Below, one piece after another: positions 1 to 64,000 of a stretch of DNA of 64,000 nucleotides. The stretch covers positions 1 through 64,000 of the IMG/VR virus record IMGVR_UViG_3300027007_000012. One strand, given 5' to 3'. Source of the DNA: a virus. Taxonomy: Duplodnaviria; Caudoviricetes. The first letter of the stretch is position 1, and every line of letters starts with the position of its first letter. Made by a program: the position numbers and the translations under genes. The notes below the pieces were generated by a model. The model was not told the DNA's origin and ran no database searches. It saw nothing but the letters and a program-made list of their open reading frames with translations.

Positions 1-159
1 CTCCCGGCTACCGCCGGTCGCGCATTCGGTCGCCCTACCGGGCGACCCGCCCGGCACGAGGGTTTCCCGGCCGACTCGGCACGCCGCCTGGTGTGACGCC
101 GGTCGTTAGTGTTCCGGGCGACATTAACGCTCTTATAGATAATCTTTTATGACTCCTGA

Positions 160-798
160 GTGTATGTAGCTGGTGTGATGCAAGAGACGAACCCGTCCGA
201 TCGGATGGTGAGATTGTACTTCGGCAAACCCGGAGAAAACCGGCCTACAAAGGCTGAAGTGCGTGATTTCATCGTCGCCGACATGGGTCTCGTCAGGGGT
301 GACGAGAAGCCACAGTGGAGCGAAGGGATTTGCGAACTCATACAATATGGTATGGATTCATGGGATACTAAACTTTCTGATACGTGGGAGCACGAGGAGC
401 AGATTGACCAGCTCGAAGCCAAAGTTCGCGCCGCCCAGAACAGGGTCGACGACCTGGAGGCCGAGCTCGAAATGGAGAAACTCTCCGACACGGACACCGA
501 CGTCGTCGCCGAGGTCCACCGAACTGAAGCGCGTATCCTCGAAATCCTCTGTCGAGACGATAACATCGGCGCGAAATCGCCCAACTTCGTTCCCATCGAC
601 GAGATCGCGGCTGAGATCGACGTGAGCAGACAGGCCGTCTCCAATATCGTCGAAGCCATGGAGAAGCCAGAGCTTGGTGGACACGTCGAGGTCGACCGTC
701 ACGGAGGTCGTGTGAAAACGGCCGACCCTGGAGCGTTCGTTGCCTACTGTGGGGCTGTCAGGATGTCGCCCGAGAAGATCAGGGAGGCTAACCGATGA
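160..798 (+). CDS. C-terminal winged-HTH protein with coiled coil; possible integrase accessory factor or repressor
   Basis: 212-aa acidic ORF with HTH-like segment IDEIAAEIDVSRQAVSNIVEAME; overlaps integrase start by 4 nt (ATGA); TATA-like TTTTAT upstream. Confidence 0.6.
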   Translation: MYVAGVMQETNPSDRMVRLYFGKPGENRPTKAEVRDFIVADMGLVRGDEKPQWSEGICELIQYGMDSWDTKLSDTWEHEEQIDQLEAKVRAAQNRVDDLEAELEMEKLSDTDTDVVAEVHRTEARILEILCRDDNIGAKSPNFVPIDEIAAEIDVSRQAVSNIVEAMEKPELGGHVEVDRHGGRVKTADPGAFVAYCGAVRMSPEKIREANR

Positions 799-1901
799 GC
801 GGTATCCCAGGGGATGACGACGAGCTCAAGGACATGCTTCAGGACATCCGAGACGAGATTCGCGATCTCCGCCAGGAGAACGAACGACTCCGTGACGACT
901 CGGATGACGACGACAGGCCAGATGCACCGCCGAACGACGATATCGTCGACCAGTTCATCGACGAGAAACATCTGGCCGAATCGACCGAGAGGCCGTACAG
1001 ATCCGCCCTTCGATGCTTCCGACGGCACACTGGAGACGTTCCTTTCCTGGATGTCGACGAGGACGTTGTGAGCGAGTTCGCGGATACCTACGGCGGTGCT
1101 GATGGACCCGATGCGTCGACCATCGTATCGTACCTTCGACGCTTGAAACGGCTCTACGACTGGATGCAGACCAAACCATGGGGACCACTGAACAACCCGG
1201 TGACGACCCCACTCGACGAGTACAAAAACAGGCACAAGGGTGTCCTCAGACGAAGTGGTCAAAGTCCCGGGACCGTCGTGAAACCAGAGGAATATCGGCT
1301 GTTGTTCAAACCAAACAACGAAGCGCGGAGTCGAGCCATCCTGCTCCTCCCCGCGAAGACTGGGCTCAGACGGAAAGAACTGGCCTGGCTCAAACTCGAT
1401 GATGTCGACCTCGACGAGCTGAAGGTCTACAACAGATCGCCCAAAGGGGTGGGGGAGCAGCGAATCAGTCGCGACCGGGCTGACCCGAAGTTCATCGACG
1501 AAGAAACAGCCGACGTCATCCGGCGCTGGATCGACCAACGAGAGCACGTCATGGACGGTCTCGGTGACGGTATCAATGACGAAGGGTGGCTCTTTCCGAG
1601 TCGTGATGGGTCGAGAGTCGATCCGATGTCCGTCTCACGCTGGTGGTGGAAAGCACGCGAACGAACAGAGCGTGTCGTCAAGAGCGACGACCCACGGGTG
1701 GCCGAGAAACTCGGGGACCTCTCTCCCCACGACGCCCGCCGCTGCTTCACCTCATGGTTGAACTGGAACGATTGTCCACGAGACCTGATCGCGGCGCTAC
1801 GCGGCGATGCGGACGCTGACATGGTGGCTCTGTACACGACCTACGGCGAAGATCACCTGCGAGAGGAGTATCTGCGAGCGATCCCCACCTTCAACCTCTA
1901 A
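795..1901 (+). CDS. int: Tyrosine recombinase/integrase
   Basis: Catalytic residues R (TGLRRKEL), K (RSPKG), HxxR (HDARR), Y (ALYTTY); N-terminal SAM-like core-binding region. Confidence 0.92.
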   Translation: MSGIPGDDDELKDMLQDIRDEIRDLRQENERLRDDSDDDDRPDAPPNDDIVDQFIDEKHLAESTERPYRSALRCFRRHTGDVPFLDVDEDVVSEFADTYGGADGPDASTIVSYLRRLKRLYDWMQTKPWGPLNNPVTTPLDEYKNRHKGVLRRSGQSPGTVVKPEEYRLLFKPNNEARSRAILLLPAKTGLRRKELAWLKLDDVDLDELKVYNRSPKGVGEQRISRDRADPKFIDEETADVIRRWIDQREHVMDGLGDGINDEGWLFPSRDGSRVDPMSVSRWWWKARERTERVVKSDDPRVAEKLGDLSPHDARRCFTSWLNWNDCPRDLIAALRGDADADMVALYTTYGEDHLREEYLRAIPTFNL

Positions 1902-2433
1902 TCGACAGACACCGCGGTATAAACCGTATGCAGATATATGAATATCGCCGCTAATGGGCGGGGAGTGGGTCTGGCGTCTCGCTGTCTTCGAGCTCGTATG
2001 TCCGGAGGAGATCGCCACACGACGGACACGTTAACTTGAGGCCAGTCCAGTCGCCATCGGACCATTCGGCCTCGTATCGATCGAACGTTGCACCGCAGGT
2101 GTTACACTTCATGGCCGTTCCCGCGAACGTGCTCTACGGAGCGGCTTAAGTCTTCGCGCGCGCCCTGGATGCCACCAGTAACGTGCCGCTTTCGCGCCCC
2201 ACCTGTCCCGACATTCATCCTCAAAACAGGCGTATGTACGTACGTACGTGCCCATATGTACGTGCAGACCATGTGACTGCAACTCACCCACACGATAGAT
2301 TTAAGATCATCCAACGTATTGTTTCTGATACGTCAATGTCACTGACAGCGGGTTTCCCCGGCTATCCGCATACGACGTGTGACTGGCATGATAATATGCC
2401 AGAACGTGTTCAACAGTGATCACTCTCATTTGA

Positions 2434-2507
2434 GCCGGGAGGGCCCGCCTGGTGCGGGCGCGTGACTGTTAATCACGAGGTGCGAGGTTCGAGTCCTCGT
2501 CCTGGCG
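2434..2507 (+). tRNA. trnN: tRNA-Asn(GTT)
   Basis: Acceptor GCCGGGA/TCCTGGC, anticodon arm CGTGA-CTGTTAA-TCACG, T-arm CGAGG-TTCGAGT-CCTCG. Confidence 0.88.
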
Positions 2508-2528
2508 CCTGAGAGTGTCAGAATACCG

Positions 2529-2562
2529 ATACACTTAATATCGATACACGTCAAGTATAGGA
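2529..2562 (+). promoter_or_regulatory. Promoter upstream of tRNA array
   Basis: ACACTTAATATCGATACACGTCAAG, nearly identical to ACACTTAATATCTTAACACGTCAAG upstream of the ligase gene; TTAATA TATA-like core. Confidence 0.6.
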
Positions 2563-2590
2563 CATTCAAAAACATAAGAAACTAGACATG

Positions 2591-2665
2591 GGGCTTGTAG
2601 CTCAGCCAGGCCAGAGCAGTCGACTCCAAATCGACCGGCCGGGGGTTCGAATCCTTCCGGGCCCA
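2591..2665 (+). tRNA. trnW: tRNA-Trp(CCA), intronless
   Basis: Cloverleaf; anticodon arm GTCGA-CTCCAAA-TCGAC; T-loop TTCGAAT. Confidence 0.92.
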
Positions 2666-2760
2666 CTTTGGGACCACCTTGTAGGAAATCGCACGGTCCC
2701 GCTACAACGGGGTAGCCTGGGGAGGTGACACGGCGCGGGTCCCTCCCGCGTCCCCCTGCA

Positions 2761-2834
2761 TGGCGCATAGGTCAGTCAGGTAGACCACCTCGCTCACATC
2801 GAGGATGCCCCCGGTTCGAATCCGGGTGTGCCAA
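2761..2834 (+). tRNA. trnV: tRNA-Val(CAC)
   Basis: Acceptor TGGCGCA/TGTGCCA, anticodon arm CCTCG-CTCACAT-CGAGG, T-arm CCCGG-TTCGAAT-CCGGG. Confidence 0.9.
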
Positions 2835-2968
2835 TCCCCCAAAACCCCGGGCTCAGCCCGGACGGGGGTGTGCGGTCCTGCTCGAGAATCGCGAACGCCT
2901 GCGGACGAACGCGGTCCGTGGGAAGGCGCTAAGAGCCGATCGAGAAGGGGGAGCGATCCCCCATCCGA

Positions 2969-3042
2969 GTGCCCGTAGTTCAGCTCGGTAGAACGCTCGC
3001 TTTGCAAGTGAGAGGCCGCTGGTTCGAGCCCGGCCGGGTACA
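2969..3042 (+). tRNA. trnA: tRNA-Ala(TGC)
   Basis: Acceptor GTGCCCG/CGGGTAC, anticodon arm CTCGC-TTTGCAA-GTGAG, T-loop TTCGAGC. Confidence 0.88.
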
Positions 3043-3131
3043 TGCGACACGGTGATCGACCCCTGCGCTCCGGCGTACAGATCGACACATCGACAGCGCC
3101 CACGGTGGGAAGTACGTGACGCCCATGCGGT

Positions 3132-3206
3132 GGGTCGGTAGCTTAGCCTGCGTAAAGCGTTCGGCTTTTAACCGAATGACCGGGGGTTCGAATCCCTCCC
3201 GACCCG
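3132..3206 (+). tRNA. trnK: tRNA-Lys(TTT)
   Basis: Acceptor GGGTCGG/CCGACCC, anticodon arm TTCGG-CTTTTAA-CCGAA, T-loop TTCGAAT. Confidence 0.93.
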
Positions 3207-3327
3207 TGGGGCGGTTGGCCTCTGGCCGCTGAGCTCGGTAGTCCCGAACCACAAAAGAATCCCAGAGGACGTTGAGTGACCGATCACTCGCGAGGTCGGG
3301 CTGGCCACCCGACACACCACACGGTGT

Positions 3328-3400
3328 GGCTTCGTAGCTCAGTTGGTAGAGCCCTCGATTTGTAATCGAGCGGCCGGGAGTTCGATCCTCCCCGAAGCCT
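3328..3400 (+). tRNA. trnT: tRNA-Thr(TGT)
   Basis: Acceptor GGCTTCG/CGAAGCC, D-arm GCTC-AGTTGGTA-GAGC, anticodon arm CTCGA-TTTGTAA-TCGAG. Confidence 0.92.
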
Positions 3401-3421
3401 TCCGTTCAGTCCACCTCCAGA

Positions 3422-3487
3422 AGTCCCGCTGGCGAGAGATGCCTGACTTTCAATCAGGTGGCCGTCGGTTCGATTCCCTCCGGGATA
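3422..3487 (+). pseudogene. Degenerate tRNA-Glu(TTC)
   Basis: Intact anticodon arm CCTGA-CTTTCAA-TCAGG and T-loop TTCGATT, but truncated D-arm and mispaired T-stem. Confidence 0.65.
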
Positions 3488-3519
3488 ATCAGGGTGCGAC
3501 CAGCGCCCAGACACGACGT

Positions 3520-3594
3520 GGCCGGACTGGTCTAAACTGGTTAAGATTCAGCACTGTGACTGCTGAGAACCGCGTTCGAGTCGCGGGACCGGCC
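3520..3594 (+). tRNA. trnH: tRNA-His(GTG)
   Basis: Encoded G-1 opposite C73; anticodon arm CAGCA-CTGTGAC-TGCTG; T-loop TTCGAGT. Confidence 0.88.
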
Positions 3595-3652
3595 CTCCGT
3601 CAGGCAAAATAGCCGAACTACATAAGAGTTCGGGGATTTCGCTTGACACTGC

Positions 3653-3727
3653 TGGGCGATCGCGTAGTCTGGTTATCGCGCGTGCCTTGGGTGCACGAGA
3701 TCGCAGGTTCAAATCCTGCTCGCCCAA
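3653..3727 (+). tRNA. trnP: tRNA-Pro(TGG)
   Basis: Acceptor TGGGCGA/TCGCCCA, anticodon arm CGTGC-CTTGGGT-GCACG, T-loop TTCAAAT. Confidence 0.9.
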
Positions 3728-3793
3728 TGGACTGTGGCACGAGTCACACGTCCTTCCCGTAGGACACGCACCCTACGTAGCAGACACCTCACC

Positions 3794-4225
3794 ATGTCCA
3801 CGACAAAGGAGCGGCCAGCCAGTAATGGATTGGTCACAGTCGGTCGGTCAGAATCGCGCACGAAACACGTAGACGCCGCGCTTGTCGAATCATTTGCGGC
3901 TGTCACCGGGGACGAAAACCCGCTTCACCTCGAAGACGATCACGCCGCCGAGACGATGTTCGGCGAACGGATCGCCCACGGGATGCTCGCAGGTGGGATG
4001 CTCAGCGCCGCGCTGACCGACCTGGTCGACCCCGAGGTCGCGACGGTTGTCTACCTTTCACAGGAACTCGAGTTCCAGAAACCCGTCTACCTCGGAGACA
4101 AGCTCACCGCGACAGTCGAGGTCGTCGAAGATCTCGGCCAGTCACGGTATCGACTTCGAACGTACGCAGAGACAACCTCGGACGTGGTTGTTGACGGTGA
4201 AGCGGTTGTCCTCCTCGACGAGTGA
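3794..4225 (+). CDS. maoC: MaoC-like (R)-specific enoyl-CoA hydratase (hot-dog fold)
   Basis: Motif FAAVTGDENPLHL...FGERIAHGML; start placed at ATG 3794. Confidence 0.88.
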   Translation: MSTTKERPASNGLVTVGRSESRTKHVDAALVESFAAVTGDENPLHLEDDHAAETMFGERIAHGMLAGGMLSAALTDLVDPEVATVVYLSQELEFQKPVYLGDKLTATVEVVEDLGQSRYRLRTYAETTSDVVVDGEAVVLLDE

Positions 4226-4240
4226 GGAGTGGTCGTTTGC

Positions 4241-4315
4241 GCCTCTGTAGCTCAGCCAGGACAGAGCACTGGCCTTCGAAGCCATGAGTCGGGAGTTCGA
4301 ATCTCCCCAGGGGCT
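4241..4315 (+). tRNA. trnR: tRNA-Arg(TCG)
   Basis: Acceptor GCCTCTG/CAGGGGC, anticodon loop CTTCGAA, T-arm GGGAG-TTCGAAT-CTCCC. Confidence 0.9.
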
Positions 4316-4359
4316 TATACTACCAGAAATATGATATACCGGTCGCGCGTACATCGTGT

Positions 4360-4545
4360 ATGACCATTTGTCCCCAGTGTGGGAGCGCGATGATCAAGAA
4401 GACAGGACGCGTCGGCCTCGACGCCCGGCGCCGCCACTACTACCAGTGCGTCACGTGCGGAAAGATCCACGTCCCCCCGTACGAAGACGACGACAAGGCG
4501 GGGAAGCCGATCAGCACGAGTGGTCTGAAACGGAAGTTCCTCTAA
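4360..4545 (+). CDS. Small zinc-ribbon protein
   Basis: CPQCG ... CVTCG, 61 aa. Confidence 0.65.
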   Translation: MTICPQCGSAMIKKTGRVGLDARRRHYYQCVTCGKIHVPPYEDDDKAGKPISTSGLKRKFL

Positions 4546-4574
4546 ACACCGCACTGGATGCCACCAGCAGCGAT

Positions 4575-4745
4575 ATGAAACCACGACCAACAGAAGCGGC
4601 CATCCCACGAACGAAAACAGTCACCACGTCATACCGGTGTGACGACTGCGAGAAGACCATTCAAACACTCTCGATGGAAGACGATGTCGGTGCGACCGAT
4701 GCGTGCCTCAACTGCGGGTCGTTCTTGATCCACATCGTCGAGTAG
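4575..4745 (+). CDS. Small zinc-ribbon protein
   Basis: CDDC ... CLNCG; start taken at ATG 4575. Confidence 0.6.
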   Translation: MKPRPTEAAIPRTKTVTTSYRCDDCEKTIQTLSMEDDVGATDACLNCGSFLIHIVE

Positions 4746-4761
4746 GTTTAGAGGGGGAGAA

Positions 4762-4800
4762 GAAACACTTAATATCTTAACACGTCAAGATTATTATATG
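4762..4800 (+). promoter_or_regulatory. Promoter for a leaderless ligase mRNA
   Basis: AAACACTTAATATC...ACACGTCAAG with the TATA-like element about 28 nt before the ATG. Confidence 0.6.
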
Positions 4801-6348
4801 GACTTAACGGAGTTCAGCACGTACGGAGAGAGACTTGTAGGCGGCGCGGAACCGAAAGACCGCGTCATCATCGAGTGTCTCGACAAACTCGATCCGAGGA
4901 GTTCCGACTTCATGGGAGCAATCTCATTTCTGACACGAGAGCCCTTCGACGATATCGGCGTCGGGAAGACATCCCTGCGAGAGATCGCTGCTGAAACACT
5001 CGATACAGACGTCAGTACGCTCCGCGATCACGAGCGCGACTACGGCGACCTTCCCAGCGCGATCGGCCATGTGGCCGCCGAGACGAACCGCCTCGTCCCG
5101 AGAACGGATGTAAGTCTTGGCGACCTGTACCGGAGATGCCACCAGATACGTGACGCCACGGGAGACGAGGGTGGCCGACTGATCCGACAGGCCCTCTCGG
5201 ACTACAAGGAGCCCAAGTGGGTCGCACACGCGTTCCTCGGTAAGAAAGGGGTGAGCTTCGGCGTCGGCGAAAAATCCGTCGTCAGCATCCTCTGTAAGGA
5301 GCACGGCATCGATGACTCGCGACGGGCGCTGGCACTGAACCCCCGAGTGGTCGATCTGTGTGCGACAATCGCGAGTCCCGAGAGCTACCACAACCCGATC
5401 ATGCAACCACTCTGCGGGCGACCGTTCCTCCCCATGCTGGCGAAATCGAAGCCGATCCCGGAAGACCCACGGGCGGAGTGGATGATCCAGCCCAAGTACG
5501 ACGGGGCACGCATCCTCGTCCACTACAACACCGCCGACGACGGCATCCTCCGGGCGTTCAGTCGGAACGCGAACGACGTGACGAACAGCCTCCCCGAGCT
5601 GCGCGAGCTCGAGGATGTGATCACCGCCGAGGGACAGTACATCTTCGACGGGGAAGCGATCCCCTACAAGGACGGGGAGCGCCAGCCGTTCCAGCAAGTG
5701 ATGACCCGGTTTGGTCGCCAGGAGGATGTCGACGAGCAAGAGATCGACATCGAGTTCAAGTTCTTCGACCTGGTCTACGCGGAGAACGAGTGGCCAGCCT
5801 ACGACGGGGACGTGTCCAAGATGACGGCGGGCGGACGATACTTCCTGTTGTTCTGGCTATTCGCCCATGACCACACGGACTGGGTCGCACCGTCGTACAC
5901 ACCCATGCTCGACGAGGACCTCGTCAGTCACTACCAGGAGTTCCTGCGAGACGGCCTTGAAGGAGCGGTGGTCAAACGCGTCGACGCACCCTACGAGTTC
6001 AATCGGCGCTCACCACACTGGCGGAAGATGCTCCCGACGAAAGAGAACGTCGAGCTACGCGTCGTAGCCGTCCACGAAGGAGAGAACAGCAACGCCGGAA
6101 TGGTTGGCGGGATGGAACTGGAGACGGAAGATGGAACGCCCGTTGGCCGTGTTGGTGCCGGTATCGAAGACTACGACGGCATCAAATGGGAGGAGCGGGA
6201 CACGGTCGTCGACGAGATCGTCGAGGTATCCTGGCGCGAGCTCCAGGCCAACGACGACGGAACCTACGCGCTCCGATTCCCCAGCCTCGAAGCGTTCCGC
6301 GAAGACAAGGACGAGGCCGACACACTCGACAAACTCAAAACCCTGTGA
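4798..6348 (+). CDS. lig: ATP-dependent DNA ligase
   Basis: Motif I QPKYDG, FSRN, IFDGE, FDLVY, EGAVVK, WRKM; OB-fold LRFPS. Confidence 0.95.
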   Translation: MDLTEFSTYGERLVGGAEPKDRVIIECLDKLDPRSSDFMGAISFLTREPFDDIGVGKTSLREIAAETLDTDVSTLRDHERDYGDLPSAIGHVAAETNRLVPRTDVSLGDLYRRCHQIRDATGDEGGRLIRQALSDYKEPKWVAHAFLGKKGVSFGVGEKSVVSILCKEHGIDDSRRALALNPRVVDLCATIASPESYHNPIMQPLCGRPFLPMLAKSKPIPEDPRAEWMIQPKYDGARILVHYNTADDGILRAFSRNANDVTNSLPELRELEDVITAEGQYIFDGEAIPYKDGERQPFQQVMTRFGRQEDVDEQEIDIEFKFFDLVYAENEWPAYDGDVSKMTAGGRYFLLFWLFAHDHTDWVAPSYTPMLDEDLVSHYQEFLRDGLEGAVVKRVDAPYEFNRRSPHWRKMLPTKENVELRVVAVHEGENSNAGMVGGMELETEDGTPVGRVGAGIEDYDGIKWEERDTVVDEIVEVSWRELQANDDGTYALRFPSLEAFREDKDEADTLDKLKTL

Positions 6349-6589
6349 AACCTGTCGTGTCGGCTTACAAAAATATTTATCTTCTGGTACTTCATAGATT
6401 GAGTGTCACTGACGGATGCCGTGACGCTCTGGCCGCCAGGTGGTCACTGGCGGACGGGTCCCGACTCTCTACCCACGGATTCCAACGTCACCACGTAAGA
6501 CCGGTTTCAGCGACCCTTTTAAACCATGCTCCGCTGATAAATAGGTCGGAAAACTGGTATATAGAGACTCGCGGCTTGTTTGAGACGAG

Positions 6590-6802
6590 ATGGGATTCCG
6601 GCAAGCCCTCCGAGACCACGGCGAAGTGATCGTCGAGCTCGAAAACGATCGTGTCGCTGAGTTACACCTCGACGCCCAGTTTTCGGACGACGGGGCGACG
6701 AACCGCACACTGGTAACGTTCACCGACGAAGACAACGAGGAACACTCGTTCTACGCAGACAGCGTCGTCAACTACTGGACACACCCGAGCGGGTGGCTCT
6801 GA
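6590..6802 (+). CDS. Hypothetical protein
   Basis: Acidic 70-aa ORF after the GAAAACTGGTATAT promoter; stop overlaps the next ATG. Confidence 0.6.
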   Translation: MGFRQALRDHGEVIVELENDRVAELHLDAQFSDDGATNRTLVTFTDEDNEEHSFYADSVVNYWTHPSGWL

Positions 6803-7218
6803 TGGCACCGTTCTCCTGGATGGTGTGGTCGTTCCCGAACCGATATGTCGAGGATTCATCTCGCTGGCGAACGTTCGACCTGCGTGACTGGAGTCGCAAC
6901 GAGTACGAGTGGAAAGCCGATCCACCAGGACTCTGGAACGATCGGGCCCAGCGTCCCGCCAAGACCGTTCGAAAGGGTACTGGTGACTGTGACGACTATG
7001 CGCTGGTGGCCGCGTCGTGTGCTGTTTCGAAAGGGCGGCGTGGCGTCGGTCTGGCGGTCATGGGTCACTACAAGTGGGGTGTTCCGGTGCCGACCCACAT
7101 GATCGCATACGACCGACACAAGACCTACTCCTCAGGGCGCATTCGGAGAGAATCGCCGAACGAGTTCGTCGACCGCGATCGTCGATACGACTGGGTCTGG
7201 ACGCGGCGCGTTCGGTAG
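6802..7218 (+). CDS. Transglutaminase-like cysteine protease domain protein
   Basis: GDCDDYA motif, with downstream THM and YD candidates for the catalytic triad. Confidence 0.65.
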   Translation: MAPFSWMVWSFPNRYVEDSSRWRTFDLRDWSRNEYEWKADPPGLWNDRAQRPAKTVRKGTGDCDDYALVAASCAVSKGRRGVGLAVMGHYKWGVPVPTHMIAYDRHKTYSSGRIRRESPNEFVDRDRRYDWVWTRRVR

Positions 7219-7564
7219 ACACTCAGAAAACTGGTATATACAGCACGCCGACTATCTGTGTCCGATGGCGGTGCCCCCCTCCGCAGGCGACGCCCCCGTC
7301 TCGTTTCTGACCACCGATACCTTCCGGCCAGACACAGTACATCGGTGGTTCCAGCGGCTCATCGACCCGGGTGGGTACTGACCCCACCGATACGACGCGA
7401 GATATGTCGCCAGTCGACGCCCGGAAAGCACCCCCCCCCGTTTTTGAAGTATAGAATTCTGATATGAGTGGCAACCAGTAATATTTATTATAGTTCTTTG
7501 CCTACTATAGATTACTAACCTTCGGGTCCAATAGCGTGGAACGAGGGGAAGTACAGGACAGTCC

Positions 7565-7846
7565 ATGAAGACAGAGAGACAACTACAGAGGATGTTAGCA
7601 AATCGGAGATGTGCGGGATTTGAACGTACGTCGGCTGACCCCGATCGGCGGCGTCATATCGAGTACAACCTACTTCGCCAGATTCTGGACCTTGACAGCG
7701 ACCAGGACGTGTGCCGTGAGTGCGCTACGATCTCGGACACCGACGCAACGTGGGATGACCCTGGTCTGTGCCCGGCGTGTTCCACTGGGGTGCAGCTCCG
7801 TATCAATGCCCACGCTGCTGGTGGCATCGATGTGGAGGGTGATTAA
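7565..7846 (+). CDS. Zinc-finger protein
   Basis: CREC ... CPAC; contains a reverse motif copy at 7818. Confidence 0.55.
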   Translation: MKTERQLQRMLANRRCAGFERTSADPDRRRHIEYNLLRQILDLDSDQDVCRECATISDTDATWDDPGLCPACSTGVQLRINAHAAGGIDVEGD

Positions 7847-8244
7847 TGTCGACCCCCAAGCACTGTCCATATTGCTTTGGGACCGTCGAGCGCACCCGCT
7901 ACTGGTACCGTGACGCGCACGATATCATCCCATCGTCTGTCGTCCCACCGGAATGTAACGACGACCTCCCCGGGTCGATCGACCTGGAATACGAGCTCGA
8001 CGAGATGGTCATGGCCATGCCGTGTGGCCACTCGTTCGAGGGCGGTCGTTGGTTCGAGTACGCGGAAGCCTGTAAGCTCTACACGTTCACGCTCGACGAG
8101 CTCTCCCAGGTGATCAGCACTGGGGCGGCCCACGTCCTCTCAGAGGACCTCGACGCGCACGATATCACGGTTCGACTCTCCGCCGAGGAGTGTTGTGAGA
8201 CGATGGAACGGACGGCACCGAGGGGTGTGTTCGGCGATGCCTGA
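7846..8244 (+). CDS. Zinc-binding hypothetical protein
   Basis: CPYC ... PCGH, acidic, translationally coupled. Confidence 0.6.
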   Translation: MSTPKHCPYCFGTVERTRYWYRDAHDIIPSSVVPPECNDDLPGSIDLEYELDEMVMAMPCGHSFEGGRWFEYAEACKLYTFTLDELSQVISTGAAHVLSEDLDAHDITVRLSAEECCETMERTAPRGVFGDA

Positions 8245-8584
8245 GATCCCCGCGACACCGGATCTCGAGTGGATTGACGTCAGCCTCCACGCGGGCAAAC
8301 GGTGGCACCAGTACGTTTCCAAATCACCGGGATATGGACCGATTATCGCATGGAACATCGCGGAGACACTGACCGGCGACCACGGGCTGTACTGTGACGA
8401 AGCCCGCTACGACGAAACCACGGATACGGTGATCCTCGTCGCGAAAGACGAAGATGATGGAGACGACGTACCACGCGTAATGGTCACGGTCATGCGAGGT
8501 CGTCACGCGAAATCGAAGACACAGGCCGCGATCGTCCGCATCATCGGCCACAAACCTCGGATGCCGCAGATAGCCAAGGCGTGA
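8237..8584 (+). CDS. Hypothetical protein
   Basis: Overlaps the upstream stop; ATG 8237. Confidence 0.55.
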   Translation: MPEIPATPDLEWIDVSLHAGKRWHQYVSKSPGYGPIIAWNIAETLTGDHGLYCDEARYDETTDTVILVAKDEDDGDDVPRVMVTVMRGRHAKSKTQAAIVRIIGHKPRMPQIAKA

Positions 8585-8648
8585 TGATGAAGTTTTCGAG
8601 ACACAACCCCCACCCCGCAGACGCTGCTCACGACCGTTCGGAGGTCGC

Positions 8649-8783
8649 ATGAACGCAGGCATCAAACAAGCCTGGGAGCTCTACCGCGACCGGAACGTCG
8701 TCGTCGGTAAGTATCGTGACGAGATTGACGAGATGCGTCAACTCGCCCGAGAATGGGATGACGCTGGAGAGCCGCTGGAATGA
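8649..8783 (+). CDS. Small hypothetical protein (44 aa)
   Basis: GAGGT RBS before the ATG; TGA overlaps the polB ATG (not in the ORF track). Confidence 0.5.
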   Translation: MNAGIKQAWELYRDRNVVVGKYRDEIDEMRQLAREWDDAGEPLE

Positions 8784-11332
8784 AAGAACTGCTCATAACG
8801 CAGGTCGACTATACGAACCAGCCCGTTCGTGGAAAGACCGCCCCGGTCATGCACATCTTCGGCCGCGACGCCGAGAACAAAGTCAACCGCGTGGACGTGT
8901 ACGACCACCGGCCGTACTTCTACATCCCGCTGGAGGATACCACGGAGCCTGGCTTCGGGTCCGAGGAGATCGTCTCTGTCGAGCCTGGTTACACATCGAT
9001 CAGGGGGCGTGATCTCGCTCGCGTCTACACGCACACGCCCAGCGAGGTTGGGAAGATCAGAGACGACTACGAGCACTACGAGGCTGACGTCCTGTTCCCC
9101 AACCGGCTGATGATCGACTACGAGATCAAGGCCGGCATCAAAGTCCCCGACGAGGGTACACACCACACGTTCGAATCCCCCGACCAGCTCGAACCATGTG
9201 ACCCACCCGACGAGGCGTCCATACGCGTCCACCACGTGGACATAGAGGTCGAGGACCGACACGGCTTCCCAGAGGACGGCATCGAGCCCATCGTCTGCTT
9301 CACCACCTTCGACTCGTACGACGAATCGTATATCGTATGGTGGTGTAAGGAACACGACGACCAGGAACTCGACCCCGACCGCAAAGCAGACCTACTGGCT
9401 GATGAGGACGCCGGCGACGTCGAGCTCAGAACGTTCACTGACGAGCGCAGGATGCTCGACGCCTACCTCGAATACGTCGAGGAGACAGATCCCGACCTGT
9501 TCACGGCATGGAACATCGGGTTCGACATGCCGTACATCTGTGATCGCCTTGAACGCCTGAACGAGAAGTCCATCTGGAACCTCGACATCGAGCGCCTCTC
9601 GCGACTCGACGAGGTGTGGAGTGGTCGCGACTACCCGAACCTCAAAGGACGCGTCGTCTTCGACCTACTCCAGGCGTACAAGTTCACCCACTTCAGCGAG
9701 GAAGAATCCTACCGACTCGAAGCGATCGGCCAGAAAGTGGTCGGATTCGGCAAGGAGACATACGTCGGTAAGATCGGCGACCTGTGGGAAGAAGACCCCG
9801 ACCGACTCCTCGAATACTCGCTGAAAGACGTCGTCCTCACTGTCGAGATCGATAAGGAGACAGAGACGATCGACTTCATCGACTCGCTCCGCCAGTTCGT
9901 CGGCTCGCGAATAGAGGACTCGTCCGTCGCCAACGAGATCTGCGACATGTACGTCCTGCACAAGACGCACGGGCGGTTCGTCCTCCCGTCGAAAGGTGCA
10001 GGGAGCGATGGAGACTACGAGGGAGCGGCGGTGTTCCCACCGATCTCAGGCGTCGAGGAGAACGTAGTTGTAACTGATTTGAAATCTTTGTACCCGATGT
10101 GCATGGTGACGATGAACCTGTCGCCGGAGACGGGCGTCGACCCCGACGAGTACGACGGGGAGACGTACGTCGCGCCCAACGGGCTGCACTTCCGAAAAGA
10201 GCCGGACGGAATCATCCGAGAGATCGTCGACGAGCTCCTGTCCCGCCGCGATGAACTGAAAGCTGAGCGCAACACGCACGATCCCGAATCGGATTCGTAC
10301 AAGCGTCTCGACCGCCAGCAGGTAAGTGTCAAGGTTGTGATGAACTCGATCTACGGGGTGCTTGCTTGGGATAAGTTCCGGCTCTATGACAAAGACATGG
10401 GAGCCGCTGTAACGGCCACAGGACGCGGTGTTATTCAGTTTACCGAGGACGTGGTAAACGAACTTGATTACGAAGTGACATATGGAGATACCGATTCCGT
10501 TATGATAAGTTTAGGACATGAGGTCTCAAAATCACAAGCACTCGAAATCGGATTCGAGCTGGCCGAGACGATCAACGACCGATACGACGAGTTCGCCGCC
10601 ACCCTCAACGCTGACGACCACCGCTTCCAGATGGAGTTCGAGAAGCTCTACAAGCGGTACTTCCAGGCTGGCAAGAAAAAAAGATATGCCGGACATATAG
10701 TTTGGAAGGAAGGTAAGGACGTCGACGACATCGACATCACAGGCTTCGAGTACAAGCGGTCCGATACCCCACGCTTCGTGAAGGAGACGCAGAAGACCGT
10801 CCTCGACATGATCGTCCGGGGCGAGGAGACCGACGAGGTCCGGTCCTACGTGAAGGGCCGCATCGACGAGGTGAAAAGCGAAGACGTGCCGCTCGACGAG
10901 ATCGGTATACCGGGCGGGATCGGCAAGAAGCTCACGTCCTACAACCCGCCGGGCGTCCACGTGCGTGGGGCGATCTACGCCAACCTCCTACTCGGCAAGA
11001 ACTTCGGCAAGGGATCGAAGCCCAAGCGCATCTACCTCGAGCGCGTCCTCGAACGGTTCTACCACAAGATAGAGCGTCGGCGGAAGTGGGAGCTCGAACG
11101 CTCTGACTGGTATCGCCAGTTCAAGCAGGAGGTCGCGAGCGACGACGACACTGAGGGCGCGATCTGTATCGAGTACCCCGAGGACCTCCCGGAGGAGTTC
11201 ATCGTCGACTGGGACCGTCAGCTGGACAAGACCCTGCGCGGCCCCATCGAGCGCGTCACCGAGCCACTCGGCCTAACCTGGGACGAGATAGAGACAGGAC
11301 ACGAGCAGACCGGCCTGGGGGCGTTCTCGTGA
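8780..11332 (+). CDS. polB: Family B DNA polymerase
   Basis: Exo I DIE, Exo II WNIGFD, motif A DLKSLYP, motif B KVVMNSIYG, motif C YGDTDS; no intein seen. Confidence 0.97.
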   Translation: MKELLITQVDYTNQPVRGKTAPVMHIFGRDAENKVNRVDVYDHRPYFYIPLEDTTEPGFGSEEIVSVEPGYTSIRGRDLARVYTHTPSEVGKIRDDYEHYEADVLFPNRLMIDYEIKAGIKVPDEGTHHTFESPDQLEPCDPPDEASIRVHHVDIEVEDRHGFPEDGIEPIVCFTTFDSYDESYIVWWCKEHDDQELDPDRKADLLADEDAGDVELRTFTDERRMLDAYLEYVEETDPDLFTAWNIGFDMPYICDRLERLNEKSIWNLDIERLSRLDEVWSGRDYPNLKGRVVFDLLQAYKFTHFSEEESYRLEAIGQKVVGFGKETYVGKIGDLWEEDPDRLLEYSLKDVVLTVEIDKETETIDFIDSLRQFVGSRIEDSSVANEICDMYVLHKTHGRFVLPSKGAGSDGDYEGAAVFPPISGVEENVVVTDLKSLYPMCMVTMNLSPETGVDPDEYDGETYVAPNGLHFRKEPDGIIREIVDELLSRRDELKAERNTHDPESDSYKRLDRQQVSVKVVMNSIYGVLAWDKFRLYDKDMGAAVTATGRGVIQFTEDVVNELDYEVTYGDTDSVMISLGHEVSKSQALEIGFELAETINDRYDEFAATLNADDHRFQMEFEKLYKRYFQAGKKKRYAGHIVWKEGKDVDDIDITGFEYKRSDTPRFVKETQKTVLDMIVRGEETDEVRSYVKGRIDEVKSEDVPLDEIGIPGGIGKKLTSYNPPGVHVRGAIYANLLLGKNFGKGSKPKRIYLERVLERFYHKIERRRKWELERSDWYRQFKQEVASDDDTEGAICIEYPEDLPEEFIVDWDRQLDKTLRGPIERVTEPLGLTWDEIETGHEQTGLGAFS

Positions 11333-11711
11333 GTACAGAAAACCACCCCTGGATGCCACCAGCAGCGCCGGCGAACAACGTCGAAATGCACTTCATCCTC
11401 ACATGAACCCCCGAAAGACCTGCGAGAACTGTGGAACAGAGCTGGAACTGTCGATCGTCGAGGGAGAGTACGAACCACTCCGTGCGGTGGTCGAGTGTGA
11501 ATGCGACCGGGTCCCTGTCGGCGGGATATACCTCTGTTGCTCGTCAGTAGACTGGCCCAGTGGTTGATAACATTTCTGACAGATATCGAAACAAGGCGGT
11601 TTCTATGTGACGTTATACACGGCTATAGTAAGCCTATTAACTCCATTTTCTATATACTATTTGATACCATGGGAAAACTGGTATATTAGATATAGCGTCT
11701 GTATCATACTG

Positions 11712-12173
11712 ATGACAGACGTCTACAACAACTTCAAGGAGCTCCTATTCAACGGGGGCGTCGATTTGGACGGCGACACCATCAGAGCTGCACTCGTTAG
11801 CGACACACCGGCGTACACGCCTGACATCGACGGTGAAGCGTTCGTCAACGACGTACTTGACGGGGGCACGACCGCGAACGAGCTTAACGCGACGAACTAC
11901 GCTCGGAAGGACCTCTCGATCACCGTCACGCAAGACGACGCAGACGACGAGGGTGTCGCCGACGCGACTGACCTGACCTGGTCCTCGCTTGGTGGTGCGA
12001 CCAACGACACGATCGCCGGTGTTCTGATCTACAAAGAGGTCGGTGCTGACGATAGTACGCCCGGAGACGACCCTGTGATCGCCTACATCACGTCCTCGGA
12101 CTTCCCGCTCACGACGAACGGTGGGGACGTCACCGTCTCGTGGGCTGCTGAAGGCGTTCTCAACGTCGGGTAG
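11712..12173 (+). CDS. Putative virion/tail-associated beta-rich protein
   Basis: Begins MTDVYNNFKELLFNG; paralogous to the C-terminal domain of the next ORF. Confidence 0.7.
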   Translation: MTDVYNNFKELLFNGGVDLDGDTIRAALVSDTPAYTPDIDGEAFVNDVLDGGTTANELNATNYARKDLSITVTQDDADDEGVADATDLTWSSLGGATNDTIAGVLIYKEVGADDSTPGDDPVIAYITSSDFPLTTNGGDVTVSWAAEGVLNVG

Positions 12174-12214
12174 ACATCTCCTGTAGACCAGCAGCTGTGA
12201 CGATTGCGATCTAA

Positions 12215-13804
12215 ATGGCAACGTACTACGTGCGCGGCGACGGAGACAACACAAACGACGGCCTTAGCTCAGCGAACGCCTTCGCGAATTTCGACCCGGT
12301 TTCGTATTGGGGAGAGGACACGCTGGTTGAGGGCGACACGGTAATTGTCGAGGATTCCGGCGGCGAGATTATTCAGGATAGCAGCGCGGACTTTTTCGGT
12401 TGCACCGGATCTTCTGGTAGTCCGATTACGGTCAAGGCGGCTGACGGCGACACTCCGTCTATCGACGCGACCGGCGCGACGAACTGTTTCAAGATGGAGA
12501 ACACGGCGTATTTCGTCGTGGACGGGCTGGAAATGCACCACGCCACCAATGCGAACATTTGGATGGGTGGGGCGAACGAAAACACGTTCAAGAATCTCGA
12601 TCTACACCACGCGGGCACGGGGTCGACGTGGGGAAGTAACATGGAGATTCAGGCTGACTCGACGAACATTCTCGTTCAGGATTGTGTCGGGCACCACGGC
12701 GCGGCTGGGGGCAATTCGGACGGGTTCAGTCTCGACGGAACGGGCACGACGGCGACTTTCGAGCGGTGTGACGCCTATCTGAATGGCGACGACGGATTCG
12801 ACTTTTGGAACTCGGCACCGTCGACGGCCATCGACTGTCGGGCTTGGGGTAACGGCGAAGACCCGCTTGGAAACCAAGGAAACGGCGACGGGTTCAAGAT
12901 CGGCGGCGACGGGGCGGGCGGCGGTAACACGCTTGAGCGGTGTATTGCGTTCAACAATTCCGGCGATTCGGGGCGCGGATTCGACAATAACAACGCCGCT
13001 ACTGCGAATACCGTCCACAACTGCGTTGCATGGGGCAACGACGTTGGTTACAGGCACGTAAATTCGGGTATTTCGGTCGAGTACCGGAATTGTGTCGAGT
13101 ATCAGAACACGCAGGCGTTCGTGAATATGTCGTATGCGGACGACCAGTACAACACGTGGAATCTGAGCATCACTGACCCTGATTGGGCCGACGTTTCGCT
13201 CACTTCCGGGGACGACTACGAAGGGCCGGTGAACGATTCGACGTTCATGACGCTCAACTCGTCGTCCTCATGCATCGACGCTGGGACCGACGTCGGTCTC
13301 TCGTACAACGGGACGGCACCCGACGTGAACGCTTACGAGTACGAGGTGTCGGTCACCCAGGAAGACTCGCTGTACAATAACTTCAAAGAGTTGCTGTTCA
13401 ACGGTGAGATCGACCTGGACACTGACACGATACAGGTTGCTTTGATCTCCGACTCACCAGCCTACGGGCCGGATATCGACAACGAAGTGTACGTGTCGGA
13501 CGTCCTCGACGGCGGGACGACAGCGAGCGAGGTCAGTGGGACGGGATACAGCCGAGAGACCATCTCGCTGACCACGACTCAGGATAATGCGAACGATGTT
13601 GCTTACGTCGATACGGGGGACCTCACGTACTCTGGGATCGACGCCGGAACGATCGATGGCGTCCTGATCTACAAAGATGGACCCACCGACGATACGGACT
13701 CGCCGCTGATAGCCTATCTCACGTCGGACCAGTTCCCGCTGACTACGAACGGGGGAGACGTGACGATCCAGTGGGGGTCCAACGGAGTCATGTCCCTCAG
13801 CTAA
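12215..13804 (+). CDS. Right-handed beta-helix (PL9 pectate-lyase-like) adhesin/depolymerase with a C-terminal duplicated domain
   Basis: NSDGF, NGDDGFD, GNGDGFKIGG motifs; C-terminal ~143 aa repeat the upstream protein. Confidence 0.75.
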   Translation: MATYYVRGDGDNTNDGLSSANAFANFDPVSYWGEDTLVEGDTVIVEDSGGEIIQDSSADFFGCTGSSGSPITVKAADGDTPSIDATGATNCFKMENTAYFVVDGLEMHHATNANIWMGGANENTFKNLDLHHAGTGSTWGSNMEIQADSTNILVQDCVGHHGAAGGNSDGFSLDGTGTTATFERCDAYLNGDDGFDFWNSAPSTAIDCRAWGNGEDPLGNQGNGDGFKIGGDGAGGGNTLERCIAFNNSGDSGRGFDNNNAATANTVHNCVAWGNDVGYRHVNSGISVEYRNCVEYQNTQAFVNMSYADDQYNTWNLSITDPDWADVSLTSGDDYEGPVNDSTFMTLNSSSSCIDAGTDVGLSYNGTAPDVNAYEYEVSVTQEDSLYNNFKELLFNGEIDLDTDTIQVALISDSPAYGPDIDNEVYVSDVLDGGTTASEVSGTGYSRETISLTTTQDNANDVAYVDTGDLTYSGIDAGTIDGVLIYKDGPTDDTDSPLIAYLTSDQFPLTTNGGDVTIQWGSNGVMSLS

Positions 13805-13821
13805 CCGGCTGAGGAATAATC

Positions 13822-16800
13822 ATGGCCTGGGACACCCTCGATTCATTCGAAGACCAGTCACTCTCTGAGTACGACGTTGGATCGACAGCAGCGTACGACA
13901 TTGTCTCGACCCAGGCGACCGACGGTACGTACGCACTCGAAGGGACAGACGGGTCGTCGTGGGCGGACCTCATGTCCACGTCGGGGCCGGAATCCATCCC
14001 GCACGGATCGACCTTCCGCGTCGACGTGTGGATCACCGACTCGAACGACTGTGCGATCCTCCGCTTTGGTGCGGCCGATTCGGGCAACTGGATCGGTGCC
14101 GGGTACAACGGGAACAACGGTGGCTGGCAAATATCGCGTGCTCTGGGCGGCGGGTGGTCACAGATCGGTTCTGGTGGTTTCTCGCCACCACTGGGTGAGT
14201 GGATTACGTTCGAGGTCGAGTGGGGCGTAGCTTCTGATGACGACGTTGTCATCCGCGCGTTCGATTCCAGCGAAACAGAGCTTAGTAGCGCGAGCGCGAC
14301 CGCCCCAAGCGACCTTCGGTCGAACGATGGGTTCGGCGTCGAATACACCTACCAGTACAGCGGTACTGGTCCAGTCTACTTCGACAATATCCGCATCGAA
14401 ACGACAGCGGACGAGGCGACGGTTGATGTCGGGTCCCTCTCACTGAGTGCTGTCGAACCCACGGCGACGTTGGATGCGACCGTGCCTGTGAGCACACTCT
14501 CCGGGACTGTTTCTACACCGTCTGTTTCGGCAACGGTGGGGGCAACGAGTACGTCGGCCGACACTGGTGTCCTCGACGTACGTGCACAGGATGCAAGTGG
14601 TGACACCCCAGGAACAACTGTAATAGCCGACGTGGGAACGCTCGCGTCGACAGCCCAGGACGCAGCCGCCAGTCCCGGCGGATTCACAACCAGTGCTGAT
14701 GTCGCCTCGGTCACCAGTGTCGCACATGATGTAGCAGTTACTGCTGGATCGACGAGCGCCACAGCCGCTGCTGGTGGCATCGCAGTGTCGGGTGTCGACA
14801 CGTCTGGGTCGAGCGGGGTAGTTATCGCGACATCGACGGTTGGCGGGACGGTCACTGCACTTGACCCCACCACTGAAGGAGCGGTAACGGCGACTATGGA
14901 GGCCGCTCCAATCTCCGTCTCGGCACCGTCGCCGACGACTGGGACGGCCTCGTCGATATTGACACAGACGATCACGTCGTCGGTCACAGCGACCGATGTA
15001 AGTGCGACCGCAGGTGGGACGGTCACAGCAACAACTGACCAGGGGACCATCGCGGCAACAGCCCTCGAACCGGTGATCGCGACTGGCGATACACCAACGG
15101 TCGTGCATGTCGGCGCGATCACTCTCTCGGCGCCGTCTGTCACAGCGAGCACTGGCGGTGTGTCTGCTACGGCGGGTGTTGGTGAGATCTCGGTCACTGG
15201 GTCTGATGTTTCGACCGGCGGCACCCGGACGATCACCGCAGAAACCGCCACGCAGACTGTGACGGTGCCCTCCCCGGATGTAGTCTCCGGTGAGAACTCA
15301 CTGTCGGCTGATACCGGGTCGGTCAGTGTTTCGGCATACAGCCCGTCGGCGTCGGCCGGGGCAACGACAGCCACTGGAGAGGTAGCAAGTATCTCTGTGT
15401 CCGGAGTTGACCTTAGTGCCTCCTCCGGCGGGTCGATTGTCTATACCGGGACCAAGAGCGCGACTGTCACCGCCCAGGACCCAACGGTGTCTGTCGGAGG
15501 GGCCACGGCGACCACCGACATCGGGGCTCTCGCGGTCTCCATCCCAACGCCAGGAGTCGGAAGTGGCGTCATAGCTGCGACATCAACCCTGAGTGGGACT
15601 GTCGCCGCCCAGGACCCCACAGCCGCAGTTGGCGGCGCATCGGTGACGGCGGACACCGGAATCATGTCTGTATCGGCCCCCGAGCCAGGTGCTGGCTCTG
15701 GTATCATCGCGGCCACGTCAACCGTCTCCGGCACGGTCACCGCACAGGACCCAACGGCCACGGGCACTGGGGCGGTTACCGTCGGTGCAGAAGTCGGGAC
15801 GATAGCAGTTGCTGGACAGGGCGTCGATGCGACCCCCGGAGAGACCGCTGTGACGCCGATTGTCGCGACCATTTCCGCTTCTGCGCCGGACCCCGCTGCG
15901 ACCTCATCCACCACGATCTCGGCCGATGTGGGGACGGTCACGGTCACGCCCATCGACCCCTCGATCACCGTCTCGTCTACAATCGATGCAGACGAAGGTG
16001 TGCTGACGGTCACGGCCACTGATGTGACCACACTCCTGTCCGACTCGACTGTCCTCGATACAGGGACAATCACTGTCGCGGCCCCCGAACCGACAGCGTC
16101 GGCCGGTAGCGTCACTGGAGCTGGTGAGACCGGAACGGTCACTGTGGCGGCCCCAGGTCCAACCGCGATAGCCGGCCCAGCGTCTGCAACGACCGGGGCG
16201 GCGACGGTCACGACGGCCGCCCCCGATGTGACGGCCACTGGCGGTCCTACCACCAGTACGGCCGAAACTGCGACGCTCGCGACGACCGCCCCGAGCCCGA
16301 GCGCGGCGGTGGGATACACGGTTGGTGCGGAGACCGGGGCGTTAACGACGAGCGCGCATGACCCGGTCGCGTTCGGAGACCGTGTCGCATCGGCAACGGT
16401 TGGCGAGCTGGCCGCCAGCGCCGCCGACCCGACGATCACCGGCGTAACGACTGTCACCGTCGACGAGGGGACACTCGCATCCACCGCGCCGGACCCCTCG
16501 GCCGTTCCCGGCGGTGTCGCGGGCTCTGTTGAAGTGGGGACACTCGCGACAGCGGCACAGGACGCCGGCCTCGTCCTCGGGACGACGACGATCACAACCG
16601 AGTACGGCGCACTCGCGGTCAGTGGCCAGGATGTTGCAGCGGCACCAGGTGGCGTTTCATCCACCGCCGACGCGGGCACGATTACGGCGATTGCCCCTGA
16701 CGCCGCCCTCACCCCTGGTGTCACACCCGTGACCACCGAGGTGGGGACTCTCGCCACCACGGTGCTCGACCTGGATGCAGCCGGCGGCCCGACGACCGGC

Positions 16801-17574
16801 ACCGTTGAGACAGCCGAGCTCACTCTCACCGGCCTCGATACCGATGCACAGATCGGCGAACGACCGGTCGACATGGACGTCGGTGCCCTGACCGTTACCG
16901 GTCCAGGACCAGCCGCCCTCCCCGGAGTGATGAGTAACGAGGCCATCGTCGGCGCACTCACGACGGAAGTCGTCGAGCCAAGTGCATCGGCAACGTACAC
17001 CTCGACAGTCGATACCGGTGACCTCGCTGTCGAGAGTGTCGATCCCGGTGTACTCGCCACCAACACGGTTGGGATGGGACACGCGGACTTGATCGCGACA
17101 GCGCCAGCGGTTGGGATCGACCCTGGTGTAACGCTCGTCGACGTGAGTGAATCGATCATCGACGTCACCGGTTCTGAACTGGCGGCCATCCCCGGTGGCG
17201 TCGACCTGGTGATGACGGGCGGGGCGCTCACAACAACCGTCTCAGAGCCAGGTGTTCACGCAATCGCCACCCTCGGCGCAGACGTGGGGTCGCTTCAGAC
17301 GACCACCCTGAGTCCCGAGGGTATCGGCGGCCCGACGGGTGCAACGGCCGCAACGGCCACTGTCTCGACGAGCGCCCCCGGCGTCGGCTACATGGCGTGG
17401 GACCAGTTCCCCGGTGCGACGGCGGCTACAGTCACCGTCTCGACGCCGGTAATAGACATTCCCCAGGTCGACATTGAGAAAGAGATCCTCGACGGCGAGT
17501 GCGACCTGTACGCCGAGCTTGAGGGAGAGTTCGACCCGATCTACGAATACCTGGAAGGGAGGTACAACCCATAA
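13822..17574 (+). CDS. Large Thr/Ala/Val/Ser-rich repetitive fibre/adhesin with an N-terminal lectin-like domain
   Basis: 1250 aa; ~190-aa globular aromatic-rich N-terminus, then ~30-35-aa repeats (GTVTAQDPTA-like). Confidence 0.75.
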   Translation: MAWDTLDSFEDQSLSEYDVGSTAAYDIVSTQATDGTYALEGTDGSSWADLMSTSGPESIPHGSTFRVDVWITDSNDCAILRFGAADSGNWIGAGYNGNNGGWQISRALGGGWSQIGSGGFSPPLGEWITFEVEWGVASDDDVVIRAFDSSETELSSASATAPSDLRSNDGFGVEYTYQYSGTGPVYFDNIRIETTADEATVDVGSLSLSAVEPTATLDATVPVSTLSGTVSTPSVSATVGATSTSADTGVLDVRAQDASGDTPGTTVIADVGTLASTAQDAAASPGGFTTSADVASVTSVAHDVAVTAGSTSATAAAGGIAVSGVDTSGSSGVVIATSTVGGTVTALDPTTEGAVTATMEAAPISVSAPSPTTGTASSILTQTITSSVTATDVSATAGGTVTATTDQGTIAATALEPVIATGDTPTVVHVGAITLSAPSVTASTGGVSATAGVGEISVTGSDVSTGGTRTITAETATQTVTVPSPDVVSGENSLSADTGSVSVSAYSPSASAGATTATGEVASISVSGVDLSASSGGSIVYTGTKSATVTAQDPTVSVGGATATTDIGALAVSIPTPGVGSGVIAATSTLSGTVAAQDPTAAVGGASVTADTGIMSVSAPEPGAGSGIIAATSTVSGTVTAQDPTATGTGAVTVGAEVGTIAVAGQGVDATPGETAVTPIVATISASAPDPAATSSTTISADVGTVTVTPIDPSITVSSTIDADEGVLTVTATDVTTLLSDSTVLDTGTITVAAPEPTASAGSVTGAGETGTVTVAAPGPTAIAGPASATTGAATVTTAAPDVTATGGPTTSTAETATLATTAPSPSAAVGYTVGAETGALTTSAHDPVAFGDRVASATVGELAASAADPTITGVTTVTVDEGTLASTAPDPSAVPGGVAGSVEVGTLATAAQDAGLVLGTTTITTEYGALAVSGQDVAAAPGGVSSTADAGTITAIAPDAALTPGVTPVTTEVGTLATTVLDLDAAGGPTTGTVETAELTLTGLDTDAQIGERPVDMDVGALTVTGPGPAALPGVMSNEAIVGALTTEVVEPSASATYTSTVDTGDLAVESVDPGVLATNTVGMGHADLIATAPAVGIDPGVTLVDVSESIIDVTGSELAAIPGGVDLVMTGGALTTTVSEPGVHAIATLGADVGSLQTTTLSPEGIGGPTGATAATATVSTSAPGVGYMAWDQFPGATAATVTVSTPVIDIPQVDIEKEILDGECDLYAELEGEFDPIYEYLEGRYNP

Positions 17575-17909
17575 TGACCAAAGAAAACCAAGACTTCGAG
17601 TTGCACAACGGCGAGATCAAAATCCCCCAGTTCACCGTCGACAAACCAGACGGGTCGACGAAAGACCTCACCGGGTACAAGGCCCGGTGGATAGCGATCG
17701 ACCCCAAAGACGACGAGATCGTGATCGACTTGCATACGGACACGGATAACGACATCACGATCCCCAACCCTGCTGGTGGTATCGTCGAGGTCAGGGTAGA
17801 TCTGACTGGAAGCTCCGAGCTGTACAACTCGTACCGTCACGAGCTCTACGTGATCGACACCTCCGGGGAGCCATCAGTCGTCGCTACGGGAGAAATGTTC
17901 GTGAAATAA
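17574..17909 (+). CDS. BppU-N-like Ig-fold tail/baseplate-associated protein
   Basis: DLTGY ... ITIPNPAGGIVEV ... YRHELYVID pattern; coupled to the fibre gene. Confidence 0.55.
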   Translation: MTKENQDFELHNGEIKIPQFTVDKPDGSTKDLTGYKARWIAIDPKDDEIVIDLHTDTDNDITIPNPAGGIVEVRVDLTGSSELYNSYRHELYVIDTSGEPSVVATGEMFVK

Positions 17910-18134
17910 CATCACCCCAGACGGTAGCCGACTTGTTCTCACACGGACCCTCTCGGCCGGTAACGGCCCGATACACACGGATTCACCCTGACCACATCGA
18001 TGCCACCAGCAGCGCCTGATAACCTAAGCTATCAGAATATTTAATACTGTTTAACGTATATCAAAGAATACACATACGGGAACGAAGTGTCGGATAGAAC
18101 AGCTTCCCGTGTATGGTTCGCACAATAGAGACAT

Positions 18135-20003
18135 ATGTCACAGAAACAGAAACAGACCCTGGAAGATCGCCTTCGAGTGACGAAGGTGATAGGAGGACCC
18201 GGGACCGGCAAGACGACCGCCGTGGTCGGCAACCCGGAGTTGGAAATTGACGGGCTGTTCCTCCAGCACATGGACGAGTACAGCCTCAAGGAACAACTCC
18301 TCGTCACCTACACGAAAGGAGCGGTCGAGGAAGCCAAAGATCGCCTCAAGGCGATGACCGGCATCCCGAAAAAGGACCTGGACGACTACGTTCGGACGAT
18401 CCACTCACACGCCTACCATAAGATCGGCGTCGAGAACGGTCAGCTGATCCGGCACGGGTTCAAGAAATCGTTCTGCGACAAACACGGCCTCGAGTTCGAG
18501 CATGACGACGACACGCAGGACCTCGTCTCACTCGGGAGCGACACGTCCGAGGGCAACGTTCTGTTCCGCATCAACGACTGGCTCAAGGCATACCGTCTCG
18601 GGCCGGATGACCACGCCCAGTGCCCCGTCTCGTGGGACGGCCGCCAGGACATCGAAGTCCTCCTCAAAGACTGGGAGGACTACAAGAACCAGCACGACAA
18701 GCTGGAGTTCGCCGACATGATCGAGGGCGTCGTCAGCGAGTGTGTCTCCGTCCTCCGAGAAGGCGGTTACGGCGAGACGGACATAGAGGGAGACCGGGAG
18801 TACCTCCGATCATGTCGCGAGGACCCGGACCTGAACCCCGAAGCGGTCCGGAACCACCCGATGTTCATCGACGAACCAGTCATGTACGTCGACGAGGCAC
18901 AAGATCTGACGTACCTGATGTGGGATTGGTACCTCGCGAACAAACTGGCGTGTGAGAAAGTGTTCCTCGGTGGAGATGACGACCAGTCGGTGTACGGCTG
19001 GGCTGGGGCCGAGCCCGAAGACCAGCTCCTGGCCGAAGAAGGAGAAGTAGAAGTCCTGGAAACGACCTACCGTATCCCCGAGCAGGTGTGGGCGGCGTGT
19101 GACGCCTGTATCCAACAGGTGGACGAGCGCCAGGAGAAAGACATCGAGCCGGCTGGTGATGACGGCGAGTTCATCGCCCTCTCGGGCGGGTACGGCGGGG
19201 TCAACCCGTACGACGTTACCGAGCACCTTCTGGAGACGGATGACGCGATGCTCTTGTTCCGAGCGAAGTACCATATCCTGGAGTTCAGCAAAGAGCTCAA
19301 CCACCTGGGCATCCCGTACAAACACGAGTCACTCCCGTTCCAGACCTGGAGCCGTGACCTGCTGAACGTAAGAGAGGCGCTCACGACGCTGGCTGATGGG
19401 GAGACGATTTCGGCCGACCAGCTGATCACGCTCACGGACCTGGCACCTGACGTCCTCCTTGACGTCAACCAACCCGGTCTCGTCGAGTACACAATCACGG
19501 GGAACGAGTACGGGCCAACAGCGGCGGCCGAGTTCTTCGACCACGGGCTTCGTGACATCACAGGAGGTCAATTCGCGCTTTGGTACGCGAACGCTGCTTG
19601 CGGGTGGAACGACCGAGATGACCCGGACGAGGAACAGTACGAACTCAACGGCTACCAGGGAACCGCACTCAGGGAGAACATCCGACGCAATCTCACCGAC
19701 CGGGACCCCGAGAGCGTCCGCATCATGACCATCCACAAGGCCAAAGGGAAAGAGGCCGACACGGTGGTCCTCGGAACGGACTCAACGACGACCATCCTCG
19801 CCAACATGGACGTCGAACACGACGGTGACGACTCCACCGACCGGGCGATATTCCGCCGGCTGGGAGACGTCGTCGACGACAAGGAACGGCGTGTGATGTA
19901 CGTCGGGATGAGCCGCGCAAAGCGCAAGCTCGTCATGGCCGAGGGTCTCGTCACCCCGGACACGACGCTGCACATCAACGCCCTGGTTCATGGTGATGAC
20001 TGA
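18135..20003 (+). CDS. UvrD/Rep-like superfamily 1 helicase
   Basis: Walker A GGPGTGKTT, TIHS, VDEAQD, GDDDQSVYGW, TIHKAKGKE, YVGMSRA. Confidence 0.92.
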   Translation: MSQKQKQTLEDRLRVTKVIGGPGTGKTTAVVGNPELEIDGLFLQHMDEYSLKEQLLVTYTKGAVEEAKDRLKAMTGIPKKDLDDYVRTIHSHAYHKIGVENGQLIRHGFKKSFCDKHGLEFEHDDDTQDLVSLGSDTSEGNVLFRINDWLKAYRLGPDDHAQCPVSWDGRQDIEVLLKDWEDYKNQHDKLEFADMIEGVVSECVSVLREGGYGETDIEGDREYLRSCREDPDLNPEAVRNHPMFIDEPVMYVDEAQDLTYLMWDWYLANKLACEKVFLGGDDDQSVYGWAGAEPEDQLLAEEGEVEVLETTYRIPEQVWAACDACIQQVDERQEKDIEPAGDDGEFIALSGGYGGVNPYDVTEHLLETDDAMLLFRAKYHILEFSKELNHLGIPYKHESLPFQTWSRDLLNVREALTTLADGETISADQLITLTDLAPDVLLDVNQPGLVEYTITGNEYGPTAAAEFFDHGLRDITGGQFALWYANAACGWNDRDDPDEEQYELNGYQGTALRENIRRNLTDRDPESVRIMTIHKAKGKEADTVVLGTDSTTTILANMDVEHDGDDSTDRAIFRRLGDVVDDKERRVMYVGMSRAKRKLVMAEGLVTPDTTLHINALVHGDD

Positions 20004-20446
20004 TGTGTGATACAGATCCAGTAGATGAGCTGGCATCGCATCTGTGGGAACGGCTGACTACCCAGGAACAGAGCAGTATCAACTACTGTAACGATGTAGA
20101 TGAGCTGGCCAAGCACATTAGACGGCACACGGAGACAACTGTTCGAGAAGCAACTGCGGAAGAACAACTTGCCGCCCGAACATCAGGTCTCACAACGTCG
20201 TACCAAGCCGATGCGTTGTTGTCGAGAGGGTTCAGCGCAGAGGAGATTCTCGATGCCGCAGAGTGGGTGACGAGCAATCACCTGGTACTCCTCTGGATAA
20301 ACGCGATCGAGATGGTCGATACCTGGGTCGAAGAACCGCCGATACGGGCCTGTTGCGACTGTGTCACCATCTTTGGCCACGACAGTATCCACGAACACGA
20401 CGAGCATAGCGTAGTGACGTTTGGGGAGGATGGTGGTCCGGAATGA
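20003..20446 (+). CDS. Hypothetical protein, Cys/His-rich C-terminus
   Basis: Coupled ORF; CCDC ... HDSIHEH. Confidence 0.55.
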   Translation: MCDTDPVDELASHLWERLTTQEQSSINYCNDVDELAKHIRRHTETTVREATAEEQLAARTSGLTTSYQADALLSRGFSAEEILDAAEWVTSNHLVLLWINAIEMVDTWVEEPPIRACCDCVTIFGHDSIHEHDEHSVVTFGEDGGPE

Positions 20447-20685
20447 GTTGGACCGACGAGATCCAGATTCGGGCGACGCTTCCCAACGGGGAAGTCTGGC
20501 AACTCAACTACGCCTGGGCGGCCCGACTGCTGGCCGAGGCGAAGTACCCAGATGAAGGAGACGACCACTTCGAGGAACGGCGCTACTACCTCGACAACCC
20601 GCAGGGGGCGGCCTGGGATCTCCCCAACCTCGTCGACTGGGAGGACATCAGGAGCGTCGGCGCGACTTCTCTGTCGATGCTGTGA
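20443..20685 (+). CDS. Hypothetical protein
   Basis: 80-aa acidic ORF overlapping the upstream stop. Confidence 0.55.
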   Translation: MSWTDEIQIRATLPNGEVWQLNYAWAARLLAEAKYPDEGDDHFEERRYYLDNPQGAAWDLPNLVDWEDIRSVGATSLSML

Positions 20686-20947
20686 CGATGCTCAGGCTCT
20701 CGCCCTCGCATACAGAACGCACTGACACATTACGTACGGACGCCTGTCCCGACGTAACGGCCGTTTCGCATTTCCTCGGTGGGCGGTAGTATCGCCACAG
20801 AGTTGGCGGGCGGACGGGCGGGCGAGACGGCCGTCACTGGCGACACGAACGAGGCGGTGGCGGGGGCGGTCCGCGGGGGCGGACGAACTCCCGCCCGCGG
20901 AGCGGTAGGCGAGCATTTATAAAGGAGTGTCATCATATCAAACATGT

Positions 20948-21118
20948 ATGGATTTGGAAGTTGCATTCACCGACGAGCGGAATAACATCCAAACACAGGA
21001 ATGTTCCACCATTTCAGAGGGTGAAAAGGGTCTCATGTTAATTGAGAATCCAGGCAAGGATATTGTCGGTTACATCCCATATGAGAATTTAGAACGGGTC
21101 ACTCCGAAAGAGCCATAA
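20948..21118 (+). CDS. Small hypothetical protein
   Basis: TTTATAAA TATA box at about 20915; 56 aa from ATG 20948. Confidence 0.55.
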   Translation: MDLEVAFTDERNNIQTQECSTISEGEKGLMLIENPGKDIVGYIPYENLERVTPKEP

Positions 21119-21373
21119 TTTGTACCCTGTTGTCAAAAATAAATTATAGGACCCGAAAACGGGGGTGGGTCCGCTCATATATGCATTCTTTTCTTTCTTT
21201 GAATGCATCTCCGACAGAAAATATTTAAACTTCAAACCTTAATAATTCAACATGGTTGATGACCCAATTGGGTGGATTCTCGGATTGCTTTCAGCCGCCC
21301 TCATCCTTGGTGTCGGTGGCTGGTTGTTACTGTGGCTGTCAGCACACATGTGAGGGTTGCTCAGAGGATATCG

Positions 21374-21616
21374 ATGAGTGAACAGAGTAACGACTGGACT
21401 CCGGAGCAGATAATCGACCTGCTCGCCGAACGCGATGGAAACCCGATCGTTCTGACCAACCACCGGGAGATCCCATACGTCTTGGCCGAGTGGAAGTACA
21501 GCGATAACCATCGCGAGAAGTCCAACTTTCTCATTTTCGACCACCACTGGCTGATTCAAATCAAACACGATATAATTTTTTGCGATCGAGTTGTGTATCT
21601 GACCTTCCGAGAGTAG
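21374..21616 (+). CDS. Small hypothetical protein
   Basis: GAGG RBS, ATG 21374; AT-rich. Confidence 0.45.
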   Translation: MSEQSNDWTPEQIIDLLAERDGNPIVLTNHREIPYVLAEWKYSDNHREKSNFLIFDHHWLIQIKHDIIFCDRVVYLTFRE

Positions 21617-21638
21617 TTACCAACAAGATATATCCTTC

Positions 21639-24600
21639 ATGGCGTCATGGTACCCTCCTATGGTCTCTGACTTTCTTGGATCGAGGACTGGCCGTCCGTG
21701 GACTTCCGACCGGACGGGCGCTGACTTCGAGTTCTATCAGGGAGAGGGCTCGAGCGCGCTGGAGATAGTCGTCGTCGAGCACGATGAACGGCCGACCAAG
21801 GAGTTCCTCCAACGAACCTATACCGACCGCCGGGGTGGACGGGTTAATCCGATTCTCGTGGTCGCGCTCTACGATGACAAGGTCGGCCTGTGTGGGCCGA
21901 GTGGCGAAGACCCGCCCGTATTCCGTGATGTTGATCGCGGCCAAGCCGAGCGTGTCTGTGACGCCGCCCTGAAAAAGCCAGATAGACACGTTGCTCAGGC
22001 TTTTCTCACCAACACGCTCCCACAGCTGGACGAGGAACTGGCCGGGCTACGGAACCAGGGCCTTCTGTCGACGCACGAACTCAGGGTTGGGGTGCCCGAC
22101 CGCGACGATTGGGAGGAGGCTACTGAACGTGCTCAACAAGCCCTCACGGACGATCCGCGGGACTTGGTGGAAGGGCTGAACTATGAGATTGATAGGCTCA
22201 CGGACCAGAGCTACGTCCTCAAGGACACCAGTGACGGACACGAGCGAGCGGTTGCCATGTTCCTCCAAGAGGACGAGTCGTTCGACCACAAACAGGACCG
22301 CTTCGTCAACAAGTCGCCGGTAGCGTACGCGCTCAACGAAGCCGACAAGCGAAATCTGGACTACGTGATCGGGAGTAGCGGTGATACACTTCGACTCTAC
22401 ACGACAAACCCCGAAGCTGGATTCGGCTCACGCGGACGCACCGACACATACGTCGAAGTAAATACAAATCTTCTGGCCGACGAGAAAGCGGCGTATCTCT
22501 GGTTATTGTTCTCGGCGAATGCGCTCCGCGATGACGGAGCCCTTCACCAGATTATGGAGGACTCGAAGGAGTACGCCGCCGACCTCGGAGGGCGTCTCCG
22601 GAATCGCATCTACGACGACGTCATTCCCGACCTCGCGGAGGCCATCGCGGAGGCACGCGACATCGACGACCCGACGAAGGAGCAACTCGACCAGACATAC
22701 GAGATGGCGCTCTTTCTCCTCTATCGTCTCCTGTTTATCGCCTACGCTGAAGACGAAGAGTTCCTCCCGCGCCGACGGAACGGTCGCTATGATAGACATT
22801 CGCTAAAACAGAAGGCTCACGATCTTCACGAACTCGTACAGGAGGGCGGTGAGTTTGACGACTCTTTCTACGACCACTGGGATGACGTGATGCGGCTCTC
22901 GCGTGCTATCCACCACGGGCATGAAGAAATGGGTCTCCCCGCCTACGAGGGCCGAATTCTCTCCGAGGATGAAGATGTCTCCGAGGCGGGTGCACGACTC
23001 GCGGATATCAGACTGAATAACGCTGACTTTGGCCCTGTGCTGTTCCGGTTGCTCGTTGACGAAACGGAGGATGGGTATCAAGGGCCGGTCGACTTCCGAA
23101 ACATCGGCGTCCGCGAGTTCGGTGTCATCTATGAAGGGCTTCTGGAGTCCGAGCTCTCTGTTGCTGAACAGCCGTTGACTACAGACGAAGACGGACACTA
23201 CCAGCCGGTCGACAGTGGTGGACAGCAAACGCTGGGAGAGGACGACGAGGATGTAGTCGTTAATGAGGGAGAAGTATACCTCCACGGTCAGTCAGGGGAA
23301 CGGAAGGCCACTGGCACCTACTACACCAAGACGAAGTTTGTTGAGCACCTCTTGGATAACTCGCTTGATCCCGCATTAGACGACCATTTGGAACGTATTG
23401 ATCGGATTCGTGAGGAGGAAGGTGAAAATGCCGCCGCTGAAGCCTTCTTTGACATCCGGGTCTCGGACATCGCAATGGGTTCTGGACATTTTCTCGTGGG
23501 CGCGGTGGATCGGGTTGAATCGAAGCTCTATACGTACCTTACAGAAAACCCTCTTACACCAGTCCAAGAGGAACTTGACAATCTGGAAGACGCGGCACTC
23601 AGTGCGTTTGATGACGAAGAGTATGCACCAAATATTGAACGCGGGCAACTTCTTCGACGCCAAGTTGCACGACGCTGTATCTATGGAGCGGATTTGAATC
23701 CTCTTGCAACCGAACTTGCTCGACTCTCCATCTGGGTACACACATTTGTCCCCGGGCTTCCGCTCACCTTCCTTGATTATAACCTCGTGACGGGTGATTC
23801 GTTGGCCGGTATCGGAACGTTGGATGAGGTCACAGAATCGCTCGACATTGAACAATCGTCGCTGGGGATGTTTGCCGGTGGCCAGAGCGTGATGAACGAA
23901 ATCCGTGAGGACATCGGACAACTTGGTGACTTTGCGGACGCGAGTGCGGAACAGGTTCAGGAGGCGCGTGCAACTCGTGCTAAGATCGAGGCGAAATTAG
24001 AGGAAGTTCGTGCTCGGTTCGATGTACTGGCCGCATCACGGATTGATGATGATATCGACACTGACCCTGTATCCGACACTGGTATTGACATAACCGAGAA
24101 AGATTGCTACGAACAGGCTCAAGAGCTACTGGAGTCGACTGATCCACTCCACTTCCCCGCCGCATTCCCTGAGGTCTTTGACGGCGACAACCCCGGGTTT
24201 GATGTTATCCTTGGCAATCCTCCATGGGAAGAAGCGACTTTGGAAGAAGACGAGTTCTGGATGCGCTACGAGCCCGGATTTCAGGCAAAGTCACAGGCTG
24301 AACAGGAGAAGCTCAAAGAAAAACTCCGAGAGGAGCGTCCTGATCTTGTCGAACAATATGAAAGCGAATTAGCTGAGCAAGACAGGCGTAGGGCGCTGTT
24401 GCGGAATGGGCCATTCCCAGGGATGGGTACCGGCGATCCTGACACCTACAAAGCGTTTTCTTGGAGATTCTGGTCCCTTACAAAAACAGAAGGCCGGTCC
24501 GGTGTTGTTCTTCCTCGAAGCGTCTTCAGTGCGGCTGGTTCTGAAGAAATTAGACGCGAACTCCTCGATAAGAGTATCATTCGCGATCTCACATTCGTCG

Positions 24601-25802
24601 TCAATAATCGGAACTGGGTCTTCTCCGCCGTTCATCCTCAATACACGATAGCATTGTTGAGCTTTGAAAAGTCGGAACCCACAGATGATGATGTTCTCTC
24701 AATCCGAGGACCATTCCCCAGTGCTGAGGCTTTTGAAGAAGGACATCAAGGCCCCCCTCACACCTTCTCAATTGATAGAGCGAAGAATTGGACCGGAACA
24801 GCCGCTTTCCCGTTGCTACCGCCAACTCCTGAGGCTGGGGAAGTTTTCGAGACATTGGCCGAAGCTCCGCCTCTCGACAGAGATGAGCCCGGCGAATGGC
24901 GTGCAAGACCTAATACGGAGTTGCATGCCACTAATGATAAAAAGAAAGATGATGGCACCGAGCTGATGAAGTTCTTTGATGAGGGTGAGACACCGCCTGA
25001 TGATTACTGGCCAATTTTCAAAGGGGGGTCTTTTGACACTTGGAATCCTGATACTGGCGAAAGATATGCTTGGGCCGACCCAGAGATAATGCTCGACCAT
25101 CTTCAAGAAAGCCGGGAAAGCTCTTACCAATACGCTGGAAAACGGTCCGCGTTCTATGAGATGCCCGAGGAGTGGGTGTATGACAAGAGCACGCTATCAT
25201 GCTTTTCTCCACGGGTTGTATTTCGAGATGTAACAAGGGCAACGGACACGCGGACCGTTCGCTCAGCTCTCATCCCACCAGAGACCTTCTTAACAAACAA
25301 AGCGCCCTATTTCCTATGGCCACAGGGTGATGAGCGTGATGAAGCATATCTTCTTGGCGTCCTATGTTCGATTCCTCTCGACTGGTATGCCAGACGGTTC
25401 GTGGAAACTACACTCAACTACCACATCCTAAATGGCTTCCCAATCCCACGACAAGGGCAAGATAGTGCCCTTCGTCAACGTGTAGTCGAACTCTCTGGCC
25501 GACTCGCCGCTGTAGATGAACGATATGCTGAGTGGGCGGATTCGGTCGGAGTAGAATATGGATCACTCGATGAGGATACGAAACAGGAGAAAATCTACGA
25601 ACTGGATGCGGTCGTCGCTCATCTCTATGGGCTGACCCGAGACCATGTCGAGGTGATCTTCGAGACCTTCCATGATGGATGGGATCACGAGGAACGATTA
25701 GAGCGCGTTCTCGACTACTACGCGAGTTGGGCGGATCGACTGGACCTCGACCACACCGACCGCGAGACGGAACAAGCGGCTGGAACCAGAAACGATGACT
25801 GA
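21639..25802 (+). CDS. Eco57I/type IIG-like N6-adenine DNA methyltransferase with target-recognition domain (DrmMI-like)
   Basis: GTYYT, motif I DIAMGSGHFL, YGADLN, motif IV GNPPW; C-terminal TRD; 1387 aa. Confidence 0.9.
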   Translation: MASWYPPMVSDFLGSRTGRPWTSDRTGADFEFYQGEGSSALEIVVVEHDERPTKEFLQRTYTDRRGGRVNPILVVALYDDKVGLCGPSGEDPPVFRDVDRGQAERVCDAALKKPDRHVAQAFLTNTLPQLDEELAGLRNQGLLSTHELRVGVPDRDDWEEATERAQQALTDDPRDLVEGLNYEIDRLTDQSYVLKDTSDGHERAVAMFLQEDESFDHKQDRFVNKSPVAYALNEADKRNLDYVIGSSGDTLRLYTTNPEAGFGSRGRTDTYVEVNTNLLADEKAAYLWLLFSANALRDDGALHQIMEDSKEYAADLGGRLRNRIYDDVIPDLAEAIAEARDIDDPTKEQLDQTYEMALFLLYRLLFIAYAEDEEFLPRRRNGRYDRHSLKQKAHDLHELVQEGGEFDDSFYDHWDDVMRLSRAIHHGHEEMGLPAYEGRILSEDEDVSEAGARLADIRLNNADFGPVLFRLLVDETEDGYQGPVDFRNIGVREFGVIYEGLLESELSVAEQPLTTDEDGHYQPVDSGGQQTLGEDDEDVVVNEGEVYLHGQSGERKATGTYYTKTKFVEHLLDNSLDPALDDHLERIDRIREEEGENAAAEAFFDIRVSDIAMGSGHFLVGAVDRVESKLYTYLTENPLTPVQEELDNLEDAALSAFDDEEYAPNIERGQLLRRQVARRCIYGADLNPLATELARLSIWVHTFVPGLPLTFLDYNLVTGDSLAGIGTLDEVTESLDIEQSSLGMFAGGQSVMNEIREDIGQLGDFADASAEQVQEARATRAKIEAKLEEVRARFDVLAASRIDDDIDTDPVSDTGIDITEKDCYEQAQELLESTDPLHFPAAFPEVFDGDNPGFDVILGNPPWEEATLEEDEFWMRYEPGFQAKSQAEQEKLKEKLREERPDLVEQYESELAEQDRRRALLRNGPFPGMGTGDPDTYKAFSWRFWSLTKTEGRSGVVLPRSVFSAAGSEEIRRELLDKSIIRDLTFVVNNRNWVFSAVHPQYTIALLSFEKSEPTDDDVLSIRGPFPSAEAFEEGHQGPPHTFSIDRAKNWTGTAAFPLLPPTPEAGEVFETLAEAPPLDRDEPGEWRARPNTELHATNDKKKDDGTELMKFFDEGETPPDDYWPIFKGGSFDTWNPDTGERYAWADPEIMLDHLQESRESSYQYAGKRSAFYEMPEEWVYDKSTLSCFSPRVVFRDVTRATDTRTVRSALIPPETFLTNKAPYFLWPQGDERDEAYLLGVLCSIPLDWYARRFVETTLNYHILNGFPIPRQGQDSALRQRVVELSGRLAAVDERYAEWADSVGVEYGSLDEDTKQEKIYELDAVVAHLYGLTRDHVEVIFETFHDGWDHEERLERVLDYYASWADRLDLDHTDRETEQAAGTRNDD

Positions 25803-28800
25803 ACAGCCACAAGTCGTCGACAACCGGGACGGCAATACCCTTGCCGCCGCTATCAACGCCTACCTCGGGGACTTGGACGAACGGCTGGCCGATGACCCGG
25901 ACCTCGACATCGCCACTGGCTACTTCAATCCGAGAGGATACTTTTCGGTCGCTGAGGGACTGGAACATGTTGATCAGGTCAGGCTTCTTATTGGTGCCCA
26001 GCCCGATCAGGAGGGCAAGGAACGCTGGCGACACCCAGAGGAACCACAAGGGGAGGCATACGAACGCAAGCGCATCGAGGAGGCCCTTCAGACACTGGAT
26101 TTCAATCTCAAGCGCGACAGAGACTTGCTGGGCTTCTCGCGTAACGTCGATCAGGGCCTTCAGGAACTTGTCGACTTCCTCCGAAGTGACCGCGTCGAAG
26201 TTCGCCGCCACGAAGACAGCTTTGTCCACGGGAAGGCGTACCTGTTCTCGGACAGCCAGGGCGTGCTCGCGGGTTCCTCGAACTTCACCGGGGCGGGCCT
26301 AAACTCGAACTTGGAGCTGAATCTCGGAGCATACGATCCCCACGTAACCGGGGAAGTCAACAACTGGTTCGAAGATCTCTGGGAAGCCAGCGACCCATTC
26401 GATCTCGCCAGCCTCTACGAAGAACGATTCGAACCTTATGACCCCCATCTCATCTACCTCCGGGTGCTCTACGAGCGGTACGGTGACGAACTGGAGGAAG
26501 AACGAGAGGACGACGGGGGTGCCATCAACCTCACCAATTTCCAACAGGACAGCGTTAGGAGAGCGAATCGATTCCTCGACAAACACAACGGTGTCATCAT
26601 CGCCGATGAGGTTGGTCTTGGGAAGACGTATATCGGAGGGAAGCTCCTTGAACAGTACGTTCAGGAGAACCGACAGCGTGCACTTGTCGTCGCACCAGCG
26701 TACCTCCGAGACGGAATGTGGGAACAAAAGCCGGCCGAGTGGGGCGTACAATTCGAGACGGTCTCCTACGCTCAACTCCGAAACGACAGCCAACTCGGCG
26801 GGGACGCCAACAATCTCAGTCTCCCCGTCGACGAGTATCAGTTGGTCGTTATCGACGAGGCTCACGCGTTCCGCAATCCTGGAACCCAGCAATCCCACGC
26901 TCTCCGGACACTCCTCCGGGGTGATCCACCGAAGGACGTGGTCATGCTCACAGCCACACCGGTCAACAACTCGCTCTGGGACCTGTACTACCTCCTGAAT
27001 TACTTCGTCCGGAACGACGCGGCCTTCGCCAACGAAGGTATCCGGTCACTCCGGGACCAGTTCAAGGAAGCCCAGGCGGAGGATCCGTCGGACCTCAGTC
27101 CCGACATGCTGTTCGATGTCCTCGACCAGACGACCGTACGTCGAACACGCCGGTTCATCAAGAACCATTATGAGAACGCCACGATGCCCGACGGCGACGA
27201 CGGAGAGGTTCGAATTAATTTCCCTGATCCGAAGCCCCAACGCGTCGACTACACCTTTACGGACACATTTGGTGACGACTATTTCCTCGATGTCGCGGAG
27301 GGGCTGGCGGCCGGTGATCGGGACGAAGCCGAGCTCACGCTGGCTCGCTATCGTCCATCCTACTATCTGGAGGGCGAGGAGGATGCCTCCGAACTCTCAC
27401 TGGTCGGCCTGTTGCGGACGGGCCTCCTCAAGCGGTTCGAGTCGTCGAGCTACGCTTTCAAGAACACCCTCGACGGGATGATTTCGCAAAACCGTGTCGC
27501 GCTCCAACTTATCGAGGAAGGATATTTCCCGGAGACGAACGCGATTGAGGAGTGGGTTGAGACGGATAGTGACGAAGGGATGGAAGAACTCCTCGATGAG
27601 GCGAGCGACGGAAATATTTCGCTGGCGGCGGCCGATGCCGATCCCGCCGAGCTTCGGGCGGACTTGGAGTACGACATAGAGATACTGGAACGGTGGCGCG
27701 ACGGAGCCCAGGACGTCAGTCGAGACGATGACGAGAAGCTCCATGCGCTCCGTGATACGCTTGAGGATATCGTTGAGACGGCGAGAGAGGACGCTGAGGC
27801 CCGACAAATTTCGGACGAGGAGATCGAGGCGGCCTTCCGTCAGAACCGGAAGGTGCTGTTGTTCTCCTATTACGAGGACACCGTCGATTGGATTTACGAA
27901 TACCTGGAGTCCGTCGTCTCCGAGGACGAAGACTTGTCGTGTTACGAGGGCCGTATTGCCGCTGTGTCCGGCGACGGCTCAAAGTACGGCGTCACACGAG
28001 AGGAAGCCGTCCACGGGTTTGCACCAAACTCAGGTGACGCCCCGCCGGATGCCACGGACGAGTTTGACATTCTAATCACGACGGATGTCCTGGGTCAGGG
28101 TGTCAACCTCCAAGAAGCACGTAACGTCATTAACTACGACCTCCCCTGGAATCCGATGCGCGTTGTCCAGCGGAACGGTCGTATCGACCGCGTCAATTCC
28201 CCGCATTCCGAAATTTATCCGTTCTCGTTCTTCCCTGAGGATCGACTGGACGATCTTCTTGAACTCGAACACCGAGTTCGGGAGAAGCTCACCCAAGCGG
28301 CACGTTCTATCGGTGTGAGTGGCGGTGTGATACCCGATATGGAGACCCTCAATCAGAACTTCGCTGAGAAGGTCGAAGAAATCGACTCGATCCAACAAGA
28401 GGAATCTGACTTCTATGAACAAGGTGGGGCTGAAGCGGCGGCCTATTCCGGCGAGGAGTACCGCCAGGAACTCCGCGAGGGACTTGAAGACCGCGAGGAT
28501 CAGATCACATCGCTTCCGTGGGCCGCTGGGTCGGGGTTCCGTGGCGACGATCCGGGCTACTTCTTTTGTGCGCGAGTGGGCGACGAGGTGTTCATGCGGT
28601 TTGTTCCTCACGAGATGGAAGGGGATGACGAACTGGTTCAGGATACGCTCACCTGTCTGAAGCGTATCGAATGTTCTCGTGACACTGAACGGGCCCTCCC
28701 CGATGGAATGCGAGACCAAATCTATGGTGCATGGGAGACGGCACAGGAAGACATCTATAGTCAATGGCAAGAACAGACTGATCCGCTGAATGTCCAGCCT

Positions 28801-29163
28801 GACATCCGGCGGTTGTTCCGTGAAGTCGGCCAACACCTCCGTGACCACTGGCCCGACGACAAGACCCAGGAGGAGCTCCAGGAGACGGTCGAAGCAGTTG
28901 AGGCTCCCTGGGGTCGCCGCTACGAACGTGAACTCCGGGAGATCTACGAAGACGAGTCGCTGGGCCCGATCGAGAAGTCCCGCGAGCTCGTCGAGAAAGT
29001 CGATGATCTGGGCCTCCAACCGTTCGAGGCACCCGACCCGCTTCCACCGATCGAGGAGGACGAAGTGAAGTTGGTCTGCTGGATGATCGTCGCTCCTGGC
29101 GAAGGCGCGAGTGAGCGTAATGATCGCCCGGGACTGATGTCCCAAGTGACGTTCGATACGTAA
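25795..29163 (+). CDS. PLD-nuclease domain fused to an SNF2-family helicase
   Basis: HGKAYLFSD ... GSSNFT (HKD-type), ADEVGLGKT, DEAH, LTATPVNN, QRNGRIDR; 8-nt overlap with the MTase gene. Confidence 0.9.
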   Translation: MTEQPQVVDNRDGNTLAAAINAYLGDLDERLADDPDLDIATGYFNPRGYFSVAEGLEHVDQVRLLIGAQPDQEGKERWRHPEEPQGEAYERKRIEEALQTLDFNLKRDRDLLGFSRNVDQGLQELVDFLRSDRVEVRRHEDSFVHGKAYLFSDSQGVLAGSSNFTGAGLNSNLELNLGAYDPHVTGEVNNWFEDLWEASDPFDLASLYEERFEPYDPHLIYLRVLYERYGDELEEEREDDGGAINLTNFQQDSVRRANRFLDKHNGVIIADEVGLGKTYIGGKLLEQYVQENRQRALVVAPAYLRDGMWEQKPAEWGVQFETVSYAQLRNDSQLGGDANNLSLPVDEYQLVVIDEAHAFRNPGTQQSHALRTLLRGDPPKDVVMLTATPVNNSLWDLYYLLNYFVRNDAAFANEGIRSLRDQFKEAQAEDPSDLSPDMLFDVLDQTTVRRTRRFIKNHYENATMPDGDDGEVRINFPDPKPQRVDYTFTDTFGDDYFLDVAEGLAAGDRDEAELTLARYRPSYYLEGEEDASELSLVGLLRTGLLKRFESSSYAFKNTLDGMISQNRVALQLIEEGYFPETNAIEEWVETDSDEGMEELLDEASDGNISLAAADADPAELRADLEYDIEILERWRDGAQDVSRDDDEKLHALRDTLEDIVETAREDAEARQISDEEIEAAFRQNRKVLLFSYYEDTVDWIYEYLESVVSEDEDLSCYEGRIAAVSGDGSKYGVTREEAVHGFAPNSGDAPPDATDEFDILITTDVLGQGVNLQEARNVINYDLPWNPMRVVQRNGRIDRVNSPHSEIYPFSFFPEDRLDDLLELEHRVREKLTQAARSIGVSGGVIPDMETLNQNFAEKVEEIDSIQQEESDFYEQGGAEAAAYSGEEYRQELREGLEDREDQITSLPWAAGSGFRGDDPGYFFCARVGDEVFMRFVPHEMEGDDELVQDTLTCLKRIECSRDTERALPDGMRDQIYGAWETAQEDIYSQWQEQTDPLNVQPDIRRLFREVGQHLRDHWPDDKTQEELQETVEAVEAPWGRRYERELREIYEDESLGPIEKSRELVEKVDDLGLQPFEAPDPLPPIEEDEVKLVCWMIVAPGEGASERNDRPGLMSQVTFDT

Positions 29164-29206
29164 CACCTTCAATTAGCGAGTACAGTTGTTTTAGACGAGC
29201 GTCATA

Positions 29207-30172
29207 ATGGTTGATGATACATCCCGGAATACCGCCGATTTGCCGTATGAATCTGGTGATCTCGTTCATATTCGGCGGTCAGCCCCACAAGAGGTTCCAG
29301 AGTTATATCACCACAAACACGCCTGTGAGGTGGTCTCTACCTACAAAGACTACTCAAGATCTGGTGACGAAAGTTCCGATGATGAACCCCTCAACAAGTA
29401 TACCTACAGACTCAGCCCGGTCACGAAAGATACCACGCTCTCCACTCTATATTACCACTCCCACCTTGTTCCCTCCCCACGAGGGTACAAGCATATCGAC
29501 GCACTCCTTGGTGAGCACTCCGCCGATGACCCACCCGAGTGGGAACGTGATCTCGGCAAATTGATGCGCGAGGATTTAGAGACGATAAACACCTGTCTCT
29601 CTGTTGTCAACGATACGGACCCCACGAAAGACTGGATGCGCGAAATTCGAAAAGGAAACCTCGACCGCACTAACTCTGTCTTCGCAGAAATGCTACTCCT
29701 CTACCACCTCCGTATAGAACTGGAACACAGTTCAGTCCAGATGAACGTTCGGTTCGACGAGAATGGGAAGGATGTCGATTTCCGAGTCATAACGAACGAC
29801 TGGGATGTGTGGATCGAGGTCTACAAACCGGATTATCTTAATCAAATTCCCGAGGGTGGTGGGTGGTTCTCGCCTGAAGCAACTGGAACGTCTACTGGAA
29901 ACAAGGTCCGTGAAAAATTCGACGGTGACCGGGAACGGTTCCCTGACGATGCAGTTGTTGTCCTCGCTGTTTACCTCGTGGAAAATATAACTCAGGGATT
30001 CCAGTTGGAACGATGGTTTGATCAAGACTACTTTGATGTTGGCGATTATTGCGATGCCCTATTAACATTCACCCATCTGACATTCCCTACTGAATTTCAG
30101 CATCGTCCCATAACACCCGCAGGCGAGGACAGTATGGGTTTCTTTGATTCGGTATTCGGCAATGACTCATGA
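29207..30172 (+). CDS. Putative PD-(D/E)xK-like nuclease with an N-terminal SH3-like domain
   Basis: AEM ... KDVDFRV ... WIEVYK arrangement; N-terminus LPYESGDLVHI. Confidence 0.45.
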   Translation: MVDDTSRNTADLPYESGDLVHIRRSAPQEVPELYHHKHACEVVSTYKDYSRSGDESSDDEPLNKYTYRLSPVTKDTTLSTLYYHSHLVPSPRGYKHIDALLGEHSADDPPEWERDLGKLMREDLETINTCLSVVNDTDPTKDWMREIRKGNLDRTNSVFAEMLLLYHLRIELEHSSVQMNVRFDENGKDVDFRVITNDWDVWIEVYKPDYLNQIPEGGGWFSPEATGTSTGNKVREKFDGDRERFPDDAVVVLAVYLVENITQGFQLERWFDQDYFDVGDYCDALLTFTHLTFPTEFQHRPITPAGEDSMGFFDSVFGNDS

Positions 30173-30332
30173 CCGACGTATTTCGAACACCCAACAAAAC
30201 CTTTGTGGACTATCTATGACAGGCTCTGTTCGCGGAGGACAAGAGTAAGTTACGCTGACGGACTCGATGTCACCAGAAACGTTGTACGTACACACTTTCG
30301 ACGTTTAAGTGGGTAGCGGCCCATATAGGACT

Positions 30333-30626
30333 ATGATTCGCATCGAGTACGATGAGGCGTACCCATTCCTGATGGGGTATCTCACACGTAGTTTCGAGAA
30401 AGAGATCGACGGACAGCGATGTGGCCCCGAGACGATCATGTCTGCGATGAACGCCGAGGGTCGCGAACTCATAATGACCGACCATCAGGCGAAGTGTGTG
30501 ATAGCGTTGCTTGAAGACGGGTACGACGTCGAGGAGTTGGACAACACGAAGGAGGCGGTCGAGAAGTTAGAACAGTTGAAAGATGATCTGAACACCGCAC
30601 TGGATGCCACCAGCAGCGGAGAGTAG
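30333..30626 (+). CDS. Hypothetical protein
   Basis: ATG 30333 after a TTTAAG promoter; ends LNTALDATSSGE, which is encoded by the dispersed motif. Confidence 0.6.
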   Translation: MIRIEYDEAYPFLMGYLTRSFEKEIDGQRCGPETIMSAMNAEGRELIMTDHQAKCVIALLEDGYDVEELDNTKEAVEKLEQLKDDLNTALDATSSGE

Positions 30627-31161
30627 AACATGTCAGGATGGGCTGCACGTACATACGTGCACGCACATATGTACGTACAGGGATCTGTGACATGTTTGGG
30701 GTAGAATCGGCATAACCCAAAGATACCCTTAGAACAAAATGGAATCGGGTGACCGCGGAGGGGTCGATTGAGACTAAGATACCCTAAAGAGCCAAAGAGT
30801 TAAATACTAAAACAGGATTTTAGAATATTCACAGACCTTACATTCTCTGTGTGGTGCGAAATGGTTATATAGTACGAGAGGTTACTTTTAGGTACATCGA
30901 GCTCGGGTTCCTTCGCCCGCTTGATGCATCCCAACGTAAGTTGGACCGACACTCCGTTCCACGCCAAACCGGGCCCCCCGGTTTCCGCCCTTCCTCAAGG
31001 GCTTTTCAGACATGCCGATCATCCCCGAACACTGTCCACGCTGTGACGAATCCATCAACGTTCAGGTATTACCAGCAGAGTGTGTACACTGCGGGTTCTT
31101 GCTCCATCGGATGAAGTGGAGCGAAAACCTGTATGAGTGAGTGATGGCGTAGCGATATGTA

Positions 31162-31440
31162 ATGCCAGTCTGTGAGCTGTGCGGGAGAATACGGGCGTCC
31201 TGTGTGCTCGGGGTGACCGATGACTTGCAGGACGACGACTGGCTCCGCCTGGACGTGAGACAGGTGAAGCTATCGTGCAACCAGTGTGCGGATACGCTGG
31301 TGAGTAAAGGGAGAGCGAGAGAGATGCCGTTAGAGGGTGGAGATGCGCACGATATCTGGTACAAGAACTGTCTCGAGATCACCGATGGGAAGCAGTCGAT
31401 CTACGCCGGATGGGTGCCTGACATGCGGAAGATGGCGTAA
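31162..31440 (+). CDS. Zinc-binding hypothetical protein
   Basis: CELC ... CNQC. Confidence 0.5.
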   Translation: MPVCELCGRIRASCVLGVTDDLQDDDWLRLDVRQVKLSCNQCADTLVSKGRAREMPLEGGDAHDIWYKNCLEITDGKQSIYAGWVPDMRKMA

Positions 31441-31826
31441 GCGTTTTTGAAACTTTTCTTGGGTTGAGTGGAAGAAATGTTGTGAAAGTTGAGTGAAAGC
31501 TGGGTTGCGTATATGTATGGAAGCTGTCTCGTTTTTCTGTACCTGTTCAGAAGGGGGTGAAATCGATAGACGGCGATGGGATTGGGATAGGATTGTTTTC
31601 GGGAAAAATCGAGAGATCCTCGTTTAGGGACAATGCTATTCGGGCAATACAGACCCCCTACCCCCCAAATTCGGGCACTTGGAAACCCCAAATATGGGCA
31701 CTCTCAGGGCCTGTGAGGCCCGTCTACGGACTATCGAAGCTCCCTGAGTTGATTCTGTGGACTCATTTTTGGACGTTCGTCTATATATGTGGACACACGC
31801 TGGTGGTGGCATCGAGAGCTGCGAGG

Positions 31827-32027
31827 GCTATCTTTTTCGTGCTATCCCAGTCCGACCGCGTGGGTTACCAAAAAACTGCTATCCCAGCCGCTTTCGCGCG
31901 CGGCCCGCCGGCTCACGGACTCACTCGCCGCTCGCTATCAAATCTGTGCTATCCTGCGCCGGGACCGTCGTGCGCTATCAAAAAATCGCTATCCCAGAGC
32001 TGCGTGGGTTATCTTTTTCGCGCTATC
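31827..32027 (+). repeat. Iteron-like array: five pairs of G(C/T)TA(T/C)C hexamers 14 bp apart
   Basis: Pairs start 31827/31841, 31864/31878, 31934/31948, 31974/31988, 32008/32022; A- or T-tract spacers. Confidence 0.85.
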
Positions 32028-32159
32028 CTATGCCTGGTTCGATCTCCAGTCGAAACCGGGGGCCTCGTCGCTGCAACCCGGTGTGAAACCTGTCGTGAAC
32101 TCGTGAAGCGATAACCATGCTACGGGAACGGTTTTACCAGCAGTTTTATCAGTATAACA

Positions 32160-32215
32160 TATATTTATTATCTTACGTGTCCTACATAGATTATGGCACA
32201 AAAAGGCCACCCGAC
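32160..32215 (+). promoter_or_regulatory. Early promoter-hairpin module 1
   Basis: TTTATTA, ATG 32193, hairpin TGGC-ACAAAAAG-GCCA, CCCGAC. Confidence 0.7.
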
Positions 32216-32564
32216 GGGACGCAGCTGGGACGAGCGGGTCCAGGAGCGACTGGAGAACCTCGAGTACGTCGAGCACGTGCACCTGGATTCGGGCGAGCGC
32301 GACTACCTGGCGGGCCAGAGAGATGTCGACCGAGTGACGTGGCTGGTCAGGCTGGATGAGGCGACGATTCAGCAGATCGAGTTCGTCGAGGCGGGAGACA
32401 TCGATGGGAGCGAGACGTTGCGCGGGATTCGCAACGAGTTCGAGCTCGAGATGGGCCTCGCCCCCGGCGACTCGTGGATGGAGTGGGAGGAGATGCAGCG
32501 GGGGACGATCTACGTGACCGGCACGCACGACAACCGTCCGGGAGGGAGCGACGTCTTCCGCTGA
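32193..32564 (+). CDS. Early hypothetical protein
   Basis: 123-aa acidic ORF, leaderless start. Confidence 0.7.
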   Translation: MAQKGHPTGRSWDERVQERLENLEYVEHVHLDSGERDYLAGQRDVDRVTWLVRLDEATIQQIEFVEAGDIDGSETLRGIRNEFELEMGLAPGDSWMEWEEMQRGTIYVTGTHDNRPGGSDVFR

Positions 32565-32580
32565 GCGGCCGGTCGCGGCA

Positions 32581-32624
32581 ACCCGGCATGGTGCGTCGTG
32601 GGGGTTCGAGTCCCCCACCGGGCA
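32581..32624 (+). ncRNA. Miniature tRNA-like element A
   Basis: CCCG/CGGG stem, GCA-TGG-TGC mini arm, GTGGGGG-TTCGAGT-CCCCCAC T-arm; no anticodon arm. Confidence 0.6.
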
Positions 32625-32669
32625 TGGGCCGAGAAAAGTCGGGACTGGCCCACCCGAACGGAGCAACCG

Positions 32670-32975
32670 ATGAGTGTAGACGACGCGCCCGCTGAGGAGC
32701 GGGCACTGATAGAGGAGCACCGCAACGAGATCGCCCGAACCGCCGTCGACGACGCGGTCGAACTGTACGACCTGGTCTCGCGTGTCGGGTTCATCGCCGA
32801 GGACGCCGCCGCCGAGCTCGAGTTCGTCGACGAGGACGAGGGGTCGCTGGCGGATGTCCGTCTGGCCCTGGACATGCTGGACGAGATGGACAACGCACTC
32901 GTGTACATGAACCGACAGAAGCGCCGCGTCGAGGGCCTGTTGGAGGAGCTGGCGCACATCGAGGAGGACCTGTAG
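32670..32975 (+). CDS. Coiled-coil hypothetical protein
   Basis: GGAG RBS, ATG 32670, acidic heptad pattern. Confidence 0.65.
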   Translation: MSVDDAPAEERALIEEHRNEIARTAVDDAVELYDLVSRVGFIAEDAAAELEFVDEDEGSLADVRLALDMLDEMDNALVYMNRQKRRVEGLLEELAHIEEDL

Positions 32976-33148
32976 ATGCCGTCGACATCGATCGAGGTGG
33001 CGGGTGACGTCGTCAAGGCCCGGTACTTCGGCGAGGCGGAGGGTGACTACGCGAAGCTGGTCGTCCACCGCGACCTGTTGGCGAACGAGGATGAGGCAAC
33101 GCGCGTCCTCGACGAGATGCGCGACACGATCGCCCGGGAGGGCCGCTG

Positions 33149-33346
33149 ATGCACGACACGTGCCAGTGCGAGGAGTGCAAGCTGGAGCGCCAGCGCGAGT
33201 ACGAGGCGTCGTACCCCGAGCAGGCGCGCCGGGACAAGCTGGAGTTGGGTGCCGAGGCGACGACCGAGTTCGCCCGAGAGGAGGCACTGCTGCTGAAGAC
33301 TGGGATGACCGAGCGCGATGCGCGGGCCCGGGGGCTGATCGACTGA
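33149..33346 (+). CDS. Small Cys-containing protein
   Basis: CQCEEC; part of a chain of coupled small ORFs from 32976 to 33513. Confidence 0.55.
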   Translation: MHDTCQCEECKLERQREYEASYPEQARRDKLELGAEATTEFAREEALLLKTGMTERDARARGLID

Positions 33347-33509
33347 TGACCGCGATGGATGACCTGCGCGTCGAGCGTCAGCACTCGCGCTACGCGATCG
33401 CGCTGGAGAACGTCGAGGCACTCGCGCACGACGGCCTCGAACAGACCAGCGCGAAGGAGAAAGACGAGATCCTGCGCGAGATCGAGGCGGTCGCGACGGG
33501 GGCGTTCGA

Positions 33510-33938
33510 ATGAGCGAAGTGTCGAAGAAACGCGCAGCTGCGATGTTGGAGTTGCTCGATAAGGACGAGACGATGAGCGAGGGACACGACGACTCGACCG
33601 ACCCGGAGTGTTGGCGGGAGTCGTTCCTGGAGAGCGCGTTCGAGGAGGCGGTGTCGATGGTGACCCAGGCGTCGATGGCCTACGACGAGGAGCACGGAGA
33701 GATGAACGACCAGCCGCACCCGATGGACGTCATCCGTGGGGAGAGCCTGTTGCGCGTCTACGCGACGAGTCGACCGTGGGCGGTCCCGGTCGTGGTGGTC
33801 GAGGTCGCAGAGGCGCCGGCGTACTTCGAGAACGGCATGCTGACCGATGTGCGGGAAGTGTACGCCCGGCGGAAGCCGGGGCTGTCGGCCGACCCGACGC
33901 ACGTGAAGATCCAGATTCGCCAGGGGCGGTCCCGATGA
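33510..33938 (+). CDS. Hypothetical protein
   Basis: 142-aa acidic coupled ORF. Confidence 0.6.
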   Translation: MSEVSKKRAAAMLELLDKDETMSEGHDDSTDPECWRESFLESAFEEAVSMVTQASMAYDEEHGEMNDQPHPMDVIRGESLLRVYATSRPWAVPVVVVEVAEAPAYFENGMLTDVREVYARRKPGLSADPTHVKIQIRQGRSR

Positions 33939-34240
33939 GCGGCGCGACGCGACAACCCTGTGACGTCCGGGATTCGGTGGCCGAGATGTCGACGGAGTCG
34001 CTGCTGTTCCAGACGGCGATGACCGACGCCTACGGGGGTGAGGTTGCCGACCTGATCGACTGGGAGCTGGACAGAGAGATGCGACACGAGCTCGCCTCAC
34101 GCGGGGTCGAATGGTAGTGTACGCGATGGTGACCCTGATCGTCTGGTTGGGTGGCCTGCTCGCGTGCTGGATGGTGTACAGAGCGGCGGTTGGAACGATA
34201 GACCACAGACAGTCATGAACAGAGACATGGAGGACGACAA

Positions 34241-34501
34241 ATGGTGAACTGGGGCGGGCGGTACCCGCCAGGAGCAGCGAACGACCCGGCGGCACCGTAC
34301 AACGAGCCGGAGATGCCCGAGCCCGGGACCGTGATTACGCACGACGTCTCGGAGGCGTACTGCGCGGACTGTGACGAGACGGTCGGGCCAAACAGCCCGG
34401 ACGTCGTCGCGGACATCCTGCTGGACGAGCACCACGGACACCAGGTGGAGGTCGAGTCGTGGACGGAGGAGGAAGTCTGGGGAGGCGACGATGCCCGGTA
34501 G
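34241..34501 (+). CDS. Zinc-binding hypothetical protein
   Basis: CADC ... EHHGH; GGAGG RBS. Confidence 0.6.
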   Translation: MVNWGGRYPPGAANDPAAPYNEPEMPEPGTVITHDVSEAYCADCDETVGPNSPDVVADILLDEHHGHQVEVESWTEEEVWGGDDAR

Positions 34502-34980
34502 TCACGAGCGCCACCTGGACGAGTTCGGTATCTGTCAGTGTGGCCCGTCGCGATCGGGGACGGAGCCGATGGCGCTGGAGTACCAGGATGACATGACCGG
34601 GCGGTGGGTGACCGAGCAGGTGCCGGCCTGCGCCGACTGCTTCGGGCTCTTGTAGCCCGGACGCCCTTTCCGCTTCTGCGCGCCGCCCGCGACGACCCTG
34701 GTTTCCGGTCCAGGCCGAAATAGTAGAGATTCTGATTATATGCAGAACCCGAGAGATGAATACAACTCGCCTCAGCGGCACACACGAGGGTCTCCCGGCG
34801 ACCAGTTTTCTGGGGTCTCACCCCCCACCCTCTCCATGTCGCAAACGACCGTCCACGGGCCGCGTTCGCGGCGTCTACGCACGATTTTCGAAGTTCTCAT
34901 TTTATGCCTTTTGCTCATCGGCGAACCCTGGTTTCTGCTCCGCGAGCCCCGGCACCGCATCCCGGCGCATGTAAGATAAT

Positions 34981-35050
34981 AGAAACATTTAATATCGTAC
35001 CAGACCAAGTATACATTGGACATCGAGAAACCGATGGCCAGCTGGAGTGT
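34981..35050 (+). promoter_or_regulatory. Early promoter-hairpin module 2
   Basis: ATAATAGAAACATTTAATATCGTACC; hairpin TGGACATCG-AGAAAC-CGATGGCCA; CTGGAGTG. Confidence 0.75.
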
Positions 35051-35057
35051 CAAAGAA

Positions 35058-35516
35058 ATGGCGAAAACGACCAACGCGGCCGGCGCACAGCAGACGAGCA
35101 TCGCGAGCGACGCGGACCTCGTCGACCCCACGCAGCACGTGGTGGGGTTTAACGACAAGACGATGAAGCGCGCGAAGTGGGAGGAGTACGACTTCGTGGT
35201 CACGGACACCGGGAACGTGCAGGTCCGGAACGCTTCGTATGGGGACGACGCAGACGCGCACACGTACCACGTGGTGACCGACGCGTCTGGCATCCCGAAG
35301 TGGTGCCTGCACGCACTCGAGGACGACCACGAGGACGACTGGGCGCCATGCCCGGCGATGGCCTACCACGCAGCGAGGAAGAACAAGGAGACGGGCCTCG
35401 ACACCGAGGAGCTGATCGCCAACGGCGAGTACCGTGTCTGCAAGCACGCCCTCGCGTACGCCCGGAACGAAGCGATCGTCCAGGCCGTCCGCCGGGTCAA
35501 GGGAGGCGACAACTGA
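35058..35516 (+). CDS. SWIM zinc-finger protein
   Basis: YHV ... WC ... CPAMAYH ... CKHALA. Confidence 0.7.
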   Translation: MAKTTNAAGAQQTSIASDADLVDPTQHVVGFNDKTMKRAKWEEYDFVVTDTGNVQVRNASYGDDADAHTYHVVTDASGIPKWCLHALEDDHEDDWAPCPAMAYHAARKNKETGLDTEELIANGEYRVCKHALAYARNEAIVQAVRRVKGGDN

Positions 35517-35764
35517 TGAGCACCGTCGAGGTGCTGAACGACCACGGGACGGTCCAGTACCGCGAGCACGACCTCCAGGTCCGGCGCGTCGACGCGGCGT
35601 CGGCGGGCTACGACACCGGGTTCGAGAACGAGTTCGAGCTCCTGGTCGACGACGAGGTCGTCGCGACCGCGACCGAGATCGAGGCCGAGGGGTGGAAGAA
35701 TCCGTGGGCCAAGTCACTGCGCCTGTATGGGAAGGCGTTCGTCGACGGGAGGCTGGACGGATGA
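35516..35764 (+). CDS. Hypothetical protein
   Basis: Coupled acidic ORF. Confidence 0.6.
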   Translation: MSTVEVLNDHGTVQYREHDLQVRRVDAASAGYDTGFENEFELLVDDEVVATATEIEAEGWKNPWAKSLRLYGKAFVDGRLDG

Positions 35765-36093
35765 GCCGTTTCATCCAGGCCATGCGTGCAGAGTTCGGGC
35801 ACGAGGATGCCCGGAGCAACGAGGACTACCGAGCGCCCGTCCGCAAGGTGTACTACGAGGTCGACGGGACGCGACTCCGCGCCACGGTCGTCGGGGCCAC
35901 CGACGAGGAGGCGCGACAGACGTTCGACGAGCTCGCGACCGCTGAGGGACTCGACACCGCGGAGGTCACCGAGATCGTCCCGACCGACGCCCAGATCGCG
36001 GACCTGGACGACCGACTGTACAGTCACGTGCACCGCAAGGCGTCGCGCCGGGACCACGGTGCGCTGAACGCCGCGTTCAACGGGGGCGAGTGA
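35761..36093 (+). CDS. Hypothetical protein
   Basis: Coupled acidic ORF. Confidence 0.6.
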   Translation: MSRFIQAMRAEFGHEDARSNEDYRAPVRKVYYEVDGTRLRATVVGATDEEARQTFDELATAEGLDTAEVTEIVPTDAQIADLDDRLYSHVHRKASRRDHGALNAAFNGGE

Positions 36094-36476
36094 TGCGGGC
36101 GCGATCGCGGCGCTGGATGGTCGTCACGGACCCGGACACGGACTGCGAGTCGCCGGTGTTTCGCCGCATCCCGTCGAAGTTGGAGGCGCACAAGCTCGCA
36201 CAGTTGACGGTGCGCGCCTACGACGATGGGACCAGCGCCGGCGTTGTGGAGGACCTCGGAAAATGACGGGGGACGTTCGCCGACGAGAGCACGTCTACGG
36301 GAGGGGGCGGCTCGTCGTCTACGAGGGGAACCCGAACACGTCGACAGCGTTCGTGGCCGGGAAGCCGGTCCCGAACGAACCCTGACAGTTTCTGTTTTTG
36401 CGCGCCGCCCGCGTCGTCGATTCACCCAGACCGCACTGGATGCCACCAGCAGCGGCTCTCGCCCCACATATGACAG

Positions 36477-36556
36477 ATAATAGAAACATTTAATATCGTA
36501 CCTGTCATAGTATAGTATAGGTTACTGAGGGAAACCTCGGTGCCCACCTGGAGTGA
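36477..36556 (+). promoter_or_regulatory. Early promoter-hairpin module 3
   Basis: Same 26-nt promoter as module 2; hairpin ACTGAGG-GAAA-CCTCGGT; CTGGAGTG. Confidence 0.75.
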
Positions 36557-36560
36557 AAGA

Positions 36561-38225
36561 ATGACGACCAGCGACAGCAGTGGCAAGACGGAGTACAGCA
36601 CGGGACAGATCGGCGTCGACGAGGAGCGTATCATCGACGAACTGATCTTCAGCCAGGCGGAGGGCATCGTCGACGGCATCCGCGAACTCGCCCAGAACGG
36701 GATCGATGCACCGAACTCGACGACAGTCGAGATCGATGTCGACCACGAGCAGACGATCGTGATCGACGACGGCCAGGGGATGGACCTCAGCGACGAGGAG
36801 ATTCGAGAGTTCCTGACGAACCTGGGACAGTCGACGAAGATAGACGACGAGGACACGATCGGCCAGTTCGGCATCGGCTTCGGCCAGGCACTCGCCGTGG
36901 GCAAAGTGACTGTCCACAGCCAGGACTCGAAGGTCGAGTTCGACGCCAAGAACTGGTTCCGCGACTACCGCCTGTACGAGGCCGAGGAGACGTTCGATGG
37001 GACGAAAGTCACGATCGAGCACTACGAGGACGAGGTGCCGGCCGAGGGGTCGAGTGAGTGGTCGGACCACCTCGCGGACCTGCGCACCCGGTTCCAGTAC
37101 ATGGAGCTCGTGAAAGGCGTCGAGGTCTGGCTGAACGGCGAGCGCGTCTCGAACTACGACCCGGCGGATGACCTGGAGAACGCCACGGTCTACGACTCGG
37201 AGCTGGCGTACATGGTCCTGAAGCACGAGAGTTACGACTGGCTCGAAGTGTACTCGGCGGGGCTGAAGGTCACGGACGTCAAGGGACACGGCCTTCGCGG
37301 GTACGTGATCACCAAGCGCAACCTGGAACTGAACACCGCCCGGAACAGTATTCGCTCCGGGTGCGAGGTGTGGCCGGAGGTCGAGAAGGAGATCGCCGAT
37401 GCACGTGCCGAGATCCTCGCGGACGTCTCGGATTCGAACCTGTCGAACCCAGGCCGGGCCGCGATCATCCGCCTCGTGCGTGAGGGCCACGACGAGTTCA
37501 AGGACCGAGAGGTGCTGAAGATGGCCAACGGCGAGATGACGACGTTCGAACAGGTCGAGAAGCGGGATAGCATCATGTTCGCCGGCCAGACGGACAAGGC
37601 GGCGGGGAAGCTGGCCGACCTGGGCAAGATGGTTCTGATGCAGGGCGACAGCGCCGTCTCGCAACTCCGTGAGGGGGCGAAGCGGGGACAGCTGACGCTC
37701 CCGGAGACGAAGAACATCCAGGCGACGGCGGCCGCGCTCGGCATCAAGAACGGCTACGAGATCCTCGAGTTGGACGAGTTCCCGAGCAAGCCCCTGGCAC
37801 TCGCCCGCATCCTGCGGATCAAGATGGCGGCGTACAGCCCGTACGACCTGGACCGGGAGATCATCCCGGGAGAGGACAAGACGGCGCGGGCGTGGACGAA
37901 GCCCCGCCCGGACACGCTGAACGGCGACGAGCGCGCGGCCATCGCCGACTCAGAGTTCGACTCGTTCGTCGCGATCACCGAGACCGCCTACACGTCGTGG
38001 GCGAGTGAGATACTCGTCCTGGAGCTCTGGCGCATCATCGCGCACGAGTTCGCCCACACGGAAGACTCGACGGGAGAGCCGTCCCACGGGTCTGGCTTCG
38101 CTCGCCGCTTCCGCAAGATCCTGGACGCGACCCAGCCAGCGGCCGTGGAACTGCTCGAGGAGATTCGGTCTGACGGCCTCGGGGCAACGTTCGAGCGATA
38201 CGACCACGGGGTCCCGGACGTCTAA
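36561..38225 (+). CDS. GHKL (HSP90/MORC/rIIA-like) ATPase with a C-terminal HExxH zincin-like domain
   Basis: ELAQNGIDA, DDGQGMD, IGQFGIGF, GTKV; C-terminal IAHEFAH ... HGSGF. Confidence 0.8.
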   Translation: MTTSDSSGKTEYSTGQIGVDEERIIDELIFSQAEGIVDGIRELAQNGIDAPNSTTVEIDVDHEQTIVIDDGQGMDLSDEEIREFLTNLGQSTKIDDEDTIGQFGIGFGQALAVGKVTVHSQDSKVEFDAKNWFRDYRLYEAEETFDGTKVTIEHYEDEVPAEGSSEWSDHLADLRTRFQYMELVKGVEVWLNGERVSNYDPADDLENATVYDSELAYMVLKHESYDWLEVYSAGLKVTDVKGHGLRGYVITKRNLELNTARNSIRSGCEVWPEVEKEIADARAEILADVSDSNLSNPGRAAIIRLVREGHDEFKDREVLKMANGEMTTFEQVEKRDSIMFAGQTDKAAGKLADLGKMVLMQGDSAVSQLREGAKRGQLTLPETKNIQATAAALGIKNGYEILELDEFPSKPLALARILRIKMAAYSPYDLDREIIPGEDKTARAWTKPRPDTLNGDERAAIADSEFDSFVAITETAYTSWASEILVLELWRIIAHEFAHTEDSTGEPSHGSGFARRFRKILDATQPAAVELLEEIRSDGLGATFERYDHGVPDV

Positions 38226-38250
38226 GCGGCCGGTCGCGGCAACCCGGAAC

Positions 38251-38297
38251 GGCGTCGGTTTTGGCGTGATGCTGCGGATCGAATCCGCTCGACGTCC
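38251..38297 (+). ncRNA. Miniature tRNA-like element B
   Basis: GGCGTCG/CGACGTC stem, TGG-containing linker, GCGG-ATCGAAT-CCGC T-arm. Confidence 0.5.
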
Positions 38298-38570
38298 TGG
38301 CGGCCTCCGCTACTGTCAAGTGGAGTGACCGCCTACTCCCGCCTGGATGGGTCGGTTCCGTCTGTGGTAGGCGGCTCGGCCCGTCCCACTCCAGGTGGCC
38401 ACGGCGTTCGCGATCGGGCTGGCTCCCTCGGGAGTTAAGTGGTCGCGGCCGCGGGCACCGAGCCCGTGTCACCTTTCGTACTGCTTCCCTGATACCCCGT
38501 ATGTACGTACGTACGCGCCCATACGTACAGACGCGCATTCTCACCTTCCTTACCTGTCAGAGTTCAGTAA

Positions 38571-38635
38571 CACTTATTATCGTACCCTGAGTAGGTCTAT
38601 ATGGACTTCGAGAAACCCGAAGGCCAGCTGGAGTG
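38571..38635 (+). promoter_or_regulatory. Early promoter-operator-hairpin module 4
   Basis: TTATTAT, GTACCCTGAGTAG, hairpin TGGACTTCG-AGAAACC-CGAAGGCCA, CTGGAGTG. Confidence 0.75.
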
Positions 38636-38638
38636 AAC

Positions 38639-38950
38639 ATGACAGATACAGCACGCCTTGTTGTCAACGGTTATGTAGAGCCACAAGAACGATCGGTCCG
38701 GATCGTGTCGATCCTGGGGAGTCTGGCGAACGTGCCGGACGGCCACCGCTTCGAGTACCGCGGGATGGAGCTCGAAAAGCGCGTCACCACTGCACGAGCG
38801 CGGCGCGAACCCGAGCTCGCCGTGTACGACCCCGATGGCGAGTTCGTCGACCAGTTCCAGCCTCTGGAGCTCTCGTCGTACGGGATCGTGGAGATGCTCG
38901 ATACCATGCGCGCCCACTGGGTCGAGACGAAGCGAGCGACCTCTCTGTGA
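38639..38950 (+). CDS. Hypothetical protein
   Basis: ATG after the GGAGTG RBS. Confidence 0.6.
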   Translation: MTDTARLVVNGYVEPQERSVRIVSILGSLANVPDGHRFEYRGMELEKRVTTARARREPELAVYDPDGEFVDQFQPLELSSYGIVEMLDTMRAHWVETKRATSL

Positions 38951-39082
38951 TCGAGGTCGTGATCGCGGTCGCGGTCATGGTCGCTGGCCTGGCATTGTTC
39001 TACGCCATGGTCGCGTACTTCGACTTGTGACCGAAAACTGGTATTTACCGGGTGGGCCCTACCGTGACATGGAGTACCAGAG

Positions 39083-39400
39083 ATGCCCCGATTGATCGAG
39101 CGCATGGGTTGCGTTGCCGACCGACTGAGTGACGAGTGGGAACTCGACGACATCGTAATCGAGCAGTCGGCGACAGCCACGGCGCTCTATCGCCACGAGT
39201 CCGGGGCGATCGTCATGTGGTCGGCCGACCCGGGGCATCGCGTTCAGCTGTGGGAGCCAGACGGCGCGATGGAGACCTGGTTGGACGACGACGTGGTCGA
39301 CCTGGATTGCGCGGCCGAGACGGTCCAGACGTGCATCGAGATGGTCGAATACGAGACCAGCACATCGATGCCACCAGCAACGTCGGCGCCACGTCCGTAA
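39083..39400 (+). CDS. Hypothetical protein
   Basis: After a GAAAACTGGTATTTA promoter; C-terminus carries the motif copy at 39368. Confidence 0.55.
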   Translation: MPRLIERMGCVADRLSDEWELDDIVIEQSATATALYRHESGAIVMWSADPGHRVQLWEPDGAMETWLDDDVVDLDCAAETVQTCIEMVEYETSTSMPPATSAPRP

Positions 39401-39499
39401 CCGTTTTTCCGCGCCGCCCGCGCCGGTCCTGTCACATCGATTGACCACCTGTACCATGCTACGTTTCTCGATTACCAGCAAACCCCTCAGATATACATA

Positions 39500-39557
39500 C
39501 ATTAATATCTGTACCACGCATAGGTACATATAGGTCAAAAAACTGGCCTATCCGAAC
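39500..39557 (+). promoter_or_regulatory. Early promoter-hairpin module 5 (no ATG in stem)
   Basis: ATTAATAT, hairpin ATAGGTCA-AAAAAC-TGGCCTAT, CCGAAC; first ORF starts at 39572. Confidence 0.7.
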
Positions 39558-39904
39558 GGAGACTGAGAAAGATGAGATACAGAGTCTACGGCACACGCAG
39601 TGGCACCGATTTCCAGGCACCCGTCTACGCGCGGACCGCGTCTGACGCGATCGACCTGTTCCTCGACTCCGTGGGCGACCACGCGGCCGAGTACGACAAC
39701 GTCCGAGCCGAGGTCTGGGGTTGACGATGGAGAAGCTGTCGAATGTGGTCCGCATCGAAGACCACGAAGTGGTCGTCAACCGACTGTACCTGGCCACGCT
39801 GGTCGACGACGTCCAGTACCGACTGAGCGCCCTGGGAGACGAAGACGTCGGTGACTACGAGGGAGAGTTGCACGAGGCGCTGTTCCACGCCCAGGAGGCG
39901 CTCG

Positions 39905-40270
39905 ATGACTGACGACGACGACCGACTCCCGCCGGACGCGGTCCCGGACCCGTCGGTTTGGATGCCCCCGGACGTGGTGGTCAGCAAGGAGACCGCCGAG
40001 GTCGCGCTGCGCGAGCTCGACATCCTGATTGAGCACACGGGCGGCCCGGACACGGCGGTCGAGGACTGCTGCTCGCCGCTGGCGCTCGCGTACGACCGGG
40101 TCGAGAGACTGGAGGGCGAGGGGATCGACCCGTTCACCGTGGGGACGGTCCTGCAAGTGTTGGTCGGTGTCGGTGAGGAACGAGGCGTCGACCTGTCGGG
40201 GGAGGACCCGTTACAGGACGACGTGTTCCAGGCGAGGAGCGAGTTCAGGGACGCACTCGGCGTCGAGTAG
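39905..40270 (+). CDS. Hypothetical protein
   Basis: Acidic coupled ORF. Confidence 0.6.
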   Translation: MTDDDDRLPPDAVPDPSVWMPPDVVVSKETAEVALRELDILIEHTGGPDTAVEDCCSPLALAYDRVERLEGEGIDPFTVGTVLQVLVGVGEERGVDLSGEDPLQDDVFQARSEFRDALGVE

Positions 40271-40287
40271 TCGCCCCTCGCGGTTTT

Positions 40288-40337
40288 GCATCGCTGCTGG
40301 TGGCATTCCGAGCTCGGTTCGATTCCGAGGCGATGTG
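40288..40337 (+). ncRNA. Miniature tRNA-like element C
   Basis: GCATCGC/GCGATGT 7-bp stem, TGC-TGGTG-GCA mini arm, CTCGG-TTCGATT-CCGAG T-arm. Confidence 0.65.
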
Positions 40338-40644
40338 TGGCTCCCTGGCCGGAGACGATACGTTGATAGGCTGGTGGAGCCTATGTCTGCACGACATCCC
40401 ATAGTGGATGTCGTTCCGTTCGGGTGGGATAGCACGCGTCGGGCTGTCTCGGCAAGGGCAACCACGCAAGTCGAGATCAGAGGCTCGTGCATACCCGTTG
40501 TCCGGGGCTTTGTCCCCGGACGCCCTTTGTGACCCTGAGCGCCAGCTCTCAGTTTTCGCGTATCCTGTCAGTATCCTGCGGGGCCGGTCGCGCTAACCCG
40601 GTACCCATGCTACGGTCCACAACTATCAACAATATTAGTTGTCA

Positions 40645-40705
40645 TAAATATTATTATATCCCTACCCTGAGTAGTATAGAATATGGGAAAATCAAAATCC
40701 CACTC
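40645..40705 (+). promoter_or_regulatory. Early promoter-operator-hairpin module 6
   Basis: TTATAT, CTACCCTGAGTAG 40662-40674, ATG 40683, TGGGA-AAATCAAAA-TCCCA. Confidence 0.8.
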
Positions 40706-40823
40706 GAGCGGTGAGCGCGTGAACAAGCGGCGGTACCGCGGGAGCGAGCAGACCGAGAGCTTCGACCTGCAAGCAGAGCTCGCCAAACTCGGCGGCGACG
40801 AGGAGGACGAGGACGATGAGTGA
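40683..40823 (+). CDS. 46-aa peptide, basic N-terminal half and acidic tail
   Basis: MGKSKSHSSGERVNKRRYRG...DEEDEDDE (not in the ORF track); followed by coupled ORFs 40816-41420. Confidence 0.55.
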   Translation: MGKSKSHSSGERVNKRRYRGSEQTESFDLQAELAKLGGDEEDEDDE

Positions 40824-41416
40824 GCGAGCGTACCGAGAGCCGGCCAAGTTCTCGGCCGACGAGCTGTCAATCGGCGATGAGATCGTGGTCGCCGGCCTCG
40901 TCCACGAGGTCCTGTCCGTGGGCGAGCCCGGGAAGCAGTGCCTGGTCCGCACGGACCGAGGGGCGTTCTCGAAGGACGGTCTGAGCAGTGGCATCGACGA
41001 CGGCTCCGTGGAGGTCCTTGGGGGAGGCGACGATGGGCGCTGACTTCGGTCCTGTCAACGTGCGCTGGGAGGGGCCGAACGGGGACGTCCGCAACCGGGA
41101 GTTCGCACAGCACGGTCTGTCGACCGGGTGGATCGTCGGCTACGATGAGGACGACAATGCCGAGCGGAAGATACCGCGGAACCGGGTCTACGAAGTGGAG
41201 GTGCTCTGAGATGAGCGAGAGGGTCGACGAGATCAAGCGCCGGATCACGGGTGTGGACCTCGTCGAGATCTGGGTGAGTGAGGGCGACCGACTGTTACTC
41301 GGCATCCAGCCCTACGCCGACGCCGACGGGGAGGCTGTCGCGCACTACCTGGAGCGACTGTTCGACGCACGCATCGAGCGGGTCACGTACGACTTCGTCC
41401 TCGCCGAGGTGGCCCG

Positions 41417-42019
41417 ATGAACTTCGACGAGATGAGTCCGGCCGAGATCGACGACCTGTTCCAGGTCGAACCGCAGCACGACCCCGAGTTCCAGATGGAG
41501 CGAATGCGCGAGCAACTGGAGTACGCTGGCTGGGACGCGATCGAGGGGCTCGTCGACCCCGGGGACGAGTACGTCGTCGAGGAGTCGCACCTGCTGACGC
41601 CCGACCCGCTCGACTACACCGACTTCGAGTGGACGCTCGTCTACCGCGAGAAGCACGTCTTCGACGTCATCGACCCGTTCGACAGCACGCGAGGGGTGAT
41701 CCCCGCCAGTCGGGATGGCGAGGACATGATGCAAGCGTTCGGGGAGTTCGCCGAGGCGTTCCACCTCGAGTGCGAGATCGACAAGTTCCACGATGAGCTC
41801 GGAGAGATGGAGCCCGGGGAAGTCGTCCTGCTCCCGAGCGGCAAGCTCCGCATGGACACGAGCGACCGGATCGTCGTCTACAACCCGATGTACGAGCCGG
41901 TCGTGACGACCGACCCGGAGAACGTCACGGTCGAACTGGTCGAGAGTATCATCGACGACTGGCGGGCTGAGATGCGCGAGAAGTACGAGGGGACGCCGAT
42001 GGAAGACCAGTTCGACTGA
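41417..42019 (+). CDS. Hypothetical protein
   Basis: 200-aa strongly acidic ORF. Confidence 0.65.
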   Translation: MNFDEMSPAEIDDLFQVEPQHDPEFQMERMREQLEYAGWDAIEGLVDPGDEYVVEESHLLTPDPLDYTDFEWTLVYREKHVFDVIDPFDSTRGVIPASRDGEDMMQAFGEFAEAFHLECEIDKFHDELGEMEPGEVVLLPSGKLRMDTSDRIVVYNPMYEPVVTTDPENVTVELVESIIDDWRAEMREKYEGTPMEDQFD

Positions 42020-42087
42020 CCGCGCCCGTTTTCGCGCACCGCCCGCGGCGAATGAGTTATCGACATCGAGATAGTATCGAGTAGCAG

Positions 42088-42594
42088 ATGGGATCGCGAC
42101 CGTGGGAGAACCCCGTCACACTCGCCCGGGCCTACGCCAAGCATGGCTCGGCCGAAGGCGTCGCCGACGCGTGGGGGTGTTCCGAACGCACGATCAGGAC
42201 CTGGCTGCACGAGCACGACGAGATCCGCGTCCAGCGCCAGGGTCGCCGGCCCTCGTGGGAAGACGACGACCCGGCGAATCACGTCCTGGAGGACGACGAG
42301 GGCTACGAGATCGTCGAATCGTTCGTCCCGGTCCGCGATGAGTCAGGCGAGCTCGTCACGATCGAGCGCAAGACCGTTCGTATCCACCGTCTCGTCTGCG
42401 TGGCCGAGTGGGGCTTCGACCAGGTGGTCGACCAGGAGGTGCACCACATGGACGGGCACAAGGTGCACAACACGCGGGAGAACCTGATCCCGTTAGACCC
42501 GAAGACGCACGGGTTTATGGACCCGGCGCGGCGCTGGCGGATGCCCTGGGTCGGCGATTACGAACTGGGCGATCCTGGCCCTGCTGGCGACTGA
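42088..42594 (+). CDS. HNH endonuclease with N-terminal HTH (homing endonuclease-like)
   Basis: VRIHRLV ... VHHMDGHKVHNTRENL ... H; HTH AEGVADAWGCSERTIRTWL. Confidence 0.85.
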   Translation: MGSRPWENPVTLARAYAKHGSAEGVADAWGCSERTIRTWLHEHDEIRVQRQGRRPSWEDDDPANHVLEDDEGYEIVESFVPVRDESGELVTIERKTVRIHRLVCVAEWGFDQVVDQEVHHMDGHKVHNTRENLIPLDPKTHGFMDPARRWRMPWVGDYELGDPGPAGD

Positions 42595-42616
42595 CCCGTG
42601 GGCTTTTGCTTTCGAC

Positions 42617-42707
42617 GTATCCCCGCTCGCTTTCTGTCGGCGGGTATCCCTGCTCGTTTTCGGCGGTTGCGTATCCCTGCTCGCTTTCTGACACCGCGTA
42701 TCCCTGC
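42617..42707 (+). repeat. 27-bp tandem repeat, about 3.4 copies
   Basis: GTATCCCTGCTCGCTTTC-like units start at 42617, 42644, 42671, 42698. Confidence 0.85.
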
Positions 42708-42784
42708 GGGCCCCGGCACCGCTTCCCGGTGACCAGACCATGCGATGCTCGGAAACTCACAGCAGTCCAAGCCGCTTCGCGAGT

Positions 42785-42841
42785 CTCTAATACCCTACCC
42801 TGAGTAGCATAGAATGAGGAACAAAAATTCCTCACCCGAAC
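42785..42841 (+). promoter_or_regulatory. Early promoter-operator-hairpin module 7
   Basis: CTACCCTGAGTAG 42795-42807; hairpin TGAGGAA-CAAAAA-TTCCTCA; CCCGAAC. Confidence 0.8.
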
Positions 42842-42845
42842 GACC

Positions 42846-43085
42846 ATGAACGCAATGGAAGACGTAGAAGGACTCCGTTACACCTTCTGCAACGTGTGGC
42901 TGGAATCGAACTCTCAAATCTCGCACATAATGGTGAACAAAGGTGGTGAAGATGTGTGGGAGGAGACGCCAGAGACAATACTCGTCAACAATTCGATATT
43001 CGAAGGCGAGTGCTACTTCCGAGATGTGATGAAGGTGGTGCTCGAACCACGAGAAGACGAGATCAACGTCAAGATCAACCCCTGA
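42846..43085 (+). CDS. Hypothetical protein
   Basis: 79 aa; ATG overlaps the stop of an 11-codon leader ORF starting at 42814. Confidence 0.55.
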   Translation: MNAMEDVEGLRYTFCNVWLESNSQISHIMVNKGGEDVWEETPETILVNNSIFEGECYFRDVMKVVLEPREDEINVKINP

Positions 43086-43204
43086 CGGCAACGAGATGGG
43101 GCTCCCCATGTGAGCTCCCGTTTTTGCGCGACGCCCGCCGCCCACGACTATCCCAGACCATGCGATGATCTTCGATTCCCAGCAGTTCCAGCCGTCTTAC
43201 GCGT

Positions 43205-43259
43205 CTTTATATCACTACCCTGAGTAGTACAGAATGGGAACAAAAATCCCAACCCGAAC
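43205..43259 (+). promoter_or_regulatory. Early promoter-operator-hairpin module 8
   Basis: TTTATA, CTACCCTGAGTAG 43215-43227, TGGGA-ACAAAAA-TCCCA, CCCGAAC. Confidence 0.8.
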
Positions 43260-43451
43260 GATGAGCTACGCAACCCACGTTCAGATTCAGAAGCTGAAGC
43301 GAGCGAGAAACGAGAGTCGCTGGCCCTCGGACGAGAGAGAAGACGACGAGTAGAGCCGACGCCGACTCTTTCCATTTTCGAGCGCCGCCCGGCGTGACCC
43401 ACCGGCGTTCCCGATGTGAACGTTTCCAGACAATATCAGCCGCTAAACGTG

Positions 43452-43506
43452 TCTTTAATACCCTACCAGTGGTAGTATAAGATATGGGACAAAAAATCCC
43501 AACCCA
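43452..43506 (+). promoter_or_regulatory. Early promoter-operator-hairpin module 9
   Basis: TTTAATA, CTACCAGTGGTAG 43463-43475, ATG 43484, TGGGA-CAAAAAA-TCCCA. Confidence 0.8.
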
Positions 43507-43985
43507 GCGGAACTGAGTGTAGAGAGTGTGCGAATAGAGGGAGAGAGTGGAGAAAAGACACTACGAGTGCACAGTGTGCGTATAATAGAGGGAGAGCTCA
43601 TCGTGAGAGCCTACGAAGATTTCCCACTTCACTCTGACATCTGAGTGAGTGGGAGAGCGGTCCACCGTTTTTGCGTGCGGCCCGTCGGCCTCGAACCCTG
43701 ATTTCCGGTCCACGAGATGATTTTGCTTCCTTGCAGCACCTGAGAGGCGAATACAACCCGTCTCAGCGAGGATCTCGAGCGCCTCACGGCGACACGTTTT
43801 CTGAGCTACAACCCCCTCCCTGTGGACGGTGCAAACGACTGTAATCGACTGTCAGCAGCGAGCTCACACGTGCATATTCGAGTGCCTCAGTGTATGTAGA
43901 ATAACGTATACGACGAACCCCTGTTTCTGCTCCACGCGGGCCCGCTCGCAGCATCCCGGCACCGTCTCTCTTGCCGCTTCGCTGA

Positions 43986-44044
43986 TATTTATTACCCTAC
44001 CCTGAGTAGCTATAGATATGGGACAAAAAAATCCCAACCCGAAC
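43986..44044 (+). promoter_or_regulatory. Early promoter-operator-hairpin module 10
   Basis: TTTATTA, CTACCCTGAGTAG 43997-44009, ATG 44018, CCCGAAC. Confidence 0.8.
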
Positions 44045-44395
44045 GACGAGAGCGACGAAATCCTCCCGGCCCTCGACCACCGAGGACTGACGGGACACGG
44101 CAAGAAACGACTCGACGAGAGCGAGCTCGTCACCCCGTACCTCGTGCAGACGCTCCAGGACGCTGACCCGACCATCCTCCGAGCCATCTGTCAGGTGGCC
44201 GATGCAGCAGCGTCGGCACGGTACGCACCGATCCAGAACCAGCTGGCCAAGGACGAGAGTGCCAGCCGAGAGATTCAGCAGGAATACTGGAACCAGCTGG
44301 ACGACGTGAAGGGGCTCTCGCTCCTCTGCACGGAACTCCTGCGAGACCAGAGAGACGGCGTCCCAACCGAGGAGGACCCCCGACTCGGCTTCTGA
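44018..44395 (+). CDS. Early hypothetical protein
   Basis: 125 aa, starts MGQKNPNP. Confidence 0.65.
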   Translation: MGQKNPNPNDESDEILPALDHRGLTGHGKKRLDESELVTPYLVQTLQDADPTILRAICQVADAAASARYAPIQNQLAKDESASREIQQEYWNQLDDVKGLSLLCTELLRDQRDGVPTEEDPRLGF

Positions 44396-44715
44396 ACACG
44401 GGAACCGACCCAGGGCTACCGATTTCGCGCCACGCCCGTCGTGAAAACCACCGCACCGATGCCACCAGCAGCGCCGGCCCCGGCGTGAATCGTGCACATC
44501 GCGACCAGTGTGCCTCGACGAGCGGCGACCAGGTTTCGCGAGTGGAACCCCTACCCCGTAGACGCCGCCAACGAACCTCCGAGAGCTGGGCCAGATCGCC
44601 GTCGTGAAGGGCCGTCGTATCAGGTGTGAATACTTGCGGGCCCCGGCACTGAATCCAGGGACACAGCGGCTATGCGATGCTCTGGAACTACCAGAGTTAT
44701 CAGCCGTTTTACATA

Positions 44716-44773
44716 CCTTAAATACCTCACCCTGAGTAGCTAAGAATATGGGAAAACAAAATCCCATCCGAAC
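44716..44773 (+). promoter_or_regulatory. Early promoter-operator-hairpin module 11
   Basis: TTAAATA, TCACCCTGAGTAG, ATGGGA-AAACAAAA-TCCCAT, CCGAAC. Confidence 0.8.
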
Positions 44774-45026
44774 CGGCGAGCAGTGCGGCAAACACGACGT
44801 CGTGGCCTTCGTGGCCCTCGCTGCGGACCCCTCGTGGGTCGATGCACCGACGAACCCGGTCACGCCGGGTAACGGCACCGAGGACTGGGCCGCCGACATC
44901 GAGGGCGCCGACGGGGGCGTGATCATGAGCGACTGGTCTTCGCTGGCGGGTGCGGGCGCGATCGACCCCCTGTCGGGACGAGAGCTGAGCGATGAGGAGC
45001 TGCGAGAGAGGCTGGGGGTCGAGTGA
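44748..45026 (+). CDS. Early hypothetical protein
   Basis: 92 aa, starts MGKQNPIR. Confidence 0.6.
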   Translation: MGKQNPIRTGEQCGKHDVVAFVALAADPSWVDAPTNPVTPGNGTEDWAADIEGADGGVIMSDWSSLAGAGAIDPLSGRELSDEELRERLGVE

Positions 45027-45399
45027 GATGCTGAGCCCCAACGGCGATACGGCGCGGATCGATGCGCACGAGTGCGAGCTCGAGCCGACCGGCCGCGGAG
45101 AGGGGATGCACGAGGAGTTCGAGTGCCGAGTCTGTGGGACGGTCACGACGCCCGCTGTGGGCGTCCGGCGAGCGAAGCGGCAACGGCTCTGGTGAGGGCC
45201 AGCCCCTCGTTTTCGAGTGCGTGTACGTACGTACGAGCGGGTACGCACAGACGGGTGGTGGGACCATAGCTTCCGCTTCTGCGCGCCGCCCGCGACGGCC
45301 ACCGTCCCCGACAGCCAACGTAGCATCTATGCGCGCTACTCGACAGAGAAACTTAAATTCGGGCTCCTCTGGGCTTCTACGCAAGTTTTACAACCGAAG

Positions 45400-45460
45400 T
45401 CTTTATATCTGATACCTGAGAAGTCTTAGATATGGGACAAAAAATCCCAACCCCCGAACG
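45400..45460 (+). promoter_or_regulatory. Early promoter-hairpin module 12
   Basis: TTTATA, CCTGAGAAG, ATG 45432, TGGGA-CAAAAAA-TCCCA, CCCGAAC. Confidence 0.75.
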
Positions 45461-46495
45461 GAGCGAGAGCGAGACGAGAGCAGCAGAGGAGGGACGATGA
45501 TGCGCCCCGAGTCGCCGATTGAGTGGACTGGCGAGGCCCACCTCGTCACGGTGAGCTGTAGCCGCTGCGGGAGCACGATGAGCGTCGACGAAGATACGGC
45601 GCTCTGGTACGACGAGCAGGGACGCGAGCACGTGTGCGAGGAGTGTGAGTGAGATGCGCCGAGTGCGTACGATGCTGCTGGCCGCGAGAGTCGTCGCTGG
45701 GATCGTCGTGTTCCCGATCGCGCTGACCGCCGCGAGAGCTCGGGCCCGGGTGGTCTGATGAGCTGTCTCGATTGCGGGTCGACGTCGCTGGCGAGCGAAC
45801 GAGTGGACGTGGTCGGGCGCCCCGACGAGCGGGTGACGTACTGCGAGAACTGTGGAGAGGTGCAGTACGTGGATGTGATTCGATGATTACGCTGCTGGTG
45901 GCATTGGTGGTTGCCGGGCTGGGCGTGTGGGCGTTCCTGCTGATCGCGAGGGAGCTGTAGCGATGGACTGGTGCCCGGAGTGCGGGTCGATGGCCCGCGT
46001 CGACGAACGACGGTTGGAGCGCCAGGACGACAGCGCGCTCGCCAAGGAGGTGCTCGACGTCGTCTGCATGCAGTGTGAGTACGAGGGCGAGAAGCGTCGC
46101 ACAGTGCCCGCCGTGTTCGAGCGGCGGCCAGCAGAGACGGGGCGGGGCGTGAGCGAGCGCGAGCCGGGTCACCCGCTCGACCGCTGAGCGCCCCGGTTTC
46201 GCGTTCCGCCCGCGCCGACCCCTGTTTCCGGTCCACGAGCAAATAGAGTTCGCGACGCGTGTGCATACGCTCGTCTCAGCACGATCCCCCAGGGCCTCAC
46301 GGCGACGGGCTCCTCGGGCCATCACCCCTCCCCTGTGGATGTTGCTCACGACTGACTGGGAGCACACGAACGCACGCCTCAGCGCCTCTACGCGCACTTT
46401 CTGTCTGGGGATTTATCATTGGCTTCGACCTTGATTTCCGCTCCACGCGGCCGGACGCGGCAACCCGGCACCAGAAGTATCAGCCGCTTTACATG

Positions 46496-46553
46496 ACTAT
46501 ATACCTGTACCATGAGTAGCTAAGAATATGGGAAAACAAAATCCCACCCGACC
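46496..46553 (+). promoter_or_regulatory. Early promoter-operator-hairpin module 13
   Basis: TATATA, GTACCATGAGTAG, ATG 46528, TGGGA-AAACAAAA-TCCCA, CCCGAC. Confidence 0.8.
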
Positions 46554-46767
46554 GGAACTGGCCGAGAAGCGACGCAAGCTCGTCAGCGAGCTCCCGTTCA
46601 CGAGCCCCGCCGAGAGCGGCAATCGGATCGTCGTGTGCGTGCAGGACCGCAAGCTGTCGAAGTTCGAGCGCGTCGTCGCGGACCTGGACCTGGAGATCGT
46701 CGAGCGAGAAGACGCTGGGCACTCGATGCAGGGCCGACGCCAGCGCATGGTCCTGGAGGCGTCGTAG
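46528..46767 (+). CDS. Early hypothetical protein
   Basis: 79 aa, starts MGKQNPTR. Confidence 0.6.
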   Translation: MGKQNPTRPELAEKRRKLVSELPFTSPAESGNRIVVCVQDRKLSKFERVVADLDLEIVEREDAGHSMQGRRQRMVLEAS

Positions 46768-47207
46768 CATGCGCCGATCGACGCCGGCGGACCTGGAGCA
46801 GCGCCTCGCCGCGATCGAAGCAGAGCTGCGAGCGATGAGTCGCGGAGACGTCGACGCGGGAACGTGCCGGTGGCTGCTGGAGGAGAAGGCCGAGCTCAGA
46901 GACGAGCGCGACCGGCTGCACGAGACGAGTGGGCGGTGGGCCTGATGAGCGACGAGGGATTTCTCCCGCCAGCGCCGACGGGCGGCCACCCAGCAGACGC
47001 CGTCGAGCGAGCGCGAGAGATCGTCCAGGGAGCACCGGCGACAGAAGAAGAAGTGGCGTGGGCGGCGGAGGTCCTCGCAGACGTCGAGTAGGGTCTCCGG
47101 TTTCGCGCCGCGTCCCCGCCGTCCCCGTCAGTTTTCAGGCCGATTTCAGGCCGATTTTCGCAGAAACCCTCGAAATCGAGTGCCTCAGAGCCTCTACGGG
47201 CCAAAGT

Positions 47208-47266
47208 CTTTATATTCGCTTATGTCAAAGATTTAAATGGTATGGCAAAAAACCAAACCACCCGAC
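47208..47266 (+). promoter_or_regulatory. Early promoter-hairpin module 14
   Basis: TTTATA, GGTATGG-CAAAAAA-CCAAACC, CCCGAC; ATG 47242. Confidence 0.65.
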
Positions 47267-47412
47267 GGGAAGCAGAGCAGGAGAACGAGAGCGACTGGTG
47301 GAGCGAGTATCTGCGAGAGCTCGACGAGATCGTTGTGGGAGTGCTCCCAGCCGAGTCAGATGCGGCACGCCGGCTCGCAGCAGACGAGTACCCGACGTGG
47401 AGCCAGCGATGA
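47242..47412 (+). CDS. 56-aa hypothetical protein
   Basis: MAKNQTTRREAEQ... (not in the ORF track); stop overlaps ATG 47409. Confidence 0.55.
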   Translation: MAKNQTTRREAEQENESDWWSEYLRELDEIVVGVLPAESDAARRLAADEYPTWSQR

Positions 47413-47618
47413 GTGACGAGACCGGAGAGGCGTGTGCGAGGGGAGTCGAGAGTGCGAGCAGTGAGCGAGAGCGTGTGCTGGTGAGAGACGTGACCGCCGT
47501 CGCGCAAGACCTGGAGACTATGTCGGACCACGATCACTTGAGAAGCAGCCGCATGCTCGAGAAGACGGCGCGAGAGATCGTCGACGCAGTGCACGTGTAC
47601 GCAGACGACGACGCGTAG
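47409..47618 (+). CDS. Hypothetical protein
   Basis: MSDETGEACARG..., coupled. Confidence 0.5.
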   Translation: MSDETGEACARGVESASSERERVLVRDVTAVAQDLETMSDHDHLRSSRMLEKTAREIVDAVHVYADDDA

Positions 47619-48342
47619 GGAGAGGGGTTGCCGATTTTTTTGGTGCTGTCCGTGAGCGCCGGAAACGCGCGCCGCCCGTCGCCCGTCTTTCGTGTGTGCA
47701 ACCGCATGGCTGGGTGAGAGAGCGAGCAGGAGATGAGCAGGAGCGTGTGCAGTAGAGCCCCCCGCTCGCGGGCCCCACCAAGAGCTGGTGCGCGGCCGGG
47801 ACCCATTTAGACCTACTTTTACCGCGACACTGATTTTCAGGGATGGGACCGAAACGAATCACTATACTATCTCACATCAATCCAGTCTTTGTCTTCAAAC
47901 TCGGTGGCACAGATGTTACACAAATCGATGTCAACTTCTTTCGTTGTCCCGTCCTGGCGGTCAATCTCAAGGTGATGTTCAGATCCAGTCCTATCGTTAC
48001 AAACTGAGCACTCCATTTTTAGAAAGATTACAGGTGAACCGTTTTAGTCGTATTCCCCCTGATCAGTGTCCCACTAAGGTGTTTTCGTGGTGTTGATTCG
48101 ATTTGATCTACTTTTTACGGGCACCCTGTTTTCAAGCAGTCGCCTCTGGTGGCATCCAGTGCGGTGACATGAACCAGGTCCATTGACCCTAATGTACCCT
48201 TATTTCGAAGCATAACGAAAATTATATATCCGTTCCCTGACTATCTCCATATGTCCTCCTTGGAACGGAGTGACGCATTGCATGAAGCGAACGAACGACC
48301 GGCCTGGAGACCCGGTCACGACCCCGAGAAGCACCGCTTCGG

Positions 48343-48672
48343 ATGCCACCAGGAACGGTGATTTTGGTGAGTGAAGCTGACCAGTTCACCCCCGAGATGG
48401 TGGAACGTATCGAGGAGTTGCAAGATGATGAGTCGGTCGATTCCCGCAACACGAACAGACACGACGAGGGCTGGATCAGGTTCTACGTCGAGTGTCCTGA
48501 CTGTCACGTCCCGATGGCTCGCACGACGGTCGAGGCGAAGGACGTCGACGAGACACACTCGCGATCGACGCATCGATGCATCTGTCCTGAGTGTCACGCA
48601 GTCCAGACGAACCTGACTGTCTACCGCGAGACCTACCGCTTCGACGAGAAGCACCGGAGGGACGATGCGTAA
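48343..48672 (+). CDS. Zinc-ribbon protein
   Basis: CPDC ... CPEC; the start ATG is the ATG of the dispersed motif. Confidence 0.65.
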   Translation: MPPGTVILVSEADQFTPEMVERIEELQDDESVDSRNTNRHDEGWIRFYVECPDCHVPMARTTVEAKDVDETHSRSTHRCICPECHAVQTNLTVYRETYRFDEKHRRDDA

Positions 48673-48967
48673 CAAGTATTTCGTCGACGATGTCTCGCGC
48701 CAACAGGCGGGTGATCTGTGGCATATCGCCGACGAGAGCCCTGATCCCTATTCGAACTGGGTGGCCCGCGTCGCGTGGCGACTGTACAGCGAGCTGGACA
48801 TCGGCGAGCGCGGCCGACTCAAGTTCCGTGGGGAGAGTGAGTACAACCGGGCTTGCAAGCTGGTCGAAGTCGAAGCGATTGGGTCTGCATACGGCGACAA
48901 GCCCGATCTCGAACGGTCGTGGAAAGACCTGCTGGACAAAGTCGAGAACGCACAGGTGGTGCCCTGA
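48665..48967 (+). CDS. Hypothetical protein
   Basis: Coupled ORF in the middle-gene chain. Confidence 0.6.
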   Translation: MRNKYFVDDVSRQQAGDLWHIADESPDPYSNWVARVAWRLYSELDIGERGRLKFRGESEYNRACKLVEVEAIGSAYGDKPDLERSWKDLLDKVENAQVVP

Positions 48968-49215
48968 TGTCGAGCGATCCACGGTTGCTTCAGCTGATAC
49001 AGAGTCAGAACGAACTACTTCGCCAGCAGAACGCGTTCGTTGCCGATCTCGCGAAGACGCAGAACGACCTGCTACGGTTCCAGTACCTGGAGCGGCTGGG
49101 TCGGATGCCCGAGGTCGAGGAGGCCGAGGAGTACGTCCACTCGGACAAGGTGGAACGACTCCGTATCACCGGAGTCAAAGGCTCTGATGGGGACACCCCA
49201 AAACTTCACGATTAA
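48967..49215 (+). CDS. Hypothetical coiled-coil protein
   Basis: ATG overlaps the upstream TGA. Confidence 0.55.
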   Translation: MSSDPRLLQLIQSQNELLRQQNAFVADLAKTQNDLLRFQYLERLGRMPEVEEAEEYVHSDKVERLRITGVKGSDGDTPKLHD

Positions 49216-49588
49216 AGATGACAAATCGCATAGCGCGTGAGACAGAGGTATCGACAGATGAATAGGGTGGCTGACATTTCCCCGGGAACGGTCCTGGTGG
49301 CCGGGTTCACGGGGAGGCGGTACGTGGTCCAGTCCGTCGACGAGGACGAGGGACTGGTGTACGTGCGGGGGCTTCCGGCCCTCCCGATGGACGAGCTCCA
49401 GCGGGACATCGCCAACGGCAAGATCGGAGTGGTCGGATGAGTCACCTCGAATCTGAGCTGGTGACAGACATGGACGCGATCGCCGGCTACTCGCGGCGGG
49501 CGCTGAACAAGTTGGCCGTCGACGATGTCGATGGAGCGGAACGACTCGTCGAGGACATCCGGAACATCGCGTCCTCGTGGGAGGAACC

Positions 49589-49879
49589 GTGAACTACGAA
49601 TCCGCTGGAGTCAACGACCGGCGTGGTGAGATAGGCGTTATCGACGCCTACGTCGTGTCCGAGTCGCCCTCCGGCGACGGAACGATGTACACGATCCAGT
49701 TCGTCCCCTTCGATGAGGGAGAGTGGGTGCCGTCAGACATCCGCTCGGAAGGGTCGTGGGTACACGTCCAGGATATCTTCCGCGGTGCCCTCCACGAGGC
49801 GATTCAGGCGGTCCAGGACGAGTGTGACGTTCGGGTCCCGTTCAACCGACCTGGCTTCGAGGAGGTTGGGGATGTCTAA
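49589..49879 (+). CDS. Hypothetical protein
   Basis: GTG start with GGAGG RBS. Confidence 0.55.
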   Translation: MNYESAGVNDRRGEIGVIDAYVVSESPSGDGTMYTIQFVPFDEGEWVPSDIRSEGSWVHVQDIFRGALHEAIQAVQDECDVRVPFNRPGFEEVGDV

Positions 49880-50381
49880 CCTGGGAGAGGAGCGACGATG
49901 TCGACGGTGCGGCTTCACGTGGGTCGACGAGTACGGGAAGTACCGCTCGTGCCCGCAGTGTTACGGAGAGAAAGATGAGTGACAACGAAGCGATCGCGGT
50001 AGAAACGGACGGTGAGACGTACGCCGACATTCGCGTCGACGGCGCAGTGGCCGCGTCGGTCGACGTCGTCGACGAAGATCAGGTGAAAGCAAAGCTCTAC
50101 GAGTTGGTGAACCCCGGAGACAGAGACGCGATCGATGTCTGGTTCATCGACCGGCTGACGGAGGAGAGTGACGAAGATGAGTGACGACATCCACCAGCAA
50201 CTACGGGAGAAGTACAGTGACCTGATAGAGCGACACAGGGAACTGAAAGCATCTGCGAGGGAGGCGGATATAACGGAGGACCCGCTCCACTCACCTGGGG
50301 AGATACGGGCCGAAGCAGACGGCGTCATCCTGGGAGTGCGGGCTATCGAGGACGTGCTGAACGCCATCGAGAGGGACGGAG

Positions 50382-50756
50382 ATGAGTGAGAAAGACCCGA
50401 TCAGGCTGGTCGAGATACTCGAGGACGAGAAGCTCGACTTCGTGGTCTTCCAAGATGGTGAGGAACAGACACTGTTCGACAGCTTCGGTGAGGCGGTCGA
50501 TAACATCCTGAACGTGGTCGGTCTGGACGTTGGCATCGTCCAGGCTGTCGGTGGTGGCGCATCACGGCCGGTGTACCTCTCGGTGGATGGCGTTATCGAG
50601 ACGCTCCTGGAGAAGACGCCGGATGACGACGAGGTCGTCGTCTCCCGAGAGCTCCTCGCTGACACGGCCGATGCGATCGTATCGGCGGGTGCAGAACCGA
50701 GTGAGTCGGAGAAGGCCGTGGTCGACGCGATCAACGAGGTGTTGGCGGATGAGTGA
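50382..50756 (+). CDS. Hypothetical protein
   Basis: Acidic coupled ORF. Confidence 0.6.
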   Translation: MSEKDPIRLVEILEDEKLDFVVFQDGEEQTLFDSFGEAVDNILNVVGLDVGIVQAVGGGASRPVYLSVDGVIETLLEKTPDDDEVVVSRELLADTADAIVSAGAEPSESEKAVVDAINEVLADE

Positions 50757-51174
50757 TGACTACGTCGCGACTTACGCACTCGAGCTCAAACGAGACGTCG
50801 GCGAGATGACCGCCTGGTATCAGGTTGAAGCGAAGGGAGACGTTGATCTCGACGAGGCTGATCTCCGCGAGATGGGAGTCGAGACGGTCGAGGAAAACAT
50901 CCCCGAGGTGCCCGTCGACGAACTGGTCCTCGCGTTCGCCGAGATGACGGAACTGGAAACGCCGGCGTACACGTTCGAGTTCTCGGCGAAGGTCGACTAC
51001 CACGCCGACGACAACGACTGTCACGGCATCGCTGTTGGTGGCACCCTCGACGATGATGGGGACCTCCGTCTCACGGTCTACCGGACGGAGATGGACGGCA
51101 TCGACGTGAGCAAGCCGAAAACAGTCGACAGGGTCCTGCTCGACGACGTGAAGTCGGTGGTGGACGATGAGTAG
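50749..51174 (+). CDS. Hypothetical protein
   Basis: Acidic coupled ORF. Confidence 0.6.
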   Translation: MSDDYVATYALELKRDVGEMTAWYQVEAKGDVDLDEADLREMGVETVEENIPEVPVDELVLAFAEMTELETPAYTFEFSAKVDYHADDNDCHGIAVGGTLDDDGDLRLTVYRTEMDGIDVSKPKTVDRVLLDDVKSVVDDE

Positions 51175-51508
51175 CACAACGAACGGACAGGTCCAGCGGG
51201 GGTCCTCGTCGTTTTCGAGCTGGTGGGAGATCGAGCTCGAGATCCCGTTCGAGATGGCGATGGACGCGTACTTCGTCTTCCGTGAGTCGAGCCACAAGTG
51301 CTCGGACCGGATGGCGAACGCGCTGTACTACGGCCTGAAGATAGCGAACCACGAGCGGTCGGACGTGGTGGAGGTCGACGTCCAATACTGGGACAAGGGA
51401 TGGCGAACCTGGCTCCTGAAGACAGCCAACATGCGACCGCACTACGCATCGGACCCTGAGCAAATCAAGAACCTGGAGGAGCTGACTGACCTGCTGGAGA
51501 ACATCTGA
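51167..51508 (+). CDS. Hypothetical protein
   Basis: Coupled ORF, 113 aa. Confidence 0.6.
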   Translation: MSSTTNGQVQRGSSSFSSWWEIELEIPFEMAMDAYFVFRESSHKCSDRMANALYYGLKIANHERSDVVEVDVQYWDKGWRTWLLKTANMRPHYASDPEQIKNLEELTDLLENI

Positions 51509-51700
51509 TGTCGGTCCAGGAGACGGGGACGTGTCCTTACTGTGACATCAACCTTAAACGGACGGGGACGGCCTTCGGAGAGTTCGACTCGGCGGTGCTG
51601 TTCACGTTCGAGGGCCACATCGTCTTCGAATGCCCGGACGTACCCCCAGAGGCACGGGCATACTTCGATGAGGGAAACAGTCATACCTCTCAGAAGTGAA

Positions 51701-52087
51701 ATGTCAAGTATGAGTTTCGAGAAGTACAAGGGGTCGAGCCGTGGTCGGAAAACGATCAGTCACCCAAGTGTTAAAATCTGGTCGTCCGGGAAGATCGCCT
51801 TCAACGACATGGCGATGGACGAGTGGCTCGACGGCGCTGAGTACGTCGCGATATTCACCCACAGCGATCTCCCCCAGGTGGGGATCGGACCTGAGACGAA
51901 GTCCAACTCTGGTCTCCCTCACGTATACGCGCTCCACACACAGGGGACGTATCAGGGAAAGCTTCTCCAGGTCAAGAAGTTGCTTCGCGATCTCGACTGT
52001 GTTCGACCGGACGAATCCCTCGAGCTCGACGCCTGGTACGACGACGATCAGGAGCTAACGGTCGTCGACCTGTCCCCGCTGACGTAA
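51701..52087 (+). CDS. Hypothetical protein with basic N-terminus, possibly nucleic-acid binding
   Basis: FEKYKGSSRGRKT ... VKIWSSGKIAFN. Confidence 0.55.
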   Translation: MSSMSFEKYKGSSRGRKTISHPSVKIWSSGKIAFNDMAMDEWLDGAEYVAIFTHSDLPQVGIGPETKSNSGLPHVYALHTQGTYQGKLLQVKKLLRDLDCVRPDESLELDAWYDDDQELTVVDLSPLT

Positions 52088-52102
52088 CCCCCACCCCCGA
52101 GA

Positions 52103-52171
52103 GGCCGAATACAGGTCTCCGGGAGCTGCGCCCTTCTGGGATTCGGGTCGGTTCGATTCCGACCAGGGCCA
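52103..52171 (+). ncRNA. tRNA-like element D (imperfect acceptor stem)
   Basis: Perfect GTCGG-TTCGATT-CCGAC T-arm followed by CAGGGCCA; the 5' GGCC pairs only partly. Confidence 0.45.
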
Positions 52172-52252
52172 TGTGCGCCACCCACGCTGGCGCCCAAGAA
52201 ATCGCGTGTGGAACGGAGAAGGATATGAAACAGACACAGGAGGCGCGGTGAC

Positions 52253-52624
52253 ATGGACGTCATCGTCACTGCGTACGGAAACGACCCGAAGCTGGTCACA
52301 AAGGCCGACAGCATCGTCAGAGACGGCTACCGACCGGATGTGTGGGTCCTCTGCGAACAGCTGCTCGGAGAGAACGACGACGACATGGTGATCCAGTTAC
52401 GCAACGACGAGGGAGACAACTGGCTGGTCGACGAGAAGGGGCTCAGGACGGCTGTACTCCAGCAGGATTGTATCTACGTCACGGTCGAGCACGAAACAGA
52501 AAACGCGGTGTTGCTCGATCTGTACGGCGCCGGTACTGTCGACGGACTCTCGATGCGGAACACGGTCGGCGAGGTGTGGCTTCCCCGGAGTCAGATCACG
52601 TCGTTCGAACTGAAGGACGATTGA
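52253..52624 (+). CDS. Hypothetical protein
   Basis: 123-aa acidic ORF. Confidence 0.6.
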   Translation: MDVIVTAYGNDPKLVTKADSIVRDGYRPDVWVLCEQLLGENDDDMVIQLRNDEGDNWLVDEKGLRTAVLQQDCIYVTVEHETENAVLLDLYGAGTVDGLSMRNTVGEVWLPRSQITSFELKDD

Positions 52625-52644
52625 CACCACCCCAACGATAGACC

Positions 52645-53181
52645 ATGCTACGCCAAAACGCAACTGGAGAGGCCGACGTAAACACGCTGGAACTAACGAT
52701 CACTGACGGTCACCCACTCGACGCGGTTGCGGCCGCGCTCGATGCCCTGGGGGTGACAGAGGATCGTGTTGTCACCGCACAGATAGCCGTCACCTACGAA
52801 ACGGAGGTCGAGACGGTCGAGCCCGTTATCGAGACGAACGGTCAGGATGATAGTGAGGACGTCGAGCTCGACATCAACGCTGTCGAGACGTGCTCGATCT
52901 CGTACGGGAGTCAAGCCTACGCGATCCTCAAGCACCTGGAGGATGTCACGGACGGTAACGAGTGGGCGACCACACGGGAGATCGCTGAACGACTCGGGGA
53001 TGGGGAGAAAACAACGGCGGTGAGTGCTCAGGTTTCGAAGTGGAACGAACAGAACCTCGTCGAGAGAGCACCACGCGACGACATCCCGCAGAAGTCGTAC
53101 AAGTACAAGATCACCCTGCTGGGGCGCGAGGCGCTTCGTCGATCAGAACACGAAGAAGAAACCCGACAACCAGTCGTATAA
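52645..53181 (+). CDS. Winged-HTH transcription regulator
   Basis: ILKHL ... TTREIAERL ... VSAQVSKWNEQNLVER ... YKYKITLLGREAL. Confidence 0.7.
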   Translation: MLRQNATGEADVNTLELTITDGHPLDAVAAALDALGVTEDRVVTAQIAVTYETEVETVEPVIETNGQDDSEDVELDINAVETCSISYGSQAYAILKHLEDVTDGNEWATTREIAERLGDGEKTTAVSAQVSKWNEQNLVERAPRDDIPQKSYKYKITLLGREALRRSEHEEETRQPVV

Positions 53182-53194
53182 CACATGCACCCAG

Positions 53195-53500
53195 ATGCCA
53201 CCAGAAGCGGGAGGAATCGTGAGCAGTAAACGCGCCGGTCTGTCTCCGAAACAGCTCGGGGCACTCACCAGAGGGGGACTCGTCGAGGTCGACGACGGGA
53301 CGCGTCGCTCGGTCGAGCTCTATTGTGAACAGGATGATGCCGAGGTGTGGTCTCGGATTGCCACCACAGACGGTGGCGAGGAGTTGACGGTCCTTTCGTT
53401 CCCGGAGGATGTCTGGGAAGACGTTCTCGACGTACTGGGCGTCGAGGATGGCCGAGACAAGATCAAGGTCGGGTCGATGGTGTGGGTACAGCGCGGCTGA
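53195..53500 (+). CDS. Hypothetical protein
   Basis: Likely start at the motif ATG (MPPEAGG...); a reverse motif copy lies just after the stop. Confidence 0.55.
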   Translation: MPPEAGGIVSSKRAGLSPKQLGALTRGGLVEVDDGTRRSVELYCEQDDAEVWSRIATTDGGEELTVLSFPEDVWEDVLDVLGVEDGRDKIKVGSMVWVQRG

Positions 53501-53809
53501 CGTTTCTGGTGGCATCCAGGTGATGGGTCGATATTAAAAATTCTTATAGTTGCCAACTTCTCGAAATAAGAGATCTGTATAGAAGAGGCGTTTAAACCTG
53601 TCTGAAGGGCTTATCTGTGAGGTAATCCGAAAGTTATAATGAGTTGGGGGACCGAGTGTATGTTACCAGATATGGGTACACAGATGGGGGCGGTCGACAC
53701 GCTGTTGATCACCCCGAACCCCCACGAGACACGAACGCACTACGAGCTCCTCGAGATCGGGCGCGAGGAGTTCCATGGAACTGTTACAGTCGTTGGACTG
53801 GCGTCGTAG

Positions 53810-54205
53810 CCCGGCGAGACGATCTTCGAGCCATGATCCCCACCCCCGAGACATCGAAACCACGTGCCCGAGGCCCGGTAGCGGGTCGTGGGCTGGCAAA
53901 AGTGATCGATCATGGTGGATATGGCGGACAAGCGTCCGTAGTACCATACTATGTTGGGCGCAGTTCTAAATACTCTGCACCCATATACGATTATACGGGC
54001 AAGTGCTCTGGTCCATTCACAGACCAGCGTATGCGCTCGTTAAACTGGGTAGCTGCAAGCGACCCCTTTCGGAACGCGGGGCGACTTACCTGGGGAGGTG
54101 TCGTTCCCGTTCGCTTGCAGTTTTCGTACAGTAACGCCCGTGAGACTGGTGTCTCACGTCCTGTTCGATTCGGGACACGGGCATCACCCGACTGGGTGAG
54201 GTTCT
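53810..54205 (+). ncRNA. Candidate large structured ncRNA ending in miniature tRNA-like element E (54136-54183)
   Basis: Stems GCTGCAAGCGA/TCGCTTGCAGT enclosing two hairpins, CTGGTC/GACCAG, GCCCGT/ACGGGC with GAGAC-TGGT-GTCTC and GTCCTG-TTCGATT-CGGGAC. Confidence 0.55.
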
Positions 54206-54211
54206 GAAACG

Positions 54212-54622
54212 ATGGAGGAAATACCACCAGAAGCAGCTGAGCCTGCGCACGAGCAGGAGTATAACGTCCGGATGCCCCAGGAGATGGTCGTCTACTACGA
54301 CACGGTTCTCGACCAGACGGTCACGGTCCGCGATGTCGACAGCGGGAACGACGGGTTTGTCACCTACCACACGGAGGGTGGGCCGGAGAACATGGTAAGC
54401 GAGCCCATGAATCGCTTCCTGGCGTGGCTGGCCGCTGGTCGCTTCGTCAAGCTGGGAGATCGGATGGACGCCCACGGCATCGATGCTTACGACGAAGACA
54501 TTGCGAACGTCTTCGCCGAGGCGTACGGCTACGACCCGCGCGAGTTCCGCCCGTTGGAGCTCGCCCGGTTCCTCCTGGCCGAGCGGCTCGACGAGACACT
54601 GGTCATGGAGGACGATGGGTAG
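54212..54622 (+). CDS. Hypothetical protein
   Basis: 136-aa acidic ORF; coupled to a small ORF at 54615-54797. Confidence 0.6.
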   Translation: MEEIPPEAAEPAHEQEYNVRMPQEMVVYYDTVLDQTVTVRDVDSGNDGFVTYHTEGGPENMVSEPMNRFLAWLAAGRFVKLGDRMDAHGIDAYDEDIANVFAEAYGYDPREFRPLELARFLLAERLDETLVMEDDG

Positions 54623-54959
54623 CGTCCCTGTCGACTTCGACGAAATCGAGGTCACGGATGACCGATGGCACCACCTGGAGGTGACGATGAACGGCGCGGA
54701 CGTCGAAGGGGTCGTCTTCGACGGCGACATCGTCTTCGCCACCGAGCAGTACATGGACGAACGAGACGATCTGGACGACGTCGACGTGGGTCGCTAATCG
54801 GGCGATCCATGTCTACTATCAATTACCAGTTTACTTCCTCCTGCTGGTTAATTCTAAGTGGAAAGTCGGTCGTTGCGACGAATGATAGCCGAAACTGTGG
54901 AGTTAGTATATAAACTCACCGCAATGCTTTTCTGATACAAACGACCAAGTATCACATAG

Positions 54960-55640
54960 ATGAGTGGTGGACGCCGCCCGGACATCGACCGGTCCCCGTT
55001 CCGGGACGAGATCCGGATGCTCCTCAAAAGCAAGGGCCGAGCACACAGCCCGACCTACGAGGAGGTTCAACAGCAGATCGAAGAACGGTACGGCGAGGAG
55101 TTTACCGTCCGGCAACTCCGCGACTACATGAACAAGGAGCTTCTCCCCGAGGAGCTCATGCCGGCCCAGGAAGCACAAGAGGAACTGGAGCGCCGGAAGG
55201 AAACTGTCGATATTGCCGCGAAGCGACAGGATCTCGTCGAACTACAGGAATCGCGCCTCGGCAAGGCCGTTGAGACTGAGGAACAGATGGGCGGGATGCT
55301 CCTCGACCAGGTGAACGATCAGATCGAGCTGAAAGACAAACTGCTCGAATCGCTCTCGAAAGACTACGAACGCCTCGGCGTGCTCCAGTCCACGAGTGAG
55401 ATCGACATCGACGTTAACCAGGTACAGGCCGACCCGTTCAGCCAGATGCTCGCCGAATCCCTCCAGGTAGAGCTTGATGCCGACGACGATGGCGACGACG
55501 AACACTCGGACTACCGCGATCCCGAGGACATCCGAAACGAAGCGGAGTCCGAGGATGACTTCGAGGAGGGTGAGTCCGAAGACGCCTGGATGGAGAAAGA
55601 CGCCGACGAAATCACCCTCGACGACCTCCCCGACGAATAA
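54960..55640 (+). CDS. Putative terminase small subunit
   Basis: N-terminal helical DNA-binding-like region, central coiled coil, acidic tail; directly upstream of terL. Confidence 0.55.
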   Translation: MSGGRRPDIDRSPFRDEIRMLLKSKGRAHSPTYEEVQQQIEERYGEEFTVRQLRDYMNKELLPEELMPAQEAQEELERRKETVDIAAKRQDLVELQESRLGKAVETEEQMGGMLLDQVNDQIELKDKLLESLSKDYERLGVLQSTSEIDIDVNQVQADPFSQMLAESLQVELDADDDGDDEHSDYRDPEDIRNEAESEDDFEEGESEDAWMEKDADEITLDDLPDE

Positions 55641-55731
55641 AAAAAACCCCACTCGATGCCACCAGAGGCGTATGTACGTACATACGCGCCCATACGTACG
55701 CCCCTCCTGGCACCCCTGAAGCCCTCCCCAG

Positions 55732-58491
55732 ATGACAACAGCGAACCTCCTGAACCAGAAGGTCGGTAAATTCGGCCAGGTCCCCGGCGCCGCCTCTCGT
55801 GCTCGCATGTCCGAGCTCGTCGAGGGGAAAGGCGCACTCGATCTCCGCGACTACCAGCAGCATTTCGAAAAAGCGTTCGACGATAAAGTCACTGCGCAGC
55901 TCAAGTTCGAGAACTGGTGTTGCCGCGTCAAAGACAAGCTGATAGAGGAGTCGGGCATCACTCTCCGCCCCTACCAGAAAGAGTTCTCGGACCGTATCAT
56001 CAAGTCGGTCGTCAGGAACGACGGACAGACGTTCTTCGCCGAGTGGGCCCGACAGTGTCTCGACAAGGACACAGTCGTCCTCGACTACGACGGTTCAGCC
56101 ACCCGCATCAAGGACCACCCGAGAGCGTGGAAGACCGGCGTGAAAGATGCGTACCGTCTCAAGACGCAAGGTGGGTGCGAGATCGTCGCCACCGATAATC
56201 ACCCGTTCTGGACGCCTGACCGAGACTTCGTCGACTTGGGAGACCTCTCGCCTGGTGACCTGGTTGGAGTCACTGATGGTATCGACCGCCAGTGGAACGA
56301 CGAACAGGTGTTCGAAACCACGTACGAGAAGTTCGTCAACATCCACCGGACGGACACAGTCGATCTCCGAGAGCCTGTAACACACGACTTCATGGTGTTC
56401 CTCGGACTGATGACCGCTGACGGCACCGGGTACGAACCCGACTCGTCACAGTCGGTGAAGTTCACGAACACGAACCGTGACTACTGCGAATGGGTTGCTG
56501 ATTTCGCCTACCGACGATGGGGTGTCGACCCACAGTGGTACGAGAAGGGCAACGGCTGGGACGTCGTTCTGTCGACGCGAGACAACGGTGCGACGAACCC
56601 CGTGAACGAAGCGTTCCGCACTGTCGAGCTCGACGATGGCTTCCCTACGGCGGTGTTCGACACTAACCCCGAGGCTGTTGCGTCGTTCCTCAACGGTCTG
56701 TGGGCGGGCGATGGCTACCTCTCTGTCATCGATGAGTCGCGTGACCGCACGGGAGGTCGTATCGATCTCGGCGTTGCTGGTGGCAACCGAGAGGTGTTCG
56801 TTCGGTATGTCCAGCAGCTGCTCCAGAAGGTCGGCATCGAGGCCCGCGTCAAGCGCGAGGTGATGGAGAAGACGACTGATGGAGAGCAGTTCTACCGCAT
56901 CCTGGTTAACGGGACACACGGGGCGAAACGGTTCTTCGACCTGATGGACCCGGTAGTGGGGAAAGAAGACGCGTATGCTCGCGTGAGGGCGGTCGTCGAC
57001 GCGCGTGACGGACGTGGGCGTCGTGTCTACGGCGATCACACGGAGCCGACTGGTGAACACATCGTCTACCGGAAGGTCACGTCCATCGAGTACGTCGGGG
57101 AACGAGAGGTCTGGGACGTTCGCTACCCAGGGAAGGACTGGTTCATCGGTCAGGGATTCAAGACGCACAACAGCGGGAAGACGGAGACGCTGGCCTCGAC
57201 AGCCTACGTCATCAGTGTTCTGTTCGCCCCGATCCGCATCGGTATCTTCGGTCCAAAACAGCGACAGGCGCAGATCATGTGGGACCGCGTGAAAGAGCGG
57301 TACAACCAGGATGTGCTCAGCGGACTCGGGCTGGAGATCGAGAAGTACGGGGGAAACACGTTCAAGCTGTCCTCCGGTTCTGTAGTCCAGGCGATCACGG
57401 CGGGCTCGGGGAACATTGAGGGGGAGACCTTCGACCTGATCCTCATCGACGAGACGCAGAAGATCAGTCGCCGGATGCTCCTCGCCGAGATCTGGCCGAT
57501 GGGCGCTGAGACCAACGCGACGAAGTGCTGCATCGGGACACCGCACTTCCAGGACTGCTGGTTCCGCGAACAGCTGGAGCGGCTGAAAGGCACGCCGTTC
57601 TGCATGATCTACGACTGGCGGACGCCAGCGAAATACTCACAGAACTACCGGAAGTCGATCGCTCGCCAGTTGGAGCAGATGAGTCCCGAGTCGGAGGAGT
57701 TCCGCACTCAGTACGAGCTCGAGTGGATTCTGGAAGCCGGGATGTTCATCACGATCGAAGACTGGCGTCGGATGAACCCCGCGCCGCTGCTGGCGCCGGT
57801 CGTCACGAAGGAGGACCTCCGGGACGACGATGTAGACTCGAAGTGGCAAATCCGAGCGGGGCTGGACCTCGCGAAGGAGCACGACTCGACCGTCCTCACA
57901 GTCACTGGCAAATACTTCGGGTCGTGGGACCCTTACTGGGATTACTTCTCGAACGAGACGATCGTCCTCCTCGACGTGGTCGAACTGGAGGGGCTCGAAT
58001 ACCCCGACCAGATCGACATCATCAAAGAGGAACTCGACCGCTGGCACGCAGACGTCGTTGGGGTGGACTCGACAGGTGTGGGTGACCCGGTGACGGACAT
58101 CCTGAAGCGAGAGTTGAACCAGTACGTCGAGGGCATCAAGTTCTCGCAGGCGAGCAAGCACGACCTGTACAAGCACGTCGAGCGGAAGGTGAAAGTCGAG
58201 GAGGAATGGGACTACTGCAACTTCGTCATCCCGAAACAGGTCCGGTCGTATCCCCACCTGGAGGTTTCGATGCGGAAGATGGAAGATCAGTGGCTGGACC
58301 TCACGAAGGAGTACAAAGGGTCGCGGATGCACGTCGAGGGGCCGGACAGTGGGCACGACGACTTCCCGGACTCGGCGGCGCTCGCCATGTGGTGCCAGGA
58401 CGCCGACTACAACATCGACAAGAAGCACATGACATCCCCGACCCCGGTCCTGGGGACGATGGATGGGATCGGCGCGACGATCGGGTACTGA
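55732..58491 (+). CDS. terL: Terminase large subunit with intein
   Basis: LRPYQ, split Walker A ARQ|SGKT, ILIDETQ, nuclease GLDLAKEHD, DSTGVGD, HDDFPDSAALA. Confidence 0.92.
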   Translation: MTTANLLNQKVGKFGQVPGAASRARMSELVEGKGALDLRDYQQHFEKAFDDKVTAQLKFENWCCRVKDKLIEESGITLRPYQKEFSDRIIKSVVRNDGQTFFAEWARQCLDKDTVVLDYDGSATRIKDHPRAWKTGVKDAYRLKTQGGCEIVATDNHPFWTPDRDFVDLGDLSPGDLVGVTDGIDRQWNDEQVFETTYEKFVNIHRTDTVDLREPVTHDFMVFLGLMTADGTGYEPDSSQSVKFTNTNRDYCEWVADFAYRRWGVDPQWYEKGNGWDVVLSTRDNGATNPVNEAFRTVELDDGFPTAVFDTNPEAVASFLNGLWAGDGYLSVIDESRDRTGGRIDLGVAGGNREVFVRYVQQLLQKVGIEARVKREVMEKTTDGEQFYRILVNGTHGAKRFFDLMDPVVGKEDAYARVRAVVDARDGRGRRVYGDHTEPTGEHIVYRKVTSIEYVGEREVWDVRYPGKDWFIGQGFKTHNSGKTETLASTAYVISVLFAPIRIGIFGPKQRQAQIMWDRVKERYNQDVLSGLGLEIEKYGGNTFKLSSGSVVQAITAGSGNIEGETFDLILIDETQKISRRMLLAEIWPMGAETNATKCCIGTPHFQDCWFREQLERLKGTPFCMIYDWRTPAKYSQNYRKSIARQLEQMSPESEEFRTQYELEWILEAGMFITIEDWRRMNPAPLLAPVVTKEDLRDDDVDSKWQIRAGLDLAKEHDSTVLTVTGKYFGSWDPYWDYFSNETIVLLDVVELEGLEYPDQIDIIKEELDRWHADVVGVDSTGVGDPVTDILKRELNQYVEGIKFSQASKHDLYKHVERKVKVEEEWDYCNFVIPKQVRSYPHLEVSMRKMEDQWLDLTKEYKGSRMHVEGPDSGHDDFPDSAALAMWCQDADYNIDKKHMTSPTPVLGTMDGIGATIGY
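56056..57171 (+). mobile_element. LAGLIDADG intein (372 aa) in the TerL P-loop
   Basis: Starts C(LDKDT), ends THN followed by S; LAGLIDADG blocks FLGLMTADG and FLNGLWAGDG. Confidence 0.92.
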
Positions 58492-58573
58492 AAACCCCTC
58501 TGACTACCTAACAGGTTTTTGGTAATACCAGATTAGCAATACACTTAAGCGTAGGTGGTACCAGATTTGTGAT

Positions 58574-58720
58574 ATGGGAAGATCCGTAGAGACGGGCGCC
58601 GTGAACGAGCGTCCCGAAGATATCCGTCAGGACGGGAAGTGCCCGTGCTGTGGAACTGAAGTGTCCGCAGAGGACCACGACCACGAGTGCAGTTGCTCGT
58701 GCTCGGACGAGAGCGAATAA
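58574..58720 (+). CDS. 48-aa zinc-finger microprotein
   Basis: CPCCG ... CSCSC; own promoter (ACACTTAAG); not in the ORF track. Confidence 0.5.
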   Translation: MGRSVETGAVNERPEDIRQDGKCPCCGTEVSAEDHDHECSCSCSDESE

Positions 58721-58737
58721 ATCTGGAGTCGCCCTGA

Positions 58738-60498
58738 ATGAGTGAAGCAGAAACACCACCAGATGATACACCAGCCGATGAGTCAGAAGACGACGTCGAG
58801 ATAACGGCTGAGGTCGAGTCGGCCGACGGGACAGCGGCGACCGTCACACGGTCGGCATCGCTGGCCGAGGTCGTCTCGGAACCGCGAGAGATCCTCGACA
58901 AGGACCAGTTCGAAACGGACTTCGACCTGTACGAACGCCTCCTGACGATCGACTCCGAACTGGCCGGGACTGTCCGCGCACAGGCACAGTTGGCCTCTGG
59001 CTTCGAACTGATCCACCCCACCACAGAAGGAGACAGTGAGGAGCCGAGCGATTCGGACGTTACGGCGCTCAAAGACTGTAAAGAATTGGTCCAGTTACTC
59101 GACCTGGACCTCTCACAGCCGTCGATGTTCAAGGGCATGATCGCTATGGGCAACGACGTCTCGAAGATCATCTTCCGTGACGGGGAGGGAGTGACCGGCC
59201 TCCAGTCACTCCCCCTCCGCTCGCTGACGATCATCGACGAGGATACCCAGCCCGGTGTACAGAACGCGATCGCAGAGGCGAGAAAGGCCGTCGACGGCGA
59301 CGAGGAGATCGACCTCAAGACGTACACCGACAACCTCCCCGATGCGGTTGTGCAGGATGCAGACTACTACGTCCTGAACGAGGGCAAGAAGGACATGAAG
59401 ATGATCGAGTCGTGGAAGATCCTTCATCTCGCCGCCGAGCGCCGTAGCAACTGGTTCACGGACAAGTTCGACCGGCGGACCTACGGCGTGTGGGGTGCCC
59501 CACGAATCGAGCCGACGAAGTTCCCCCTCCAGGCCAAGCACAACACGCTCACGAACAAGGTGTCGATGGATGACTCCCTGATCGCCCGGGAGATCTACCA
59601 CATCGACGTCGCGACGCTGTTCGGACACATCAACAACGACGAGCGCCGAGAGGAGAAGGCCAAAAAGTACGCGTCCGACCTCAAGGAGACGCTGGAAGGG
59701 ATGGGGCCCGACGAGAAGCCCATCCTTCCGGACGAAGTAACTGTCGACGTCAAAGGTCCCGAGGGGAAGGCCAAGGAACACGGTGACTTCCTCGACCTGA
59801 TGAACGATTCCATCATGCACGCGCTGACGTTCAACGTCTCGGGCGTCGGGCGTGACGCTGGTGGTCCGTACATCGGGAACCGGCCGGCGAAGGATACGTC
59901 GCTGAACAACGTTCGTCACCTTCGCGAGACGATGGGCCGACAGCTCCGAAAGCTGTTCAAGATCCACCTGCTCCTCAAGCACCCCGAGTGGCGCGAGGAC
60001 ATGGTCGACCCGGAGGACGTTTCGACCTGGAAACTCCGGGACGACATCACGCTCCCGAAAGTCGAGTGGGCGCAGATGGAAGATGGCGACCTCGAACGTG
60101 TTGTGAACGCGGCAACGAAAGCGTACGAGTCCAAACTGATCACGCGGAACGAGGCCCGCGAGATGTTCGGCCACGACCCGATCCCGGACGACGAGCTCGA
60201 TCGCCTGTTCCAGGACCAGTTCATGAACATGGAGATTCAGGACGAGTTCAACCGTCGCCAGCAGGAGCGCCAGCAGGAGATACAGGATCAGGAGCAGGAG
60301 ACACAGGACACGGACGAGGAGGAAGAAGACGCAAGCGTCGCCGAGACAGCCGAGACCGCGCACTCGATGCCACCAGCAGCAGTCGCCGAGGACATCGACA
60401 ACGACGAGTTCCGAGAAACGCTGACGGATTCGTTCGACAGCGCGATTTCGAAGATGAACGCGTCGTTGAGCCAGGGAGGTAACGATGAGTCTGCGTGA
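58738..60498 (+). CDS. Portal protein
   Basis: 586 aa after terL; WKILHL ... YGVWGAPRIE, ITRNEAREMFG; acidic tail. Confidence 0.75.
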   Translation: MSEAETPPDDTPADESEDDVEITAEVESADGTAATVTRSASLAEVVSEPREILDKDQFETDFDLYERLLTIDSELAGTVRAQAQLASGFELIHPTTEGDSEEPSDSDVTALKDCKELVQLLDLDLSQPSMFKGMIAMGNDVSKIIFRDGEGVTGLQSLPLRSLTIIDEDTQPGVQNAIAEARKAVDGDEEIDLKTYTDNLPDAVVQDADYYVLNEGKKDMKMIESWKILHLAAERRSNWFTDKFDRRTYGVWGAPRIEPTKFPLQAKHNTLTNKVSMDDSLIAREIYHIDVATLFGHINNDERREEKAKKYASDLKETLEGMGPDEKPILPDEVTVDVKGPEGKAKEHGDFLDLMNDSIMHALTFNVSGVGRDAGGPYIGNRPAKDTSLNNVRHLRETMGRQLRKLFKIHLLLKHPEWREDMVDPEDVSTWKLRDDITLPKVEWAQMEDGDLERVVNAATKAYESKLITRNEAREMFGHDPIPDDELDRLFQDQFMNMEIQDEFNRRQQERQQEIQDQEQETQDTDEEEEDASVAETAETAHSMPPAAVAEDIDNDEFRETLTDSFDSAISKMNASLSQGGNDESA

Positions 60499-61354
60499 CC
60501 GTCTCGACAAGCACCTGATCGCCCTCGACGAGACACACGAGACGGTCATCGACGAGTACATTCAGGATGCGTTCGCCCAGGGTGTTAGCGAGGAAGTCAC
60601 ATGGCTGAGCAATCTCGGTGTTCGGACGGCAACGCGCGATCCTGAACCGACAGACGCTCTCGAGGAGATCCGAGCACGAACGGTCGACAGAGTCGCCCGC
60701 TACGACGAGTCACTCCGCGAGAGTGTGTTCGAATCGCTCGACGAGTCGAAAGGGAGTACGTACGAAGTGATAGCCCGGCTGTTCGACGATGGCCTCACGG
60801 TTGGGGCGGGAGACGAGACACACGACGTCAAATCGGTCAGTGCGGACGGGTCGGCGTCGATCGTCTCCCGGGCGGGAACCGTCGCCATGACGCTCGAACC
60901 GTCCGCGTATTTCGACTGGGTAAGCGCAGTCGCAGTCGTCGAGGCGCGAAGCGCCGGCCGGGTTGCCGCCCAGCTCGGGTCTGACGACGTCATGGGACAC
61001 GTCTGGGTCGACCCACTCGACGAGCAGACGACGCCAATGGCCGCCCGTCTCCATGGTGAGACGTTCGGTCGCGATGGCCTCCCGTTCCATCCACCTGTCG
61101 TCTATGGCGGGCGATCCCGTGTGTGGCCACTGTTCAAGGCATCGTCACCACAGGCCGAAAAACTCCCCTCCGTGGATGCGCTCGTGGGCCAGCGGGAACG
61201 CTGGTTCATCAACTACTCGCGGATGCAGAACGGTGAGCTCCCGGAAAACGACTGGGCACACGAACCAGTTGTCGATGAGGAGTACAACCTGGCGTTCATC
61301 TACACGCAGTTGCTCCCGCGAGACTACGCACAATACCTCCCCACCAACGAATAA
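60485..61354 (+). CDS. Head morphogenesis (MuF/SPP1 gp7-like) protein
   Basis: After the portal; degenerate W...D..T...ARLHG...PFHPP...R motif. Confidence 0.6.
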   Translation: MSLRDRLDKHLIALDETHETVIDEYIQDAFAQGVSEEVTWLSNLGVRTATRDPEPTDALEEIRARTVDRVARYDESLRESVFESLDESKGSTYEVIARLFDDGLTVGAGDETHDVKSVSADGSASIVSRAGTVAMTLEPSAYFDWVSAVAVVEARSAGRVAAQLGSDDVMGHVWVDPLDEQTTPMAARLHGETFGRDGLPFHPPVVYGGRSRVWPLFKASSPQAEKLPSVDALVGQRERWFINYSRMQNGELPENDWAHEPVVDEEYNLAFIYTQLLPRDYAQYLPTNE

Positions 61355-61620
61355 TGTCCCCCAACAAACCGCTCGCAGACTGGCAAAAGCTGACGATCAT
61401 GGCCCAGGCCCCGTTCCGGGGCAACCGGACAATCGCGAAACGCGCTGAGTGTTCGGTTTGGGCCGTCAGAAAGTACCGCTCGCTGATGAAAGAAAACGGA
61501 CACGCTCTCGACGTTGGTGTGACGGAAGAATACGATGAAGCCCTCGTCTCAGAGGAAGCGATGGCGATCTTCGACACAATCGTCGACGAAGGGCTGAACC
61601 AGGAACGGGGGCGGATATGA
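61354..61620 (+). CDS. Small HTH-like protein
   Basis: NRTIAKRAECSVWAVRKY. Confidence 0.55.
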   Translation: MSPNKPLADWQKLTIMAQAPFRGNRTIAKRAECSVWAVRKYRSLMKENGHALDVGVTEEYDEALVSEEAMAIFDTIVDEGLNQERGRI

Positions 61621-61847
61621 TGCCCCGGGCGAAGGACGTGGTGAGTGTCCTCCTGGTCGGCGCCGTCACGAGCGTGTGGCTCTACCAGACGCTCGACCCG
61701 GCGCTGGCCGAGGACTTCGCCGTCAAGGCACTGGCGCTCACGTTCGCCGCTGCTGGTGGCATCACCTTGTTCGGGCGGGGGACGATGCAAGCGGCAAAGA
61801 GAGTGGCTGAATCGACACTCCGCCCGCAAGAGAAGACAGACGAATGA
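61617..61847 (+). CDS. Small two-TM membrane protein (holin-like candidate)
   Basis: Two hydrophobic segments and a basic C-terminus. Confidence 0.5.
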   Translation: MMPRAKDVVSVLLVGAVTSVWLYQTLDPALAEDFAVKALALTFAAAGGITLFGRGTMQAAKRVAESTLRPQEKTDE

Positions 61848-62257
61848 GGCTGGTCAAGCAGGAGAGTTGGAACGACTGTGCTCCTGCGTGTTTAGCGATG
61901 GTGACTGGCGTACCGATTACAAACGTCAAAGCGTTCGTCCCGGTGCCGACGACCCACGCGGAAATGTATTCGTTTCTCTTTCGCCGTGTCGACGATGTCC
62001 ATCTGATCACAATCCTCGACGAGATCAAGATCCGCGACCTCAAAGAGCGACGTGACCTGTTTCGTACCAACCGACCATTCGAGGAACGGACGATGATACT
62101 CACCGTCGCAGCACCCTATCCGGAGGTATTGTGGCACGCAATCGTCGTTCACGAGGGAAAGGTCCTCGACCCGACCGACGAGTGGCGCGACATAGATGAG
62201 ATCAATGGCGTGAGCTGTACCTGGGGCTTCGACATCGAGCTCGACAGCGACCTGTAG
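61844..62257 (+). CDS. C39-like cysteine peptidase
   Basis: Q...DCAPACLAM, WHAIVV, VLDP. Confidence 0.75.
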   Translation: MRLVKQESWNDCAPACLAMVTGVPITNVKAFVPVPTTHAEMYSFLFRRVDDVHLITILDEIKIRDLKERRDLFRTNRPFEERTMILTVAAPYPEVLWHAIVVHEGKVLDPTDEWRDIDEINGVSCTWGFDIELDSDL

Positions 62258-62338
62258 ACCTATCAGAGAAGATAGTTCTATATCGGTCGAACCACCAGAC
62301 AAGTAAGCTTTTTAGCAATGTAACGTATTTGGTAATAT

Positions 62339-63364
62339 ATGCAAGCTGTCGTAGATGCAACTGGAAATGCACCCAGCCTGTCGCCCCTCAACGCCCGTCG
62401 GTCCCGATTCACCCTCCCGGTCGCCGGAGAAACAATCATCGAGCGTGTGGTGAACGGGTTGGTCGACATCGGCGTCGAGCGGGTCGCCATCGTGACCGAT
62501 GAAGACTCTATTCGGACGGTCTTCGGCGCGGAGCGTGGGGTCGACCGACTCGGGTTGGAAGACGTCGAGCTGTGTTTCATCCCACACTACTACGGCGAGA
62601 CAGCGTCGAAGACACGAGGACTGGCCGAAGATACGGGGTTCCTGTGGGTTCGTGGCGACACGCTCTATGACTGGGAGTCCCTCGCGGAGCTCGCCGAGCA
62701 CGACTCGGCGCTCGGGTACGTCCCCCATCCACACACGGCGACCCACGGAAAGATTCAGATCAACGGTGATGACCTGCGAGCGACGCCCGGGGAGTACACG
62801 CACTCGGGCGCACACCTGGCCTACGCGTACAAGTTCCCACCCCGAGCCCACGAATGGGACTACGGAATCGATCCCATGACAGAGGAACTCGCCACACAGA
62901 CCGACTCGGAGAGCGTCGCCATCCGGTGGACGCCCATCGAGAACCCTGCTGACTACTTGGCGGCGAACCTCGAGCGAGCCGCTGCTGGTGGCATCGATGT
63001 GGAGGTTGACGGAGCGGCAACCGTGATCGGGCCATGTGTCGCCGGCGAGGACGTCACGGTCGGGCCCGGCGCAGTGATAGAGTCGTCGGTCCTCATGGAC
63101 GGGGCGACAGTTGGAGCCGGGTCGTACGTCGGTCACTCGGTGGTCGGCGAGGGAGTGACGATCGAGCAGAACGTGACGACGAACACACGGTCGGCCAGCT
63201 GTGAGACTGTGGTCGCCGAGTTTGGTGACGAGCGTGTGGACACGGGACGAACAGAGTTCGGCGCAATCTTCGGCCCAGGGTCGACAGCCCAGGCCGGGTC
63301 GACCGTCCTCCGAGGGACCACCGTCGAGACGGGGCTCACACTCGAACCAGGGTCCGTCAACTGA
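62339..63364 (+). CDS. Sugar-nucleotidyltransferase-like protein with a left-handed beta-helix (GlmU-like), possibly inactive
   Basis: LPVAGETIIERVV ... GVERVAIVT, RGDTL; hexapeptide repeats IGPCVAGEDVTVGPGAVI; the GxGTR loop is absent. Confidence 0.75.
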   Translation: MQAVVDATGNAPSLSPLNARRSRFTLPVAGETIIERVVNGLVDIGVERVAIVTDEDSIRTVFGAERGVDRLGLEDVELCFIPHYYGETASKTRGLAEDTGFLWVRGDTLYDWESLAELAEHDSALGYVPHPHTATHGKIQINGDDLRATPGEYTHSGAHLAYAYKFPPRAHEWDYGIDPMTEELATQTDSESVAIRWTPIENPADYLAANLERAAAGGIDVEVDGAATVIGPCVAGEDVTVGPGAVIESSVLMDGATVGAGSYVGHSVVGEGVTIEQNVTTNTRSASCETVVAEFGDERVDTGRTEFGAIFGPGSTAQAGSTVLRGTTVETGLTLEPGSVN

Positions 63365-63373
63365 GGGCACAAC

Positions 63374-64000
63374 ATGCGTGTTCTCATCTTCACGCTCGCC
63401 TACCGGAACGAGTACGCCCTCTCGAGTGGGACCATCTCGGATGCTGTGAGCTGGGCGCAATACTGGACCGATCGTGACCCGACGCTACACGTGTATCTGG
63501 TGGTGCCCGACAGGGACGACGTCGCCTGGGACACGGAGTTCCTCGTCGACGCCGCGTCGGGGGACTACCCACAGATCACGATCATTGAAGCCCGGCGACC
63601 GGAGGATACACTCGGGATTCGAGGTTTCAGTGACGACGAGCTCGCGGCGGTTGAGACCGAGTGGGATGAACACGGTGGATACTTCGACGTAGTCATCGAC
63701 CAGCGCCGCAAGGGACGAGATCGGCTTGTTCAGTTCCTGACGACACTGATGCAAACGAAGCGGTGTCAGAAACGACCGTTCAGAGTGGTCGACTACGTTC
63801 ACGACGTGTACGCTCCCTATATGTTCGGCTACAACCAGGACTTCCCGTTCGAGCTCCACGGCCGACAGGAGTTCTACGGCATGACCTACTCGGACCGCAT
63901 CTGGTTCTCTGCGGAGAGCAACGAACGGGACGTAGCGAAGTATGGGTCTCGACACCTCCCACAGGCGACGGTCAAGGATATCTTCGACCGGAGTCGAATC
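63374..64000 (+). CDS. Putative GT-B glycosyltransferase, N-terminal part (runs off the window)
   Basis: Open frame with no stop to the window end; MRVLIFT start, FDVVIDQ, YVHDV; adjacent to the nucleotidyltransferase. Confidence 0.5.
   Translation, partial: MRVLIFTLAYRNEYALSSGTISDAVSWAQYWTDRDPTLHVYLVVPDRDDVAWDTEFLVDAASGDYPQITIIEARRPEDTLGIRGFSDDELAAVETEWDEHGGYFDVVIDQRRKGRDRLVQFLTTLMQTKRCQKRPFRVVDYVHDVYAPYMFGYNQDFPFELHGRQEFYGMTYSDRIWFSAESNERDVAKYGSRHLPQATVKDIFDRSRI

Follow-up and report, generated by a model that had tools for sequence, protein, structure and literature searches.

Organization of the cassette array

The stretch of DNA analysed here (the window) covers positions 1 to 64,000 of an 88.7-kb record from an uncultured haloarchaeal tailed virus, and contains 14 promoter-plus-hairpin modules between 32152 and 47272, each heading a short gene cassette; all lie on the plus strand, as do all coordinates below. 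An nhmmer search of the whole record with a profile of the modules gives exactly these 14 copies and none outside the array. The order of elements is the same throughout: a TATA box, a gap of 21–23 nt, and then a stem-loop that starts near position +2 of the predicted transcript. The spacing is fixed, the first base of the TATA box lying 28–32 nt upstream of the stem, and each of the 14 copies folds as a single hairpin at an equal distance from that box. Across modules the stem varies from 4 to 11 bp and the loop from 4 to 9 nt, and 3' of the stem comes either CCCGAMCGG or a GGAG(T)G motif that resembles a ribosome-binding site.

Nearly every cassette is closed by a T-run/GC-rich motif that is probably an archaeal oligo-T terminator—one example is TTTTGCGCGCCGCCCG at 36396–36411, and others lie at 31892, 34674, 39405, 42030, 43122, 43376, 43669, 44423, 45277, and 46197. 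These terminator-like T-runs are separate elements; the hairpin itself has no 3' T-run. No known domain was found in any of the cassette proteins tested (no Pfam match), and Rfam 15 covariance models give no match in 32000–47700, even at E up to 1. The Rfam gathering threshold is passed only by nine tRNAs, at 2.4–4.3 kb.

The individual hairpins

Module 1 (32194–32209) pairs TGGC with GCCA across an A-rich loop of 8 nt, and its ATG at 32193 opens a 123-aa ORF with an N-terminus that is kept in the orthologue from G002, a related provirus. Modules 2, 3, and 4 form a long class. In module 2 (35016–35041; z = -2.59) the stem TGGACATCG/CGATGGCCA encloses the loop AGAAAC, and in module 4 (38602–38626; z = -2.17) the stem TGGACTTCG/CGAAGGCCA encloses AGAAACC; the two share a conserved A.G mismatch, and downstream of each hairpin come CTGGAGTG and an ATG (17 nt further on in module 2). 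Their orthologues carry other stems, CACCGG/CCGGTG and CACCG/CGGTG for module 2 and CCTCG/CGAGG for module 4. Module 3 (36520–36548; z = -2.90), with the core ACTGAGG/CCTCGGT around a GAAA loop, lies upstream of a 554-aa GHKL ATPase gene; its orthologues in G002, the Halorarum plasmid, L157, and L158 have different stems and an unchanged GAAA loop, a loop confined to this ATPase-leader family.

Module 5 (39530–39551; z = -4.25) keeps its hairpin without an ATG: ATAGGTCA and TGGCCTAT pair around AAAAAC with one U.G pair, and CCGAACGGAG comes next. Module 6 (40684–40702) pairs TGGGA with TCCCA across 9 nt and has a leaderless ATG at 40683; the N-terminus of its ORF is kept in three replicons. 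Module 7 (42815–42834; z = -3.42) is TGAGGAA/CAAAAA/TTCCTCA, and the frame from its 5' ATG ends after 11 codons, the real ORF running from 42846. Module 8 (43235–43251) is TGGGA/ACAAAAA/TCCCA, with TGGGG/CCCCA in the orthologous G002 cassette, and module 9 (43485–43501) is TGGGA/CAAAAAA/TCCCA; the frame from the 5' ATG of module 9 ends after 10 codons, and the homologous ORF lies in a different frame. Module 10 (44019–44036) pairs TGGGA with TCCCA across 8 nt, and a leaderless ATG at 44018 opens a 125-aa ORF. Pairing begins at nucleotide 1 in module 11 (44748–44767), where ATGGGA and TCCCAT enclose AAACAAAA. Module 12 (45433–45449) is TGGGA/CAAAAAA/TCCCA, with orthologues TGGAAT/ATTCCA and TGGAA/TTCCA; the frame from its 5' ATG ends after 22 codons, and the real ORF starts at 45497. 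Module 13 (46529–46546) encloses AAACAAAA between TGGGA and TCCCA and has a leaderless ATG at 46528. Module 14 (47238–47260; ATG at 47237) has the loop CAAAAAA.

A preliminary description of this DNA had reported that the stems vary while pairing is kept and that the loops are always A-rich. All the stems, loops, and flanks it listed are found in place, and the loops are 77% A with a single U among 301 bases; its stem for module 14 is also present, but is better drawn as TGGTATGG/CCAAACCA with one A.A mismatch.

Base pairing and covariation

Taken singly, the hairpins are weak as evidence: at 36% of random ATGG sites a perfect stem of 4 bp or more occurs at a fixed position, and the short stems have weak predicted energies (-5 to -6 kcal/mol at 37 °C). 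Fold z-scores range from -0.2 to -1.7 for the short hairpins and from -2.2 to -4.3 for the long ones and module 7. The observation is confirmed, with its real support on three other grounds: positional constancy in 46–47 modules of three replicons, the number of distinct stems (31 in 46 modules), and covariation. In the covariation count 95.8% of cells are paired, and there are 20 double-sided changes against 2.9 in shuffles, a value reached by none of 500 shuffles. Compensatory stem changes also separate orthologous cassettes; structure rather than sequence is conserved in the hairpin.

These data bear on two explanations that need no RNA function. The hairpin could be a functionless passenger copied along with the promoter by duplication, as might be suggested by the identical TGGGA/TCCCA stem of seven modules in this genome and by how commonly short hairpins arise by chance. 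This reading is disfavoured and very improbable: 31 distinct stems are still paired, orthologues differ by compensatory changes, and the hairpin persists in HGTV-1 as well as in lineages with an ATPase of just 49–65% identity. Alternatively, the inverted repeat could act as DNA, either as an operator or initiator at the start site or as a patch of homology for cassette shuffling like that of promoter-early stem-loop (PeSL) regions. The repeat promoters of HF2 do need sequence around the start site (PMC8707807), cassettes 7–14 vary in presence and order between relatives as PeSL regions do (PMC2839356), and HGTV-1 has a separate, sequence-conserved 19-bp palindrome adjoining its TATA boxes. A DNA-binding protein, however, would keep the sequence and spacing of its half-sites; in these modules neither is constant, yet pairing persists. 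Cruciforms would need longer stems than these, and shuffling would be a by-product of any repeated module, leaving complementarity unexplained. We regard a DNA element as improbable.

Start codons and the 5' end

The hairpin probably belongs to the mRNA, as judged from the spacing of the TATA box and from ORFs conserved from the ATG. Orthologous proteins align starting at the Met within the hairpin, and the module spacing agrees with primer-extension-mapped halovirus promoters, in which the TATA box lies at -24 to -28 (PMC8707807). The cassette transcripts are presumed to be early, and the hairpin to be at their 5' end. It stays at this predicted end whether the start codon is inside it (leaderless) or downstream.

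The preliminary description had argued that the constraint is structural and not on an encoded peptide, and this is borne out. Across modules the motif, including the CCCGAAC flank, falls in all three reading frames, so the constraint acts on nucleotides; the stems covary, and about 20 modules keep the hairpin while the functional start codon lies 6–65 nt downstream. Such downstream starts are seen in the long-hairpin modules, where a GGAG motif precedes the start, and in modules 7, 9, and 12. A structural, nucleotide-level constraint on the hairpin that begins each predicted transcript holds.

The same data limit the idea of a protein-free translational throttle, in which pairing of the UG of a 5'-terminal AUG would limit or time initiation on leaderless messages. 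As such a throttle would have it, a real ORF starts from the 5' ATG in about 27 of the 33 short-hairpin modules, and pairing sets in at the U of this AUG; the modules with downstream starts nevertheless retain the hairpin, and we consider the throttle improbable as the element's role. Burial of the AUG as a function common to all modules is out, the long-hairpin and several short-hairpin modules starting 6–65 nt past the hairpin.

Copies after predicted tRNA-like processing sites

A module-like hairpin directly follows each of two tRNA-like processing sites, predicted at 32626 and at about 52190; processing there would yield a 5'-monophosphate end. The preliminary description had placed an extra copy with a CCGA/UCGG stem after a mini-tRNA. 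At 32626–32662, 3' of a tRNA-like minihelix, there is indeed a promoter-less, module-like end, (AT)GGGCCG/14-nt loop/TGGCCC, followed by CCCGAACGGAG and an ATG at 32670, and it is kept in G002 with the same CCCGAACGGAG flank. The sequence and its conservation stand; the fold is not significant alone (z = -0.15; model E = 1.9), and the favoured stem is GGGCCG/UGGCCC, not CCGA/UCGG.

Relatives and host

The same architecture is found in the related provirus G002 (19 modules), in three metagenome contigs, and in a plasmid of Halorarum halophilum with 14 modules or more; the cultured virus HGTV-1 has a looser form. In the small-ORF array of HGTV-1, a +2 hairpin occurs at about 15 of 18 promoter-proximal CDS starts and internal genes are without it; the CCCGAMCGG-type flank is not conserved there. 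Cassettes 1–6 are syntenic in three replicons, and cassettes 7–14 differ in presence and order. The hairpin is kept despite the divergence of the ATPase noted above. The architecture is restricted to the virus—the host chromosome gives no match, the model matching only the plasmid array in the 4.3-Mb host genome, and host ATG starts with an AT-rich box have hairpins at the background rate.

Function of the element

Three functions were first proposed for the element: antitermination, 5'-end protection, and control of leaderless translation by AUG burial. Among these, 5'-end protection appears to fit best, AUG burial is not a common function, and a boxB/nut role fits worst. Our best reading, to which we give a probability of roughly one half, is that the stem-loop sits at the RNA 5' terminus and serves to protect or mark the end of the message. 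We favour it because the conserved property is the predicted extreme 5' position, and because module-like hairpins also follow predicted tRNA-like processing sites. The host RNA polymerase would transcribe each cassette from its own TATA/BRE promoter, and RNA nucleotides 1 to 16–29 would fold into a stem-loop with 0–2 bases unpaired at the 5' end. The element would work in cis and at the RNA level, from the 5' terminus, most likely shielding the end from 5'-end-dependent attack (5'-phosphate sensing or exonuclease entry) and probably also tuning the use of the 5'-terminal AUG in leaderless messages. The A-rich, U-free loop would remain unpaired within a G+C-rich message and would avoid oligo-U, the archaeal termination signal. 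Both folding in vivo and the protective function are proposed from sequence. Against protection, the short stems are weak, and the CCCGAMCGG flank and uniform loop are not obviously needed by a plain stabiliser and hint at a binding partner. Moreover, a dominant 5'-to-3' decay route is not established in haloarchaea: purified H. volcanii aRNase J also makes internal cuts, and its complex is mainly 3'-to-5' (PMC10470531).

A binding partner is at the centre of the next explanation, that the hairpin and its CCCGAMCGG flank are a site for a viral or host RNA-binding protein acting as translational repressor or activator, or as antiterminator, of the whole cassette set. T4 RegA regulates translation of early messages, and lambda N antiterminates at boxB. 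A single element common to 14–19 units would permit coordinated control; loop composition is uniform, the 3' flank is kept across paralogues, three replicons, and reading frames, TGGAC...GGCCA stems conserve either an A.G mismatch or a bulged A, and the ATPase-leader family has an invariant GAAA tetraloop. On the other hand, variation of 4–11 bp in the stem and 4–9 nt in the loop is unusual for one protein site, and HGTV-1 does not conserve the flank; we consider such a site rather unlikely. Within this explanation, boxB-type antitermination appears the least supported function: cassettes have their own promoter and nearly all have their own T-run end, so no gene would depend on read-through, and the cassette proteins tested lack known domains. 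In a simple scan of the array for an arginine-rich N-like peptide, arginine-rich windows occurred only in spurious out-of-frame ORFs.

More speculatively, hairpin, A-rich loop, and flank together may be a virus-specific 5'-end signature read by a dedicated viral or host factor. If so, the factor could give preferential stability or translation to viral leaderless messages, or shut off the cassette set jointly, and the signature would be functionally an archaeal counterpart of a cap or operator, common to distant haloarchaeal myoviruses including HGTV-1.

Little is known about the control of early or accessory genes in archaeal viruses, or about the fate of haloarchaeal leaderless messages. The element is short, well defined, and backed by covariation; dozens of viral transcripts are predicted to carry it at their extreme 5' end, and host genes are without it. 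Two culturable systems carry it—the Halorarum halophilum plasmid and HGTV-1 on Halogranum—and it is therefore directly testable with established Haloferax reporter plasmids. Such work could uncover a haloarchaeal pathway of 5'-end-dependent decay or recognition, or equip archaeal expression vectors with a portable stabiliser or regulator.

Comparison with known systems

Two systems resemble the array in layout. One is the set of PeSL cassettes that T4-type phages carry (PMC2839356, PMC4122927); the other, reported for HGTV-1 in PMC3950731, is a motif termed "TATA box plus inverted repeat". In both, as here, many composite promoter-plus-stem-loop copies flank small orphan genes in a variable region, and close relatives differ in cassette content. 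The PeSL stem-loop, however, is a sequence-conserved, G/C-rich terminator beside the promoter; here the hairpin lies at +2, downstream of the TATA box, covaries, and has no T-run, and a separate T-run motif ends the cassettes. Similarly, the HGTV-1 palindrome CTCCTCGTGSCACGAGGAG is sequence-conserved and upstream, unlike the covarying +2 hairpin.

The class I/II intergenic repeats of HF2 and other haloferacalesviruses are also repeated, position-conserved promoter modules of a haloarchaeal myovirus with the start site within the repeat, where the surrounding region is essential in HF2. They are, however, sequence-conserved and not described as covarying hairpins, and only IR4.5 has a 9-bp inverted repeat (PMC8707807). 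No similarity to the HF2 alpha/beta/gamma or class II consensus was found, blastn of the module and region against phage records gave no matches, and PolB is just 33% identical to that of haloferacalesviruses.

With lambda and P22 nut sites the hairpin shares a short G/C stem, a purine- or A-rich loop, an adjoining conserved linear motif, and, presumably, a place in early transcripts. In the N-bound boxB the stem is always 5 bp and the loop a GNRA-like pentaloop, whereas the geometry here varies; and boxB lies deep in the transcript, upstream of terminators that gate promoter-less genes, whereas here the hairpin is at a predicted +2 and all 14 cassettes have their own promoter.

Finally, stem-loops at the 5' terminus stabilise messages of E. 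coli (ompA), phage T7 (gene 10), and B. subtilis (aprE). These bacterial and phage stabilisers (ermC of B. subtilis is another) differ in that our host is archaeal, that the loop here is uniformly A-rich, and that the messages are mostly leaderless, with the start and first codons inside the hairpin. They are alike in having a hairpin that is defined by structure rather than sequence and whose place, in our case a predicted one, is a few nucleotides from the 5' end, in its coupling to a repeated phage promoter in T7, and in the ribosome-binding site that often comes next, as in our long-hairpin modules.

Architecture of the module array

The array repeats one unit 14 times: a promoter leads into the 5' hairpin, between one and nine small ORFs follow, and a T-run closes the unit. 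Searched with a profile derived from the modules, the whole record yields exactly 14 copies, which lie on the + strand at 32152-47272, and every stem, loop and flank listed in the preliminary description was present on re-reading 32-48 kb. Each copy comprises, in order, a TATA-like box, a spacer of 21-23 nt (often TACCCTGAGTAG), (A)TGG, the stem, an A-rich loop and CCA. The hairpin is followed by (A/C)CCCGAMCGG or, in modules 2-4, by CTGGAGTG and then an ATG after 4-9 nt. A makes up 77% of the loop bases, and U occurs once in 301; a plain explanation is that A is unable to pair in a G+C-rich message and that U is avoided as part of the archaeal oligo-U termination signal.

Nearly all cassettes are terminated by a T-run/GC-rich motif, TTTTGCGCGCCGCCCG (11 sites, 31892-46212, + strand), in which a conserved GC-rich block follows the T-run; the T-run probably serves each cassette as its archaeal oligo-T terminator. 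A 168-aa ORF at 42088-42594, which lies 3' of a terminator-like motif without a standard module and has a weak HTH_23 match, may be an inserted mobile gene. Pfam searches with ten cassette proteins gave nothing beyond one weak HTH match, and Rfam gave no match to the modules. Resemblance of the module to a CRISPR repeat or a tRNA T-arm was dismissed by eye as too short.

Covariation of the stems

Individual hairpins are not beyond chance; the weight lies in their consistency and in covariation across relatives. At 36% of random ATGG sites in this genome, the fixed position holds a perfect stem of 4 bp or more enclosing a 4-10-nt loop; for stems of 5 bp or more the figure is 16%. Against shuffles, the short TGGGA-type hairpins reach z-scores of only -0.2 to -1.7, versus -2.2 to -4.3 for modules 2-5 and 7. 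Across three large replicons, each of the 46-47 modules folds into a single hairpin whose distance from the TATA box is constant, and the collected modules contain 31 distinct stems.

MAFFT places the 3' arm wrongly, so we used a covariance-model alignment; the five-pair model, built from nine gap-free copies, picks out 34 short-hairpin modules, every one on the + strand. On this alignment 95.8% of cells are paired (82.7% in shuffles) and 20 cells carry both-sided changes (2.9 in shuffles), values to be read knowing that an alignment fitted to the model is biased towards structure, with the raw sequences giving the same pattern. Stem pair 4 occurs as GC/AU/CG and stem pair 5 as AU/GC/UA/UG. 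The observed score was attained by 0 of 500 shuffles, and the signal collapses in slid registers.

Orthologous cassettes exhibit the same compensation directly: TGGGA/TCCCA is replaced by TGGGG/CCCCA or TGGAAT/ATTCCA, CATCG/CGATG by CACCGG/CCGGTG, and CTTCG/CGAAG by CCTCG/CGAGG, while ACTGAGG/CCTCGGT corresponds to ACTGGG/CCCGGT, CCTGGG/CTCAGG and GACTCAG/CTGAGC. The shuffle test and these orthologue changes uphold the earlier claim that the stems vary with pairing retained. A DNA operator, the reading in which the inverted repeat acts as DNA, is unlikely: the half-sites differ in both sequence and spacing, yet they stay complementary. G.U versus A.C mismatches, a measure of a sense-strand RNA signal, number 4 versus 6.

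Predicted transcript start and start codons

The TATA box begins 28-32 nt upstream of the stem, and in halovirus HF2 primer-extension mapping locates TATA boxes between -24 and -28 (PMC8707807). Together these spacings put the predicted transcript start at the A of ATGG, within 2 nt, leaving 0-2 unpaired 5' nucleotides. In cassettes 1, 6, 8, 10 and 13, orthologous proteins align from the hairpin-internal Met; these messages are leaderless, and their mRNA certainly includes the hairpin.

The hairpin does not depend on the peptide it can encode. With loop length variable, no single frame is kept through the CCA and CCCGAAC segments, and all three occur (examples are MGQKNPNPN, MGQKIPTPE and MGTKIPTRT); module 5 has a hairpin without an ATG, as previously described, and so do modules 2 and 3. 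The proposal that the constraint is structural rather than on an MGKQNP-like peptide is thus supported. In modules 7, 9 and 12 the frame opened by the 5' ATG is only 10-22 codons long, the real gene beginning downstream. Cassette 9 (43485-43660) is a frameshifted or re-started gene retaining its hairpin: the frame opened by the 5' ATG closes after 10 codons, and the part homologous to a 53-aa leaderless protein of the related provirus G002 continues in another frame, starting from a GTG at 43528.

In about 20 modules the translated ATG lies 6-65 nt 3' of the hairpin, and in the long-hairpin modules it is preceded by a GGAG motif. Burial of the AUG in the stem, which would control initiation of the leaderless messages, therefore cannot be the sole common function. 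The property conserved in all module classes is the extreme 5' position rather than overlap with the start codon.

A proposed shield or mark at the message end

Three intergenic tRNA-like minihelices (32566-32625, 40290-40345 and 52105-52190), each with an acceptor-like stem and a T-arm (e.g., GGGGGTTCGAGTCCCCC), were not called as tRNAs by ARAGORN or Rfam. Module-like hairpins lie directly 3' of two of them, at 32626 and ~52190. The minihelix copies are conserved in G002, where the 32626 hairpin has an identical CCCGAACGGAG flank; the sequence of the additional copy reported after a mini-tRNA is real and retained in this relative, its predicted fold being not significant by itself. Cleavage by tRNA-processing enzymes at the minihelices would create a new 5' end in front of the hairpin.

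Given the modules with a downstream ATG and the hairpins after processing sites, the reading we prefer is an RNA stem-loop at the 5' terminus, acting in cis, that would shield or mark the message end. Of the three functions first suggested—antitermination, 5'-end protection and AUG burial—protection is the best fit. Two caveats apply to shielding: the short stems are weak, and 5'-to-3' decay in haloarchaea is not firmly established, as Haloferax volcanii aRNase J also makes internal cuts and belongs to a complex whose main direction is 3'-to-5' (PMC10470531).

A third caveat is that protein binding may underlie the conserved flank and uniform loops. A shared protein-binding site is thus a possible rival reading, either as a translational operator or, less likely, as a boxB-like antitermination site. 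The lambda boxB comparison fits poorly because each cassette comes with a promoter and a terminator-like end of its own, hairpin geometry varies, and no N-like peptide was found, a simple scan of the array for arginine-rich stretches being empty in real ORFs.

Genome setting and distribution

The full IMG/VR record, 88,656 bp, is classed as linear and ~72% complete, with the window covering its first 64 kb. The window encodes nine tRNAs, an ATP-dependent DNA ligase, a family B DNA polymerase, a UvrD-like helicase and a large terminase (55732-58491) whose gene is split by an intein carrying a LAGLIDADG homing-endonuclease domain. With the polymerase only 33% identical to those of cultured haloferacalesviruses, and no DNA-level match to the region or a single module in phage records (megablast, blastn), the source is a haloarchaeal tailed virus that is uncultured and has no close isolate.

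P0001 is a 554-aa ATPase (36561-38225) with a GHKL-type domain (HATPase_c_3) and an HEFAH motif close to its C-terminus; homologues 45-79% identical occur in proviruses, a Halorarum plasmid and other mobile elements, and tblastn against the phage collection gave no match. Four recorded contigs, of which the largest measures 154,791 bp, carry the identical protein, so the virus may be lodged in a larger replicon, or integrated, in some samples. There are 19 modules in G002 (89.6 kb; ATPase 79% identical) and at least 14 in the Halorarum halophilum plasmid CP058532.1 (148.9 kb; 65%), and three short metagenome contigs with ATPases 49-65% identical also carry them; the locus of a 45% identical homologue has none. 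A metagenome scan with the commonest hairpin variant returned only the 320-kb parent contig of G002. A loose pattern scan of genome contigs gave at least 120 matches in unrelated bacteria, rejected as chance, and matches in a second viral pattern scan were mostly chance.

The hairpin is specific to the virus. In the whole 4.3-Mb H. halophilum genome, model matches are confined to the plasmid array (82.3-90.9 kb). Hairpins in 300 kb of its chromosome are no more frequent than background at ATG starts preceded by an AT-rich box between -34 and -22 (stems of at least 4 bp, 22% versus 28%). Other promoter-like sites in the virus mostly lack the hairpin; the ligase operon start (ATG 4798; 4760-4816), outside the array, has a GAAACACTTAATA-type promoter and a possible 7-bp hairpin from +2 with two G.U pairs, a possible exception to the array restriction.

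Cassettes 1-6 are syntenic in the window, G002 and a third replicon, L144. Between 42815-47618 in the window, 45383-53267 in G002 and 16606-21520 in L144, cassettes 7-14 have been gained, lost or reordered, and each genome has cassettes of its own; this part behaves like a hyperplastic region bounded by repeated modules.

Comparison with known systems

Such gain, loss and reordering resembles the PeSL-mediated shuffling of cassettes in T4-type phages (PMC2839356); shuffling is expected from any repeated module and leaves the complementarity of the stems unexplained.

The cultured relative HGTV-1 (Halogranum tailed virus 1, NC_021328) has a small-ORF array on the minus strand at 132-144 kb, where ATGG and a hairpin from +2 occur at ~15 of 18 annotated CDS immediately behind a TATA box, with purine-rich loops and stems TGGC/GCCA, TGGAG/CTCCA, TGGTTG/CAACCA, TGGGT/ACCCA and TGCCT/AGGCA. 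Internal operon genes of this array lack the hairpin. The signal appears only at promoter-proximal annotated CDS starts of the array; genome-wide, ATGG sites that have a TATA box show no enrichment of hairpins (45% versus 36%).

A 'TATA box plus inverted repeat' motif has been described in HGTV-1 and likened to T4 PeSLs (PMC3950731). From that review and the genome, it is probably a 19-bp palindrome, CTCCTCGTGSCACGAGGAG, which is sequence-conserved, has AT-rich boxes on either side and recurs many times at 128-142 kb (five exact copies, plus further degenerate ones), ~60-90 nt upstream of hairpin-bearing starts. The published motif thus appears different from the +2 hairpin, of which our literature search found no description.

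Stem-loops of ompA, T7 gene 10 and aprE are 5' stabilisers, and the function we favour for the viral hairpin resembles theirs. Repeated promoter modules in haloviruses and 5' stabiliser hairpins in bacteria and phages are already known; the apparent novelty is a 5'-terminal hairpin that covaries and often contains the leaderless start codon. This hairpin occurs both in the provirus/plasmid lineage and in HGTV-1, and host genes lack it.

What the first reader, a model, noticed from the sequence alone, without database searches (positions are those of the whole stretch)
32581..54183. Five miniature tRNA-like elements (acceptor stem, T-arm and GG mini-loop, no anticodon arm) between gene blocks
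Seen at 32581-32624, 38251-38297, 40288-40337, 54136-54183 and, more weakly, 52103-52171. Each has a T-loop (TTCGAGT, TTCGATT or ATCGAAT). In the first four the acceptor plus T stems total about 12 bp (7+5, 6+6, about 4+7), and a TGG sits in a short D-like arm. All are intergenic, sense-strand and just downstream of stop codons or structured regions. Established: RNase P, tRNase Z and the CCA enzyme measure the 12-bp acceptor/T coaxial stack and the D-T elbow, and Haloferax tRNase Z cuts a tRNA-like structure upstream of 5S rRNA. Inference: the virus uses tRNA mimics as processing signals that punctuate polycistronic transcripts (mascRNA/t-element-like), or as decoys for tRNA-targeting defence nucleases.
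Basis: partly seen in the sequence, partly recalled or inferred. Interest (0 to 1): 0.88.

Follow-up and report, generated by a model that had tools for sequence, protein, structure and literature searches.

The report
Mini-tRNA cutting signals in a halovirus
This virus of salt-loving archaea carries several conserved 40-50-base RNA structures that copy only the top half of a tRNA, of the same design as the host element that tRNase Z cuts to mature 5S rRNA, so they most likely tell host tRNA-trimming enzymes where to cut long viral messages; no cutting has been shown.

Summary
Four of the five sites (32581-32624, 40288-40337, 52129-52171, 54136-54183), plus a sixth site outside the window (genome 71793-71832), are anticodon-less mini-tRNAs. 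Each has a 5-7 bp acceptor stem running straight into a 5-bp T stem, a TTCGANT loop, and an 8-26 nt linker with an invariant GG. All lie on the sense strand. About 0.4 such sites are expected by chance on both strands together.

They are conserved in two syntenic relatives and in metagenome contigs, with many compensatory changes. The 38251-38297 site is a conserved Y-shaped structure, but its loop is a TCGAA pentaloop, not a T loop.

A covariance model built only from the viral copies finds full-length matches in 18 of 101 Haloferacaceae genomes. In four of these genomes (five loci) the match sits between 23S and 5S rRNA and ends at or 1 nt before the 5S 5' end. That is the position of the t-element that tRNase Z cuts in Haloferax volcanii.

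Best reading: these are t-elements that direct RNase P and tRNase Z cuts in polycistronic viral RNA. No RNA data could be obtained, so cleavage is inferred. The decoy idea is not supported.

The kind is known; the viral families look undescribed in print. This scan has reported the same kind in other haloviruses.

The parts
32581..32624 (+). E1 mini-tRNA. Acceptor 5' 32581-32587, linker with TGG 32588-32599, T stem/loop/stem 32600-32616 (loop TTCGAGT), acceptor 3' 32617-32623, discriminator A 32624.
   Evidence: The relative G001 keeps it with T stem G-C>T-A on both sides, an A>G change that restores pair 7-66, and an 11-nt linker indel. Model R1 scores 43.3 bits, but it is a seed member.
32625..32652 (+). 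Hairpin starting directly after the E1 discriminator, followed by GGAG and the ATG at 32670.
   Evidence: fold, -12 kcal/mol; conserved in G001.
38251..38297 (+). E2: conserved Y-shaped element that is not a true T-loop mimic. 7-bp outer stem (38251-38257 with 38290-38296) and inner 5-bp hairpin with pentaloop TCGAA (38274-38288).
   Evidence: Inner stem pairs covary in the Halorarum plasmid (A-T>G-C, G-C>C-G, C-G>G-C). Not found by R1.
38298..38480 (+). Conserved non-coding stretch after E2, ending in a terminator-like hairpin plus CTTTC, upstream of the next promoter-like cassette (38563).
   Evidence: Three-genome alignment; repeat families D9 and D12.
40288..40337 (+). E3 mini-tRNA, 17 nt after the stop codon at 40270. 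7-bp acceptor, 18-nt linker containing CTGGTGG, T arm CTCGG-TTCGATT-CCGAG, discriminator G.
   Evidence: Acceptor pair 7-66 C-G>T-A in G001; pairs 3-70 and 4-69 change on both sides in the plasmid. RNAalifold predicts the acceptor and T arm on its own.
40338..40530 (+). Structured non-coding RNA candidate starting right after the E3 discriminator and ending in a hairpin plus CCCTTTG. Contains a 34-nt block that is identical in all three genomes.
   Evidence: 75 predicted pairs in the alignment, which includes E3; 11 keep pairing through changes on both sides.
52129..52171 (+). E4 mini-tRNA. 5-bp acceptor (52130-52134 with 52165-52169) inside a 7-nt frame, linker with TGGG, T arm GTCGG-TTCGATT-CCGAC, discriminator A.
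   Evidence: The plasmid copy changes both end pairs of the acceptor on both sides (G-C>T-A, T-A>G-C). It was not in the R1 seed but is found at 22.7 bits, and at 25.4 bits in G001. RNAalifold confirms only the T arm.
52172..52196 (+). Hairpin with a C-rich loop right after E4, followed by GGAACGGAG; the next gene starts at 52253.
   Evidence: gene calls on near-identical contigs.
53985..54125 (+). Conserved structured leader upstream of E5. It has a hairpin with several compensatory changes, the invariant blocks AACTGGGTAGCTG and ACCTGGGGAGGT, and a long stem ending in a T run.
   Evidence: Five-lineage RNAalifold.
54136..54183 (+). E5, the best mini-tRNA. 7-bp acceptor, D-like hairpin AGAC-TGGT-GTCT (54143-54154), 4-nt variable-loop-like connector, T arm (loop TTCGATT 54164-54170), discriminator A.
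   Evidence: Five lineages: 96.4% of cells paired, 6 pairs changed on both sides, slid controls 28-58% paired with 0-1 such pairs. RNAalifold recovers the same fold.
54184..54199 (+). Invariant 6-bp hairpin (TCACCC/GGGTGA) starting at the first base after the E5 discriminator, 12 nt before the ATG at 54212. This gene heads the block that leads to the terminase.
2434..4315 (+). Cluster of nine genuine tRNA genes (comparators) next to the integrase gene at 795-1901.

Best explanation
The elements are t-elements: tRNA-derived 'top halves'. Each has an acceptor stem stacked on a T arm, plus a short GG linker that can dock on the T loop to make the tRNA elbow. They are transcribed as part of long sense-strand viral RNAs.

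Host RNase P would cut at the 5' side of the acceptor, and tRNase Z would cut after the discriminator. This separates the upstream cistron from what follows.
- At E1, E4, E5 and E6 the downstream product would begin with U plus a stable hairpin, followed by a Shine-Dalgarno-like GGAG and the start codon. That gives a defined, protected mRNA 5' end.
- At E3, and perhaps the variant E2, the cut falls just after a stop codon. It would release a roughly 200-nt structured non-coding RNA, as the host does for 5S rRNA.

Shown here: the fold, its conservation and covariation, the strand and position bias, and that the design matches host elements abutting the 5S rRNA. Inferred: transcription, the two cleavages and their consequences.
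For: 1. Enrichment and strand bias: 5 sites on the + strand, 0 on the - strand, against 0.36 expected on both strands.
2. Conservation in syntenic slots of an IMG/VR provirus at about 80% nucleotide identity, in a Halorarum halophilum plasmid, and in metagenome contigs.
3. Covariation. For E5, 96.4% of cells pair and 6 pairs change on both sides. Across families, 93.2% pair against 37-52% for slid controls, with 41 cells changed on both sides. RNAalifold independently returns the fold for E5, E3 and E6.
4. G-U pairs occur in 9 of 17 copies. They pair only in + strand RNA, not on the opposite strand.
5. GG is invariant in every linker, and the first base after the discriminator is T in 17 of 17 copies.
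6. Model R1, built only from viral copies, finds full-length matches of about 36-44 bits in 18 of 101 Haloferacaceae genomes. Five loci in four genomes lie between 23S and 5S rRNA and end at or 1 nt before the 5S start. Most of the other hits sit 18-45 nt before start codons and are followed by a small hairpin, like E4 and E6.
7. Literature: the H. volcanii element upstream of 5S rRNA is cut by tRNase Z. [quoted passage not shown] Plant mitochondrial t-elements define mRNA ends (PMC1920247). Long halovirus transcripts are thought to be processed by unknown means (PMC8707807).
Against: There is no transcript or end-mapping data for this virus.

From my memory of the abstract of Hoelzle et al. 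2012 (Biochimie; not held here, not verified): other tRNA-like elements predicted in H. volcanii were not cleaved in vitro, so resemblance does not guarantee cutting.

Several copies have an A.C or other mismatch at pair 1-72, or only 5 acceptor pairs. E4's acceptor was not recovered by RNAalifold.

E5 seems to have its own promoter-like TA-rich box about 150 nt upstream, so punctuation of a long transcript is not needed there.

Covariation rests on 3-5 lineages per family.
Confidence: 0.6

Rival explanations
1. The elements are functional RNA structures that act without being cut out as punctuation. For example, they could cap the mRNA they stay attached to against exonucleases. They could recruit or titrate host tRNA-binding proteins (CCA-adding enzyme, modification enzymes, synthetases, aEF1A). 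Or they could act as decoys for defence or toxin enzymes that attack the acceptor end of tRNAs.
For: The conserved elbow features (T loop plus GG) are what many tRNA-binding proteins read (established knowledge). E2 and E3 sit right after stop codons, where a 3' protective structure would make sense. The virus invests heavily in tRNAs: 9 genes here, 16 and 31 in the relatives.
Against: The same design abuts the 5S rRNA start in host genomes, where the known role is cleavage. There is no anticodon arm, so anticodon nucleases cannot be baited. No viral gene pointing to tRNA repair or charging was seen among the roughly 30 larger ORFs scanned.
Confidence: 0.2
2. They act at the DNA level, as recombination or secondary attachment sites derived from tRNA genes that promote module exchange or integration.
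For: The virus encodes a tyrosine integrase, and its relative is integrated in a 320-kb contig. One extra element in the relative (G001 69692-69737) lies at the edge of a 1.2-kb insertion absent from this genome. Halovirus attP sites are tRNA fragments (PMC8707807, PMC7230728).
Against: The integrase gene is at 795-1901, far from all the elements. Each element carries both acceptor strands rather than only a 3' tRNA part. The G-U pairs and compensatory changes preserve RNA pairing on one strand only. All copies are co-oriented with genes, and most host copies sit a fixed short distance before start codons.
Confidence: 0.07
3. They are neutral debris of decayed tRNA genes.
For: The T arms of E3 and E4 are identical to those of the relative's real tRNA-Gly(TCC) and tRNA-Glu(TTC) genes, consistent with an origin from tRNA genes.
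Against: They are retained in syntenic slots across lineages with only 65-80% flank identity. Both-side compensatory changes occur in every helix. GG and the T loop are invariant while linkers vary in length.
Confidence: 0.03

Closest known systems
Haloarchaeal t-element: the tRNA-like structure directly upstream of 5S rRNA in Haloferax volcanii (Hoelzle et al. 2008 and 2012, as cited in PMC4326828, PMC3296008)
   Same: Acceptor stem stacked on a T arm, short GG-containing linker, no anticodon arm, and the 3' border abuts the 5' end of the downstream RNA. A model built from the viral copies alone retrieves the elements at that position in four Haloferacaceae genomes at 37.9-42 bits.
   Different: The viral copies are in a virus genome, 5-6 per genome, mostly in front of protein genes or just after stop codons. 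They form several families that are each conserved. Cleavage is untested.
Plant mitochondrial t-elements (PMC1920247)
   Same: Non-canonical tRNA-like structures carrying the GGTTCRANYCC T-arm motif, placed in mRNA leaders or trailers. Their borders coincide with mRNA ends made by RNase P and RNase Z.
   Different: Different domain of life and different enzymes (protein-only RNase P). The plant elements are less uniform. No evolutionary link is implied.
[quoted passage not shown]
   Same: A sense-strand tRNA-like element at the head of the packaging/structural genes: 17 nt before the TerL ATG in HF1. E5 similarly heads the block leading to the terminase. Its function is acknowledged as unknown.
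   Different: The HF1 element is full length (71 nt) with an anticodon-like arm. Only its T arm matches R1 (16.7 bits). The viruses are unrelated at the terminase level.
MALAT1/MEN-beta mascRNA and the mitochondrial tRNA-punctuation model (from my own knowledge)
   Same: A tRNA or tRNA mimic embedded in a long transcript is cut by RNase P and RNase Z, which creates the ends of the neighbouring RNAs. E3 sits directly after a stop codon, as mascRNA sits at the end of MALAT1.
   Different: mascRNA keeps a cloverleaf with an anticodon-like arm. These are eukaryotic nuclear or mitochondrial systems.

Membership tests
Haloarchaeal t-element (tRNase Z / RNase P processing signal) | Acceptor-like helix coaxial with a T arm (about 11-12 bp), no anticodon arm | tested here: met
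   17 copies have a 5-7 bp acceptor directly adjoining a 5-bp T stem. Searches give the pair counts.
Haloarchaeal t-element (tRNase Z / RNase P processing signal) | Same sequence-structure profile as the elements that abut the 5S rRNA 5' end | tested here: met
   R1, built from viral seeds only, hits five loci in four genomes between 23S and 5S rRNA at 37.9-42 bits. The hits end at or 1 nt before the Rfam 5S start. The 5S leader of the Halorarum genome itself has a variant loop (ATCGTTC) and was not matched.
Haloarchaeal t-element (tRNase Z / RNase P processing signal) | Cleaved by tRNase Z after the discriminator and by RNase P at the 5' end | not testable with these tools
Haloarchaeal t-element (tRNase Z / RNase P processing signal) | Transcribed in sense as part of a longer RNA | tested here: inconclusive
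   Only indirect evidence: all copies are on the gene strand, G-U pairs are valid only on that strand, and the copies lie between stop and start codons. No RNA data.
Canonical tRNA gene | Cloverleaf with D arm and anticodon arm, detectable by tRNA models | tested here: not met
   ARAGORN finds only the nine tRNAs at 2434-4315. Rfam RF00005 gives no match in 30000-56000 even at E<=10.
attP / tRNA-fragment integration site | A 3' part of a tRNA gene next to the integrase gene | tested here: not met
   The integrase is at 795-1901 and the elements are 31-71 kb away. They carry both acceptor strands and occur 5-6 times. Identity to a host tRNA was not tested.
T loop (tRNA positions 54-60), applied to E2 | 7-nt loop T-T/Psi-C-R-A-N-N closed by the G53-C61 pair | tested here: not met
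   The E2 loop is TCGAA. The would-be loop positions 54 and 60 (A and T) covary to G-C in the plasmid copy, so they form a base pair.
Hammerhead or other self-cleaving ribozyme in the same slots (lead from earlier notes of this scan) | Rfam ribozyme match in this virus or its relatives | tested here: not met
   Rfam gathering-threshold scans of G000, G001, positions 60001-148857 of the plasmid and two metagenome contigs gave tRNAs only.

The most novel reading that the evidence does not exclude
The excised 40-50-nt mini-tRNAs are themselves effectors or regulators rather than mere by-products. After CCA addition they would form an abundant pool of elbow-bearing RNAs that competes for host tRNA-binding enzymes or acceptor-end-targeting defence toxins. 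Alternatively, cutting at E5 is gated by the conserved structured leader in front of it, so that t-element processing times late (packaging) gene expression.
Probability: 0.12. Interest if true: 0.85.

Novelty: new member of a known kind. Interest (0 to 1): 0.6.

Why it matters
How haloarchaeal tailed viruses turn very long primary transcripts into the 0.5-9 kb RNAs seen on Northern blots is unresolved (PMC8707807). Conserved 'tRNA-like sequences' in haloviruses have been flagged as unexplained (PMC7230728).

These elements give a concrete, testable mechanism: the virus borrows the host's RNase P and tRNase Z. The work also yields a covariance model that finds the same signal in front of host genes, which suggests that t-element punctuation of mRNAs is more general in haloarchaea than the single 5S rRNA case. 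Compact, natural, sequence-diverse t-elements would also be useful parts for the Haloferax crRNA-expression toolkit, which already relies on one such element.

Tried and rejected
- ARAGORN and Rfam, including E<=10, see no tRNA at the sites.
- Megablast and blastn against the phage collection found no relative. The terminase finds only distant bacterial phages.
- The Halorarum plasmid is not in the plasmid collection. It was reached through the genome search instead.
- An exact-pattern scan of IMG/VR for E5 found only the known relative.
- The second IMG/VR contig and the 320-kb metagenome contig are identical to G001 and add nothing.
- Treating E2 as a T-loop mimic was rejected.
- The attP reading was rejected on position and anatomy.
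- Hammerhead ribozymes in equivalent slots, a lead from earlier notes of this scan, were not found in this lineage.
- R1 finds no further convincing copies in the three genomes. The weak hit at 42521-42571 (16.3 bits, E=2) scores no higher than the partial matches to real tRNAs.
- For E4, RNAalifold pairs the 3' GGG with a distant invariant CCC rather than the local strand. I keep the local pairing because its two end pairs change on both sides in the plasmid copy, but this is the least secure acceptor.
- Hoelzle 2008 could not be read here.


Full report
**Setting.** The window is the first 64 kb of an 88,656-bp single-contig virus genome with 59% G+C. It has a tyrosine integrase (795-1901), nine real tRNA genes (2434-4315), DNA ligase, family B polymerase, a helicase, a methylase/SNF2-PLD island, an intein-bearing large terminase (55732-58491), ThyX, DpdA and an intein-bearing ribonucleotide reductase. 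That is a temperate tailed haloarchaeal virus. Almost all genes are on the + strand.

- E1, 32581-32624
- E3, 40288-40337
- E4, 52129-52171
- E5, 54136-54183
- E6, at genome 71793-71832, beyond the window

E2 (38251-38297) fails the T-stem test. Neither ARAGORN nor Rfam, even at E<=10, calls any of them a tRNA.

**Relatives.** Flanking proteins led to:
- an IMG/VR provirus of 89.6 kb (G001), about 80% nucleotide identity, syntenic, with 16 tRNAs;
- a 148.9-kb plasmid of Halorarum halophilum (CP058532.1), whose 46-127 kb part is syntenic at the protein level and carries 31 tRNAs;
- short, lower-G+C metagenome contigs.

E1, E3, E4, E5 and E6 are present in the same slots in G001. E3, E4, E5 and E6 are present in the plasmid. 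E5 is also on three short contigs. G001 has one more element (E7, 69692-69737) at the edge of an insertion that this genome lacks.

**Anatomy.** Seventeen copies were parsed by coordinates. All share these features:
- a 7-nt acceptor frame with 5-7 pairs; C2-G71 holds in the 13 copies tabulated (E7 differs), and pair 1-72 is often A.C;
- an acceptor 3' strand that starts directly after a 5-bp T stem;
- the loop TTCGANT (once TTCAACT);
- an 8-26 nt linker, always containing GG and nearly always TGG;
- a T as the first base after the discriminator in 17 of 17 copies, followed within 0-3 nt by a hairpin.

Only E5 has a true D-like stem (AGAC-TGGT-GTCT) plus a connector of 3-5 nt, about the size of a variable loop. 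G-U pairs occur in 9 of 17 copies. They would be A.C mismatches on the other strand, so the selected structure is + strand RNA.

**Covariation.**
- E5, five lineages: 96.4% of cells pair, and 6 pairs change on both sides. Slid controls give 28-58% pairing and 0-1 such pairs.
- Thirteen copies of four families aligned together: 93.2% paired against 37-52% for slid controls, with 41 cells changed on both sides; 0 of 500 shuffles reach this.
- RNAalifold, given only the aligned flanks, returns the acceptor plus T-arm fold for E5, E3 and E6.
- For E4, RNAalifold returns only the T arm. The local 5-bp acceptor is supported by both-side changes at both of its end pairs in the plasmid copy.
- Linker indels of 11 and 4 nt show that the stretches are not coding.

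**E2.** E2 is conserved in all three genomes. However, the A and T that would be loop positions 54 and 60 covary to G-C, so its loop is TCGAA. One or two unpaired bases separate the inner hairpin from the 7-bp outer stem, and the GG is not conserved. It is a related-looking Y structure, not a T-loop mimic.

**What class is it?** I built a covariance model (R1) from 13 viral copies, with only the acceptor and T-arm pairs annotated.
- In the three virus-like genomes it finds the unseeded E4 copies (25.4 and 22.7 bits) and E7 (24.1 bits).
- Real tRNAs reach only 15-19 bits.
- All hits above 20 bits are on the + strand.

I then ran R1 on 101 genomes of the family of the Halorarum genome (Haloferacaceae). 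It gives full-length matches of about 36-44 bits in 18 genomes, including that genome's own three plasmid copies. Five loci in four genomes lie between 23S and 5S rRNA, and the match ends at or 1 nt before the 5S start defined by Rfam. That is the position of the H. volcanii tRNA-like structure that tRNase Z cuts to make the 5S 5' end. [quoted passage not shown]

Most of the other host hits sit 18-45 nt upstream of start codons, followed by a small hairpin. The genes encode secreted DUF1102, VWA or camelysin-like proteins. Some hits occur two or three in a row between consecutive genes. This is the same layout as viral E4 and E6.

The Halorarum chromosome's own 5S leader has the same architecture, a 5-bp acceptor plus a 6-bp hairpin and a GG linker, but with a non-consensus loop.

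**Context in the virus.**
- E1, E4 and E6 lie between a stop codon and the next gene. Each is followed by a hairpin, a GGAG about 10 nt before the ATG, and no room for a promoter.
- E5 lies in the 400-nt gap before the gene at 54212 that opens the block leading to the terminase. It sits downstream of a conserved structured leader that ends in a T run, and directly upstream of an invariant hairpin 12 nt before the ATG.
- E3 follows a stop codon by 17 nt. After it comes a roughly 200-nt conserved, structured, non-coding stretch that ends in a terminator-like hairpin before the next promoter-like cassette. E2 has the same placement.
- HF1-group haloviruses have a full-length aberrant tRNA-like element in sense, 17 nt before the terminase start. 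It has been flagged as unexplained (PMC7230728).

**Mechanism proposed.** The elements are t-elements embedded in polycistronic viral RNA. RNase P cuts 5' of the acceptor and tRNase Z cuts after the discriminator. The downstream RNA then starts with U plus a hairpin, either as an mRNA with a protected 5' end or, at E3, as a non-coding RNA, as with 5S rRNA. The conserved T loop and GG would build the elbow that both enzymes read (established knowledge).

Everything after 'the fold is conserved and of the t-element class' is inference. No RNA data were available. As far as I recall, Hoelzle et al. 2012 found that other predicted tRNA-like elements of H. volcanii were not cut in vitro; I could not check this.

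**Rivals.**
- An RNA-level role without punctuation (stabiliser, protein sponge, decoy) remains possible.
- A DNA-level recombination or att role is unlikely given position, anatomy and strand-specific pairing.
- Neutral tRNA debris is excluded by covariation.
- An origin from tRNA genes is plausible: the T arms of E3 and E4 equal those of the relative's tRNA-Gly and tRNA-Glu.

**Novelty.** The kind of element is known from the Haloferax 5S t-element and from plant mitochondrial t-elements (PMC1920247). I found no paper describing conserved families of them in archaeal viruses, or in front of haloarchaeal protein genes, in four literature searches.

Earlier notes of this scan report the same kind of element in several other haloviruses, and a note on an overlapping window of this genome lists six. 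I reached my reading before seeing them. Their lead that hammerhead ribozymes fill equivalent slots does not hold in this lineage.

Noticed in passing
window, about 25 copies, e.g. 7814, 14767, 61749, 62981 (+) and 4571, 11366, 18013, 30617, 36453, 44472, 60380 (-): A 15-mer, GCTGCTGGTGGCATC, occurs about 30 times in the whole genome at <=2 mismatches, on both strands. It is often just upstream of start codons. It contains the E. coli Chi octamer GCTGGTGG. One copy forms the E3 linker, and one lies directly upstream of E6 in reverse orientation. Function unknown.
   Followed up: partly
window 32565-32586, 38226-38247, 40580-40601, 46447-46468: The 22-mer GCGGCCGGTCGCGGCAACCCGG follows the stop codons before E1 and E2, where the two copies are identical. 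Copies with 1-3 mismatches sit just upstream of two promoter-like cassettes. In E1 its last bases form the acceptor 5' strand.
   Followed up: partly
window 40338-40530: Structured non-coding RNA candidate after E3. It has a 34-nt block (GTTCCGTTCGGGTGGGATAGCACGCGTCGGGCTG) identical in all three genomes and several covarying hairpins. No Rfam match.
   Followed up: partly
window 53985-54125: Conserved structured leader before E5 with the invariant blocks AACTGGGTAGCTG and ACCTGGGGAGGT and a long stem followed by a T run, in five lineages. It could be a regulatory leader or a small RNA.
   Followed up: partly
window 55732-58491 (insert about 56058-57172): The large terminase carries an intein (Intein_splicing/LAGLIDADG hits on near-identical contigs) that the relative G001 and the Halorarum plasmid lack. 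The ribonucleotide reductase (genome 82041-86111) also has Hint/intein domains.
   Followed up: partly
window 40625-46551 and 34969, 36470, 38563, 48213: Repeated promoter-like cassettes: a TA-rich box, then CCCTGAGTAG, then a small A-rich-loop hairpin. They head many short early genes. GTACGTACGTAC-type repeats lie near several of them (2228, 30641, 38495, 45215, 55666).
   Followed up: no
Halorarum plasmid G002:C4 57400-57480 (in locus L022): Inside the 31-tRNA cluster there is a tRNA-like gene whose anticodon-arm equivalent has only a roughly 5-nt loop. ARAGORN does not call it.
   Followed up: no
loci L039, L043, L046, L051, L052 (Haloferacaceae genomes): Host copies of the mini-tRNA sit 19-45 nt before genes for secreted DUF1102, VWA or camelysin-like proteins, sometimes before two or three neighbouring genes in a row. 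This suggests t-element punctuation of host operons.
   Followed up: partly
window 21639-29163: Two very large genes: an Eco57I-like N6-methylase of 1387 aa and a PLD-SNF2 helicase of 1122 aa. They have lower third-position G+C than their neighbours and look like an acquired defence or anti-defence island.
   Followed up: no
locus L010 (Ga0207771_100008): The relative G001 lies inside a 320-kb metagenome contig, so it is an integrated provirus. The IMG/VR cut coincides with the start of the integrase gene.
   Followed up: no

Follow-up and report, generated by a model that had tools for sequence, protein, structure and literature searches.

The C4 RNAs of phages P1 and P7 and the CI RNA of phage P4 are matured from operon leaders by RNase P and regulate the same operon. 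By analogy, the locus described here would also supply a viral leader RNA cut by a host tRNA-processing enzyme, whereas the phage RNAs belong to bacterial systems, are far shorter and act on known antisense targets. In mitochondria, tRNA punctuation and the t-elements of plant mitochondria provide tRNA-shaped signals that set mRNA ends within polycistronic RNA. The signal reported here differs from these in being viral and archaeal, in not being a functional tRNA and in having an extra domain upstream. To our knowledge, very few structured non-coding RNAs from archaeal viruses have been described, and experiments on t-elements in messenger leaders are not known to us. In Holzle's 2012 work, most of the additional tRNA-like elements of Haloferax were reportedly left uncleaved in vitro.

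The closest described system is the t-element in the 5S leader of Haloferax volcanii. According to PMC4326828 (citing Holzle 2008, 2012), Haloferax t-elements are cleaved in vivo by RNase P and tRNase Z. In the 5S-leader element, an acceptor-like stem stacks on a T arm of 5 bp whose loop has 7 nt, a short substitute containing GG takes the place of the D arm, an anticodon arm and an encoded CCA are absent, and the next functional RNA follows immediately; all of these traits recur at the present locus. Unlike the Haloferax element, the present one lies in an apparent viral mRNA leader, between a domain of ~140 nt and a hairpin over the ribosome-binding site, a closed hairpin of 4 bp with the loop UGGU forms its D-like part, and its cleavage is predicted. 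A second likeness is found in the mascRNA-type signals of MALAT1 and NEAT1 (PMC12941219), where a long structured RNA also ends just 5' of a tRNA-like element, and where, as would be the case here, an RNase P cut sets the 3' end close to a stable structure. MALAT1 and NEAT1 are lncRNAs of the eukaryotic nucleus that end in a triple helix (PMC12941219), whereas at the present locus a coding mRNA continues downstream, and no sequence or structural homology links the two.

The window, that is the whole stretch of 64,000 nt that was analysed, covers the opening 64 kb of an IMG/VR virus record of 88.7 kb. Its proteins are acidic, its promoter motifs are of the BRE/TATA type, and nine tRNA genes lie within it. 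A T4-type large terminase (TerL) containing an intein is encoded at 55732-58491. The intein (residues ~113-480) carries a LAGLIDADG homing-endonuclease domain and is found in the L008 homologue too, and not in that of L006. In the cultured-phage collection, the best matches of TerL were bacterial phages at ~30% identity, no cultured virus being close, and blastn/tblastn against this collection gave no match for the RNA region or for the 136-aa protein encoded just downstream of it. Among the relatives is a circular episome of 148.9 kb from Halobaculum (Halorarum) halophilum (plasmid NZ_CP058532.1), so that the host range is haloarchaeal. In the RefSeq annotation of this episome, the gap that holds the RNA locus (98183-98645, strain Gai3-2) is left without a feature. 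The RNA region is, by a modest degree of preference, read as the structured non-coding leader of an operon in which the 136-aa gene comes first and which runs into the terminase genes, the virus being an uncultured tailed virus of haloarchaea.

Table 1. Features of the RNA locus in window coordinates
Feature	Position	Strand	Remarks
BRE/TATA CGAAAG-TTATAA, predicted micro-ORF promoter	53628-53639	+	Conserved in window, L003 and L006
Micro-ORF, 49 aa (56 aa from ATG 53639), ...GTVTVVGLAS*	53660-53809	+	Conserved
Lineage-variable spacer with C-rich motif CCCCACCCCCGAGA (53838-53851) and local hairpins	53810-53965	+	
TATA-like motif CTAAATAC, candidate core-RNA promoter	53966-53973	+	
P2, long hairpin with conserved ACA in loop	53995-54040	+	13 pairs, 6 changed on both sides; recovered by RNAalifold
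Junction block AACUGGGUAGCUG	54043-54055	+	Same in every family member; P3 begins with its last five bases
Three-way-junction domain P3/P4/P5	54051-54122	+	Pair counts on R1 alignment
P3, GCUGCAAGCGA (54052-54062) with UCGCUUGCAGU (54111-54121), plus A54051-U54122	54051-54062/54111-54122	+	12 pairs, 5 compensatory, 97% paired
P4, weak hairpin inside P3	54065-54072	+	
P5, long hairpin inside P3	54077-54109	+	13 pairs, 7 compensatory
P5 cap ACCU-GGGG-AGGU	54088-54099	+	Invariant in five lineages; most widely conserved motif
U-tract right after P3, possible partial terminator	54121-54124	+	U4-U5 in 4 of 5 lineages
t-element (mini-tRNA), 47 nt plus discriminator A54183	54136-54183	+	16 pairs, 6 compensatory
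Hairpin UCACCC-GACU-GGGUGA (54184-54199), then GG	54184-54201	+	Stem invariant, loop varies
136-aa gene with SH3-like barrel N-domain	54212-54622	+	Homologues follow the RNA in all RNA-bearing lineages

A conserved core of ~210 nt (53995-54204) is common to five sequence lineages (Table 1). The stems that an earlier note, made from the letters of this region, had listed are all present where it placed them, its 11-bp closing stem reaching 12 bp with A54051-U54122, and the junction with two hairpins, the mini-tRNA and the TCACC/GGTGA hairpin before ATG 54212 can likewise be read from the sequence. In the nucleotide alignment, the invariant blocks AACTGGGTAGCTG, ACCTGGGGAGGT, GTTCGATTC and TCACCC..GGGTGAGG are separated by stretches that differ among lineages yet are still complementary. 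The P5 cap contains an SD-like GGAGG(U) and reads GCCU-GGGG-AGGC in the distant relative L031 and GUCU-GGGG-AGGC in L027. The U-tract is missing in L007 and after the hairpins of L027 and L031. In the terminal hairpin, an anti-SD-like UCACC is paired with an SD-like GGUGA 10-12 nt upstream of ATG 54212, burying part of the ribosome-binding site; it is without covariation evidence, since its stem is invariant and only its loop varies. On the plus strand, 53810-54211 folds at -173.3 kcal/mol, against -143.1 +/- 5.7 for shuffled sequences (z -5.26, 0 of 100 shuffles as good), and the minus strand of the flagged region folds with a z of -2.53.

Two further contacts were considered for this fold. 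A long-range pairing of the C-rich motif (CYCR) with the UGGG of the junction was not demonstrable, as it showed one-sided compatible changes only. For a pseudoknot of the loop with sequence downstream of the t-element, no complementarity was seen at the locus. As a separate observation, the window has six copies of the string YCTGGGGAGR where 0.7 would be expected, for example at 2716-2725, 34476-34485 and 50294-50303, one of the sites lying between two tRNA genes.

The five lineages comprise two uncultured viruses (that of the window, and L002/L003), the Halobaculum halophilum episome (L006) and two metagenome groups (L007, and L008/L009/L011). The relatives were reached through homologues of the 136-aa protein, and each shows a micro-ORF, a gap of 300-460 nt and then the 136-aa gene. 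A covariance model, R1, built from three sequences only (window, L003 and L006), recovered seven of seven copies at full length with 118-237 bits, four of which had not been used in building it. Paired cells made up 93.8% of the R1 alignment compared with 82.9% in shuffles. Counted on five lineages only, in an alignment fitted to R1 and with the last hairpin and the invariant blocks outside covariation testing, 24 of the 60 pairs were changed on both sides, against 12.6 +/- 2.3 in shuffles; when partners were slid by 1-3 columns, only 3-5 double-changed pairs were left. RNAalifold predicted the same helices from the same alignment. Since G-U cells (29) exceed A-C cells (9), the RNA is placed on the plus strand.

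Outside the family, searches returned little. Rfam 15 gave no relevant match, either for the window at gathering thresholds or for 53300-54400, L007 and L009 at permissive thresholds, and the only matches in 53300-54400 were at chance level (CRISPR-DR9 with 15 bits, threshold 45; CDKN2B-AS_2 with 13 bits). Pattern scans of IMG/VR, metagenomes and species genomes yielded nothing or only the known loci plus L011, a near-copy of L008/L009. R1, run over two partly overlapping samples of 151 Halobacteria genomes each, found a full-length match only in the Halobaculum episome. Two of the checks that the earlier note had proposed, an Rfam search and a collection of homologues, ended in no relevant family and in the five covarying lineages, and its reading of a viral structured non-coding RNA holds. 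The core is a real, conserved and covarying RNA of the plus strand, non-coding by the tests given below, linked to one gene and matching nothing in Rfam 15. Its t-element module is of a known kind; what is new is the ~140-nt upstream domain (P2-P5), which matches no known family.

The 187-aa ORF overlapping the region (53644-54207) had been called basic and atypical, and its composition bears this out. It has a pI of 10.5, with 30 K+R against 15 D+E, and its GC by codon position is 0.64/0.60/0.49, compared with ~0.65/0.35/0.8 in the real genes next to it, where GC2 is 0.33-0.37 and the pI ~4-5 (about 4.2). Substitutions between the window and L003 are spread over the codon positions of this frame as 44/42/42, with no codon periodicity and no third-position excess; the micro-ORF next to it shows 5/5/19. 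The corresponding frames of L003, L006 and L007 share the flat GC profile and are basic too (GC2 0.5-0.6, pI 9-11 in four lineages), the frame holds at least six stops in L008/L009, and between the window and L003 it shifts inside the mini-tRNA, which is conserved at the nucleotide level. No family match was found for the ORF in Pfam or PHROGs. The ORF fails every coding test run and is not a gene; coding conservation of 53644-54207 is absent, and the non-coding view of the interval stands.

The tRNA-like part consists of a 7-bp acceptor (54136-42 with 54176-82), which together with the 5-bp T stem makes 12 bp, compensatory changes being present in both stems. The D-like hairpin is AGAC-UGGU-GUCU, with the GG in its loop, and the T arm is UCCUG-UUCGAUU-CGGGA, with an invariant 7-nt loop closed by G54163-C54171. 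There is no anticodon arm, only 16-17 nt lying between acceptor and T stem, CCA is not encoded, and neither ARAGORN nor the Rfam tRNA model RF00005 called the element. In a by-eye comparison, the same layout was seen in the 5S rRNA leader of Halobaculum halophilum (L033, the genome hosting L006), as CCGAC, 11 nt, and AUCGG-AUCGUUC-CCGAU-GGUCGG, ending a few nucleotides before 5S. Judged by sequence and layout, the tRNA-like part is a haloarchaeal-type t-element in an mRNA leader rather than the 3' terminus of a free tRNA-like RNA, and the hairpin and the start codon come immediately after it. Of the tRNA-like 3' end first suggested for this RNA, the tRNA-like domain near the 3' end is thereby kept and the end itself given up. 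The likenesses to tmRNA and Y RNA proposed along with it were not borne out. ARAGORN and Rfam found no tmRNA, the acceptor is formed locally, and no conserved short ORF or start codon was seen in the RNA; neither viral genome (G000, G002) has a TROVE/Ro gene, Rfam gave no Y-RNA match, and the conserved structure is without a terminal stem joining its 5' and 3' ends.

Other tRNA-like elements occur in gene leaders of the same virus, at 52103-52171, 32581-32624, 38251-38297 and 40288-40337. These four have an acceptor and a T arm with the T-loops UUCGAGU, UUCGAUU or AUCGAAU, and after at least the one at 52103-52171 come a hairpin and an ATG, in this order. An R1 match at 29130-29164 of the window was weak and was set aside as not a convincing t-element. 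In four cellular haloarchaeal genomes, R1 also matched t-element-plus-hairpin units just before start codons (L023 1501-1565 on the minus strand, L025 1507-1581, L026 1501-1584, L024 1418-1463). The units, t-elements with or without a C/G-rich hairpin, end 12-35 nt upstream of the start codons, and the genes downstream of the L023 and L025 elements encode twin-arginine signal peptides. The cellular leaders suggest a general intercistronic device.

Upstream of the core, the AT-rich region that the earlier note took for a promoter holds the BRE/TATA motif, with AT-rich equivalents in L007 and L008, and an AT-rich block near 53541-53556, both conserved. Consensus and spacing predict promoter activity at 53628-53639 and a leaderless start at ATG 53660. 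Micro-ORF homologues of 45-49 aa occur in L031 as well as in the five lineages, and L029 has a similar ORF of 50 aa (...VVVVGLAS). A single structured unit of ~400 nt, as first put forward, is not supported. Conservation across lineages is limited to the 3' ~240 nt of this interval (53966-54204); the 5' ~150 nt are lineage-variable and, in L031 and L029, hold a 58-59-aa ORF instead. The spacer aligns poorly and is shorter in L007-L009, and the stems of 53810-53960 are lineage-specific. The 58-59-aa ORF (..WYVRAVVKKK..RFEFL.NSDG..) is itself conserved and directly follows the micro-ORF (L031 203-382, L029 2135-2311), in the place that is a non-coding spacer in the window's clade. The C-rich motif CCCCACCCCCGAGA is found exactly twice in the window, at 52089-52102 and 53838-53851, both copies lying between a stop codon, which they follow closely, and a tRNA-like element, and a related virus has the related motifs CCCCCACCCCCG and CCCCCACACTCG at the apparent counterparts of both places. 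The motif may be a 3'-end signal or a protein-binding signal.

At the 3' edge of the spacer, a motif (C/A)TA(A/T)(A/G)TA(C/T) stops 21-22 nt short of the first P2 pair in five of five lineages, while the sequence between them is variable, and the same motif stands at the same spacing ahead of the hairpin of L027. A conserved 5' hairpin with CUAAAUACU in its loop was tried and dropped, as no fold was common to all lineages (judged partly by eye); because its spacing to P2 is fixed, the motif was reread as a TATA-like box. It may thus be a second promoter, and the fixed distance would put the start of the core RNA near 53993-53995. In strain Gai3-2, the primary 5' end would then be expected ~22 nt past the CTAAGTAC motif.

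The model of the 136-aa protein has a pLDDT of 78.7, and its best structural matches are generic Tudor/KOW/FeoA-type barrels with Z 5-6; every Atlas match was below 0.8, the fold search yielding a generic SH3-like barrel only. A type III toxin-antitoxin or defence role for the flanking small proteins drew no PADLOC, NCBIfam, Pfam or PHROG match, and no MazF/ToxN-like match was seen among the fold matches listed. A profile of the 136-aa family led to distant homologues. L031 and L027/L028, whose RNAs were assigned by weak model scores (11 and 7 bits) together with motif, order and gene context, retain only the YCU-GGGG-AGR-capped hairpin, the linker UCCGUUCCAC and the t-element, which ends 2-5 nt upstream of the ATG. 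A tRNase Z cut in these relatives would leave a near-leaderless mRNA, much as in mitochondria. L029/L030 have a gene of the 136-aa family and no RNA, so the RNA is dispensable in some relatives. Since L031 and L027/L028 keep only hairpin, linker and t-element and L029/L030 lack the RNA, the GGGG hairpin with the t-element looks like the older unit, to which P2 and the junction would have been added in the window's clade.

A mechanism is proposed in which RNase P and tRNase Z process the structured mRNA leader at its t-element. It is the reading we lean towards, with slightly better than even confidence. The design of the t-element matches the 5S-leader element, and Haloferax t-elements are cut in vivo (PMC4326828). 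Host RNase P would cut on the 5' side of the t-element at ~54135/54136, and host tRNase Z past the discriminator at ~54183/54184. Three products would result: a stable leader RNA of ~140 nt, longer if transcription begins at the micro-ORF promoter; a mini-tRNA of ~48 nt; and a downstream mRNA beginning with the hairpin that locks the ribosome-binding site. In strain Gai3-2, where the linker from P3 to the t-element is longer, the predicted leader would measure ~185 nt. The upstream domain P2-P5 may bind a protein or the ribosome, or may stabilise the new 3' end.

Alternatively, the leader may act in cis without being cut, either with P2-P5 as the binding site of a small ligand or of a protein such as the 136-aa product or the micro-protein, or with P3 and its U-tract as an attenuator, the last hairpin gating the ribosome-binding site. 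The U4-U5 after P3 in four of five lineages would fit an attenuator, the SD-like sequence lies partly within the UCACCC/GGGUGA hairpin, the link of the RNA to one gene family is tight and exclusive across differing contexts, and the GGGUAG of J2/3 could rival GGGUGA for UCACCC. This account is nevertheless unlikely: L007, L027 and L031 are without the U-tract, the t-element would be an odd component unless used by tRNA enzymes, no conserved internal loops resembling a ligand pocket were recognised, and no riboswitch family was matched in Rfam.

A trans-acting viral small RNA is quite unlikely. Here RNase P would free P2-P5, and its invariant single strands would base-pair to targets in the virus, such as the CCUCCCC at the terminase start in the case of GGGGAGG. 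Sites of CCCUCCCC, complementary to the GGGGAGG of the P5 cap, lie at 55722-55731 of the window, at ~5667-5676 of L012 and at 5032-5039 of L006, and CCCUCCCC abuts the TerL ATG in the window, L003 and L006. The two invariant blocks are also conserved far past the needs of pairing, and a freed leader would be a discrete, stable RNA of ~140 nt. Against such targeting, the site before TerL is missing in L008/L009, CCUCCCC occurs 15 times on the plus strand of the window, the GGGG hairpin is retained in L027, where ~2.9 kb of downstream sequence contains no terminase gene, and GGGGAGG is half buried in the P5 stem. It is equally improbable that P2-P5 would represent a new class of archaeal-virus regulatory RNA, freed by RNase P and acting in trans through GGGGAGG and CUGGGUAG on the terminase start or on its own UCACCC/GGGUGA lock, so as to time the packaging genes.

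A signal at the DNA level, such as a pac/cos site or a replication or regulatory region beside the terminase genes, would suit the position just upstream of the packaging module, and 53500-53640 holds several conserved DNA blocks and one copy of the dispersed GATGCCACCAG. It is very improbable in view of the compensatory changes, which preserve pairing as the sequence drifts, the strand-specific G-U excess, and the L027 element, which adjoins an integrase and has no terminase gene in the ~2.9 kb downstream. As to the repeat itself, GATGCCACCAG occurs 19 times in the window against 0.04 expected. The copy upstream of the locus promoter region lies at 53506-53516 on the minus strand, further copies are at 53194 and 55655, and the mini-tRNA at 40288-40337 carries, in its D-like part, the reverse complement of the repeat in a shortened form, CTGGTGGCAT. 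That the 187-aa ORF, or a shorter one from ATG 53833, is a true protein gene is scarcely credible: the frame is open for 100-200 codons in four lineages and the brief N-terminal stretch M(x)TPTL seems to be conserved, but the substitution pattern, composition, frame shift, stops and family searches given above speak against it, as does the recurrence of the C-rich motif at 52089, in the gap after the stop codon of an upstream ORF.

Returning to the favoured reading of a leader cut at its t-element, what sets the locus apart is the combination of a covariation-supported domain of ~140 nt, a t-element and a hairpin locking the ribosome-binding site, all before one gene family. Because one copy lies on the episome of the cultured Halobaculum halophilum Gai3-2, RNA-end mapping and mutagenesis are directly feasible. 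If true, the cleavage would be a parallel to the mitochondrial, MALAT1 and phage P1/P4 strategies. In conclusion, if the cuts occur, archaeal viruses would shape their late messages with the tRNA-maturation enzymes of the host, perhaps freeing a small RNA in doing so.
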